The notes under the pieces: model-generated
Told to the model about the DNA's origin: nothing
The model's input: only the letters and a program-made list of their open reading frames with translations
Databases searched by the model: none
Source: Isurus oxyrinchus
Lineage: Eukaryota
DNA length: 64,000 nt
Assembly: GCA_026770705.1 (NCBI GenBank)
Contig: JANJGN010000039.1
Location: forward strand, 2,418,001 to 2,482,000
Direction: 5' to 3'
Position numbers and translations under genes: made by a program
Shown: positions 1 through 64,000 of the stretch, piece after piece
How positions within the stretch are numbered: position 1 is the first letter of the stretch
Layout: each line of letters begins with the position of its first letter

Positions 1-2790
1 AGCCGTGGATATGTTACAAGGGTAATAGATTGTATAGACTGTCAGCATGTAGAGAGAGCCGGGCTGCTTTCACAACAGTAATACAGTGCATTGCTTGTCA
101 GCATGTTGACAGATCCGGGTGCCTGTCACTATAGTAATAGAGTGCATGCATTGTAATTATGATGACAGAGCCGGGGGGCTGTCACTATAGTAATAGAGTG
201 CATAGGGTGTCAGCATGTTGAAATAGACCGTGTGCTGTTACTCTAGTATGAGAGAGCGTAGAGTGTCAGTAATCCAAAAGAGCCCTGACACTGTCACTAT
301 AAGAATAAAATGCAGAGAATGTCAGAATGTTGACAGAGGCGGGGGTCTGTCAGTATCTTATTAGAGTGCCTATACTGCCCGTATGTTGACAGAGCCATGG
401 AGCTGTGACTATAGTAATAGTGTTCATAGTCTGTCAGGATGTTGGCATAGCCGTGGGCTGTCACTATACTAATAGAGGGTATAGACTGTCAGAATGTTGA
501 CAAAGCCGGGGGGCTGTCACTATAGTAATATAGTGCATAGAATGCCAGCATGTTGACAGAGCCGTTCGGCTGCCAATTTACTATTCTAGTGCATAGACTG
601 TCAGCTTGCTTACAGAGCCAGGGTACTTTCACTATTAGTAATACAGTGCATAGACTTTCAGTTATTTGACAGAGCCGGGGGGTGGGGGGTGGGGGGGCTG
701 TCTGTATATTATTAGAGTACTTAGACTGTCAGCATGTTGACTGAATCGGGTCCTATCACTATTCTAATAGGGCGGGGGATTGTCAGTATGTTTGCAAAGC
801 CTAGAGCATTTCATTATAGTATTAGTATGCATAGACTGTCAATTGATTTACAGAGCCGAAGGCCTGCCACTATATGAATACAGTCGTATTCTGCCTGCTT
901 GTTTACAGAGCAGGCGACCTATGACTAAAGGAACATTATACTATTCAATCAGTATGTTTACAAAAGGGTCTGTCACTAGTAATAGACTGGAGAGATTCTC
1001 GGTATGTTTACAGACCCGGGGACAAGTCAGTGTATGAATAGATTGTTTAGACTGTCAGCATGCTTGAAGAGCTGGGGCCAGCCAGTACAGTAATAGATAA
1101 TCTAGACTGTCAGTGTTTTATAGAACCAGGGTCCTGTCACCAAAGAAACAGAGTGGGGAGACTGTCAGGATATTTACAGAGCCAGGGGCCTGTAACTAGA
1201 TTTTGGAGCTGTCAGTATATGTACCATTCGGCAGCCGGTCACAACAGAAATATAGTGGAGATTCTGTCAGCAACATTACACACACTGTTTTATCACTATA
1301 GTATTAGAATGGGGAGACTGTCAGTACGTTTACAGAGGCCGGGACTCTGCCTCTATTGTAATAGCGTGGAAAATCTGTCAGCATCATTACGGAGCCGGAG
1401 GCCTGTAACTCTAATGCTAGACTGGCTAGGCTGTCATATTTGCAGAGCTAGTGGTTCTATCTCTATAGTAATAGTTTGGGTAGACTGTCAGGGTGTTGAC
1501 AGAGCAGGAGGTTCTGTCATTAAATTAATAGAGTGGGTAGACTGTCATCATTATTAAAGAGCCAGGGGCCTGCCACCATAGCAACTGATCGTGCAGGCTG
1601 TCAGCATGTTTACAGAGCGGGGGCTCCAATCAATATTCTAATAGAATGCGTCGACTTCAAGAGTATGATAGAGCTGGGGGCCTGTCACAACAGTCACATA
1701 ATGGCATAGGCTGTCAGTATCATTACCCGAGTTGCGGGTTTTGTCTTTATAGCAATTGGTTCGGTAGAATGTAGAATGCTTACAGAGCCCGGGTCCTGTC
1801 ACTATCGTAATATAGTGTGCAGTCTATCTCTACATATTAAAGGCTGGGCGCCTGCCACTATTGTAATATCGTGGGGAGACTGTCAATTTGTTAACAGAGC
1901 TGGGGGCCTGTTACTGTAGTAATGGAGCGGGGAAAATGGAAGTTTGTTGACATAGATGCGGCCTGTCACTCGGGTAGGACGAGTAATCCACAGACACAAA
2001 ATAATTCTCTGGGGACTCGGGTTCGATTCTCCCCACGGTGTGTTGCTAAATTCAGTAAAAATCGTCAATCAAAAAAATAAGAATAATTAAATTCTCTAAT
2101 GATGAACATCAAACCAATGCCAAGTGTTGTAAAAACTCATCTGGTTTGCAAATGCCCTTTAAATAAGAGACTGCTGTTCTTTCCTGGTCTGACCTACATG
2201 TGACTCCAGGCCAACAGAAATGTGGCTGACTCATAAATACCATCTGTACATGGAAATTATGGTTGGGTAATAAATGGTGGCCCAGCCAGGAACGCTTACA
2301 TCCCATGAACGAATTTTTTAAAAATGTAGCAGAGGGGAATTGTCAAAATATTCATAGTGCCTGAGACCTCACTCTGTATGCATAAATTGTTTAGACTGTC
2401 AGTAACTTACAGGGCCAGGGGCCTGTCCATGCAGCAATTAAATGGGTAGACTATCAGTTTTTTACAGAACCAATGGCCTTTCAATATTATAATTGAGTGG
2501 GTGGACTGTCAGTCCTTTACAGGGCCAAGCGTCTGTCACCGCAGTGATTGCCTGGGTAAGTTGTCGTTATTTAACAGGGCAAGTCGTCTGCCCCTATAGT
2601 AATTGAGTGCGTAGATTGTCAGTATTTTACAGGGCCAGGGGTCTATCAATATAGGAATTGAGTGGGTAGACTGTCAGGATTTTAGAGGACAGAGGCCTGT
2701 CACTGTAGAAATTGAGTGGGTACACTTTAAGTATTTTACAGGTCCAGATACCTGTCACTGTAGTAACTGAGTGGGTAGGCTGTCATTATT
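1..2790. repeat. 56-bp tandem satellite (consensus ~GACTGTCAGCATGTTGACAGAGCCGGGGGCTGTCACTATAGTAATAGAGTGCATA), interrupted by a SINE
   Basis: The (C/T/G)TGTCA motif or its degenerate equivalent recurs at 39, 95, 151, 207 and 263 (56-nt spacing). Degenerate copies continue to ~1970 and resume at ~2330-2790. The array runs off the window start. Confidence 0.9.
1975..2325 (+). mobile_element. tRNA-derived SINE (shark type) inserted in the satellite
   Basis: B-box-like GGGTTCGATTC at ~2019; body 'gtaaaaactcatctggttt..gacctacatgtgactccag'; LINE-like tail 'cccagccaggaacgcttacatcccatgaacgaa' followed by an A/T run. Confidence 0.75.
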
Positions 2791-2837
2791 TTAAGTTGGG
2801 AATTGCTAGGAAATGCTGAACCGGCTCTTGAATTAAG

Positions 2838-2971
2838 TGGGCGGAGTCGGCGGGGCGTGGATTTGGTGGTTTCAACGTGATGACGCAGATTGAAGTGAGA
2901 AAGCAGCTTATTTAACCCTTATGTGCAAGAACGTGAGTTTGGAACCATTGTCAATGGAGCTGTAGGTGAGT
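2838..2971 (+). promoter_or_regulatory. Pol II promoter-like module with short first exon and splice donor
   Basis: Sp1 site TGGGCGGAGT 2838-2847, GGGGCGTGG 2852-2860, CRE-like TGATGACGCA 2878-2887, TATTTAA 2909-2915, consensus donor AG|GTGAGT at 2965/2966. Confidence 0.5.
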
Positions 2972-5900
2972 GTTTGGTTATTCACTATTTGTTACTCTCT
3001 GGAGCAGTGTATATGTGTTGTACTTTATTTCTGTCGGTCATTTCCTGATATTGTTAACAAAATTGACCGCTTTGTGAAGCTGCCGTGTGCAGTGTATTTG
3101 TGCAAGGATTTTATTTCTATCAGTCAGTTTCTGTTACTGTAAACACGTATGGGTTTCATTCGCTATCTGGCATTCTCTGCCACTATAAACGAGAGCCGCA
3201 TTCATTCCGCATTTGTCACTATCTTAGTGCAGTAAGCGAGTGTCAAAGCCATTCTTCTCAGTTCCGGGAGCAATGTGTAGTTTTTGTGTAATTGTCAACT
3301 TGTGATTAGATCTTTATCATTCTGTACAACTGGATATGGGTATGGGGCGTCAGTCTGATTCTGAACGTCTGTGGTTTGGTGTGCGAGCCTCGCTTTCAGC
3401 CTGCAGCAATTGTTCCGTGGAACCGTGCATGACATTGATAGTCGTTTCAGTAAGATAGTATGTGTATATCAGACTCGTTTTGTATATTTCATTGTGTTTT
3501 CGATTTTCATTCTGTGCGTGGTGTTTGATAGTCATTATAGATCTCTCTGATGTACCCTAGTCCTGCAATATTGTTATGTCACAGTGGGATTTTATGTATC
3601 TTTCACTCCCGTGTGCTGTGTGAATCCTTGAGTTTCAATCAATACATGTCAGTGGAAGATTTACATGTTCGGGATTAATTCTGCACGTGTCAACAATAGT
3701 CATGAGAATGATAAACAAATTATGTATCCAACCATCAAGCACCTGTGGCCTGGGATTTAGCGATGGCCAGAAGACGAAGTTGGTTGTGGTATCGGCAAAA
3801 ACCTTTTCCTAAGCAGTGGTGCTGCCGTCCAGGAGCTGCCAGTAACTGTTGGGCTGGCAGCTCTCGGTGGGCTGGGTTTCCATCGCTGAAATCCCTGAAC
3901 ACGGGAAACCCCCGATATTATCAATTTAAGTGCCTGAGTGGCCGTTATTTCAGCGGGACTTCACTCAAGGAGCTGACACAGGGCTCACACCTGCTCTCCG
4001 GGTAACGGCTCAGACCTCCATCGTCTCCATTAACTACAGCCCAGTGTATTGGAAAGGGGGTCAGGAGCACAGGTAGCTGGGTAAGGGGCCTGAAGATCAG
4101 GACAGGGTGCACAGAATGTGCAAGTTGTCGAAAGATGCACTTAAGGGCTACGAAACATATCCAAGGGATGAGTAAGAGATTTTGGGGAAGTCGCTGTTTG
4201 GAAGGAGGTGTCTCAGGAGATGTGGAATAAGTTCAGCGAGGGGGGTGTTGCATTCCATGGGCAGGCGCTGTTACAGTAGGGGGAATTATTCCGTGGGTTG
4301 GGAGGAGGGAGCAGGGGAGGGGAAGAGTTTCAGTGGGTGGGGAGGCGGGGTTTAGGGAGGGAGAGGTTTTAATTGAATCGGGAGGCCGGAGCAGGGGAGG
4401 GGAGGAGTTTCAATGGCTAAGGAAATGGATGGGGGTGACCAAACCTTTTATGGAGTGAAAAATATGGTCAGGGCGAGAGGAGCAATTTCACTGGGTAGGA
4501 CGGGAATGTCAATGCGTTTGAAACTTGGTCTTTTTAAGCAAAATCCTTTTTACTGGATGTGCTAATAACCCATCCCGACCGCTGTAATGCTCCCTGACTA
4601 TTCCCCTCAATCCCTTTTTGTGGTTCCAATCTCTGTTGGATCCTTATTATGTCAACGATGTCTACTACTAAATATATTTTCTCACATGTCATATTGCACT
4701 GAAATATATTCCATCTTCAGCACACAGTTCCCGATCACTGTGATTGTTTTCTGCGTAATGAATAGGTAAAAAACTGATATTGTGGGAACAAAAACAGGAA
4801 TATCAAAATGAAGGGACACTCCGGATAAAGATATGCAAACAGAGAGGAAACCAGTGTGAACATGTTTTTTTAAAGTTATACAATTAGCATCGGAATAATG
4901 AAGGAAAAATTGCAGAAAAGTGTTATTGCACCAACATGCCTTGGGGAAAATGCGCACCTTGAAACAAAATGGACACTGGAGGAGGTTAAAGCTTAATAAT
5001 AGATCCGGAATTGACTTCTTAAATGCTAAAGGACATGAAGGGCTTAATGGCTAGTGCTGCTTTGGTTTCTGATGTCCATGTGCCTGAAATGTACTTTGCT
5101 CGGTAAATCACCTGGATGCTGTGTTTTTTTTTAAATTATTATCCTTATTCCTGGCAGTTTGACTCTGCAACTGACGCTGCCTCGTCAACATTCAAATATA
5201 CCTTAATTATATAAATATGTTTCAAGCAATTGCTCCTAACTACTGACCATATTCTTATCTTCGAGTACATATGTGTAGAGGAATTTTGTGTCAGGGCAAG
5301 TTTAAATAGCAGGAGAAGGGCAGGTCAAGAGATGACCAAATAATGGAAGGGGCTCAGTGGAAAATCTGGGAGAAAAGTTATGAGCTGAGTAAAGTTTATA
5401 CGATGAGTACAGCAGGAGATTGCAAGTACATTGATTGATCTGTGAATGGCGGGCAGGGAAAAGGGAAAATGTGGTGAGGTACATACTCTGTACTCCAGGA
5501 CCCAATGCTTAACACGTGGATGAGAAATGGTTCAACGCAGCTGCTATGAACTGAGACGGTAAAAAAAAACGGAGTGAGAGGGGTACAGAGAGAGGGTTAG
5601 AGAGAGAGGGGGAGAGAGAGAGACTATTTCATTGTTTCCGAGCTTATATTCACCGAATGCATCCTAAATATCTCGGTTCACACGCTGATTTACCTTTTTG
5701 CTAATTTTGTCTTTAAGATATTTTATTGCTTCTTTCATTAATTGCTTCATCATTTAATTTCAAAACTTTTATTTGTATTCCTTGTTTCACTTTCTTCCCT
5801 AACGCTGTGCTTTATTTTCATCGTCTTCTCCTTTATCCTCATTCTGTTTATTGCCTGAATTTCCATTTCCTGCACCCCTCCCTTTATTCAGGAACGTTGT

Positions 5901-7094
5901 TTTAAAGCTATCATGTTGGTTGTTTTAAAGGGACATATTATCCAGATGCCTATTCATTACGTCTAAACATATATTTCCCACCGTTGTTCTATGTTCATAT
6001 AATTAATAATCGACTCCAGTTTATCTGCAAAAAAATGCTTTCTCATTGCCACAATATCAGCTCCTTGCTATCTAGTTTTATTTGGACATGTTTCTTCCCC
6101 TTACGTATTTAACAATGTTTACCAAAACTATCTAATTATATTCCGATTGATGTTGCATCTATTTCATGCTAAAAGGATTTAAAATACCTGTCACTGTTCC
6201 TTATCAAAGTCTGGATTTATAACCACTGCTTTGGTGGATTTCCCATCTACGGGGTCAGCATTGCGTTCGGTAATACCCGTTAAATTCCTCACATTAAATT
6301 TGCTCAAAGTTTAGTTGGGCTGTAGAGTGTATTTCGAATTATTTAAGCTGCCTCCAACATTGAAGTAGGAATTAATTTCATGCCAATTATTTAAGAGTTG
6401 CATTAAAATTTGGAAATGGACGTAATCGCTTCAGTTACAGAGACAGGCTGTGAAAAATAAGGGTACAAAACACAGATGATGAATAAAGCAAAACACATTG
6501 AACGGATCTTCTCATCCGTACATAAATATAGACGCAGCAGGAGCTCATTTTGTCACCTCATCTTGCATCCCCTTTTAACTATTTGCGTCTAATCATTTAC
6601 TTCTTTTCAAACGTTGACACTTTCTATGAAGCTTTTCACCCCAATCACATCTAAACATTGGATTAAACCATGCCCTGTTTACACTGAATGACCGAGAAAT
6701 CTGCAGCTTTCTGTGGAAGAAAAATCCAAAGATTCAAAACGCTAAGAGTGACAAAAACATTTTCGAAATTTATTCATACGTGATTGAACCCTGTGCCTTA
6801 TCTCCAGGGTTTACGTTACTCTAAAACAGGCGAGCAGATTTCTATCCTGGTAAGAGGAAATATAACAAAACGAGCTCAGGAACGGAAATGGGTGAGATGC
6901 TGAGGCAAATCTGAGCCACAGGTTAAAAGCAAAAGGAATCTTTCCTCGAAAGAAATAACAGAAGATTGTCTTGCTGACGATGTAGATGCTGAGGTCGACG
7001 CATTCAATATATTTAGTATGTTTGCTGTGCTTGTGTGGAGTTCAATGCGACAAAGTTAATCGTATGTTAGAAGGTAGGCCCGGCGAAACAGGGG

Positions 7095-7170
7095 TAGAGA
7101 GAGAGAGAAAGAGAGACAGGCAGACAGACAGACAGACAGACAGACGGAGAGACAGGGAGAGAGAGAGATG
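7095..7170. repeat. (GA)n/(GACA)n microsatellite
   Basis: Direct reading. Confidence 0.9.
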
Positions 7171-7849
7171 GGGGAAAGTCGCCGGGTCAATTATCTGCAA
7201 ATTTAACAGAAAGCAATTATTTAAGCATAAAACAACAGGATGAATAAATGAATCAACGGAAATATATAAATGGCAGCAAGCATCATTCACTAAGTGCAAG
7301 GGCGAAAATAACCAGGAGGACGAAATGCAGATCAAGAAGTTAGGGAAGCATTTGTAAAAATAATGGCATATGCCACGGCAGTACGTCAGGAAGGAATAAA
7401 TCAAATAAATCTCACAATATCCTACCAAAAGGAACAAAATACAAATCAGAATGTTGAGAGTGACAATAAACGTTGATCAGAAAGAATAAACATAAGAGAC
7501 ATGGACAAAGATATTCGATGTCTCTCTTTATGTCATATCTCACTCCCTCTCGCTTTATAACTACCTGTCTGTCCCTCTCTCTCTCTCTCTCTCTCTGGCA
7601 GTGGATCCAAGTATCATGAAAGGACTATCAGTCCTCCCTATAGCAGCTTGACCTCTGTCTTCAGCGCCACACACCTATTGTTTCTATTGTCGACAAGAAC
7701 CCAATGAACAACGAAAGCTTAACGGCCAATGTCCAGATTTTACATCCTGAATCCTCACCCTTAAACATAGTGTTTGCTGGACGGTGCCCTGCAGTACCAT
7801 TTGGAATGCCCGCACCATTCCTCAGCCTTGTGGCTTGGTAGCATCAATG

Positions 7850-8850
7850 GAATATAGCCACAGCCTCCTCCTATCCTGCTCCTCCTCTATTGCCCCTGAA
7901 TTTCCCTCGGTATTCCTTTCCTCTCAAAATGCGATGGCTTGCAGTGTGTGGAGTAACACCACAAATTGTGTCTCCTCTTCCAATGTGCATTGGAGCGCTC
8001 CCAGCACGTGGATCAGGAATCAGATAGAGGGTTTCCTCATGCTGCTGATCGGCTGCAGGGCGCTACAGTTATTTATTCACAACCAACCAGGGTCATTCTG
8101 TATGTGTCTGTTTTCTGGCAGCGTCTAGCATGTTAGGTGTTTGTGGATGGTGAGGCATGGATGGAGATGTTAAGCTTTGCGTCAGAGAAAACACAACCGT
8201 GTTCCCCGTGGAGTGCAGAAAAGAGTGGGAGTACTAGATGTTTCAGATTGAAGGCAACGTGGCAGTGAGGATTCCAGGTAACACGCTTATGACATCAAAA
8301 CAATGCATTCTTACACAATAATAATACCTTATTATGTAATAATGAACTGTGTTGACGTCATCAGCGTGTTAAGAATGTGATAACACCTCCTGTTCCTGTC
8401 CCGGCCGACGTTGATATCAGAATCCCGCAGAATCCTAGTATTCTGGCAAAGTGGAAAACTTTCTCATCCTCCTTCTCGTGGCTGCCAGAGAAATCACTGT
8501 GAGCGCTTCACTTTGGACACCAAATACTCGTGCGCACCGACCAAGTCCCACTTTGAAAATCAACTAGTATTGATAGTCTGCACAGTCTGGCAGATGCAGC
8601 TTTCCTCGTGATATTCAGAGATTGAATGCAGCCCTCTCCTTCCTGAAGTGACCTGCCTGCACAGAAGCCCAGCGAAGCTGTGACCTCATACAGCTCCTGG
8701 CCATTCTTGTTCCGGTGCGCTGCCGCAGGTCGTTCTTATTAACTATCTGGCACAGGTCTGTCATCAGCCAGTGATGAATGGAAGTCACCTCACACTCTGC
8801 TCGAAATGTGCACGGAGTATAAATGCTCTTGGACCATCCGCGATGCTGAC
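7850..8850 (-). mobile_element. Degenerate PIF/Harbinger (HARBI1-like) transposase
   Basis: Minus-strand fragments 'TDLCQIVNKNDLRQRTGTR..EVTASLGFCAGRSLQ' and 'LGALQCTLEEETQFVVLLHTLQAIA' followed by an acidic tail resemble the Harbinger motifs KVTVALNFYASGSFQ and GGALQY..VVCCxLHN. Many disablements. Confidence 0.6.
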
Positions 8851-9339
8851 GGCGTAGTTCCCGCCTCTTTGCACCATACTGCAGAGTTTATTTTCTATGC
8901 CGCCTCTGCTCTTTATGCTAGTCATGCCTCGAACCCAGAATCATTACAGTTCCTGTATCTCGATCCATGTTGAACCAATTCATTTGTCTTCTTGAGTTTC
9001 TACATCATATCACAATGAAACATCCGGAAAACGATAAAGGCCAACTCCACTAACTTGCCACAACGTAACTATTTCAAATGACGCTCGCACACAGGTTTGA
9101 TGCCTGGTCCTTTCAAGGAACACGGCTCGCCGCTTAATGCAAATTTAGCTCAGAGTGATTCATATGGGAACATAACAAGTCGTACGTGACAGCCTGAAAC
9201 GGCCTTCCCAAGGTGTTGTCCGTCTTGTTGCTGGTAACTGTGGCTGTGCAGAGCTAGCCATCATGGGCATTGAGAGATACGGAGGGTAAAGAAAAATCAT
9301 GTTGGACAAAGAAGTGAGTCCATAAAATGCAAATGGGGA

Positions 9340-9850
9340 ACCATTTTCAGGAGCGTGGGGAACAGATAGGGGAATGAAACGAATCGAAGACGTGAGACAC
9401 GGCTGGTGTTAGCACAATAATTGAATGACTAAAACTGAGGCTCTGCCAGGCCAGGAACCAATGTAGGTCACTGAGCACACGGGGGCGTGTGAGCGGGAGT
9501 TGGTGTGCTTCAGGCTTTGGGAACAGCCATTTGCATTTGATGTACTTTTGGTCGTTTAAAAGCGAGAGTGTGGCCAAGGTTGAATTGACATAATCTAAGA
9601 AGGATGTAATGTAGGCATTGATTAGTTTTGTGACTTGAAGTAGAGGGTGATGTATGGAGGTGGTAGCAGTCAGGTTTAGTGAGCGAGAATATACGGCACC
9701 GTAAATCCACCGATAGTCAGAATGATTGCCGAGGTTGTCAGCAATCTTCTTCAACCTCACATATTGGCAACGGAAGGGAGGGAGTCGGTTTACAGAGTTT
9801 GGGGTTTGTGTAAAGGGCGGAAGATAATGGCTTCCACAATCCAAACATTT
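9340..9850 (-). mobile_element. L2-clade LINE 3' fragment (ORF2 C-terminus)
   Basis: ORF 9347..9844 contains 'LINAYITSFLDYVNSTLA' and 'LSDLHWFL', matching the L2 motifs LVHAFITSRLDYCNS and LHWLP. Confidence 0.8.
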
Positions 9851-10091
9851 AAAACATGAATCAATTCAATGTGCTTCATAGATCTAATTGCTGTACAGAG
9901 GGACAGAGCGTGAACAGCAACAGATAAAAGAAAGAGCACGTAAATTACACAAACAGTGAAAAATGGTTTGTGGAGCTAATAACCAGATAGACTGGCTGAG
10001 GGGGAAGCAACGCGCGGGACAAAGTAATCAGAAAACTAATGCAGTTAGTCAGAGGTTATTAATTAACAGCGTGATAGAAAACAAAACTTAC

Positions 10092-10333
10092 CAGGGACAC
10101 CAGCAATAGCAAGGATTGGATAATAAATCATTTGAATCACTTTAACTGCGAAGGAGATCCGGATTTCTAATGTGAACCATTCATTTTGCAGCGAAAATAA
10201 GGGCAAACCAAAAGGATAAACCCCTGGTCCTGATTGGAACATTCCAAACTGTTGTACTCAGATTCGGATCCATTGTTGTGAAATTCCAATATATTGTCCT
10301 CAGATTCTGAGCCATTGTTGTGACATGAAACAT
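10092..10333 (-). pseudogene. GPR139/GPR142-like GPCR copy A, exon 1 only (N-terminus and start of TM1); exon 2 not found in the window
   Basis: Reads ...NEWFTLEIRISFAVKVIQMIYYPILAIAGVP + G|GTAAG (phase-1 donor at 10092/10091), homologous to exon 1 of copy C. The frame from ATG 10333/10315/10273 needs a 1-nt correction near the A4 run at 10210-10213. ATG 10242 is in frame as assembled. Confidence 0.8.
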
Positions 10334-10379
10334 AATTGCCCTCAGATTCAGGTTTATCCTCTCTGCCTCTCAAGAGCCG

Positions 10380-10560
10380 TTGCTCCCTCTTTATGGCGGG
10401 GGTGATGCCCTCGCTGACACAGTGGACATAAGAAAGACAAGATTCCCTTTTTAACAGCTGCAAGGAAACCTCCAGCGGCGCAATTCGGAGCACTGGGACT
10501 GAAACCAATAACAGTCACTGAGCAGAACAGCCCAGTTAACCTCTTCCAGACGAAGTTTTA
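10380..10560 (-). promoter_or_regulatory. Conserved upstream region of GPCR copy A
   Basis: Aligns by eye with 47900-48080 ('gaaacctccagcggcgcaatt..cagttaac' vs 'gaaaccctccagtgacacaatt..cagttaac'). Confidence 0.55.
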
Positions 10561-10569
10561 TGCCATAAT

Positions 10570-12010
10570 GCAGTGGAACATTTGCACAGTATGATGGGGT
10601 TTGAGAGGATTATTGAGCGCAGGGATGGCGGAAATGATGGGAACCCTGGTCAGAATCTTTCAATCATCAATGGATATGGGTGAGGTGCCACAAGATTTGG
10701 AATATACCAATGTCCAAACCCATTAAAACGTAAATAAATGAATGGTCCCAGCAACTTCAAGATTGTCAGTCTAAAGTCCATCCTGGAGATATTACCACAC
10801 ATTGTAAAAAACTGCAATATTCTTCACTTGGAGGAAAAAAGAGGCTTAATGAATGACTAAGCAGACGAACATCATGTTTAGCAAAGTTGGTGAAGTTTGG
10901 TGAAACAATGGAGAGTTTTAAGGAGAATAATGCGTTTATTATGTATATACATGGTGAAGCGGCATGCGGTAATGTGCCTTTTAATGGAAGTGTGAGAATA
11001 ACCGAAATCAGGGCATTAAAGGGGCATTGGCATTTTTGGTATGTCATTGGCTGAGGTACAAAATACTGAGGGGACTAAATTAATGCTCTTGTTAAGGCTG
11101 GAGTGGAGTATACATTGATGTTCTTCAGGGGGACATTTCCAACACATTAAACTGCCGTTAATTTCACCTTTTGTAGAATACAGAAAAGCAGAAAAGTAAA
11201 CACCAAGAAGCTCAGTTAGAAACACAAAGCATGAGTATAACGGCAGGTTGGTGTATTGGAGAGACACACGGCTAATGCAATTTAATGCAGAGCAGTGCAA
11301 AGCATTGCATTGAGTGGAATTTGAGGAGCGTCAATGTAAACTGAAAGCAACGATTTGAAATGAGGAACAAGTCAAGACTGGGGCTGACGTACACACGGTG
11401 TTGAAGCTGCTGGAATACTTTGATTTGAATTGGATAATGCACACAAGTGTTATTGCCTTATCATTCCATGCAAATACTACAGAACAATGGGAGTGAGTGC
11501 TGAAATTCAATAAAGTAAAATTGTTGCATTCTGTCCATATCCAATTTATATCTATCTATATATATATATTAGAAACTATATGAGGAGGGTGCAGAGCGGG
11601 TTATTGCTTTGGTACCAGAGATGGTAGATCAATCAGTGAAATCGAGAAGTTAGAGGAGCTGGGCTTGCTCATTCCTTTACTGCAGAAGTTAAAGGCGAAA
11701 TGTTATCGCGGTGATGAATATTCCATGGTCTTTTCAAACGGGAAGTAAACATTTTCCCGCTCTAACTAGGATAGGTAATTTCATTGCCAAGAGTATCAGA
11801 GAGTCCATGATAAGAAAATGATTGTAGGGAGTTGTTACTCTCTGGAATGCATTGCCTGCAGACACATTGAAAGCAGTTTCAATGGGGAACTGAATAGCTA
11901 CTTGCAGCCGCTATGGGAAAAGAACAGACACGGGAACCAAAATCGGATATTACTTTGGAAGCCAGCACATGCAAGATCCAAGCAATGGATTGATTCTGCA
12001 CTCTATAATC
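10570..12010 (+). mobile_element. Degenerate CR1 LINE (RT region to 3' end)
   Basis: 'ggtgaggtgccacaagatttggaatataccaatgtc' resembles GEVPEDWRxANV; 'cccagcaacttcaagattgtcagtcta' resembles PGNYRPVSL; CR1-like 3' region. Confidence 0.7.
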
Positions 12011-12149
12011 CATCGACGTGAAGACATAAATCATTGACGCCCCCATCTTGTCTGTAAAATTTGCTTTCAGCTGTTCTTTTTTAACCAGATGTTGATCATT
12101 CCTTTAACCCTGGTGTAGGTGACAAAAGAACAGAAAACGCCTTAAGTTG

Positions 12150-15100
12150 AATTTCAAGTTCTGTTCACAATTAACTTAGCAGAGAATCACGCCGGTGCCG
12201 GCTAGTGATTCTGACCTGACGCGACCTGACACCAATATTAACCAACTGGGCTAACCAATTAGCTGAATGAAGCCTGAAATGATGCCAAACCAAATTAAGG
12301 ACCTGACTGCCCACATGGCCTGACCCAAAAAACAGCCCAAAACAGTCCACTTCCCCGAGTCTGTCAACAGCCCCCGAGATCGTTCTGCCAAATGCTGACA
12401 CTTTCCAACTATCACTTGCACAGAACAGACACGGCTACCTTTGATTAACCCCGAAAAAGCACCGCACTTACCCGGCTCGATTATTAGCTGAACCGCTCAA
12501 GCTACCTGCCAATAACATCCAGATCTGATGATTGTTACAGATTGCCCCACATAATCGGCAGACCCAACTAACCCCTTCACGCTCTAACTACACGATTCTA
12601 AACAAGACATGCCTCTCCACCTTCCCACCTTATTGCACTCCATACTAGACTCACCCCCGAAGCGATCTCACTACATCTCGTAATGATAATGCCTGACAAC
12701 CTCTGACCTGATCCGACTACCTACTGATCCTATCAGGCTGCCACCACAACAACCAGATCCAACCAGCAGCTAACCAAATTCGACATTCCCCCGCACCAAC
12801 CAGATGCGACAACGCCTGACACGATCTTTCTGCTCCATTTGCAAACCCAGCCTGAATAACCACCTGGTTGACTAGCTCACGCAAGAAACTGACCACACCA
12901 GTCTCCGACTAGACCTGACTATATCCCAAGCTCACCAGACACAAAACCAAATATCACAATGCGACAAAGCACACACTGACCAGGCCTGACTACCCGCCAC
13001 TCACTCCGAATACCCGTGCCACTCACCATTATGGCCTGTTCTGAAACACACCGGTAAATCCCGCAAACAAACATGCCAAATTAGCAAATGGATCTGACAT
13101 GCATACCAGGCCAATTTGGTTCCACCACCATGACCAGATATTGCCCTTAACCTCACTGGTTAAACCCCCACAACACGAATAAATTAAATGCTGAGCTTTA
13201 CGAATAAATGCATCGAAGTTTTTACCTGCCCAGCCCAAATTAATACCCTCTGACCTGCCTCTCATTGAACCAACATGGCTAACTCCAGGAATGCTTGCCT
13301 TAAAGCAGTGATGCTCTTCCTTCTGACATCCAGGAAGGACTAACTCACAACCTGACTACCTCTTTCCTGACCCGACTACACCTCCAACCAACTTGGTGAC
13401 ATTTCTGAATCAAGTTCTCTTGATTCTTCAACTTCCCGGCCCTATTCACCCCAGCTACACCCCTTTATGGCACGGCCAAACTATCACTCTGGACCTAGCT
13501 ATACCACTACATGGGCTACAGACTGACCTGAACATGTTACACAAATATGCCGCTGTCCCCACGACCCAGTAGCCCAATTAAACTGTTTACCACCAACAGA
13601 GCCCGGCCAACTTCTGAACCGGCAATTCTACCGCTCACCACTGTCATCACCGCCCAAACTCAAGTGACTAATCTGTGCAAACAACGACTAATCAGCTGGG
13701 CCAAAATACCCCCAGCATGTACTGAGAATCCCCTGACAAGTCCCCACTACCCACCAGAGATGTCTACATCACTGCCCTCACCCGAGTACCCCTCTGCATC
13801 ACCTGACAGCTTCAAGTCCACCCCAAGTAACTAACATTGACTCGACCTTCCTACCTCCCTGAACAAATCACCACGTGCCATCTGACCAAACTGCCCAGAG
13901 ACCTGACCGACTGCACACGGTGTTGAGCAGATGACGCCCTTCTCCAATACCACTTACTCATCCTCAACCACAGCAAACAAGGTACCGGACTTTAACCCGT
14001 GACCGAACCTGAGAAACCCCGAGCCAATCCGAGTAAGACTCATATGCGCCCCAATTATCCATCCAATTCACATACCTCTCAAATCCGGCGCGAATACCCA
14101 ACAACCTGATTTGGTTACTCACGACCTGTGATGATTTTCTTTAGCTGACAAGATTACACTGCTGACCTGACTGGATACCACTATTACCCGCTGGGTAAGA
14201 CTACCACTGCATGCTCATCTGACTACTCCGTGTCGAACTATCTTAACAATCCAACAAATCAGGCTGAGACATTTACCCAAAATGACTATCCGCTGAATTG
14301 AATATCCTAAAATGGCAACCATTCCTCACAATTAAACAACTAACCTAAGCCGAGCCGATCGAAGCTCCTCCACCCAAAGGAACCATTACTGCACACTGTG
14401 AACTGAACTGACTACACTCAAAAGCTGACCCATTTTCCCAAACCGACATGACTGCCATTGAGCACTAACTAAATTCTTGTGGCTCCAACCTGAAGACCGA
14501 AACAATCTACTTATCGAAACAATGAAGCAACTATCCCTGACCTGAATGGACTATCCCCCAATTCGACGCAACTACTCCAATGATCGAACAGAGCTTTCCC
14601 GCGGCTTGGCCTGTCTACAGCTCGAGTTGCTGAACAAACACACGGGCAAAACAAATTGCCTCCCACTTCCCCTAACCCGCGAGCTGACCAGATCTTCCAC
14701 CCCAGCAGATCTAATTATCCCACAGCTGAACAGACTTTTCAACACACAAGACCCAGCTACAAAATGACTCTACCGGACTCCATCCAATTTCCCCGACTTC
14801 TTTGGACGATAGATTCTGCACAATGCATACACCCTCCAGCTGATGAAATCTGCATCGATGTGACTCTCCCCCAAGTTCAATTTAAACAGTACCCCGATCA
14901 CTCACGAGCTATTATCAAACAGGCTTGAATATGGACATGACCCAAAGTGTCTAGAGCCCCAACGAGAAAAATAACTCAGATCGAGGCACCACCACAATCC
15001 ACCTACATAACCTCCCTCTTCCCAAATACCACCTGACCCCATTCACCTCACGAAACACCCGAAGCACCTCGACCTTCCACAGTTGATCCAAATCGCTGTA

Positions 15101-16000
15101 CCTGACCAAATTCACCACTGTCGCCAATAACCGCTTAAAACAACACGACCTTTTTGCAGGCCAGTTAACTACTGCCAAACAAACCCAATCAGATTTCACT
15201 CATCCTCGCTGCATTTCTAAGCACACACAACCAATTAACCTGACCTGATTATCCGATTGAAAAGTCTCAGTTAACCCCCTATTTAACAAAATATCCTATG
15301 AGGCCAGACTACTTACTGACTTGAACGGAGCTGACTAAACTTGGCCACCCAACTAACCCATTGAGTAAATGCAAAACCCAAATGCTTGACTTCCCAACAA
15401 AAAGGACTGCTCCTCTGTCCCGGCCACAGTGACAGATAGGTCACTAATCTTGACTCGGCCCGCCCATCCAAAAGCGCTAATTTCCCAAGACGCACACCCC
15501 AGTGATTCCTACACTCGAAGCAACCAATCTTAATATAACTAGCCTGGACAGAATTTATTCATTGACCTCTCTCGCCCCGTATCTTATGAAAACAAACGTC
15601 AAATACACACAGAGCATCCAGTGAAAGAAACACACGCGCCCTTAGATAACATCACTCATTAGCAAACCAAGCTAACACCCAAAAAGCATTGACATTGCCC
15701 TGTGACCTTACATGAATACCACGATACCCGGCCTTGCTGGATTACCCACGAACCGATTCAAATGATCTTTCAAACTTACCGACTACCCTGCTGATCTGAA
15801 TGGAAAACATCCACGAATTGAGCCGAAAGCCAGGACGCAAGCCAATTGCACATCAGCTCGACATCCCTTACTACCTGAACCGAATATGCAGCAAACCGGC
15901 ATGTGTATGGAGGACACCACCCCCACCTACTCCCCTCAATCCACTTCCCCATATGAATTGCATGGGAGAACATCAGATGCTTGGAAACCTGCACCAACGT
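12150..16000. repeat. Long C/A-rich, G-poor degenerate short-period repeat (CCTGA/CCGAC/CTGAC-like)
   Basis: Strong strand asymmetry and recurring 'cctgac', 'ccgact' and 'ctgacta' words over ~3.8 kb; no credible ORFs. Confidence 0.6.
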
Positions 16001-16119
16001 TTACTGAGGAGTTCAAACCTTGCACTTCATGCAGCGCCAGCAATGTTTCATCATGTAAGTAGCCCGTTCCATGCTGCTCCTGGTGCTACATTGCTCCCCT
16101 TGAACAATGAAGATTAAAA

Positions 16120-19100
16120 GCACAGACAATAGGATCAGCTGTAATCCTTTTGGCCCTTCGATCCTGCTGCCTCATCCATATGTTCACATTTCCTCATCCA
16201 AAATAATGCTATTGTCCAGCTCTCTCCTCATAAGGTTTGATGTCTTTAGAGTCCAGAAAGCTCCTTCATAGTCTAGAAAGCTGTCCACTGTATTGCTAAT
16301 ATATCCAGTCCGTTGGCACCCGCAGACTTCTTTGGTCGATAAACCCTTAGATTCACCACGCTTTAGGTGGAGAACTTTCTGCTCACCTCAATCCGAAATG
16401 GCCTATCCCATATCGTGACACAATGACACCTTGCTCCAGATCTCGCAGCTAGAGAGGACATCATCCCTGCAACAAGTCTGTAAATTGCTGCCGAATTTTA
16501 TACCTTTCAATGTGATCCCCTTTCAATCAGCTAAACTCCAGGGAATGATGGCCTGGACGACACAATCTTTCATTATAGGACAATGCTGCCATCACATAAA
16601 TCATTCGGGTAACCATTCGCTGCACTCACTCCATGGCGATATTCCCTTTCTTTGGGAAGTAGACCGAAGCACACAAATCAATGAGTGGTCTCACGAATGC
16701 TCTCTAGAGATGCAGTAAGTCATCCTTGCTCCTGCACTCAAGTCCGGCAGTAATGAAGTCCAGAATGTCATTTGCCTTCCAAACTGCTTGCTGAAATCTG
16801 TACACCAACTTTTCCCCGTTTATCACCATTTAAATAATATTATTGTATTCAGGCTTTTTATGACCGAATTGGAATATGTCACACTTACCCAAAAAAACTG
16901 CATCTGTCATATCTTCGTCCACTCGCTCAACTTTCTTAAATTGCCTTGAAGCGCCTTTAAATCATCCTCACCCCTAACATTCCCTAATGTTTTGCTGTCA
17001 GCAAATTTAGAATTATTGCATTTTATTCCTTCATCAAAATCATTGATATGTAATGTGAACAGCTTGGACTCTTTCACTGATACATCCTGTACCAGTTTCG
17101 GCAATGCCTGCCACTCCAGAAAAAAGAACATTTATATCTATTCTCTGCTTTCGGTCTGGAAACTATTCTCAAACCATGCCAATGTATTGCCTCCGTTCAA
17201 ATGTGCTTAAATTTTGCACACTAACCTCCTTTGTGGGACTTTACCAGAAACTCCGTGAAAGCCCAATTTCACCACATCAGTTGTTCTCCCTGATATTTCT
17301 AACTGTTGCATCTTTTAAAAATTCCCATTAGGTTTGTAAAAAACGATTTCCCTTCCATAAACCCATGATGGTTTCGCCCAGTAATGATGATATTTTCAAA
17401 TGACCTATTAGCACAAGCTCTATAATAGACTCGAAAGTTTTGGCTTCAAGTGATGGTGGCCTGCATGTAATTTTCTGTTTGATTCTTCGCTTCTTATTTT
17501 GAACATAGTGACGTTACATTTGCCACTTTCCAATTCCCGGGCCTGTTACAGAATCTGCAAAATTTTAGTAGGTGAAAGCTAACACAATCTCTCATTCCAT
17601 GGCCATTCAGTTAGCACCCTCAATTGTAATGATCACGTCCTGGGGATTTATCGGCTCTCAGTCCAATTGATTTTTCCAGCGCTGTATTTCTTTTATTTTT
17701 TCCCGTGCTGATTTCCTTAAAATGATAGTTCTCGCTGGTTCTTTTTGCTTTTCTGGCATCTCTGGTAAGTTACTTGTGTTTACTCCTCAAATTACGTAAA
17801 TAAAATAGTTGCTTAAATACGCTGCATTGCCCTGTTCTCAGTTATAAATTCTACATTTTCAAACTGTAACGGTCCAACATTTGTCTTCACTAATATTTTT
17901 TACATTGTACATGCTTGTAGAAAATTTTGCACTCCACTATTATGTTTTTTGCAAGTTTACCCTCATGCTCTATGCCCTCTAAACCATCGCTTGGTCACCC
18001 TTCGATAAATTCTAAGCAGTTCCCAAATTGCTACTTTTGCTAACAAATTTAACTGACTCTTCACTGGATCCAGCACTATCCGGATATCGTTTTGTTAGCT
18101 GTTTTTGGGCTGCATTTACTGCTTTTTTTCTTATGAAGCCATGAAGGTGAATGTAATTGCAGCAATGCACAGATCCAGTCCAAAAATATAAAAATTTGCC
18201 TGAGCACCATGTATTTTAATGAAGTGACCCAAATTATCTAAGCCAACTCACCGTCTCATATCCTCGTAGCTTACTTTGTTTGAATGTTTGACGATAGTTT
18301 CGGATTGGACTATTATACTTTTCATCCAAATGAAAAATTCTATCTCACTTTGGTCACCATTCTCTTAAGGACATTGCACGACACGGTTATTAGCTTTCTC
18401 CTTCTCATGACACGATATCAAATCTAGGATAAACTGCTCCCTGGTTGGATCCCCGACGTAATGGTCCAATTAAAAAAAAGCTTTTCGCACACACTCGACA
18501 ATTCATTCGCCAGAATGTCATTGCTGATTGAGTTTGTCCATCAAACATCCATGATTTCTGCAGCATGTCAGTTACATGCATCTCTACGTTTCAGGTTAAC
18601 GCCTTTCCTTGCCTTATTGCTACATTTTGGCGCCTTTAGACAAATCAGCAAACTGTTCTGCACCTTGTCCCTTTTTCGCTACAGCAAGACTAAATCTGCA
18701 TCTAGATATTTTGAGCCAATATCAGTTCTCACAGTTGTACTCATTTCATTCTTATCTTGTAGCCCCGCCTCACCTCTGCTTCTTATTTCCCTGCCCGCCC
18801 GAAATATGGAAATCCCTTGGACAAAAACTTGCCAGCGTTGGAAGCCGTGCAGCCCTGTCTCAATGACCGAAATCACATTGTGCACGTTGAAAACTATTTG
18901 CGCTGTCAATTCGTCTAGCTTATTTTAATGCTCCATGCATTCAGGTGCCATGCCTTTAGAGCTGTTTATTCTAATATTTTTACAGAACCTGATTGCATTT
19001 GTCCCTATTTCCTGCAAAATCTATGTTCATTTGCTTCCCACATTTCTTTTTTAGTACTCTTTCATTTGTTTCTTTGTTCCCTCTCTTGTTACTCACCGCT

Positions 19101-20040
19101 GATGCTCCCAAGATCTCGTCACCATAATAGTCTCCTCCCCTAACCCTCCCCCGCCCATCGGCACCACAGAGAAAATGATTAGCCGTGCAAAGAATTGGTT
19201 TTCGTCCTGCTTGCGTGCAACTTGTCCAGCTTATACAAACCCCATCTTCCGCAGTATGTGTCCCATTCCCTCAGGAATCTAAATCCCTCCCTGCAACACA
19301 ATTACTCCGTTTGGACATTGAACTGATCTATCCTCCTTTACCTGATCTCGTTTGCACGTAAAACTGTGTGTTACACGGAGATTACAAACCTTGTTGTTCT
19401 GCTTTTTAATTTGTTTACTCAGCTCCCCATAAGTGCCTTCAGGACCTCATCTCTACCTTTGCCCCTGAGGCTGGTACCATGTGGGTCACTACATGTATTT
19501 TCCACCCACCCCCCCCACCACCCCCCCCCCCACCCCGTTCAGAATGTTCTGCAGCAGCTCAGTGACACCCTTGCCCCGAGCAGCAGGGATGAAACATCCC
19601 ACCCAGCAGTAATACCTGCGACCACAGAAACGCCTCTCTGTTCACTTTACGATATAATACCCTGGCACTATTGCTCTCTCACTGTTCTTTTTAATCTCCC
19701 ATTCTCTCACGACACTCTCCCCAAACTCCCCGTGCTGTTGAACCACTCGAGGCGCAACGGACTTGGTTCTCGCTGCGTTCCCCTGAGAAACCAACTCACC
19801 AAGCAGTAAACACATAGAAAATCTATTACAGAGGTGTTTGGGGCCATTAGCTGCCCAGTGCTTTTAATCTGCCTGTGGTAACCAATTGCCTTTCTGCCTG
19901 TACACACTTTGACTGTGGTATGACCATCTCATTGTACGGTTTCCAGGAAGATATCGGCCTTAAGGATGGTCTGCAGTGACACCAGCCGCAGCTGCAGTTT
20001 TCGAGTAGCTGTGGCTGAAGACATTTCTGCACACGTGCTC
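16120..20040 (-). mobile_element. Long degenerate CR1 LINE (endonuclease, RT and 3' end, probably part of ORF1)
   Basis: ORF 16907..17131 'LFTLHINDFDEGIKCNNSKFADSKTLG' (RT YADD-region equivalent); ORF 18679..18909 'VISVIETGL..VQGISIFRAGRE..RGEAGL' (APE endonuclease); CR1 3' tail at ~16120. Confidence 0.85.
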
Positions 20041-20089
20041 ATCACGTGTCCCTATGCACGTTCAGAATGTAATAGAGAATGGTCATAGA

Positions 20090-20700
20090 ATGCGATTGTA
20101 TATTAGTATAGAACTTTGAAATAAATGGAAGGATGTTATGCTTCAGTTATACAGGGCACTGGTGAGACCCCATCTCGAACGCTGTGAGCAATTTTGTTCC
20201 CCTTATTGAACCAAGGCTTTTATGGATTAGCGGCTGTTCAGAGGAGCTTCCCTAGATTGGAACCTCGAACGATTGGGTTGTGTTATGACGGTAGCTTAGA
20301 GAGGCTGGGTTTCATTCAGCTGGATTTTGGCAGAGTTAGGGATGATTTTTTTTTAAGTATATAAGTTCCTGAACGAGCTTGACAAGTTTGACAGTGAAAT
20401 AATGTTTAACAGAATTAGTAGGAATTGTTTAAAAATTAGGAACCGCCTTTAGGACAGAATGAGGAGGTTGTTTTATCCCTCTCAGAGGTTGTGTGACTCT
20501 GGAACTCTCTGCCTCAGAACGCATTGGAGTCTGTCATTGAATGAGTTTAAGGCGAACGTTAACATTTTTTGTCCGGCAATTGAGACAGAAGTTATCGGGG
20601 TCAATGGGAATGTTGAATCATCAATACAAACAGAGCAACCAGGTTATTACTGAAAGGTGGCGCGGGATCCAGGGGTCCAATGGCCAAATTCTGCTCCACG
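20090..20700 (+). mobile_element. CR1 LINE 3' fragment
   Basis: 'cagttatacagggcactggtgagaccccatctcgaa' = QLYRALVRPHLE; CR1 3' UTR-like end. Confidence 0.8.
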
Positions 20701-20789
20701 TTCATGTGTTCTTTGGATGTGACACTGGTCTCCAACGTCGCATGGCCGGAGGAATCCAAGTGGCTGATCGGCCCTGCCATAACCTACCC

Positions 20790-21400
20790 TTAAATTTATG
20801 CCCGAGGCCTCGCTATTTAATCTGTCCGAAGTATCGCTTTTGAAACTAAATTATGCCTCGCTGTTTAACCTGTTTGAATTCTCACTCTCCAACATTTTTG
20901 AAGCCTCCCTGTTAAACCCATTTGAAGTCGCCCTGTTACACGTGATTAAAGTCGCCATGTTGAACCTGATTGATGTCCCCTATTCAGCATGTTTGCTGTC
21001 TCGCTGGTTACCCTGCTTGAAGTCTGCCTTTTTAAAAATGTTTGAAGTGTCCCTATTCAACCTGCTGCAACTGTTTGACATCTCACCCTTTAAGCAGTCC
21101 CGAAGCCTCCCTGTTCAAACGGCCCGAAATCCCTATGTTTAAACTGCCCAAATTCTCACTGTTTAACCTGCCCAAAGTCTCTCTGTTTACACTGCCACTT
21201 AGACAGGCAGTTTGAAACAACTTAATAATCAACATTTAGCGGTTTGATGTCTGCTTGTTGAAACTGTCCCGACGACTCGCTGCTTAAGTTTCCCACAGTT
21301 TCGCTTTTTAATCTATTTGTTGTTTCGCAGTTTAAAGCTAATTTAAGTCTCTCTGTTTAATGGGTTTGAAGTCTCGCTGTTTTAACTACGTGAAGCTTCG
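20790..21400. repeat. Degenerate 24-bp minisatellite (~CTGTTTAACCTGTTTGAAGTCTCG)
   Basis: 24-nt periodicity, visible as LFNLFEVS-type octapeptide repeats in ORF 20798..21142. Confidence 0.75.
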
Positions 21401-22319
21401 AGGTGTGAAAAGTTGTTATTTGGTACCGAAACTATTTTCACTTGTGTGATTGGCGGCCTGGAATGGCCATGTGCTGGCTATTTTTAGCCATGGATCGAGG
21501 GGCAGCCTTCATTTCGGTCCTGCCCGAAAATGGCGAGCGGCTTCAGAGTGCAGGATTCCTGGCTGCTGCTAAGATGGTGATCGTTCACCAACATGACGTG
21601 CTATGCATCGTTCACGCACAAGACATTGAAGCAGTGAGAATTCCTTTATTTCCTGTTCCTCTCCTTGTTGACAATGGGGGGCCGCAAAAACAACATTGGG
21701 AATCTGGCATTCCGACAAAAGCATAGAACGTCTGAACTTTCATCTTCCTGCTGGGAGAGAGAAGGATTATTCCCCTCACCCAGCTAGCCGCCATCCAGCA
21801 TTTCATGTACTGCCATTGATACGTGCAACACGAGACAGCGATAGCTTAATACACACAGCAGGAATATTTTATGATATTCAAGTTAAAACCTGCTTCTGTT
21901 TTGTTACATCCGATGTACTTGTATATTGGCTTTTGAAATGAAATGAATTAAATGATGAAAATTGACTAATTGCAGCAGACAGGATACTTTTTTTTTACAA
22001 CCATGATGATTGTCTTTTCCAAACGACTCATCATTCAACAGACTAACACGGGAAATCGCATGGCAGCACCAAGGGGCTGGTTCAAGAGGCAGCGTCCGGA
22101 TGAAAGCAATTACTCAGGTGTAAAAGTGGGTATTCAGGAAGCGATAGGAGACTAAGTAATACAGATGGTTAGTGTCATTGTCTATTGGAGAGAAAGTAGG
22201 AAAGAATACGTAGAGATGGGAGAGAAAGAGAAAGGCAGTAAGAGAGGCAGGACAATTAAAAGTATATCACGTATGAGTATTGCACCATGATGCACTGCTG
22301 AACGTTCAAGTACGTTAAT

Positions 22320-23340
22320 AACAAACATCGATTAAAACCCAAGAGTGCATTCGGCCCAGCATGACTGCGCCTGCCCTGAATAAGAGTAACACTCCTCTGC
22401 ACCTACCCCGCTTTCTCCGGATAGCCGTGCAATTGTTTGCTCTTCAAATAATCATCCAACCATATTTTTGAACGTCTCAATTGAATCTGCTCCCAACACA
22501 TTATTCGGTGAGCACCCAAGATCCTGACCAATTGCTTGCATAATGAAGAACGGACGAATGTCACTTTTGTCTCTTATTCCAATTACCTAAAATTGGCTCT
22601 CTATAGTTCCACAAAGCATAACCATTCATCCCCTCTCTTCTGTACAAACTAATTATTTTCACCACCTCTTGATCTCCACTTTGACTTCTCTTCTACAGGA
22701 AAGACAATCCCAAATTTTGCATTCCAGAAACACAAAGGAACTTCTTCATCCCTGCATCTTTGTTGGCGAACTATTAGCAACTTCCTTCTTCCCTGCACAC
22801 ACTTCCTCCAGAAACGGTGGCCTGAACAGGAAAGAATACTCCATTTCAAGACGAGCCAAATGCCCATCCAGGCCTATCAATGCTCTTCTACTTTGCACGC
22901 TCCCCAAAGCCTCTATAACATCTGCAACATGCAGGTCAAGGTTATTTTGTAATTTCTGCGAGAAGTTTGACACGACAACTAACAAAGCAGTCTTATTGAT
23001 TGAACTCCATCCAATAGCTATAACAAACACTCCGTCCATTATCGGGGCACAAGACTTTCCATGTGTGCTAAATACAGGATATTCTGCAACGAGTTACTAA
23101 AAGCTTGACGGTACATTCCAAATGTACCACCTTGTTGGCCTGGAAGAACAAGGGCAGCATGTACATTGGAAGAATATAGCAAACAGTAGCTCAAGGAAGG
23201 CGTTTTGTCCTTTAGAGCCTGCTGCACGAATCAACTGATCTTCAACCTCATATTGACCTCCGTGTACAATCATCATATCTCTCAATTAACATGGTACATG
23301 AACAGGCATTGGACATATTCATCGTCTAACTGGCAGAAGT
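22320..23340 (-). mobile_element. CR1 LINE 3' fragment
   Basis: ORF 22746..23039 'ALIGLDGHLARLEMEYSFLFRPPFLEE' resembles LYxxLVRPHLEYxVQFWSP; CR1 tail at ~22330. Confidence 0.6.
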
Positions 23341-24129
23341 GTATCGCCATTCTATCATCATCATATATATCGATCTATCTCCCTTTCGAATTTCCCAGAT
23401 ACGGCAACTACACGAAAAAGACCAATTATCGTGAAATGTTGTGAATTTAAGACATGGTGTGGATTTTGCAACTGGGGGACTTTCAAAGTTCCCAGTAATT
23501 TTATGTTTGTCAAATTCTCATTCTGATCTTGCGGATGTTCAATTCCCATTTATTTTTTGAATGGGGTAAATAAGCATCATAATAAATTCTGTGGTCTCAT
23601 TATTAGCACAATGGCTTTAGAAATCTGTCTGCAGTATTCACTGAAGGGCCATGTGGTTTTCATATATTTTGATTAATTGATTTGTAATTCGAAATCCAAA
23701 AAAAATCAACCTATATTATTCACAAGTTTTTTTCTTCTCTCAGGGTGACAACTGTGTAGGTTAAAGGTTCAATGCCTCTTCAGTTGTGTTGCTATGACCA
23801 ATAGATTTCCCATGAGTCACGCAAAGTTCATATGTACGAACAGCAAGTCAACTAGAATGATGTGTTTCTGTTTCCAAAGGAATACGGTAGAGAAATGGTG
23901 ATCTTTTAGGACAATTATACTGACAATTATTGCAGAGACCACATCTAAGATACTGTGTATAGTTTTGATCTCCAACTTTAAGTAATTATTACAATTCATT
24001 CGAATCAGTTCAGATAGCGTTCACGCTGCGGATGCCTGGAAGCGGAGTTGGTGGAGGGTGGTGGTGGTTGTGGTGTAATCTTATTTGAAAGATTGGACAG
24101 CCAGTGCCCATTGAAATTTGGAAAATCAA

Positions 24130-24900
24130 ACGTTGCCCTTAATGAAACAGGTAGGATCCTGAAGAATTTTACATTCTGCATGTAAACAGTGTGTTTCTCT
24201 TGTGGGTGAGTTTGGAACAAAGCGAACACATTTTTCTACTTTTCGGTCTCCCGTTTAAAACAGAGATGGGAAGGTTTTTATTTCACTCAGAAAGTTGAAT
24301 GGCTTTGGAACTCTCTTCTCCGGAGAGTGGTAGGCTCATGCTGATGGAATATTTGTCAGGCAGGGGTCGTCAGTCTCTTTACAACCAACGATGTGAAACG
24401 TAATCGGAGGTGGACGGAATGTGGAATTGAGGCCACAATCAGATGAGCCACAATGGAATTTAATGGCGGACATGACTCGAGGAGCCGAATTCTCTCAGCC
24501 TGCTCGGGATTTCTTTGTTTGTGTTTTTCCAATACCATGTGCAGCTGTGTCTCCCATTGAATGCTAGAATCTCTGATCCTTGCATTTAAAGTATGGTTTC
24601 CTCATGCATGAATTCAGTTTGCCCTCGTACCTAAACCAGATCCTCTTGTCCCAACACTTCACCCTCCTGGAGATTCTGAAAGCTGCGTTCTTTCTCTTCC
24701 TCCAATCTCGATAACTCACTGGCACTCTGCCCAGCTCCATCTGTCCCACCCCCTCTAACAGCTTATATTTCAGCACATTTCTATTGTTTTACTCCTGATG
24801 AAGAGTCATGCGGACTCGAAACGTTAACTCTGTCTTCATTTCCACAGATGCTGTCAGACTTGCTGACTTTTTCCAGCTATTATTGTTCTTGTTCGATCAC
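24130..24900 (+). mobile_element. CR1 3' end followed by a retroelement tail common in shark genomes
   Basis: 'ccgtttaaaacagagatgggaagg..tcactcagaaagttg' CR1 3' end; 'tgatgaagagtcatgcggactcgaaacgttaactctg..cacagatgctgtcagacttgctga' tail, also seen at 46740-46870. Confidence 0.6.
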
Positions 24901-25684
24901 TCACTGGTTCAGATTCCGGCTTCCGCTTCTAAATCCATCCGAAAAGTGAAATTGCCAGCCGTGGCTGTCCGGCCTTTCCCGTTTTCTAACACCCGCTGTT
25001 GACACTTTAAAACCAATGGAATAAAGAACTTCTACCTGCTACTGTCCCATGGCATCCCAATATATAGTTTGGAGCAAAATTTCACTTGCATCGTTATATC
25101 CACGTTCAGCTGATTCGTGCATTGAGCACAACGCCCTCACTCAGTACTTCCAGTGGATTGTATACAGACATTGTTTACTTCATTTTTGCAATTGCCCCGG
25201 GGCATTGTTGATAAAGGTATTTAGATACATTTTTGTGACTGAATGTTTTGCCCAGGTCATTTATCAGTTTAGATATTTAATGCAACAAAGAGCTGGGATT
25301 TTAGCCCAGTTCGAGGCACACTGTTCCCTTGTCTCCATATCTGATGAATCACTTTTGGGTATTTTCTTCCTGCTTTTGTCTGCTCCAGGTAAATTCCGGG
25401 AGGTTTTGTTCCTGAAGCGATGAAAGTGTTCAACCTCAAAATGTGTTTTTTGCTACTTGGAGTGAATGGCAGACACCAAATTCCTTGTTGTTATCTCAGA
25501 TCCAATACTAAGAGGGAGTTGTCAGGAGGAACTCCCAGTTTTATTTATGTACAACAGTCGGATGTTTAAGTGCACTGCGGTTCCTAAACTTTCAACAAAA
25601 ATCACCTTGTTCTGCTTCACTGACGCCTTTACCTACGGTCCTTTAGAGGATATTTCTTGCAAGAAGCATTTGCATTTATTCACG

Positions 25685-25831
25685 NNNNNNNNNNNNNNNN
25701 NNNNNNNNNNNNNNNNNNNNNNNNNNNNNNNNNNNNNNNNNNNNNNNNNNNNNNNNNNNNNNNNNNNNNNNNNNNNNNNNNNNNNNNNNNNNNNNNNNNN
25801 NNNNNNNNNNNNNNNNNNNNNNNNNNNNNNN
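25685..25831. other. Assembly gap (N run)
   Basis: 147 Ns. Confidence 1.
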
Positions 25832-26824
25832 TCTCGCTCATTCTCTAATTCACTTGCTGTATGACTCTATCGTGCTCTCATTCTCTGTCACCCTTGCTCT
25901 CTGTGCCTCGGTCTCTCACCCTCTCGCTTGCTATTTCTCATTTTAATTAATCCGTTCAATGTTAAGTCTTCTATTTGTGTAGCCATCTGTCCATCTATCA
26001 GCCTGTAGGTCTGCCTGTCTAACGATGTTGATGATTGGTTTTCACAACGCTATCACAGATCAGTGTCCAAGCAATAAAAAAGTGCCAGCGTGGTACCTTG
26101 TGTGAGGTTACACCAGTTCTATGTTAGCATTACCGATTGCAAAATTTGCATATCAAACTTGTACTAGCGGGATAATTAAACTTTGTCCGCGCACACTTTG
26201 CTTGAAGGGTTTTTTATCCTCTTCTCCTCAAGTTTTGAAATCATTGGTTGATTTCTCAATTTGGCTGTGCCCAAGGTTTGCATACATTTTCACATTTATA
26301 TTTTTAAATGTGTTCTTCAATTGCTGGGGGTTTCTTTTTTTGGCCCACAAGATATCGCACGTTGCATTGCCAGAGGAATCCACGGGCAAATCTGGGCAGG
26401 GTATCTGTTCTCTCTACAAGCTTGATTGTCACAGACAAGCATCCCACATGTGCCCTGTTTGGACATGGAGTGGGCTCGGAAACAAAAAACGGTGGCAAAC
26501 AACTGTGCTTTCCACATTACTTCCCCTGGCGCTTCAGGCCTTTTCATTTACATATATATACTTTGATCTAAATTGATAAAAAGTTTATTTCTCAGCATCA
26601 ATTTCTGGGACAATTGTTCACCATCCCCTATAGTATTCACTTGTTCCTCAGGTATATACACCCCGGAATTGTCTTGACAGCAGATGTAATTCCTTTTTTT
26701 TTGGCGTTTCAGTTTGAAAATTTTTCTCTCATAAGGAGAGCGACTGAAAGAATCTGTTTGTCGAATGACTGAAACAAATTTATTTATTCAGGCAGTATGA
26801 ATGCATTAATGGAGATTTATCTGC

Positions 26825-26992
26825 TATATAAATAGGAGTTTCTCTGAAAGTATCATCTCATGATTTCCAGCAGTCTCAGTATAACTGCTTCAGCAGCAGT
26901 TTCTTAGTGCTTATCACAGTGACTAGAATTTGTTATGCTTCATCATTTGCTGACCATTTACAAAACTGTTGCAGAATTTCTCGTGGCACCAT
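26825..26992 (+). promoter_or_regulatory. Putative TATA box and non-coding first exon of GPCR copy B
   Basis: TATATAAATAG 26825-26835; possible donor AT|GTACGT at 26992/26993; matching acceptor 'tccatgtcagcag|' at ~27563, just upstream of ATG 27585. Confidence 0.35.
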
Positions 26993-27034
26993 GTACGTGG
27001 ATTCACATATTCTCAGGCAAACAATATACACTGC

Positions 27035-27340
27035 TGATTTTCCTTCCATTCAGGGGATATGGGCAACGTTAGCTAAGCCAGCATTAATTGCCTTTCCGCA
27101 ATTGTCCTTCAGAATTTCGTGGTGAGCTCACTTTTCCAGCTGCTGCAGCCTGTGTGGTGTAGGTTGTTTTGGATGTTCAGCACTTTGACACAGAGACAGC
27201 GAGGTAACGGCGACATATTTCCAAATCAGGGCGATGAGTGGTTTGGAGGGTAACTTCCAGCTGGTTGCATTCGCAAATATCTATTGCTCTATTCTTGCTA
27301 GATGGTAGCGCCTGTGGGTTTGCAATGTTAACAAAAGGAC
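27035..27340 (-). mobile_element. LINE 3' end fragment (tail shared with the SINE at ~2300)
   Basis: Reverse complement of 'ccattcaggggatatgggcaacgttagctaagccagcattaattgcc' matches the SINE tail. Confidence 0.55.
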
Positions 27341-27584
27341 GTCATGCACGCAAAAGGTGGCAGTTTTTCTCTGTTCCGTGTTCCGAATGCTATGGTGCCA
27401 GTTCTAACCCGATATTCTGTGTTTAACTAATGTGGTATCTCCTTCTGGCTCTCCGATGGGTTTACCGTGTTTCTTTTTCTTTCTGAAATGTATTTAAAGG
27501 ATACCGAGATTTGTATGTTTCAACTCACACCTTCTATTATTTGCTGTGTATCCATGTCAGCAGGAAAGTCTCCTTCTCATAAAG

Positions 27585-27654
27585 ATGGCAAAACTGAGAC
27601 TTCGCCAGATTGAAGACATTTACTATTATATTCTCGGGGCTATTGGTGTACCTG
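27585..27654 (+). pseudogene. GPR139/GPR142-like GPCR copy B, first coding exon
   Basis: ATG 27585: MAKLRLRQIEDIYYYILGAIGVP + G|GTGAGA (phase 1); same 'IYYxILxxxGVP' motif as copies A and C. Confidence 0.85.
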
Positions 27655-28799
27655 GTGAGAGCATAAAAACATCATTGGATGTATAAATGGATGTTGACTT
27701 TGTTCTCAAACGACGTTTCTGATAACGTGAAATGGTTTCTTTACTGTTGGAGAGTGTTCAAAGCTGAGATGCCAATTTAACCTGAACGTCACCTGATTTC
27801 TTATTTTTGCTGCATCTCTCATACGGGAGTTTCCAGTGATGACATTTTATTTATTCTATAGGGAATGTTTTGTAACTGGGTGGACGCTGCAATAAATGTT
27901 ATAACCAAGTGCAAACCGAGCTTGACGTTGTCGATACCACAATCTGTGCAAATCAATGCAAGATTCACCTTGAAATAATTGAAAGTGTTGGCTAATGGTT
28001 TCCAACGGTTTTGCAATGTTGCCAGCACGGAATCCCTGCCAACTCCCTTACATTTTGAGGCAGCAATAATTTTTACAGCTCAGTATGCAGGGAGGAGAGC
28101 TGGGCTGAAAGATAAAGCTGTGCGTGCTGAGGACAATCGACTATCTTCCTTGTTTGTATATATTGAAAGATATTCATTTCTGTAGCATCTTTTATCGACC
28201 ACCTTAATACATTTACATGAAGTATAGACACTGTAGTAACGCAGATGTGCGACAGTCAGTTTGTGCTCTGGAAGCTTCCACACGCAGCACATTGAAAGTG
28301 ACCCGATCATCTTTGTTTGTGAGTTTTAGCAGAGGTATTTCTATCAGTCAGGGCACAAACGGTTAAGAACAGCTTGTTGTTCAAAATGGTGGCAAGCTTT
28401 TTTTTTCTTACGGTTAACCCGTGAATCCATTTTATATACGTTCTGAAAGTTGCTACTTCAGACAATACATAACTACCTCACTACGGCAATGGAGCATTAG
28501 CTGAGAATTTTGTTCTCAAGTGCTGCCGCCGGACATAAATCGGTAACATCTATCTCATCATGGGGATTGGTACGGAGTCGTAGGTGGTACAATTTTGAAA
28601 CAGCAATGCAACCTGAGCACATATCTCATTCTCATTTTTGTGCTCAATTTAACTTCTCACCAACCAATTCCTGTTGCAGTAAACCACACTACCAAATATA
28701 AGTGATTTACATTGAGAATTGAAGTGGATCGATATTATGAATTTTCGGACTTTCCTGTCCCTTTGGAAAGCCCACATTGCAATCATATGCAGGTGCTTA

Positions 28800-29460
28800 C
28801 AAAGGGACATAGGAACCTAAGAAATGGGAGTAGAAGTTGGCCATTCGGACGCTCGAGCTTGATCCACTATTGAAGTATCTCATGGCTGAAATCATGTCTC
28901 AAGCTATTTTCTTGCAATATCTCATAGTTATGTTGCATTTAATGTTTACAGATTGGCTCATTTATGCCTTCAACATATGCAATGGTTGAACCACCACCGC
29001 AGCTGAAAGGAAATAATTTCGAACATTCATCACCCTCTGAGTGAATAAATTTCTGCTCACCTCAGTCATAAATATCATATTTTTGTTCTGAAATTGTGTC
29101 TCCGGCTTTCAGTCAACCCCGATATGGGAAGCATCCAACCTGCATCTACACCATTGAAGCTCTAAGAAAGGTTTGTGCTTCTGTGAGATCACTCCTTATT
29201 TACCAAAGGTCCAAAGAGCTTGGGCTCAGTCTCGCCAATGCCTCCACATAGGCCAATCCCAGCTAATTCCCAATTATATAAGGTGTAAGTCTAGTGAACT
29301 CTCCATTTCACACTCCCTCACGTTTTATCCTTACAATCAACCCCCATCGTCTCCAAATACAGACCATGACAATTTTACTTTTTTTTTATTTTGGAAAGAA
29401 GACCGGCAGTGTTTATGATACACTGCTTGAGATGAGGCCCATCAGTCACTCTGTTTGCTC
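28800..29460 (-). mobile_element. CR1 LINE 3' fragment in the copy B intron
   Basis: 'cataggaacctaagaaatgggagtagaagttggccattcgg' is the reverse-strand CR1 terminus. Confidence 0.65.
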
Positions 29461-30654
29461 TCCAATACTCAATTGCTTCACCAGTGAAACTCAATCGTAA
29501 TTTTAGGAAGTATTGGGGCTTCTCGTTCACGGTTGTACAACTATCATTCACACGCCCTCATAGCCTGAATCAGCTTTTGCCTTCAAGAAGAAACCGGTCA
29601 GAAAGTAACATTTTCAACACGTCAGTGGCTGAATCAAAATCCATAACGAAGTTGGAAATCTCCAATTGCTTTCCAATGGCCTTGTAATTTCTCAATCCCC
29701 CACAATCAGTCTGTTGGGCACCTTGGGTGACATGAAACTTAACCGTAGCTGCCATGTAAAAGTTGGCCTCGAAAAGTAGGTCAGACATTAGAAAATACAC
29801 TGAGAGTATCTCATCTATTAAGATTCAGATTCAGGGCACCATCAACTGCGCGTGCATTAGGAGAATGGTTAACTGAGATGGCCGGGATTATTTCAGTGAC
29901 AACAACAACTCAAAAACTCAACACAAGAAGAATGAAGTTGGCTGCTTGATCGGTATCACAACCATCACCATAAACGTTCCACATGATAATTACCGTGTTG
30001 GGGATATGTCAGCCTTGTGAATACATATTCCGGTTTGTGCACAACACTGCTGCAGCTGATTGTTCACAGCGCCTCGTGAATGCCCAATTTTGAGTTGTTG
30101 AACACGTTGACATTTACCTCTTTTAGCAGAATGTTTCTGCCACACAACACGATGGAGGGAATCCCCAAGTGAAGGCGGATTTTGTGTGCTTAGGAACTGT
30201 GCAACGGTCAATACTATCAATACTGCCATGAGCATATCCACGTGGGTAGGTTATTGGGGCGAGTTCAGTTTTGTGTTTCCATCTTGTTAATTTCCTGACC
30301 ACATGCAAAAGACCCAGTCTAGCAGTTTTCTTTATTACGCGGCCAGCTCGGCCATTAGTAGTGCTAGAGATTCTCTCTTGATCATAGACACGGAAGCCCC
30401 CTACGTGGAGTATATTTTTTATTGCCATCCCAAAATCTTCCTCCATTGATGATCACTCATTCGTCATCTGAGACGACCGATAGGGCTTAATTAGCAGTAG
30501 ACTTTCCTTGCCCAAGTAATACCTGATCCAATGAGATTTCATTGAATTTCCAAGAACTTTTAAGGCTGTTTCAGATGCGTCACATTGAACATAAAAGTTT
30601 TGCACCAATGGCATTTAAGAAAGCAACAAAAAATGAGCGATGGCTCGAAATGTG

Positions 30655-31862
30655 ATTGAGAATTAAGTTTTTAGATAGGGTTATTTAACTGAGAGGTTGG
30701 CTTATGATTGGGATGAGCTTTGAAAGCAATAAGAACTATTAATCTACAAAAGATAAACTGCTTGAATCGTTAAGGTAGTGGAACTGCTGTCAATCAAGCA
30801 GAGTGCTTTGTCCTAGATTAATTCAATATTCTTGAATGTTATTGGGACATAACTCAACCAGACAAGTGTAGTATTTTCCAATCACACTCTTGATTTGCGC
30901 CTTGTAGAAGAGAGACGGGCTAAATGACAACGGTGTTTGATGGATAATTCTTTACTGTCGATGATCATTGACTGTCGCCGGTGTGTGGCGAATATAACTT
31001 GTTGGTTTTCAGCAGAGTTCTGGGTGTTGCCCAGGTCCTGTTAGTTACACATAGGCAAAGATTTCTTCAGCATCTGTTCAGTTGCAACTTTTGCTTAAGT
31101 TTTCGCAAATATGAGTGGATGCTATCTCCACCCCCCGCTCCCCAAACCCAAACCTTTTCTGAGCACATGATGGAGAGAGATTCATTGATGAAGTGGATTA
31201 AGATGGTTGCGCCCGGACTATGAACTCAGCATCTCCTGCAGTGATATCAAGAGGCTGAGCTGGGTGACTTGCAAAAATAAAAATTCCTTTGTGCTCTGCA
31301 TACTACAATTAGTAGAAACTCCCCCCACCCCCTTACATGTATTGACTCAAATTTCGCTTCCGATCCCTGCTACCATAAAATGACAAATGATGTATTGATA
31401 TGAAGCACAGTCGCTCTCGCATCACATCATGAGTTCAGCACCAATGTCCATGTCTGTATCAAATCTGATCGAAGAGCTGGAGCTCAGACACAACACATAA
31501 TGAGCGGCAATGAACAGTTTATGTCTTTTCGCGTAAAGGCCGGTATTTTAGCTGTACTATTACAACGTGGCGTGGAAGGATTTTTCAGGGACACTGATCT
31601 CCAATCCAATTGGTGAAATCTGACAGGACTCATATGCTCTCCATCATCCAGCCCCTTCAGTTGTTTCTTCATATCACGCTATGTGAATCACATAGGCTGA
31701 AGACTGGCCCCTGTGATGATGCCATCTTCAGAATGAGGACGGAATGACCCATCAACTCCTCACTTCATCCTGAATGTGGCTACAAAATCTTTAGCCATTT
31801 TTTAGCACTGATGTGCTGAGCTCCACAATCATTGCCGATGAGGATATGGGTGGAGTGTCCTC
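30655..31862 (+). repeat. Segmental duplication block 1 (paralogue at 60423-61626); largely a degenerate LINE
   Basis: Near-identical text, e.g. 'gcccaggtcctgttagttacacataggcaaagatttcttcagcatctgtt'; ORFs 30981..31223 and 60744..61028 are nearly the same. Confidence 0.95.
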
Positions 31863-34800
31863 TGCAAGTGAGTTTTTTGAAATATGCAACAACATTTAAG
31901 ACAGCATGTGACAGGAATTCACGGCTGATATTTTCTTATTTGTTTGTGGGACCAATTAGCACTTTCTGTTGTGCGCTGCTTCCGCTGTTTTTGGCAAGCA
32001 AGTAGACTTACCTTGCAGATTCATCAGGTTGAAACCTCGTTATTATCTGGGAATGGTGCCGCTCCAGACATATTACGTATGTCGGCAAATATCCTTCTCC
32101 AGTATCCTCGAACACTTAACTTCGAACACCTGGAAGGGCAAGAACATAGGGACAATATAAATTTCACATTCCTTTCCAAGTCACAAACCAAAATGACAAG
32201 GAATAATTCACCGTTAATTGAGTGACATTGCATCAAAAACCTGGAACTCATTCTTCGAGCACTGTGTGTCGATTTGCCTCACTTCAGCTGCAACACTATA
32301 AAACCATTCCCTTCAAGAATAAATAGAGAAAACGGATTAAAGACTGATCTTGTCAATATACCGCAAGCAGAGGAAGTGCCACATCATGCTGAATCTATGA
32401 ATAATGCGTCCTTCTGCATTGAAATGATGAACCTAGCTGACTCCTTTGTTCCGAATAGATTGAGACTAATCTCACATGCTTAAGTTATTTTAAGTAGTAT
32501 CCAGTACCCTGGTCGCGAACTGAGAACATACACCTTTAAGTCACTCTTGAATATCCAAGTTTGTACACAAAAGGCTTGGCTGAAAATTTTGCCCACAAAC
32601 AACCGCGCCAAACATCTTGCAACACCCCCTCCACACCCTTGACCCCCAACCCCTACCGCCTTTCTATTCACAGCATTGAACCCGTCCCCATCAGGTCAAG
32701 GATTGCACTTCCGATTGGCTGCCGACACAGTTTTGAATCTCCCATTGCCTCCTGCCCGTTGTCATGGTCACATTGCTGTTAAACTGATGTCGGATTTCGG
32801 CTCGTGGACAAAACCCCATCGCTCTCTTTTTGATCAGTCTAGGATCATGGGCCAAAGAGGATCATGAGCCAAAGTGCACTGTACCTGGTCTCAGTTTATT
32901 TTCCCAACTGCAAATTATTAACGTGTCAGGAAGAGATCGTTGTTGTTTAAAGTAATGGATAATTACACAGCATGTACATATTTTAATTTCTCTATTTAAT
33001 TTAGCAGGAAAGCGTCTGGATTTGTTTTCTTTGTATTCTTAATTTGATAGATACAGTAATGGACCATTGTTTGCATTGTTCAATATTTCTTTCAGCTGAT
33101 AATTTACCGATTCATTTTTTGGGTATTTCAACGTTTAATTCGGAAATGTAACAGAAAATATATTGTTAATTTATTGATTTATTTTATATAATTAGTCTTT
33201 TCAAACTTCGGCTGCATCAACATGTAACTGTGAAAAATATTGTTTTTTAACGAGTTTCCCTATTGGCAGAGATGGCCAAGACAGTTTGAGTGCTGATATT
33301 TTTGTTAAACTTTTGCATATTTCATGAAAGCGAATTGATAGTATGGAAATGACAAATTAAATCTCAGTGTAAATGCATCATGTTGTAGGGATGTAAATAG
33401 TGGGTTTGCTCAGCTAACACCTGGATAGTAAAAGGGCAAATGAAGGCCGACTTTCATTTCTGTCGGACTTTGGTGGTTTCTTATGGATTTTGATTTTCTA
33501 ATACATGCATCATTTCCAGTGCAGCCTAAGGGTCATCAGAAAATCCCTACTCAGTTTATGCACATTATGTGACCCTGTAAGGTTGTTATGATTGGTCTGA
33601 TGGGATCTGCCACAGCCAATCAATATTGGATGCTTGCAATCGCTATTCAAAATTGTGAATGAGAGTTAGCTTATTAACTCACAAGCTGATCCAGAAATGT
33701 AAACCGTTCTTTATCCTTATTCGAATAATTCTTCTTAATGTTTTCAAAGTTCGTCAAAATCGTTAATCAACAACTTGCCTAACTAATCAGATTCAAATTA
33801 TTGATTCACCATCCAATCAACATACAATGCCACATTGCATTGTTGTTTTTCTAAGTTCCAGTGTGCAACATCTATGCATCACTGTGCAGCATTTTCTATA
33901 ACCTTAAAACAACTTCATACTTCAATGAAAGCTCGATTGTGAAAATGTGAATTTTCCATTTCTAATCTGTTCCTCTCCAGCCTCACTGGAGATTTCAGTC
34001 GGAAAGCTGTTCTGAACCCTTACCTGATCCATGATAGGCTATTGCAACCAGGACTACACACACAATGTAATTTAAGGATATGCATTTAGTCTAGTGTTAT
34101 GTAATTAATCTTGAAATGCACAAAATGATTTGATAAACGTTTGAATTAAGAAGTTGCATTTCTGGCTGCATCAAATTTGTCCCTTCAGATTCACTGAGTA
34201 ATGCTACCCCTCGAAATGCAAACGGAGGTTATTTAAGTAAGCAACATGACTTATATGATGCAGCCAAGATCATGCAAGGATCAGAACAATTTCGCTTCAT
34301 TTTTACTGATGAGTGAATATCATCAGTCTTTAATTGAATGCTCTTACTGTAAACTTCCGCATAATAACAAAGCATTGAATGAATTCACTAAAAAGTTCCT
34401 GCTTTTTGAAAGAAAATTAAATATGGATCTACCAAACAATTCTAAAATGCACTGGTATTCTGTTCCCGACAAATGTAAAATGAAATTAGAATAAAAATCA
34501 TTACTTTAGAAATGGATTTGTTCTATATCATCAGGTAATCAACAAATCGCAAACTAATTTTTCCAATCATGTCTTAGCTATTTCAAATACTTTACCAACA
34601 CAAGTCGATGTGCAAATCATGGTCAATTTCTCTCTGGGTTTTCTACATTTGGTGTCCAGCAGGAATCAGTGTTCAATTTTTCATTTCTAAACGTTTCACA
34701 AGGATGCAGCTTCTGAGATGAAAATGATTCTTTTCTGCCCTTTCAGAAACAAATATTTTGTACTTCACCCGGTCAAAAAAGGGACCTCTCTCCTGTGCCC

Positions 34801-35997
34801 TGAGTTGGAAAACTCTGAGTTAAATCGCAGCCGAATAATATTTCTGAATTGCTCATTCACCATGTTTTGGTTATCGATCTAATTCCCATTCCCCCTGCAT
34901 TTTACCATATCTATTCAATGTGCTTTAAAACTGGCCTGCCTAGAAAAAAACGTGGCCATGCACAAAACTAACTCTGCCCTGAAACTGCCAATAAATATTC
35001 CCCGACCAATATAATCAGTCTGCCTGACAATATCGCTTTTCTCCCATTTGGAGATTAAACTGCCCCTTGATCAGCACTGACTAAACCAGACTTCCCACCC
35101 TGCATAGTACATGTTGCTTCAGTCCTTCTGCAATGAATCAGCGAAAGATACGTTCTGAACTTTTCCTCGACAATGCTCACCTTGCCTATCAACGTCACAT
35201 TACTCATCGTGCCTTAAAACTACTGACTGGTCTGTCATGAACCCCTACTTCACACCGCTAGTCTCCATAAACATACTTCCTTACTTGTATTGTCGTTGAA
35301 CGCCAGCATGAGGGCGCCTGAGTAAACATTCATTCAGCCTCTTCTATGTGGGACTTTCTTGTAGTCCAGTGACCATTATAACATTTCCTGTTTATTGCAA
35401 TTCCACCTATACCATCCCAACTGCCCAGACTTGCCCAGGGCTACGTTTTTTCTTCAAGCTGTCTCTCCTGTTGCACAATGAAACATCCCACCACTTACTG
35501 AATCTATTAAATACCCGGCACACTTTCCACCACAACATCTTCCAGAACAGAACTCTACTATACTAAATCTTTATTTTGTGCCCGCATTTCACAGTCCACA
35601 TTGCACCTTCACACGTGAATTCGCTCGTTCCACCTCCTTTTTCTCATTTAAAATTTAACAAGCCGAGGCTTTTTTGTACCTTCAGTCAGTCCAGTACACA
35701 TTCACCCTCAGCGCGCTGAATCTTCAGTGCACAATAGCTGTTCAGAATTCATTGAGGGTGCTGCTCCCTAAGGATGAATAATCAATTAACGCTTAACCAT
35801 CCTGCGCACTTTTACTAGGTTCAATGCATATATAAAACACGTTGCTATTGGAAATCATGCTAAACATGATTGCATTAAACAATTTAAAAGATGCATGAAG
35901 AAACTAAATTTGCAATGAATACCGTTTGCTGCAAACAAAAGAAAAATATGTTCATCTTTGTTGTTTATCTCATGTTATGTGTCTCTCTCTCTTACAG

Positions 35998-36110
35998 TGA
36001 ATGGCGTTGCAATTGTGAATCTTTTGCGAGGAAAGCATGGTCTCTGCAAATGCATTACATACTATATGATGGCAATGGCAGCGGCTGGTCTCCTTATTGA
36101 TTGTGCTGTT
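35998..36110 (+). pseudogene. GPCR copy B exon 2, truncated after TM2
   Basis: Acceptor 'ctctctctcttacag|TG AAT'; reads VNGVAIVNLLRGKHGLCKCITYYMMAMAAAGLLI, matching VNLVMIVILRRRRCGLSNCVTRYLEAMAVADLLV of copy C. Homology then ends and a stop follows at 36177-36179. Confidence 0.85.
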
Positions 36111-36224
36111 ATCACAATGACCTGTTTAATTCTGGTCATTGAGGCCTGTGTGCCAGCTAGCTGCGACAATGCTTTATGAGTCACATCAGCCTCTTTCTGG
36201 TTAACATTGATATCGCCCTTATGG

Positions 36225-38300
36225 TCACTGCGTTCTGTAATACACTCTGTCTATGCTTCGTGGTAAGTTCTCTAATATAACTGTTTTATGTGTGGCTCTT
36301 TTTTCCTGTTACTCTACCAACTACCTTAATCTATACGTCTCAGGTTCATTATCTTCAATTCTTTCTTTCTAAACAATGTTATCAAATACATTGTTAGATA
36401 ATTGAATTTCAACACATTCTCCCTGACCTTTAGATTCCTGTTCTTCATGTTTCAACCTGTGAGCTTGTGATCTTGTTCCAATGCAATCGGGAAGGAACCT
36501 AGGATGCTCTTTCTGCAAAACATAGGTTGAAAATAACTCTACATATGCTCAACTACAATAGATATCAGCCACATCTGTGATCCAGGAATTACATTACCTA
36601 AAACAAATTGTATCAATGTAATGGGCAATTTGCCACTCCTCAGACAAACAGCTCACCTGTTTTCCACCTACTGTTAACATGGACCTTCCACAATGAACTA
36701 GGCTTAGCATCTCGATGATTCCCAATTATTATCACCTGTTCTGGCAATACATCCTCTGAGCAACAAGTATCACTCTCCGGCAACATTAATGATTGTGTCG
36801 CCCATGTGTTTCTTTAAATTCTAATATATTTTCCTGCTCTGCCCTATACACAGTGAAAGAGTTCCGCATCATGTACAAAATGTTTATACATTTCCACAAC
36901 CTGCTCCCCAGAACTCGCTTGGGTTATGAACACATTCAAGTCATTCTTGACATATCATTGATTCTTCCTTTCTTTACCACTAAACGACCCACTTCGTTTT
37001 CCTCTGCCTGAACCTCAGAAGCCACAATAATTTTATACCCAGAAATTTGCTGCATCTGATTAATTCCCTGAATTTTCCCTGAGATTTGCAACACACTGAC
37101 TTCTTGTGCCCAACTTTATCACTTTGAAAACACTTCAAATTTGGATTGTCTCTTCAGTCCTTAGCACCGTCCAATTTAGTTTTTGAAAAATAAATTGTTG
37201 CTTGGATATTGCACCTGCTCCTTCCCTCCCCTTATTACACACAGTACTTTCAGTTTCCTATTTTGTATGCCTCACTTATTTAAAAGGGTGACGAAAAGAA
37301 ACGAATAGATGTAGGAGATAACTGCTAATGGTCAGCTATTTCTGTGGCATGTCTTACCGTTTTAACCCTCTGTCCCTCCACATGAGATCTCACTACCGAA
37401 GGAAGTGAATCTTTTAGTTAATCTAAAACTACTCCTTCTTGGAAGCACCATATGTTGTCTCTATATTTAATGCTTAGATGTATCAATCGAAATTATTGTG
37501 TTTAACTCTTCCAAACTCAGTTTACATTTGCCCCAGGCTCCTTTCTTGTACTCCGAAATTTCTTGATGTCTGCCTCAAGATCCAACTCATATGCACTCAA
37601 ATATGTATCTTATCACTTCAGAATACATTGAGCATTCTTCTGACAGTGAAGCGTAACTATAATGAGCTCCACTCAATAACGTATACCTTAACAACAATGT
37701 CAGGTTTACTTCTGGTGAGTTAATCTCTTTATTATCTCCTCAAATGTAACAGAGTGCGCCTGGACGTCTCTCCCTCATCAATCTTGGAAAAGATTGAACA
37801 AATTTAGATAGCTCCCCAGCAGGATATACGTTTTTCAAAATCAGAACTTACATCAACATCATATGTCTCTTTTTAAAAACTCTAACGTATTAAAATCAGA
37901 ACTCTCTATCTCTTTCCTTGAATCTCTCCTCAATTGTTAACGTTTTCTTCTGGAGATCAAGTTTTTATATTTCCAAAATTTTTTGATATAATCTCTTTTG
38001 TTTTTCTTTTGCATCCAATTCAAGTTTTTTCAGTTACTTTGCTTATTGAAATTCAAGCCTCCTCAATTCCAACTGGAGTTTCACTACCTCCAGCTTTGAC
38101 ACATTAGTTTCAGTTTTTACTTCCAACAGAAAATGTTGTGCTATCAGTTCAACTATATCTGCTTTCTTTGCTCCCACATTTAGCCTCAACTGCAACTTAA
38201 CCAACAGACCTGTTGCTTACCCTTAGATTCTTTTGCTGTAACCAAATGGGAGTTATTAATGCTATTTCCAGTAATGATTTAGCCATTGATAAGGGCATCT
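36225..38300 (-). mobile_element. Gmr1-like Ty3/Gypsy retrotransposon gag (SCAN-like CA, CCHC knuckle) and protease, degenerate
   Basis: Minus-strand fragments 'VGAKKADIVELIAQHFLLEV', 'GELSKFVQSFPR', 'ILSAYEL..KFRSTRKEPG', 'SLPSVVRSHVEGQRVKTVRHATEIAD', knuckle 'CFQSDKVGHKKSVC', and protease 'I*RNTWATQSLM' (~ILRDTGASQSLM). Confidence 0.8.
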
Positions 38301-38419
38301 TGCTGTCTCCCAACTTTAACAATATCTCAAGCCAACTCCTGAATTCAAAGCACTTCTCGTACCTCCAACCTTAATGTTCAGCTTTTCCAAGCCACTCAAA
38401 TATTTTCAAATATACAGCA

Positions 38420-38800
38420 ATTACTCCCCATTTTTTATGATGCGACAATGATGTGGACTAGGTGGATGAAACAGACAAAAAAACTTGTTCAAGCAGTCAC
38501 AACGATTTGGCAATATGTATTTATTTCGAGATGCATGCCCTAAATTGAGGGGTTATAAGCCCATAAATTTTTCGGTAAACTAAATTAAACATGCAATAAC
38601 AACAGTTAGGATTAAAAGCAAATGCATAGGTCTACAAATTAACACACTAATAAATCCTAAAACGCCTAATTAATTTGGCTTCCATTTACACCCTCGTTAA
38701 GGCAACAGTAAAACAAGAAACACATCCCGCCTAGTCACACATCACCCTGGACAGAATAATTCAAAGTGGCGTTTTTCACATAAAATAATATCACGAGAAA
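38420..38800 (-). mobile_element. Probable LTR of the Gmr1-like element (internally deleted relative to the copy at 61737-62520)
   Basis: Lies immediately upstream of gag on the minus strand; a TGGGG PBS-like start follows its end; paralogous to 61737 onward. Confidence 0.45.
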
Positions 38801-39171
38801 TATTAGATATTCGGTAAAATATGGTTTAAATGGATTTCTAAAATACATAACATCAAGCCCTCAATGAGGATATTGTTTTCATTACTGGACACAACAATTT
38901 TACAATAATTTGAAAGCATTTGGACAGTTGCAGAATAATTTCACCACTATCGCTCTAAGGAAGAGAATTATAAATTACTTAGCAAGATCGTAGCAGTTGA
39001 AGAGGGAAAGGTTCAACATGGCTCGGTAGGGAGAGAGTTGATAAACATTATGGAGGTTTGAGTTTATTATAAACAGGGCCGAGTGAACTGGTTTGTAAAT
39101 GCTCAAAAGGAATCGGCAGGTTTGTAGCCCAGGGGCCGCTGACAGTTCAATAATCCTTGGGGAATGAAATG
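38491..39171 (+). repeat. Segmental duplication block 3 (paralogue at 61737-62905)
   Basis: 'aagcagtcacaacgatttggcaatatgtatttatttcgagatgcatgccc' and downstream text are shared; this copy lacks 62027-62515. Confidence 0.95.
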
Positions 39172-39659
39172 ATGCTCCCTGATTGGGTGAGGTAGGTGTT
39201 GATCACCGGGCGGATTTCTCTGATTATGTCAGGCGAATGGCAACGAAATACCAAATAGGCTGAGTGAATCGTGGTTCACCTGGTCAATCATTCCGATTGG
39301 ATGAGGTGGCTTTCAACAATAGTGTGCGTGAATTAATAGAGTGGTTGTGGAGATGGTGGTTTGGGGTAATGTTTGTGAGTCCCTGGGTGAAGCTCCGGCT
39401 TGACTGTGCTACCTGTAAGACAGCGGGCGGAGCTCCCGGATTGGCTGAGTCTCTGAAAAATATGTAGAACCGATACTTCACGACAGTCTTTAACTGCTGT
39501 CTGATCATGGACTGACTCACCCCATAAATTAACATCTTTGTGCAGTAACTTTAATTCATCAGCATAAACTTGGCACGTTAACATATATTGTCAGGAAATC
39601 TATAGTATAATAATTCACTAATTTTAACATATACGAATGTATAAGATTCCCCGACCAGG

Positions 39660-40032
39660 AATGTGATTTTGTGCTGGTTAGAATACATTCATACAGGGTG
39701 TTGATAATTGAGTGGATTTAGTGCTGGGTAACGTATATTCAGCAGAGTGTTTGATAAGTGAGTGGACTTACTGCTGGTTAAAATCAATTGAGCAGAGTAT
39801 CGATAAGTGAATGGGATTTAGAGCTGGTTAAAATATATTCAACAGAGTGTTGATAAGTGAGTAGATTTAGTGCTGGTGAAAATACATTCAGCAGATCATT
39901 GGTAAGTGAATGAGATTTAGTGCTGTTTAAAATACATTCAGCAGAGTGTTGATAAGTGTGTACTGGTTAAAATACATTCAGCAGATTGGTGCTAAGTGAA
40001 TGAGATTTTTTACTGTTTAAAATACATTCAGC
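39660..40032. repeat. ~50-bp tandem repeat, about 7 copies (GATTTAGTGCTGGTTAAAATACATTCAGCAGAGTGTTGATAAGTGAGTG)
   Basis: Units start at about 39665, 39715, 39765, 39815, 39864 and 39914. Confidence 0.9.
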
Positions 40033-41599
40033 TGCCATTTCCATGTCCCCCATGCTTAATGCGCAAATCTCATCCACGATGTGACTAACATTTCGTTCCT
40101 CTTTTGTTTCATGTGTGTTTGAAGGCTCTTTTAATGTATGTTGCCACATTTCTTGCCAGGCATGTGCTAATGTCTCCAACTGAATTTTCTTTGGAAACTG
40201 TTTTGCATGTGCCTACATTTTCTCAGTCTTCTGGCCTAATGCTAATCTTGGCTTAATTGTGCACCGGTCCTTTCCAGGTATAAAACGCTTGCCTTTCTGA
40301 GTTAGCCACGGGGACATCACACTTAATTTAGTTGATCACCATTCCTAGAATAAACTACTTTTTAATTATGGCGTGTGTGAATGGCCCCCACTCTCTCAGA
40401 CTTTGCCTATACTCTCAAAGATTTGCAAACCGTTTAATCCTTAAAACCAACTTACTAATTTTCCACACACATCTCAATAATTTAGTCACCATCTCACTGA
40501 GCGTCATCAACAATCTTTGATATAAAGTTCCATGTTGCTGCATCAGGGTTTTATGTGCATTTTAGTGAACTGGCAGCTGAGGCTGCAGAACAGATCCTGG
40601 TTTGACACAGTCACTCATGTTTGTTGGATTGGAGGACACCACCTTTTTCTGAATGTCTGCCTCCCACATTTTAATTTCTTTCATATCCTGGCCGTTAGGG
40701 CGCTCCCAATTCCATTCAACCCTAACATGTACCTCCTTTATCAGAGAAGAATCGATATGAATTAGCAGCTGATCACGGCACAAGAATACATAAAGGTCCA
40801 TTTATTTTGAATGCTTGAAATGATTTAAAGAAAAGGACGGCAACCATCCTCGGATATTCCTCATTGGGAGACTGGAGTCGATTTGAAAGGACAGACAGTC
40901 ATCATTCCCTGCATCATGACAGAAGGAAACCGTTCCAAATCTGATTTTACAGGGATAATCCACGGCTGCCCTCTCCAGAAATCCTCACAAAAGTCACCAC
41001 TGGGACATTAAGGATGACCAGAAAGCGGCACAGAGGACGGCAACAGCGCGAAAATAAAGCTCCCCCTCCCCTCCCCGGTCACTAAAAGTTGGTTAGCCCG
41101 TGATAGTCATTATCGAAGGCCAGTGAAACGCTACCAGGAGACATCATATATGGGATTAGCTCACTTGATGTTCAAAAGGGGGCAGACTGTATTTGAATGT
41201 AACAGTGATAAATAGTCTGATTTAGTGTCGTTATTCTCCTAACAATGTTATTGTGAAAAAGGGTCCTAGACTGACTGAGAGCAGGGATCGAGTCCAACTC
41301 GCCTGACAGCAAAGCTCGAATGTTGCTTTCCAATTTTACCAGGTGGCTTTCCGATCAAGCAGAATGATATGTTCAACGTCCCAATAGCAGCACGGGGTCA
41401 CGGTTTCGTTTACCTTTCACTGCAGTGAGTCTAGTGACTTTTCCTAAGGCACTTTCAGACAGGTTACCCTTCTGACATTGCACGTTTACTCGCTGATTAC
41501 CTTAACTGGGTGATGGATATTTTACGAAACTATTGTTATGTGGAATACTGTAACTCTATTGCATTCCAATGCAGCATTGACTGATTTCTGCACTGATGG

Positions 41600-42035
41600 A
41601 CTGCCAGTTCTGAATTGTACTGCAATATCTGTGTTTCAGTACTGAGGAGTTGCTGCACCGCCAGAGAGTCAGTACTGAGAGAGCAGGACACCGTCAGAAG
41701 CATCAATGCTGGAGCAGAGATGAATTACAGGATGGTCGGTACAGGTCCAGTGCTGCATTGTCGAAAGATCTACACTGGAAGTGTGCTGTACGTTGAAGAC
41801 AGGGATAGGGTGAGACAAGTGCTGAGAGAGAGAGAGTGAAAGACAGAGATTTTTGAGAAATAAAAAACAAAAATAGAGGTAACAGGAAGGCGAGTGGAAG
41901 AGAGAGGGTGAGAGAAAGAGGTGGACAGCACTGATGGAGCGCTGCACTATCGGTGGGTCAGTACGAAGTCATGCTTCTCTGTCAAATTTGAAAACCGAGG
42001 GGGTGCTGCACTCTTGTAAGGGGAGCGCTGAGGGA
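41600..42035 (+). repeat. Degenerate 33-bp minisatellite (CAGTACTGAGGGAGTGCTGCACTGTCGGAGGGT type, SINE-related)
   Basis: 'cagtactgaggagttgctgcaccgccagagagtcagtactgagagagcagg' and similar copies. Confidence 0.6.
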
Positions 42036-42039
42036 TCAT

Positions 42040-42510
42040 TTCTGTTTATTCGTCTCTCCGTCTCTCCCTCTCTTGCTCTTCCTCTCACCTTCCTGTTATC
42101 TCTCATTTTGTTTTTGTTTCTTTCTCAACATCTTTCTGTCTGTCTCTGACTCATTCTTTGTCCTTCTCTCACCCAATCCCTCTCTTAAGTCCTTTTCACG
42201 TCCTCTGCCCTGTCACTCAATGTCTCCCTCTCTCCCTCTCTTATTGTACGTCTCTCCCTTTCTCACTGTTGTTCTCTTCCAGCCTCTAGTTCTCTCTTTA
42301 TCTATTTCTCACTCTCTGTCTTTCTGCCGCTCTCCAGCCCAGCATGTTCACCTCGCACTATGCTTCCACCTCTCTCTCTATCAGCCTTTTTCTCTCCCCC
42401 CACTCACACTCTTTCTATCTCTTTTTCAACCTCTCTTTGTCTTTCTCTGTCTGTTAAGCAACCTGCGTCTTTCTCTCCTTCTCTCTCTATATCAATCTGC
42501 ATCTCTTTTA
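42040..42510. repeat. CT-rich low-complexity tract
   Basis: Direct reading. Confidence 0.85.
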
Positions 42511-43574
42511 GGGAGATCGAGGTCCAGTTGTGCCATCTTGCCCAACACACACACCCCAAATCCCCTGCAACGCCAACCCCTTTCTGTGCTGCATTGATAC
42601 CCACTTCTGTTATAAACACTAGCATTCAGTGGGAGCTGGCGTGCTGCCCATGCACTGATTTCCACTGTTACCTCGCTTTCACTTTGTTATCTTACTTGCG
42701 TTGTTGGTTACCCGAAATCTACGCTGTGACCACATCTCCTCTGAAGAGACCGCACCACGTTGCACTGTGACATTCCATTTCGGCTTCCAATCATGTGTTA
42801 GAAGGAGGATTCATGTCCAATCACTGAGAAGCAGCGGACAGTTCCACCGGCGATTTTAGAAGTAGGCTATCAATGGCTTAGTTTTCTGTTCATTCAGTGC
42901 GAGAGAGAAGTATAATGGCCATATTTCGTGGGCAATGGAAGTGTGGAAATGGCTTGAGATGTGTCTCCTGCCCTTCCCGTGTGAGGGATGGGGACGATGG
43001 GCTTTGCAATCGTCCAATGGGATGGGAGAAGTAGGTCAGTGGTGAACATTCAGTGCCTCCTCTCGCCCCCGCACACCCCCACCCTCCCATCACCATCTTC
43101 CCACCCCCGCCGCTGTAAATAAGAGAAAATGCTTTAATTCCAGAACATCATGGTTTCCTTGCTCCCACAGTGAGAGAAATTTTCCTCCTTTCAAACTGAG
43201 CAATGAGCTGATAAAATATTGGAAGCGCTGAGTCATTATGTTCCATTGATAAAGACACCTTGAACGCACTGGACACCCCCATCCTACACCCCCTCCCCCG
43301 TGCCAGCTGGCAATGTTAAATTCAATGAGAGAATTCATGAAACTCCTAGAATTTAATACTTCCAGATAGTAAACCCACTTCCACCTCCCAAATATCCCCA
43401 CCCCATCTCCCAGCCCCATCCTCTGAAAACGTTAAGTTAAATGTTAAAATTCCGGATGTTCGCATTGATTCTTTAAGCCCAGTAACAGACCCATATACCC
43501 TGCTGAAAATGTGAAATAATGTCCTAGAAATGTCAGATATTCAGCTCTTCTAATCATTGAACAAAGTAAAGAAT

Positions 43575-44453
43575 TTAAGTGAAAGGATATTTCAACACTT
43601 TCCACAACTGCTCCCTGAACCTAGTCTGTGTCACAGCATAAATCCAAGTGTTTGTGCAGCAACTAAGGAGCTGCAGCATGAAGCCCAATTCCAGAACAAA
43701 AAAATCTAGATACAGGGAATTATAGCCTAAATCAGACATCCGGATCCATATGGAAAAAAAACATTAGCATTCCCCATAAAACGATGAAATTGGCTGAAAT
43801 ATAAAGGAGTAACATGATCGATTTCTTTCGATTCTCCACCGCTGGGTCTTTGGGGCTTTGCCCACTCCTGTGAGGCCGGAGTCTCATGCGGGCCCTGCTG
43901 GTCACTAAAATATACTCGATGGTCAAAATATTGATGAGAAGGATCAGCACAAATGGGACACATGGTGTTAGAATGTGATGGGTGAACTCGATTGTTACCC
44001 AGACAGGATTGAACAGAACCTCCTTTCTGTAACCACAAAACCAGGGGAAGTTTACCATCCAGTACTGACCTGTGAACAAAAAATACCAGAAAATGTTCTT
44101 TGAACAGCTCAGTGCAATGACGGTTCCAAGAATCACAGCTGCCGTTTTCTCACTGCAATATTTAGTTTTCAGCTTCGGGCAACAAATGGCCACAAATCGA
44201 TCCAAGGTAAAAGTGACAGTGAACCATACAGAACAGTCAGTGGCTGCATAAAGCAGGACGGCATGGATATTACACACTCGGATTGATCGCAGGAAAGAAA
44301 AATACTTATCAAACACAATTGGAATATGCCTCAGTATTAGGTCCAGGATAATGACCAGTAGATCAGCTACTGCCATGGCCTCCAGGTAACGGGTAACACA
44401 ATTGGAAAGGCCACACCTCCGGCGCCTGAGTATCACAATCATGACCAGGTTCA
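43575..44453 (-). CDS. GPR139/GPR142-like class A GPCR copy C, exon 2 (TM1 to C-terminus); one +1 T frameshift in a T8 run (recent pseudogene or assembly error)
   Basis: Acceptor tttgcag|TG AAC at 44453. Motifs YLEAMAVADLLV (TM2), CSVWFTVTFTLDRFVAICCP (TM3), PCVPFVLILLIN (TM5), ENRKKSIMLL (TM6). Removing one T at 43754-43761 restores FFSIWIRMSDLGYNSLYLDFFVLELGFMLQLLSCCTNTWIYAVTQTRFREQLWKVLKYPFT*. Confidence 0.9.
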
Positions 44454-44599
44454 CTGCAAAGAAAGGTAATAAACATTAAAACGCTATATCACTCTGGTAC
44501 CAAAGTTGCCAGTTTAATTGAGATGCGATGGAGATGTGTTACAGCATCCTCCAGTGTAATGAAATGAATGGTCCAGAAACATGGTATAAAAAATGTCTG

Positions 44600-44900
44600 T
44601 GATATCGTGGAAGGCAGGATACATTGAAAGGTTAAAATAAGGAGGTGGGAATAGAGTGGAGATGGGAGTTTGCGGGAGAGCGGGAATATTTGCGAGACAA
44701 AGGAGGAAAGGAGTAATCGGGGGATAATCGGTGCGCGTAGCGGTGATAACAGCGCATGGAGTGGCGGGCGAGCGTGCCCATTATGGGTGGTACCCATGGG
44801 TGATGGTGGAACTCATGAGTGAGAGGGGAGACGTGTTTGAGTGAGAGCAGCCAGAGGTGATGATTACGTTCAGGCAAATAAGTGAAACGGGGTAATTTAT
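44600..44900 (-). mobile_element. L2-like LINE fragment next to exon 2, shared with copy D (57930-58260)
   Basis: G-rich plus-strand L2-type text at the same position relative to the acceptor in both copies. Confidence 0.5.
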
Positions 44901-45559
44901 TATTTTGCTCAACATATCTCCTGACAGGAAGGCTCTGCAGTTATGTGATGGAATGTTTCCTCTGTCCAAGGATGTTATTTTAGGAATTTCGAAGAGAGCT
45001 TTCTTGCGAATTATCATTTCAAATTAAATGATAAATGACCGTTTCTTACAAAATACGAAATGCAAGTAATAATGATCATGTACACCACAAACACTCATAC
45101 ACCCTCACACAAAAAAAATAATTTGCAGAAATGCTGCACATACTTAAGTTATTACGAGTGTAGAACAGGAACAGCTCATTCCTTAATATGCTTAATGTGC
45201 TGATTGTAAACATTGCAGGACTGAGGTCTTCATTCCTCGGTTATTGAAGACAAATGGAGTTTTTAAATATCTGGCTTTTAGTCTACAATGTGGTGGAGCC
45301 TCTGTGTTCACGAAATGTACCAACATGTACAGCCTATCAGCCTCTTTTAATGCTTGAAATCTTCAAAAATGTCTCTTAAAAATGTTATTTTGAAGTGTTT
45401 CTATTATGAGCAAAAGTCTCCCTGTCCTTCGATCTTGGTGTTGGATTTCCGTTCTCCAAACACTAAAATTTATGTTGTGTACAACTTCAGAAAATGAAGT
45501 TATGTGCAAACTGGATTCTTAGTGGCACATCTAGACAACCTGTCAAAGGCGAAAACATC

Positions 45560-46400
45560 CAGAATATATCTTACCACAATCTCCTCTTCTCCTGAAGTGT
45601 ACTCTGGATTCCTGGTGACAATGGTCCTTATGATGGTGATTATATGAAGGATGCAGCAGAACATTATGAACATGGCCACCTGCTCCAGCGTGTAAGGGAG
45701 GGTTCAATCCCAATGGCTCAGGAATGAGAAGCGTTTCTTTCCCACAATGGCGGGCTGATCCACAATGGTCTGTGCGACTCCATTGCTCTTGGTATTGAGG
45801 TGTTCTGTTCACCTGCTTGGTTGGAGGTAGGGAATGGCGAAGTTGCATTCTTTTGATCCATGTTCCTACGGGGCAGCCTTCATCTACGAAAAGCCACTGT
45901 GTGCTTCCCTATGGAGCTACGGAGATGCTGGAAACGTCCGACTGCTTCATAATGAAGGTATTGTGGCTCTCGCCAGGAGCTTGGATGTTCACCAACATGA
46001 TGTACTGTCCATAAATATACATCAAATGGACGTGAACTGAATCAGAATTCTTTCAGAGCCTTTGACTCTGTCCATTCTAATGGGTACACGGCAGAATTAC
46101 GTACGCCATCGTGAATCCCTCTGCCCTGGGAGGCCATGGGACGGATCAATCTGCTTCTCCCTGTTAAGGGAGCAAAAGTACAAACGTGGCACCCAACAGA
46201 GATGTTCTCTGTCAGCTAATGAATACATAGTTAGACAAAATACTGGGAGATAATTAATAAAACACCAGCTATTCTCCTGCGTGGACTGTTCCGAATCCAT
46301 AACAGTTTCAATGATCATGTGAACACCGTGTCCAAAGACAGCAGCTCCCGCACCCTGGTGTGCGGCCCCAGGTCCTGTTGAAGGAGGTGACACGGGTCTG
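45560..46400 (-). mobile_element. Degenerate PIF/Harbinger (HARBI1-like) transposase in the intron of copy C
   Basis: 'KNSDSVHVHLMY' resembles KGFHSINVQLVC; 'IMLVNIQAPGESHNTFI' resembles ARYPGSSHDAFI; 'GKKRFSFL..PYTLEQVAMFIMFCCILH' resembles LKxRFRCL..YSPEQV..CCxLHN. Confidence 0.75.
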
Positions 46401-47089
46401 TAACACCTTATTGTTTTGTCAGAGTTATATCCGTCTATGAATATGTTTTAGGTATAGGTTTGTAAAGTGTTCCTGACAATCCAGGGGTGCTTAGAGCAGT
46501 GCAACACCTCTCCCCCCCAAAAACAAATGTTAACAGGCGGTGCCCTCCCTATTCACTCCGCTCTTTTCGCTCGTCATGGTACAGGTCCAGGTGCACTGTA
46601 ACTACATCCCCAAAACCTCTTCCAAAGTTGGGCCTATAAATCCTCTATCGTCTCTCAATTTACGCAGCCCTTCACAGCACAGCACAATGAAGACCATCTA
46701 AAGCACCTCAATGGACTTTGAAATAACAGTGATAAAAACAAAACAACAGCAGATGCTGGAAATCCAAAAAGTTCTGTCGAAGGGTCATGAGGACTCGAAA
46801 TGTCAACTCTTTTCTTCTCCGCCGATGCTGCCAGACCTGTTGAGTTTTTCCAGGTAATTCTGTTTTTGTTTTGAAGTAACAGTAGTCAGTCAAAGTCCGT
46901 TCAGCTGACAGTCAGATGTCTGGCCCGTTTCAATTAAACTGGAAAGGGTGCCTCATGTTTTTTAACAAATATTTAGCTGAGAGTGATTAACACAGGCTTT
47001 CGGTGGACGGGTACAGCCAGTGTTTCAAAGGCATGCATCAAACATACTGAAAACCCCCGCACAACACGGGACACCATGTGTGAGTTTCT

Positions 47090-47595
47090 GGACATGGGAT
47101 TGATTGGAGAAGCGAGATTAAATTGTGATCAAATCACACGATTGGGAATTTTGAAATTGACGGACTGAAAGACCTGGCAGCAATCTTGGCCCTTGAGCAC
47201 AGGGATAATGGTGGAATGAGAACTGGCATGGGCAAGTTTACAAAGATTAGAGTTTTATATGGGGCATGTTTTAAGAATGTTTGTAGCAGCAATTGTCTGG
47301 CCAGATTAACATTTTAATAGCCGAGTCTGGCTTGGACAAATGCACAGCTGAGGGATCATTCGGGTGATGTGTTGATGCAGCGAGGATAGTGGGTGAGGCT
47401 AAAGAGCTGGTAGAAGACAGGCTTAAGGATAGAAAAGGTGAGGGCTCACAAATCAGCTCAGGGTAAAATGGAGCATGGAGGTCGAAGACACTATGGTTCA
47501 GGCTTGGATAGTAGTGCGGTAGGCGGGTGGAGCGACTGGATATGGAACGATCATTAAAACGGGAACAGTAGCAAATGACTTCCATCTTCCTGAAA
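47090..47595 (-). mobile_element. L2-clade LINE 3' fragment just inside the copy C intron
   Basis: Same L2 segment as 9340-9850, ending at the equivalent 'aatgacttcc'/'aatggcttcc' position. Confidence 0.65.
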
Positions 47596-47664
47596 TGTAT
47601 GAGACAATAACAGTAATACAGTCAATCTGGTTTAAGGAACAGATTGTTGCATATAGGTTCTTAC

Positions 47665-47839
47665 CGCTGACACCAACAAGAGCCAGGATGGGGAAGTAAC
47701 CAACTTGGATTAACGAAATTACTCCCTCGATCCTTTCAGCTAATGATATCCGATCTTGAGAAAGGTAGTAAAGCCCGGAGGATAAACTCCTGTCCATTTT
47801 TGTGAAATTCCAAGATTTTGTTCTAAGTTTCTGATTCAT
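47665..47839 (-). CDS. GPCR copy C, exon 1
   Basis: ATG 47839 (or 47797): MNQKLRTKSWNFTKMDRSLSSGLYYLSQDRISLAERIEGVISLIQVGYFPILALVGVS + G|GTAAG at 47665/47664. Joins exon 2 in phase 1 (G|TG = Val). The corrected product is 350 aa. Confidence 0.88.
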
Positions 47840-47899
47840 TGTTGTCACGTTCCAATCTATTATTCTCAGGCTCTGATGTTTTCTCTCCCCCTCTCAGGA

Positions 47900-48080
47900 G
47901 TCGTTGATCCTTGCGACTTCTGAATGCGACTGTCCCCCTGACATTAGGGGACAGCACTTTGAAATGAGCCCCGTATAAATAGCACTGTGAAACCCTCCAG
48001 TGACACAATTAGGATCCAGGGAGATTGAAGTTAATTACAGGGACTGAACAAATCGGTTCAGTTAACGCCTTGCATTCCAA
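47900..48080 (-). promoter_or_regulatory. Promoter region of copy C with TATA-like element
   Basis: TATTTATA on the minus strand at 47974-47981, ~135 nt upstream of the ATG; flanks align with 10380-10560. Confidence 0.55.
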
Positions 48081-48499
48081 CAATTTTTGTCTCACAACAT
48101 AGTAGAAGATCTACTTGGCGTGGATCGGATGTATGTGGGTCGCTAAGGGATGGAAGGCTGTCAATAGAGGTTTGACTGACCATGACATGTAAAGGCACCT
48201 GGGAGTGATATCCAAGGACAGGAAGGTTTTATGTGTTCCACGCTGTTTATAAAAGCAGAGTTCCAAAGCAGAATGGAACCTGGATTGATGACCTATTTTG
48301 AAAAATCATTTATTTTGGGAGCGTGGGTTCCTTACTGAAAGAGGTTCACAGGAGCCTGATCTGACTTTGCAAGATTCACAAAAAAAATGTAATTAATCAT
48401 GATCATATTACACCAGGCAACCAAACGCTTGGTAAGTTTTCATTACAGAGACATCGAAATAAGTGGCAGAAACTCACGCTGCCCCTTTCATCCTACTAA

Positions 48500-51400
48500 T
48501 GCCCTTATTAACCCAGGACCCCAGCGGCCAGGCACCATTATTTTTGGACCAAGGATAACGTTTGTTCAGTGGTAAAGAAGTAGATCTTCCAGTGGTCTCC
48601 TGAACATTCACTAGAAGCAATTGCACAATTGGTATATCTCTTTAGATATCCAGACCACTCAATCTAAATTCACCTCTCCTTTAGTGTTAGAGGATTATCC
48701 ACGAGTTCCTTAAGAATCTGGCATCATGCCCAATTGCAGAGAAACTGAGGCCTTTTCGTCAAGTCTTCACTCATTGGCAATCTGATACAACTGAAACTAC
48801 AAGGTCATAGGCTCCGTGTCTTTATGTATCTGTGCGGCTCCCCCTGATCACAAGTTGCGAGTCAACAACACAGGTTTATTTCCTACTTCTTGTTTTAGAT
48901 GTGACTTCACTAAATCACCAAAACCTTTAGTAGCCAATCTCTTCATTTCAAGACTCGTAATGCAGTCATTAAAATGTATACATTTAAACAGTGCCCCAGG
49001 CTGGCCGGCTGAATGTCACAAAAATCCAAACTGAAACCAAGCCCAGGCTTCACATTACAAATACAATTGTAGCTTGCCTAAAATAATATCGAGTTCCCAT
49101 CATTTACCCCGCAAAAGGATAAGAAATGAAAAGGTAGCTTTCAGAGGCATTTTCATTTCCCGTTAGCATCTCCTCTCATCACTAAATCTATCTTATCTTA
49201 CAGCTTTTACAATAGCTGTAATTATGTTCTTACAAAAAACATGCAAGTATTTCCATAAGAATCATACTCTATACAAGTCCATTTTAATTATGGTGTTCGT
49301 CTTCCTCCATATTTGCACTTGATGAAGTATCTGTTGTTACACTGTAACTTTCAGCGAAATGGCTGAGTTTTTCATTGGGAGGGAGTGGCCTTAAACTCTA
49401 CCAAAATAGTATTGGTTTCTCATTCTGAAACTTTTCTAGGAAGGATATTGGATTTTGATCCTTATAAAATAATAATTTCTGCAGAATGTTTGGATGAGGA
49501 GACATGTTGTACTGCCAGCACTATATTTAGATAATCCTTCTCACTTCTGAATATTTCCCCTGGTAAAAAAAAAAGTACATTTCCAGTAACTTAACAGACT
49601 GGCCGTTCAATTCCCGTCTCGTCGCCCTGTGGTAAAACTGCTCCAACACTCACTAGCATCAAAAACTAGTTTAAATGGCTTCACACAATGTGATGCTGCT
49701 AAAGCCGGTGGAGTGGTGAGTACAGCATTCAAGATGCCAAAGGCACTTAGTCCATCCTTTGTCCATTCAAATATTTTTGCTTTTCTTTACCGAGATGAAG
49801 TTCAGGGCAAACGTCCTATAAAATGCATTTATGCCAAGCGACCATAACATCGCTCCATTATTCTTAAGCACTGTCAATCCTGGATTACCCATATTTTTGC
49901 TTTTCTGGAGATCAGTGTGCCTTTTCACCAGAGCTTGGCCCAAATCTATCACTTTCGTTTTGGAAAATTCACTTTATGCAAATTTTATGACTAAATTGTA
50001 TGTTTGTAAATGACCATACACATCATTCAATTGTATAAGTTCTCCCCAAGCTCAGCCTAACACAACGAACTTCTCACTATATGTATAACACTGTTAAATA
50101 ATCCTTCAAAAACGCGTTCGCTGAATCATTGACATGTTACTGTTGCATTCTTCATTCCGAAAGACATGAAATTACGTTCAAAATACCCATTCGTGGTTGC
50201 AAAATCTGTTGTTTCTTTGACCACTTCTGTTAATGGGACTTTTCAGTACCCCTACAATAAATCATTTCTTTTACCAGGAAACTTGCTTGCCCAATCTTTT
50301 CAGTACAGTTTTCCAATCCTGGAATAAGATATGGATCCGCGTATGTGAATGCATTAACGTTGCCATAAACTATACACAATCATTCTGACCCATCTAGTTT
50401 AGGTGCCTTTATAAGAGGTAAGCTCCATGTACTGTGAATCGGTTGAATAATGTCATCGTCGAACATAAACTTTATTGCTTCCTTCGCCGAGATTAACATC
50501 CCTGGAATAAGCCTGATAGATGTTGCTTTTTGGTGACATCCCCAACATTGCAACATATAAGGCCAAAGCCGTTTTCCTTGGTCGATCTGTACATTGAGTT
50601 TCATGAGTTTGTAATAACTTTCATAAGACATCTCGGAATTATTTTCTGGAAGAGAGCATAATATGGCAGGGGCATCACGGGTTATCTGGCTTAAATTGCT
50701 AAATGGAAATCGAAACACTGGAAGATCAAATATTATCTTATTGAATAGTGGAGCAGGTTGAAGGGACTGATTGTTCAACCGCTGTTATTATTTCTTATGC
50801 TCTTATCTAAATTTTAACGGCCTCTGAACTGTACAATATAACCACTGGAGAGTTGAGTTTAGAATTTCCGATTTCTGGTTCATTCTCCAAATGGTTTGAG
50901 ATATTAATTTCTCCCCTTTCTCCTTTCACTTATGCAAACACATTCCTCTCCTGGTTACCTTCCCAGCCATTATTTGGCTTTAACATATTGACGGGAAACA
51001 TTCAGTTGAATTTCACCCTGATTGGAGTGCTCACTAGATCATTCACAGAATTGAGTTTCTTTGTGACTTGGTAAAGGCCGATGAACCTTGCTTTTCTCTT
51101 TTTACTAGCGAAAAGTTACCAAACTCAAACATTTCATTCAGCAACAAAACTTCGAGTTTTGGAATAGATATCTGCACCTGCTTCCATTGTTTGTGGTGCA
51201 TTTCTATTTTTACATGATTTTTGGCCGACCCACAGGCCTTCCCAGCAGTTTGTCACGTTGGTCAAATGTGACATCTCGGAACTTTGGTTGATAAATTTTC
51301 CTTTAATAAATTTCACTGGATCTCGCGCCACTTCCTCAACTATCAGGTCAAAAGCACTGAATGCTGTGGACTCCTTCTGGGCGTCCCTTAGAAATACCAA

Positions 51401-52250
51401 TCGAAGGACTCTATCACAAAAAATGGACCATCATTGACAATATATTTTAATCGTTGTCTTTAAAGTTGGATTTCATTTTGCTAAAGTTCCTTATAACTGT
51501 GATTAAAACGCTGAAGGCTGAAAATATTTTTTCCCTCTCCAAAACTTTTCATTTTTTATTTGAATATCTGTGACATAAAATATGAGCCTTGATCTGATTA
51601 GTTTTCCTGAGGAAATCCACATATTTTAAAGAAATGAACTGGCTTTCCCTCCACAATTTTCACCATGATCTTCCTGAAATGCACTGCCACTGGAAATCTT
51701 GTTAGAGCTACCATATTTTTTGAAAAACACTGTTTCCCACTTCTGATTTAGCTGGGGACCAAAACAATCTATTAAGGAAGTGCTAAATGGTTCTGAACAA
51801 GCTGGTATTGGACTGAATAAAGGATGCACTTGAATTGATGATTCTGGCTTCCCCACTATTAGCATGTATGTCATGTCTGGCAGAAACTAACAACGTCTTT
51901 ATGAAACCATGGCAAATAAAATATGTTTTAGCATGTCAGCCTGTGTTTTCCTAAAGCATGCATGAACTGCCATTGGAACACCGTAAGCAACTCGTGATGG
52001 AACGTCCACCAGATGAACTATTGTAAAGTGCCGATTGGCTCATATTTGAGGTGGTCTCCCTTTCCTCATTAGCACAGCATTTTAAAATAATAACACTCAG
52101 GTACTGATTCTGATTCAGGCTCTGATAGGGTGTTATAGCAAATTCTCTCAACTTAGGATCAGCCTATTGCATTTCTACTAAAGTAGATGAACCAAAATGT
52201 CTTCCCCATTCTCTTTACATTCTACAGTTTGCTCCAGTTCCTTCTAAGGC
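48500..52250 (-). mobile_element. Gmr1-like Ty3/Gypsy retrotransposon pol (integrase-RT-RNaseH order) plus probable 3' LTR, degenerate
   Basis: Integrase 'HKDVVSFCQT..GKPESSIQVHPLFSPIPACSEPFSTSLIDCFGP' (~52000-51100) precedes RT 'DDDIIQPIHSTWSLPLIKAPKLDGS..MSFGMKNA' (~50700-49900) and RNase H (~49900-49560) in the direction of transcription. Confidence 0.85.
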
Positions 52251-52484
52251 TTCCTTTTTTTGCGGGGGCTGAGATCTAGCCATGAAGCAGTCAAGAAACA
52301 ATCCAGGATATTGCTCAAATCGCGCCTCAGCTACTTTCAGTTCCAGTTGGTGTTATAACAGTCTCGGTGAGGCTAATATATTTGAGCCAGCTGTCTCATA
52401 GCCCAAGATGAAATCAATTCCTTAGATAGCGATTTGATCCAAAGCTCCAACTGCAGCCTCTCCTCTCACTAAGTGACTTATTTT

Positions 52485-55091
52485 GGGTGGAGTCTTCTGA
52501 GCCCACTGACGGCGGGTGTGATATGTGGTGGGCATGGAAAATATGGTGGGGCCCACTTCAAGACGGAATGAAGGCAGGTCGCAATCTTCTCCTCAGCTTA
52601 CCGCTAGCGGGCTGTGTTTCTCACCATCGGTCAACGAGAAGCAGTAGCAAGTGTGATTTTAATTGATTCAGGTTGCCTACCCGCGCCTTTAAGGATCCAA
52701 GAGGCTCGAAAGTGCCATCAGCCGCTCCATGTCTTACCCGACCGTGCCCCCCCCCCCCCCCCCCCCCCCCCCCACTGACCCCCATAAAAACTGGCACTGG
52801 CTTCAAATCCGCCAGCACTTCATTGCACTGCACAACAGTTGCGCTGCACACGTTGTGTAATCTCTTCGCCAACACTGGTTATGTAGCAGTCACTGCTGGA
52901 GGTGCTGTCAGCTCCTTGCATATTCAGCATCATTGTTTGTATCAGTGTCCCCAATGCCGAATGTTGACAAGTCACCCAGGCAGAGCAATCCTCCCTGGCA
53001 TTCTGAGGGGTGACCAGCACTTTCTGGGAAGCATTATGGGTTTTTACTAAAGGACCAGCGATGATTACCACGTGTCGCTCTCTTTCGTGCTGTAGGAGGA
53101 CCATGTCAGGAACATGAATCCTGGTTACCTAGCAGCACGCTTAATGGCCTACAGGGACCGTTTAAGATGGAGGAGAGAGCGACTGGTCAGGCAGCTTCAG
53201 GAGCAAAATCCAGGAGTTAAAGGCTGCATGCTGGCTGTGACGCTCTGGCTGTGAAAACTTTGGCCTCGGTCCTCTCAGAGGCCGAGATTTGCAGGACACC
53301 TGTCTGTTTTCATCGCAGTGGCAGCCTGCTCGACCTGTGCAGCTGGATCTGTATAGTCTACAGGAAGAGGGAAGGCACATGGGCCTGTCACTCGCTGAGT
53401 CACTCGGTTGGATGGCCCCGGAGAGTGCACATGCTGACCTTCCTCCCTATGTGTGCCCGAGAACCCCTTGCTGACTCAGTGGGTGGGAGGGGCAGCTGGA
53501 TTGAGATCATGCATCCGAGGACCCATCTTATGTACGGTCTGCTGGACGCCAAATATGGCAGCAGCAGAAGAGTTAAGCCCATGCAGCATTGCATGAGTAG
53601 ATGCTCTGGACCAAGGTCTCCATGGCAAACACCATAATGCCAGTGTTGGACACTGCATGTTGCAATGCCGGTGCTCCTACATGAACCTGGAGATGGACGG
53701 TCTCCTCCATCGTGCATTACAATTTGAGGAGGGCAGCTGACATGACTTTCTGATGTTGGCTGGCTTACCTTTGCAGCTCCAATTCTGAGATATGACCAAG
53801 TCCAGTTGCTCAACATCTGACTCGTATTCAACAACTTTCTGGCTTCAGAACTCCGTGTGTGGAGACCAGGGAAATCCGTGCCTCCACCTGCTGTGGAGGG
53901 GGCAAGTTGTCATCAGGTTATGATCCCGAGGCTTCTCTAAACCTACGTCCCATGGAGTCGTGTGTCTCTACACTGGTAGAGGGCGTGGATGAGCGCTCTA
54001 AAGTAACTTTAGGCTGGGTGCCTTCAGACTCCTCCTCAGACTTTTAAACGGAGCTGTATGGGGGCACAGAGTCCTGGAATCCGTCGGCCGTTTCGCAGGT
54101 GTACCTGAGAAAACAAGGGGAAATAATCAGTGCATGATATTGGCATATGATAGAGGACACATCACACACAGAAGTGTTTGCTAATGAATGCTGCAATCCT
54201 GGATCCTCACTTGGTAGATCATTGCTGACCTCATCGTTAGCACAAGAGTGGTCCCAGTTATAATTGCCCAGATGAATGACTCTGTTGTTCAATTCCATCA
54301 GAATGTTGATGTCCAGCAATTCGTTCCTGTCTGTGATCTAGCCTTCCTGTTGTGATCCAATTTGTCCATCATGGATAGAGATAAGACGGTGTATCATGAT
54401 TCCTGCCAGGCCAGATGACAAGTATGCCTGGCATGTGTGGGTGGTGAATGGCCCAATGTGCGGGATGAAGACAATGGCGGCCTGTGTGAAAGAGTCAATG
54501 TCGCCGTCCCTTGCACTGGCAGTGAGTGAGGGCCTTGTGTTTGAGTGATGGGTTTGTGAGAGTGTGTTATGCGTGAAGGAAAGAATGACTTACACTGGAG
54601 GGACAGAGGAGATCATTCATCCTTATGTGACACTTGGTGGTTGTCTTTATCTGCAGGTCGTTCGCCCTGACCAATGCTGTGAGCGCTGTCCAGTCTGGGT
54701 TTGTGACATTGATGCCCATCCTCCAGATGCTAGGGCACATCCCAGCGGCCCTCCAGCAGTATCTCGAGGAATCCATCATTTAAGAGGATGGCTGCAGGCA
54801 TTTTACCTTTGTTGGCCTTATCTCCCAGACAGAAGTGGTGAGCTGGTGGTGATCAGCGATTTGCTGAGGGCTGCATTGTAAAGGCAACGGCCAGGGTGAT
54901 GCAAAAGTGCTTTAATGTTGAGCGATCAAATCGAAGTTCTGCCACCTTTGAAACAATGTGTTTATTATGCATAAATAATAAAGTGGTCTTGGGAAGTTAT
55001 GGCATGAAAACCCGCCATTTTTGTCGGTGGCCAGGGCTCCATTTCACCAGCATGCTAGCGCACTTAGAGCAATTATGGGGGAATTCCAGCC
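52485..55091 (-). mobile_element. Harbinger-type element carrying a spliced Myb/SANT-like gene (degenerate)
   Basis: ORF 54567..54779 'VTNPDWTALTALVRANDLQIKTTTKCHIRMNDLL' followed by a GTAAG donor; upstream 'LNDGFLEILLE'; second exon 'DKLDHNRKARSQTG' at ~54300-54370; TIR-like ends GGGTGGAGTCTT and GAATTCCAGCC. Confidence 0.7.
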
Positions 55092-55439
55092 ACTGAAACA
55101 ATGTGTTAAGAAAGAATAAGTTGTTTTGGCTGTGGGCTTTCAGAGCCGAGGCACCAACGGAAGGAGCACAGCAGCCCTTTTGCAGCCAGAGCCATCCCAC
55201 AGCTGGAGGTGAATAGAAGCTACTCTGAAGTAATCGACCTGCAGGGATTGAGATCCCATGAGTCTTTATTGTGCCTGAACGAAAAGAATCATCAGTTCTT
55301 TCAATGATCAGTTTTGGGAGGCCAGGATGACGCCATTGAAGAATTGCTCCATTTTTGCTTACCCCTTGCAATATTGATTATTGACCTTTGGGAGAATTCC
55401 AATTTTTCCAGTGTGTTTTTGTGCAGATGAGTGATTGCG

Positions 55440-55736
55440 TATCTGTCTCACTCTCTACCTCTCACTCCATATGCCTCTCTCTGTTCAGGTCTTTCTCTTT
55501 GACTCCCTCTCTCTCTCTCGCTTTCTTTTTCTATCTCTCATCTCTCTGTTTCTTTCCCCCTCTCTCTTAGATAAATGTATCTCTAATTTTCCTTTTCAGT
55601 TCCCAAATTAACTGGGAATTATCCTTGATCCTTCGCCCCTCGCTTCCTGCTGGAATTTGTCTGGCAAATGTGTTTGTGTATGTTTGAGTATATTTGCCTA
55701 CGTTTGTATGCCTGTGTGTGTGTGTTAACATGTGTG

Positions 55737-55767
<31 letters not shown>

Positions 55768-56542
55768 TAATCCATGTGGGTGTTTATGTATGTGTGTGTG
55801 CACACTTGTCTGTCAGTGTGTGTGTCTGTGTTTGCATTTGTTGGTCTGTGTGTATGTCTCTGTGCATGTACACACGCGTGTGTGTGCGTGGAAGTGCTCA
55901 AACGTGTGTGTGAGTGACAGAGAGAGAGAGAGAAAAAGAGAGAGAGTCTTTGAGTATCTTGTAAAAGTGGTTAGTATAACTTCATATTCAAAACTGCAAG
56001 TTAACAACTTTTGCCTATCTATTTAACTGGACTGGTCTTATAAATTAACAAACATGCTTGTTATTTACTGAACGAAGCTTGATTAACGTCTCTTTTATTC
56101 TAACAGTAGCAAAATTAAACAATTGGCTAATTTAGTGTGTGAATCTGTCTTTTAAACTATTGGTATGACCTGTGGAGTAGTGGGGTTAAATATACTGCAC
56201 TCGTATCCCAATTGCTCGAAACAGGCTATGTCTCTCTCTGCCACTCCTCTGCTGTCTTGTACTCGCATTCTCTCTCTGCTTATCTGTCTCACTCTCTACC
56301 TCTCACTCCATATGCCTCTCTCTGTTCAGCCCTTTCTCTTTGACTAACTCTCTCTCTCTCTTTGTTTTTCTATCTCTCATCTCTCTCTCTCTCTCTCTTT
56401 CTTTCCCCCTCTCTCTTAGATAAATGTATCTCTAATTTTCCTTTTCAGTTCCCAAATTAACTGGGAATTATCCTTGACCCTTCGCCCCTCGCTTCTTGCT
56501 GGAATTTGTGGGGCTGTGTGATGGAAATTTGTCTGACAAATG
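55440..56542 (+). repeat. Local direct duplication (55440-55670 vs 56281-56542) flanking a (GT)n/(GA)n microsatellite
   Basis: 'ctctacctctcactccatatgcctctctctgttcag..ttcccaaattaactgggaattatccttga' occurs twice. Confidence 0.9.
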
Positions 56543-56906
56543 AAAGGGTAGTTTTGCCATGTTGTTGATTTTCATTGGAATCAGTGTGACGAATGAGAAT
56601 GCTGGACAGTAGGAAGTGCAATTTGGAGGGGACACAGCCAGGGCAGGGGTTTTCTCTCCAACCAGGGTGAGGGATTTCTGTGATGCCAAAGCTCCCATGA
56701 GAGGGAAGAGATGTCTTATTACTGATATTTCTTCCTTTCAATCATTGTGTTGCACGATGAACAGTTGAACTGGCAAAAGAGCGAGGACGGCTAACTGGAT
56801 GTGTGTGCCTCCTCCACACCTTCCATCTCTGCAGCTCCAGCCGCTGTGGTTCTGTAATTAACTGAGAACCTGCTGAAACGCTCAGTGATTTGTTTATTTT
56901 TATTGT

Positions 56907-57799
56907 TTAATATGTTGAAATAATTGGGGTGAAGAGATGTTGCAGCATATTCTTAAATGCTCCGTGAACTTAGCCTGCTCTCTCTGTAAATCCCATGGTT
57001 TGTGCAACAACCCAGGAGCTGCAGCATGAAGCCAAATTCCTGCACAAAAGCATAGAGATACATAGACTTATAGCACAAATTCCACATCAGTCTCCAACTA
57101 GAAGAAACAATTGACATTGAACATAACAGGAAGAAATTGGCTGAGATATCAGACAGAAAATTCATAGATTTCCTTCTACTCACCATCTATGGATCGCCGG
57201 GATTATCCCACTTCCGTGAGCCTGGAATCCCCTGTGTTCTCTGCTTTACATTAAAATCTACTTCACCATGAAAACAGTGAGCAGCAGAAACAGGGTAAAT
57301 GGAAAACAAGATGTTAGAATATGTTGGAGGAACTCAATTGCTACCCAGAACAGCGATTCGTGAATATCCCATGTGAAATCCCTGAAACCAGGGGGCGTTC
57401 ATCAGCCGATATTCAACTGTTATCATAATATACGAGAAAATGTTATTTGAACAGCTCAGCACATTCAATGTTCCCAGAAGCACAGTGGCTATTTTCTCAC
57501 TGCAATATTCAGTTTTCAGCTTCAGGGAACAAATGGCCACAAATCCCCCAAAGGTGAAAGCGACAGTGAAACAGACAGGACAGTCTGTGGCTGCATAAAG
57601 CAAGATGGTGTGGATATTACACACGTGGATGGAGTTCCAGAAGTAAAACTGTTCCTTAAACAAGAATGGAATGTGCCTTATTATCACATCAGGGATAACG
57701 ACCATTCGACAGCCACAGTCATGGCCACCAGGTACTGAGTTACACATTTGGACAGACCACATCTGTTGCTCCTGAGGATCACAAGCATGACAAAGTTCG
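56907..57799 (-). pseudogene. GPR139/GPR142-like GPCR copy D, exon 2 pseudogene
   Basis: Acceptor caggcag|CG AAC at 57799; reads NFVMLVILRSNRCGLSKCVTQYLVAM / IIRHIPFLF..VCNIHTILLYAATDC..TFGGFVAICS / SRRKSM..ISANF..FGFMLQLLGCCTN. Several frameshifts, and DRF is mutated to GGF. Confidence 0.92.
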
Positions 57800-59154
57800 C
57801 TGCCTGGACGGGAGATAAAGAATTAGATCATACATCAGGCTGAGTCAAAGCAACTCGTTTAATTGAGGAGTTTTTGTATGTGTTATTGCAGCCTGTAATA
57901 CATTGTGAGAAATGAACCTGAAATAACAAATGGGAAGGTTTGCGATCGAGTTGAGGAAGCCGAGTAAAACAACAAAAGCTGAAGGGGTGGAGGAAGTGGA
58001 TGCAGGATTATCGCGGGCGCTAGAGGTGATGAGGGTACAAAGGATGAATGTTGGGCCCAGGGGACCACAGGGGGATTTAGTTGGAGATCGGAAAAGTCAG
58101 GAGTGATTGAAACGTAACTTTGAAACCCAATGCTAACGGAGGAGCCAGGCAATAATAGGGCGGCCCAGGGGTGATGGGAGAACTAAGGAACACGTATGAT
58201 TGGGCAGAGCCTGAGGTGATGGTTGTGTTAAGGACAGGGGTGTGATCTGGATGTTCTCCCCATTTCTCTGCTAACTAGAACAGGATGCATTTCTGGGAAG
58301 GAGTGTTTAAACATTACAGTGCAGCAGTTTTTAGGAAAACTGACTAAGTAGTTTTTCTTGTAAAGTTAAAAAAATAAAGGAAATGATTAAAATGCATTTC
58401 TTACGAAGTGTATCGAGATGTCATTCTTCAAAGACACACACATGCAAACACAAATACACAAACACACACGTTAGAACTCTAGGGAACTAGTATACGCTTC
58501 GATTATTAGAAGCTTGGAACAGAAACAGGCCCCTTCACTATATTCCTTAAGATGGTACTTGATTTTCTCCTTTTTGAAGACAAATGGAGGTTGCAAAATT
58601 ATGATTATTAGTCTAAATTGTAGTTATGAAGAAATATATCAAAAGGTAGAACTTGTTAGCCTCTTTTTATCACCTGCGCTGATTCCAAACATTGTTCTTC
58701 TTTTTCTTGGATGGGCATATCTTCCCTCAAGTGTTTCTTCCTTTCTGAGAATAACTGACTTCCATATATTCAAAAATGATGTCAGCTATTCAATGTTTCC
58801 AAAAGATATCTGATGCACAACGTCAGTTGTAAAGATTATTTCTACTAACATAAGCTTACTTCCTGACCCGTGACCATCGAGTTCGATTTCATGTCTCCAT
58901 ACATTAACATTCCCATTACAAGCAAGATGCAAACCCCTCCTCTATCCATCTTCCAGACAGATGTAATGTGACCATGACAGGGGAGAAAGGAGAGTGGGTG
59001 GGGGAAGGGATGATGAGTGAGAGAGGAGTGCAAAGGGAAAGCTGGTTTCACATTAGACGACGAAGCACGTCCCGGCACACAGAAACCTGACTCTTGTAGT
59101 GTGTGCACTCTTCCAGAGGAGAGACAAGAAATTGGACATTTCGCCTAGCGTTGG

Positions 59155-60135
59155 ACTGACACACACACACACAAACACACATGCACACACATGCACACCC
59201 ATACAAATAAACATACACACAGGTAAATGCACAAGTATATGCAAACATTGGAACAAACACATGCAGGCACATACAGACGCAGCGGCAAACACACTCACAG
59301 AAACACACACTGACGCCCATCCCCAGAAAGACATACATACATACACGCACACACAGACACACAGACACACACACACACACACATGCACACAAACAGACAC
59401 ACATGCCCGCCTCCAGGAAAANNNNNNNNNNNNNNNNNNNNNNNNNNNNNNNNNNNNNNNNNNNNNNNNNNNNNNNNNNNNNNNNNNNNNNNNNNNNNNN
59501 NNNNNNNNNNNNNNNNNNNNNNNNNNNNNNNNNNNNNNNNNNNNNNNNNNNNNNNNNNNNNNNNNNNNNNNNNNNNNNNNNNNNNCACAAGACACATACA
59601 CACACACACACACACAATCACACACACACAGACACACACACGCCCGCCTCCAGAAAAACACACACACATACGCACACACACATGCATGCATGTGTACACA
59701 CTTAGAAGTACAGGCACAAACAAACAAACACTTACATATGAAAATGACACAGAGACACAGCAACAAAGCACATGCACATGCATAAAAAATACACACGCAC
59801 ACACAAATTCACCCCTATGCACAAACAGAGCGACAAACACAGATACGCAGAGAATAAAAGCACAGAGGCTCATGTACTCATCATCTTACTCACTCTTCCT
59901 GTCTCTCTCTGTATCGCATAGACACATATATTCCCATGCTCCACCACACCTCACATACACTCACGTACAGCCACACTCACATCCACACATACACACACGC
60001 ACATACACACACACATACACACACACACAAACACATACACAGACACTCACACACACAATCACATACACTGGCACACACTCGCATAGAAGCAAGCACATAG
60101 AAAAATACAGACAGGCGCAATCACACACATACGTC
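59155..60135. repeat. CA-rich microsatellite/minisatellite containing an assembly gap (Ns 59422-59585)
   Basis: (CA)n tracts with recurring 'cgcccgcctccagaaa'-like units on both sides of the gap. Confidence 0.95.
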
Positions 60136-60422
60136 ATGAAAAACCAAGACTCGCACATTTGGTTCATTCATGCCCTTTATGGAATGAATTCTGCCATCGT
60201 AACCTGGTCTCGTTTAAATGTGAATCCAGACCTGCTTCAGTGTGGTTGAACTTTTAATGAGCTAATAAATCAATCAGATATGTCAAAGAGCTGAAAACCT
60301 CAAATAAAGGAATGAAACTGAAAGCCCACACAAAGTCGACCTATGCACTGTAAACAACAAAGTAAACTCACCCCTCTCGGCCCTGCAATAACTTCGTTAT
60401 TGATATTGGGGCTAAAGTCATA

Positions 60423-62905
60423 ATTGAGAATTAAGTTTTTAGATAAGGTTATTTAACTGAGAGCTTGGTTCATGATGGAGATGAGCTTCGAAATCAATAA
60501 GAACTATTAATCTACAAAAGATAAACTGCTTGAATCGTTAAGGTAGCGGAACTGCTGTCAATCAAGCAGTGTGCTTTGTCCAAGATTAAGTCAATATTGT
60601 TGAATGTTATTGGAACATAACTTATCCATACAAGTGTAGTATTTTCCAATCACACTCTTGATTTGCGCCTTGTAGAAGAGAGACGGGCTAAATGACACGG
60701 AGTGTTTGTTGGATAATTATTTACTGTCAATGATCATTGCCTGTTGCTGGTGCAAGGCGAATATAACTTGTCGGTTGTCAGCAGAGGCCTGGGTGTTGCC
60801 CAGGTCCTGTTAGTTACACATAGGCAAAGATTTCTTCAGCATCTGTTGACTCACAACTTTTGCTTAAGTTTGCGCAAATATGAGTGGATGCTATCTCCAC
60901 CCCCCGCTCCCCAAACCCAAACCTTTTCTGAGCACATGATGGAGAGAGATTCAGTGATGAAGTGGATTAAGGTGGTTGCGTCCCGGACTATGACTTCAGC
61001 ATCTCCTGCAGTGATATCAAGAGCCTGAGGTGGGTGACTTGCAAAAATAAAAATCCTTTGTGCTCGGCATGACTCCAATCAGTAGAGACTCCCCCCAGCC
61101 CCTTATATGTATTGAATCAAATTTTGCTTGTGTTCCCTGCTAACATAAAATGACAAACGTTGTATTGATATGAAGCACAGTCGCTCTCGCATCACATCAT
61201 GAGTTCAGCACCAATGTCCATGTCTGTATCAAATCTGAACGAAAAGCTGGAGCTCAGACAAAACACATAATGAACGTCAATGAACAGTCTTATCGCGTAA
61301 AGGCCGGTATTTTAGTTGTACTATTACAACGTGGCTAGGAAGGATTTTTCAGGGACACTGATCTCCAATCCAACTGGTGAAATCTGACAGGACCCATATC
61401 CTCTTGTATCATCCAGCCCCTACAGTTGTTTCTTCATATCACGCTATGTGAATCAAATAGGCTGAATTCTGGCCCCTGCGATGTTGCCATCTTAAGAACG
61501 AGGCCGGAATGTTCCATCTACTCCTCACTTCAACCTGAATGTGGCTGCAAATTTTTTAGCCATTTTTTGGCACTGATGTGCTGAGCTCCACAATCATTGC
61601 CGATGAGGATATGGGTGGAGTGTCCTTTGATCACTCTCCAACAGTAAAGAAACGATTTCAAGTTATCAGAAACGTCGTTTGAGAACAAAGTCAACATCCT
61701 TTTATACATCAAATGATTGTGTTTATGCTCTCACCAAAGCAGTCACAACGATTTGGCAATATGTATTTATTTCGAGATGCATGCCCTGAATTGAGGGTTA
61801 ATAAGCTCATAAAGGTTTCGGTAAACTAAATTAAACATGAAATAACAGCAGTTAAGATTAAAAGCAAATGCATAGGTCTACAAATTAACACAATAATAAA
61901 TCCTAAAACGCCTAATGATTTTGGCTCCCATTTACACTCTCGTTAAGGCAACAGTAAAACAAGAAACACATCCCGGCTAGTCACACATCACCCTGGACAG
62001 AATAATTCAGAGTGGCGTTTTTCACAGCTTGGATTTCTGTAGACAGCAGCCTTATGCTCAAACGATGGGGGCTTTTCCCAATTATGTTAGATTTTTCATT
62101 GCCTCCTCTAACTGCAAAGTTCCACATCCTTGTTATATTTTCTCCCTTTAACTGAAAATTTCATTTTCCCCAAATATCTGTTGAACATAACTTTTTTTCC
62201 GTACAGAAACTCATTACTTTGTGCTAATGTTATTGTTAACTTTTTGAAAACAAAATAAATGCACCTCTTTGCTCGTCTTCACGTGCTAGGTGTTACATCC
62301 TCTATGAAATTCAAACTACCCAGATTTAACTAAAATGCAGACTCTGCACATCTCACATTCCAAATCTTCAGCCACGTTTACATGTTTTGCATTTCAAAAC
62401 TTCCTAATTTTGTTGACTCAAGGCCTCCAGACTTAATAATTTAATTGCTGTCTGCAAGTAAATTAAATCTCACAAACACACTGAAACGATCTATAACCCA
62501 GTATTAACCTACCTATAAAATAATATCACGAGAAATATTAGATATTCGGTAAGATATGGTTTAAATGGATTTCTAAAATACATAACATCAAGCCCTCAAG
62601 GAGGATATTGTTTTCATTACTGGACACAACAATTTTGCAATAATTTGAAAGCATTTGGACGGTTGCAGAATAATTTCACCACTATCGCTCTAAGGAAGAA
62701 ATTATAAATTACTTAGCAAGATCGTAGCATTTGAAGAGGGAAAGTTTCAATATGGCTCGCTAGGGAGAGAGTTAATTAACTTCCTGGAGGTTTGCGTTTA
62801 CTGTAAACAGGGCCGAGTGAACTGGATTGTAAATGCTCAAAAGGAATAGACGGGATTGTAGGCCAGGGGCCGCTGACGGTTCAATAGTCCTTGGGGAATG
62901 AGATG
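60423..62905 (+). repeat. Mosaic segmental duplication: 30655-31862 (direct) + 27653-27763 (inverted) + 38491-39171 (direct)
   Basis: Direct sequence comparison; junctions at ~61625 and ~61736. Confidence 0.9.
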
Positions 62906-63054
62906 GTAATTGACCTGTAATTTGAGTTGAGGGAGGAGTTCCATAGAACACATGCGCAGGAGGTGTTGGTCAATGAGTCTCTAAACACACCCAGGCGATC
63001 AGAATCTGTTAATAAGCCCTTGAGGGTGCAGGGCTTATTAATCCTAGGCGCCAA

Positions 63055-63340
63055 TGGTGGAGGGGGGGGGGGGGGGGGGTGGGGGGGGCGGTGGAGGGGT
63101 CTGTGTGGAGGGGGTGGTGGGTGGTGGATGGTTTGGTTTTGGGTATGGGGTGGTGGTGGTAAATGAAACTAAGGACCAGGGGGTGGATTATTAAATCCCG
63201 GGAAGAGGGAACAGGAGTGTGCAGACCCAGATGAAACGTGCAGTGAATACTGCTTAAGAAAGAAAGCAAGAAATGAAAAAGCAAAAAAGCAAGAAAGAAG
63301 AAAGGAAAGAAAGAAAGACAGAAAGAAAGAAAGAAATAAA
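63055..63340. repeat. G-rich tract (G4-capable) and (GAAA)n microsatellite
   Basis: Long G runs at 63055-63160; GAAA repeats at 63255-63340. Confidence 0.8.
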
Positions 63341-64000
63341 GAGGAGCAGCAACTTAATTTAGCCATTGGGCCAGTCCCTTGTTTCAAACTCAGGAAGAAA
63401 ATATGGATCAATATATTCAGTTTATGGGAGCATTAACTTAACTGCGCTGGGTTCCCGCGTGTTACAAAGAACACCAGGTAACGGTCGCTGATTTAGGAAT
63501 GCTGGTTAGGGGCCCATATTAGTTTTCCACGATGGGATTGTTCTCATGAATAAAAACTGAGAGAGAGGGAGCAGTGTTGTGGACCTTGATAGAGAGGAAA
63601 CTATTTGAAAGCTCTGGAAATTGGGGGCTGGATCTTTACTCTCAAGTGAGGGGCTGATAAGTAACAGCGTTGCCTGGGGCTACGGAAAATGGTGATTTAT
63701 ATCAGTGAGTGGGCGGTCGCTAATATAGCCTGGTGGTTGGCTGGCGGTAACAATGGTAACAATAATGGTGACAAACGGGGCGGGGAGGGGGGGGGGCGAG
63801 GTGGTGGGTGGGGGTAATAACGCCGGGGAGATGTCGCAAGTTATTTAACAGCTGGGCAAGCGTGTGTTTTTATAAATGCATGAAGGAGACTTAGATTAGG
63901 AAACCCTGGGCAGAGACAGAATCTTAAAAGCCAGCGGCCTGGAAAACAGTTTAATACTCTAAGTGGCGAGGGAATGGTTTATTAAAAAGTGGGAAGAAAG

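Follow-up and report, generated by a model that had tools for sequence, protein, structure and literature searches.

An apparently undescribed elasmobranch receptor repertoire related to GPR139, viewed from a cluster of decaying copies in Isurus oxyrinchus

Human GPR139 and GPR142 are class A orphan receptors for L-Trp and L-Phe. The available portion of one study describes GPR139 as a two-exon gene whose orthologues are 70-96% conserved (PMC7318219), and the available portion of another traces the GPR139/GPR142 lineage to a common origin with the invertebrate MIP/sex-peptide, FMRFamide and proctolin receptors and describes no vertebrate peptide counterpart (PMC8514136). The OR, TAAR, V1R/ORA, V2R, FPR and MRGPR families are of different ancestry and have in common tandem clusters, many pseudogenes and lineage-specific bursts, which recur in the shark family described here, together with a variable pocket and a fixed G-protein face, a contrast that the shark family shows between subfamilies and not within the clade of copies A, C and D. 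According to the parts available of two further studies, cartilaginous fishes have relatively few GPCRs and lack MAS1/MRGPR (PMC8455134), and their olfactory repertoires are small, with 2+6 OR, 3 ORA, 3 TAAR, 2 TARL and 32 V2R genes in the catshark (PMC11979771).

The window, a 64,000-nucleotide stretch of the Isurus oxyrinchus genome, appears to be a decaying corner of an elasmobranch rhodopsin-class multigene family of the GPR139/GPR142-related lineage. The first-pass annotation had placed four paralogues on both strands between 10092 and 57799, and these ends are exact: exon 1 of copy A ends at 10092, and exon 2 of copy D starts at 57799. The two strands do carry paralogous two-exon class A GPCR loci; their number, with remnants E and F added, is now four to six, since F may be the displaced 3' end of copy B and the partners of A exon 1 and D exon 2 may lie outside the window. 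The single conserved phase-1 intron in TM1 was confirmed by phase-1 GT donors after TM1 codons in copies A, B and C, and AG acceptors lie at the matching codon 5' of exon 2 in B, C, D and remnant E. Two N-terminal types likewise exist, one built from a 42-bp (14-residue) repeat in A and C and one short, the 23-codon exon 1 of B. Exon-2 pieces scored 23-424 bits against the family profile and the exon-1 pieces of A and C 17-31 bits, the peak in the reversed window, our chance control, being 2.0 bits. No flanking genes for synteny were found within the window.

Copy A is represented by exon 1 only (10092..10333, minus strand), which encodes a repeat-built N-terminus and the first half of TM1 and carries a +1 frameshift near 10204 upstream of its phase-1 GT donor; a profile search (>=5 bits) found no exon 2 in 1-10091. 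Remnant E (25389..25666, plus strand) retains the 5' part of exon 2 (TM1-TM3) in decayed form, with an AG acceptor in front and two stops, and its 3' side enters an assembly gap (N, 25685-25831). Exon 1 of copy B (27585..27654, plus strand) is an open stretch of 70 nt, i.e., 23 codons plus one nucleotide, with a phase-1 GT donor; it was recognized from a weak tblastn match (32 bits) together with splice site and overall shape, and is not among the profile matches of >=5 bits in the window. An intron of 8343 bp separates it from an exon 2 remnant (35998..36209, plus strand; TM1 to the start of TM3) in which about 70 codons are recognizable among frameshifts and stops, and which matches best outside the clade of A, C and D (51.6 versus 46.2 bits). 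Remnant F (39441..39667, minus strand), a decayed 3' part of exon 2 from the end of TM6 to helix 8, adjoins a 50-bp tandem array and may be a separate copy or the 3' end of B. The subfamily of both remnants is ambiguous (46.6 versus 45.1 bits for E, 41.2 versus 40.8 bits for F). Copy D, of which only exon 2 is present (56919..57799, minus strand), is an old pseudogene with 73% nucleotide identity to C, five frameshifts, three stops and loss of the DR of the DRF motif; its exon 1 was absent from 57800-64000 in the profile search (>=5 bits). At 60423..62905 lies a rearranged duplicate of three non-coding pieces flanking copy B (92-94% identity), including the copy B donor site without its exon, which is the trace of a recent segmental duplication within the cluster. 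A further candidate receptor piece at 45206-45511 (plus strand) reached only 6-7 bits and was rejected.

Copy C has an open exon 1 (47665..47839, minus strand; 175 nt, i.e., 58 codons plus one nucleotide), a GT-AG phase-1 TM1 intron of 3211 bp (44454..47664, minus strand) and an exon 2 (43554..44453, minus strand) that runs from the second half of TM1 to helix 8 and shares 71% identity with its best homologue in the catshark. Exon 1 holds a single repeat unit, which bears an N-glycosylation sequon; another unit, lacking an ATG, lies just upstream. As read, however, the protein stops after TM6, and a +1 frameshift lies at the end of TM6. The position of this frameshift in a run of eight T (43761-43754) makes a sequencing error conceivable, but an early TAA (43577-43575) seven codons 5' of the usual stop provides a second lesion, and copy C departs from the consensus in 15 of the 152 conserved columns (median 4 and maximum 14 among 119 homologues), both of which disfavor that cause. 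Against decay speaks a branch barely longer than that of its sister (0.26 versus 0.21 in the 46-row tree). We regard copy C as likely to be a real pseudogene. The earlier statement that most copies are disabled was too cautious, every copy being disabled as read, and the window is probably a pseudogene graveyard whose copies are non-functional.

By sequence and by model the family is a class A (rhodopsin-like) GPCR family. The sole Pfam match of copy C exon 2 is the generic 7tm_1 (47.5 bits versus a cut-off of 30.5), the predicted structure of an intact close homologue, P0001, has seven helices and helix 8 (pLDDT 88), and the motifs N1.50, D2.50, D/E-R-x, W6.48 and N7.49-x-x-Y7.53 are kept, as counted in 120 members of the A/C/D clade. 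GPR139 comes out as the closest characterized receptor, which would place the family in a GPR139-related superfamily: human GPR139 (7vug) is the best Foldseek match of P0001 at ~23% identity and ranks first among 468 PDB sequences in a profile search (E 1.7e-29), followed at 7.4e-22 by peptide receptors, while the single-sequence match reaches only E 8e-5. A second structure aligner left many peptide receptors tied at Z 26-27.5, with GPR139 outside the best 50, and was set aside as a family test, as it does not separate class A families; the look-alikes in a protein atlas, generic clusters of 7TM proteins (rotifer, nematode, opsin), were uninformative. None of the named matches listed bears an OR, TAAR, V1R or V2R name.

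The claim of a large lineage-specific family is upheld, and a family of only a few copies is excluded, by a search with copy C in which 1038 of 1275 candidates matched at E<=1e-5. Among the best 120 of these 1038 protein clusters, 116 are named, all from sharks, and four are unnamed; the horn shark alone contributes 56 distinct proteins, less than 90% identical and within a single clade, which is a lower bound. The family is indeed filed under a generic label, "probable GPR139" standing on 114 of the 116, an automatic annotation that derives from human GPR139/GPR142. At E<=1e-30 there were 97 representatives (50% identity), many of them fragments or chimeric gene models; 18 of the 19 looked up are elasmobranch and one is unnamed, and rays and skates hold other subfamilies. 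Birth-and-death evolution, also proposed earlier, is evident in clusters of nearly identical horn-shark proteins (15 and 20 members) across several scaffolds, and many horn-shark copies are more than 90% identical, indicating recent bursts within a species. Assembly duplication could account for some horn-shark copies, which sit on short scaffolds. The 120 clade members come from 10 shark species and share 152 columns that are >=90% conserved, individual proteins deviating at a median of 4 of them. No paper describing the expansion was found in the literature searched, outside which lay supplements and most subscription papers that could mention it; GPR139 was not found in the readable supplementary files of PMC10115646, and the supplements of PMC8455134 gave one GPR142 orthogroup line only and no GPR139. 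We conclude that this is a real elasmobranch GPCR repertoire, apparently undescribed.

Relationships were inferred from a quick tree (100 rows from 399 proteins) and a careful tree of 46 hand-picked rows. Monophyly of the family is weak in the careful tree (71/80), with 26 of 28 rows joined at 89/89 and true GPR139 and GPR142 not included; neither occurred among the matches listed in the homologue and profile searches, so that orthology was judged by identity and pocket residues only. Several subfamilies join sharks of different orders, or sharks and rays, at high support, which indicates that deep diversity has been kept. The nearest non-elasmobranch vertebrate relatives found are two conserved "GPR139-like" genes (the coelacanth XP_005988539 group and the amphibian and sturgeon XP_069092602 group), which share with the B type a short N-terminus and the same TM1 start, but differ from the shark family in being present at about one per species, in their basic residue 6.51 and in a pocket more conserved than average. 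They may correspond to GPR210A/B of Rinne et al. 2019 (PMC6504862). Sharks also possess orthologues of the coelacanth-type gene, and the expanded family is therefore a separate lineage; as its sister, the quick tree favors the amphibian gene (87), while the careful tree picks neither. Invertebrate-type receptors appear among the weaker matches (26-31% identity), and the protostome MIP/sex-peptide, FMRFamide, proctolin and myosuppressin receptors form a distant outgroup on long branches in the careful tree.

The pocket has diversified between subfamilies: in 44 divergent members identity was 0.30 in the pocket, 0.48 over all TM and 0.73 at the G-protein face, the rows being mostly 50%-identity representatives and hence divergent by selection, and none of 20000 random position sets was as low as the pocket. 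The two conserved genes, used as controls, show the reverse (0.96 versus 0.80, and 0.80 versus 0.68). The pocket and G-protein position lists are those we take to follow from general class A numbering, and the comparison was made without TM4 and ECL2. Any set of paralogues that bind different ligands should have a scrambled pocket, which is not in itself a sign of a sensory role. Members of the A/C/D clade show no pocket hypervariability (pocket 0.80, all TM 0.77, G-protein face 0.87), and their pocket has a fixed polar/acidic core (H3.28, D3.37, E5.39, H5.42, E7.36, Q7.42), the variable parts being the extracellular loops and an N-terminus with 0-5 copies of the 14-residue unit bearing an N-glycosylation sequon. 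Rapid divergence, as originally asserted, found no support: the clade pocket is as conserved as the other helices, and dN/dS between C and D, the only coding DNA used, is 0.5 (0.35-0.72), a pairwise value that blends function and decay and gives no indication of positive selection. An Arg conserved in 71 of 90 repeat units prompted us to consider a tethered-ligand (protease-activated) role, for which a glycosylated stalk is the plainer reading.

Tandem and segmental duplication adds copies of these two-exon genes, while frameshifts, stops, exon loss and rearrangement destroy them, and the subfamilies have a common intracellular face and differing ligand pockets. We propose that each intact gene would serve a different ligand, all through one G-protein pathway, so that the family may function as a panel for detecting variable molecules. 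The ligands are probably peptides, as suggested by TM3-ECL2 disulfide cysteines in 120/120 clade members, the peptide receptors among the PDB matches and kinship with invertebrate peptide receptors; they might share a basic anchor with a variable remainder, have an external source or derive from microbes, prey or mates, and be read out in chemosensory or sentinel (barrier, immune) cells. We give this explanation as a whole a probability of about 0.5. Its boldest form, a fifth chemosensory family that descends from the GPR139/MIP-receptor lineage and numbers dozens to hundreds of genes in each genome, outnumbering V2Rs in some species and detecting peptides via olfactory, taste or skin cells, we offer only tentatively. 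The available part of a catshark study lists no GPCR gene at all among the top 50 brain-and-olfactory transcripts (PMC11979771); since that list lacks known receptors as well, this says little in either direction.

Duplication-driven drift, in which copy number rises and falls in unstable, repeat-rich regions with no selection favoring breadth, the majority of copies being redundant or in decay, is an unlikely alternative. It would account for the breakage of every window copy, the rearranged segmental duplicate and minisatellites among the copies, the closely similar horn-shark proteins, and the many database gene models with implausible N-termini, as if transcript support were thin; it sits poorly with the strongly conserved columns of the clade, the subfamilies that span shark orders or sharks and rays, and the unequal divergence of pocket and G-protein face. 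Comparably improbable is an internal signaling repertoire for reproductive, endocrine or neural peptides (e.g., seminal or gamete), on the model of the insect sex-peptide receptor, with which the lineage is akin (PMC8514136, in part) and with which both the constant pocket core of the A/C/D clade and the frequent expression of catshark OR, TAAR and V2R genes in non-olfactory organs, e.g., testis, spleen and rectal gland (PMC11979771, in part), are consistent. Endogenous-peptide receptors, however, are usually conserved and few in number, as is the case for the two bony-vertebrate relatives. We also know of no matching expanded peptide family, which counts against this alternative.

At ~23% identity, compared with the >=70% human-zebrafish benchmark, the shark family probably does not comprise GPR139 orthologues; although H5.42 and W6.48 are common to both, the A/C/D clade differs from GPR139 in the absence of P6.50, the presence of the TM3-ECL2 cysteines and its many copies instead of one. 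Of the L-Trp/L-Phe site (E3.32, F3.33, H5.42, W6.48, R6.51, N7.39) the histidine, the tryptophan and the aromatic residue are kept, i.e., 3/6, while E108 is replaced by L/V, R244 by L/F/I/Y and N271 by F/Y/L/V. An expanded aromatic amino-acid panel working like GPR139/GPR142, as the first-pass annotation had proposed, is thus quite unlikely, since, despite GPR139 being the closest solved structure by sequence and the retention of H5.42 (117/120), W6.48 (120/120) and an aromatic 3.33 (117/120), the polar half of the site (E3.32, R6.51, N7.39) is missing in 120/120 clade members, GPR139 lacks the TM3 cysteine that the shark family keeps, and it is the conserved relatives that retain K/R at 6.51 (23/23; 46/46), making them the better candidates for amino-acid sensing.

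In shark annotations, the label "probable GPR139" mostly stands for something other than GPR139, and surveys limited to the four known olfactory families miss this receptor family, which may constitute a group of chemical sensors that has escaped notice. The at least 56 distinct horn-shark proteins of one clade contradict the picture of GPCR paucity in cartilaginous fishes, and a fifth chemosensory family, if true, would overturn the view of a shark nose running almost only on V2Rs. Lastly, whether chemosensory, immune or reproductive, the family shows that a large receptor repertoire arose independently from an orphan lineage of which bony vertebrates have kept only about one copy of each gene.

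Copy C, one of the two-exon class A GPCR paralogues in the window, matches Pfam 7tm_1 above the cut-off in exon 2, and when it was searched against 5.8 billion proteins, 1038 of 1275 candidates, as 90%-identity clusters, reached E ≤ 1e-5. The best 120 of these 1038 clusters (62-71% identity to copy C; hereafter the clade) were counted by hand as Heterodontus 56, Heptranchias 29, Rhincodon 9, S. canicula 6, S. torazame 5, Stegostoma 4, Chiloscyllium 3, Pristiophorus 2, Carcharodon 1, Mustelus 1 and four without a name; 114 of the 116 named proteins are labelled "probable" or "putative GPR139", in line with the supposition in the first-pass annotation that the family is hidden under a generic "GPR139-like" label. 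Two clusters, of 15 and 20 members, belong to the horn shark; all 30 members listed (30/30) are horn-shark proteins, spread across several scaffolds. When 50%-identity representatives were searched exhaustively, 97 reached E ≤ 1e-30, including many fragments or chimeric models; of the 19 looked up, 18 belong to elasmobranchs (sharks, rays, skates) and one has no name, with no chimaera among the named matches examined, a partial sampling. In a careful tree of 46 chosen rows, 28 of them from the family, copy C joined proteins of catsharks and Mustelus in a clade bearing the N-terminal repeat (100/100), 26 of the 28 family rows held together at 89/89, and all 28 only at 71/80, weak support for monophyly of the whole set; a separate tree placed copy D in the same clade as copy C. 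From this placement, the window probably comes from a galeomorph shark.

The 14-residue N-terminal unit contains Met, Trp-Asn and a conserved Arg, and in most cases an NxT sequon. Among the 84 clade proteins whose first exon is recognisable, 51 have one to five Trp-Asn units and 33 have none. Because each unit begins with Met, stalk length and glycosylation could be adjusted through the choice of start codon. The unit is coding minisatellite-like in the homologues P0007, P0015 and P0016, with up to five near-identical copies, and has 13 residues in one catshark cluster.

Translation and profile searches found GPCR coding pieces where the first-pass annotation had placed them, accepted profile matches scoring 17-424 bits versus at most 2.0 bits in a reversed-window control. 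Splice sites were canonical in all copies where found, at one common codon position in TM1: phase-1 GT donors at 10092 (A), 27654 (B) and 47665 (C) and AG acceptors before exon 2 at 35998 (B), 44453 (C), 57799 (D) and 25389 (E) uphold the proposed conserved phase-1 TM1 intron. Exon 2 of A and exon 1 of D were not found by profile search within the 64-kb window. By frameshift-aware alignment, copy C has a premature stop (7 codons early) and a +1 frameshift in the T8 run that falls at the end of TM6, copy D has five frameshifts and three stops, and exon 1 of copy A has a +1 frameshift; what is left of B exon 2, E and F is short and decayed. The copies in the window are probably pseudogenes: disablement had been claimed for most, and as read by this alignment none is intact. 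Assembly gaps lie at 25685-25831 (147 N), cutting off remnant E, and at 59422-59585 (164 N), within a CA-rich microsatellite.

The proposed birth-and-death history is borne out by duplication and loss in the window. A 2.5-kb mosaic at 60423-62905 consists of three pieces from around copy B (30655-31864, 27653-27763 inverted, and 38491-39171) and contains the copy B donor site without the exon; the 92-94% identity of these B-flanking pieces to their originals marks a recent, rearranged duplication. Elsewhere, a degenerate tandem array of 55-56 bp units occupies 22-2793 (72-74% self-identity over 500+ bp offsets, scattered copies to ~2800), and a 50-bp minisatellite of ~6 copies (39659-39998) adjoins remnant F in place of the expected remaining exon. 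Four frames resemble retroelement remnants by eye (pol-like or antisense to LINE), at 50380-50784 (-), 18428-18928 (+), 52820-53128 (-) and 60717-61028 (+), and have no Pfam match. Two dispersed repeat pairs, 24800-24893/46779-46870 (79% over 94 bp) and 55436-55660/56277-56509 (91% over 235 bp), are probably SINE-like or local duplications.

The predicted model of an intact close homologue (pLDDT 88) has seven helices, a beta-hairpin ECL2 and helix 8. Within the clade, the TM3 and ECL2 cysteines are present in 120/120, whereas GPR139 has Asp at 3.25; H3.28 (119/120), D3.37 (120/120), E5.39 (111/120), E7.36 (105/120) and Q7.42 (114/120) supply polar or acidic residues, and the N-terminus, ECL1, alternating ECL2 positions and ECL3 vary. 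Mean column identity for pocket, all TM and G-protein face, using pocket and face lists that we take from general class A numbering with TM4 and ECL2 excluded, was 0.30, 0.48 and 0.73 in 44 divergent family members, 0.80, 0.77 and 0.87 within the clade, and 0.96, 0.80, 0.88 and 0.80, 0.68, 0.78 in two control genes, conserved non-mammalian relatives with ~1 copy per species. The family combines duplication and loss and a normal 7TM fold with a common intracellular face and subfamily-specific pockets. Such a panel of receptors would bind different ligands and feed one downstream pathway, and the best reading, at a probability of roughly 0.5, is a putative detector of outside or microbial cues. 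Duplication drift is a rather unlikely alternative. Between C and D, dN/dS is 0.5 (0.35-0.72; dS 0.56, dN 0.28), which is earlier constraint mixed with later decay. Judged from sequence, peptides are the likeliest candidate ligands, because a disulfide and an acidic core with a variable rim accompany the kinship of the GPR139/142 lineage with MIP/sex-peptide and FMRFamide receptors reported in the accessible text of PMC8514136; internal or reproductive signalling by peptides is a rather unlikely role.

Among PDB entries, human GPR139 ranks first by profile (E 1.7e-29, against 7.4e-22 for the runner-up) and by Foldseek (23% identity). Its L-Trp/L-Phe site, given in the text available as F109, H187, W241, N271, R244 and E108 (PMC7318219), was mapped onto the clade via profile alignment to GPR139 and helix anchors. 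Amino-acid sensing in the manner of GPR139, as first proposed, is unlikely: H5.42 (117/120), W6.48 (120/120) and Y/F3.33 (117/120) are kept, but E3.32, R6.51 and N7.39 occur in 0/120 clade members, and P6.50 is likewise lost. Set apart from GPR139 by identity and by pocket residues, the family is a member of the wider GPR139 lineage and not GPR139 itself.

Outside elasmobranchs, homologue searches recovered the two conserved vertebrate genes, with K or R at 6.51 in 23/23 and 46/46. The first (P0247, P0282-P0399; sharks, bony fishes, amphibians, reptiles) ranges from coelacanth to lizards and has shark orthologues of its own; it is likewise labelled "probable GPR139" and keeps R6.51, and no mammal or bird is among the 120 matches listed. 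In some models it is fused to TMEM183A, a hint that TMEM183A is a neighbour for synteny. The second (P0249, P0400-P0419; 25 matches, ~1 cluster per species), seen only in amphibians and sturgeon, has a pocket that hardly varies (0.96), K6.51 and N7.39 included, and is a candidate amino-acid-type receptor.

Rinne et al. named GPR210A/B, which lie near GPR139/142, from gar, coelacanth and some fishes, and the word "shark" does not occur in the accessible text (PMC6504862); GPR210A/B may be the two conserved genes recovered here. A catshark sensory paper describes small OR, ORA, TAAR and TARL sets and 32 V2Rs, with no mention of GPR139 in the main text as available (PMC11979771). A full-text literature search, covering few subscription papers, found no description of the elasmobranch expansion. 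The whale-shark paper reports, in the portions available, that cartilaginous fishes have comparatively few GPCRs and lack MAS1 relatives; its supplement holds OG0000181, a 7tm_1 orthogroup of 199 proteins from 17 taxa that has no entry in the human-gene file (PMC8455134) and might be the elasmobranch family. What appears to be new is that a lineage with no known expansions has given rise to a large GPCR repertoire, and the value lies in the family itself rather than in the pseudogene locus in the window. The family may, though this is less likely than not, prove to be a fifth chemosensory one.
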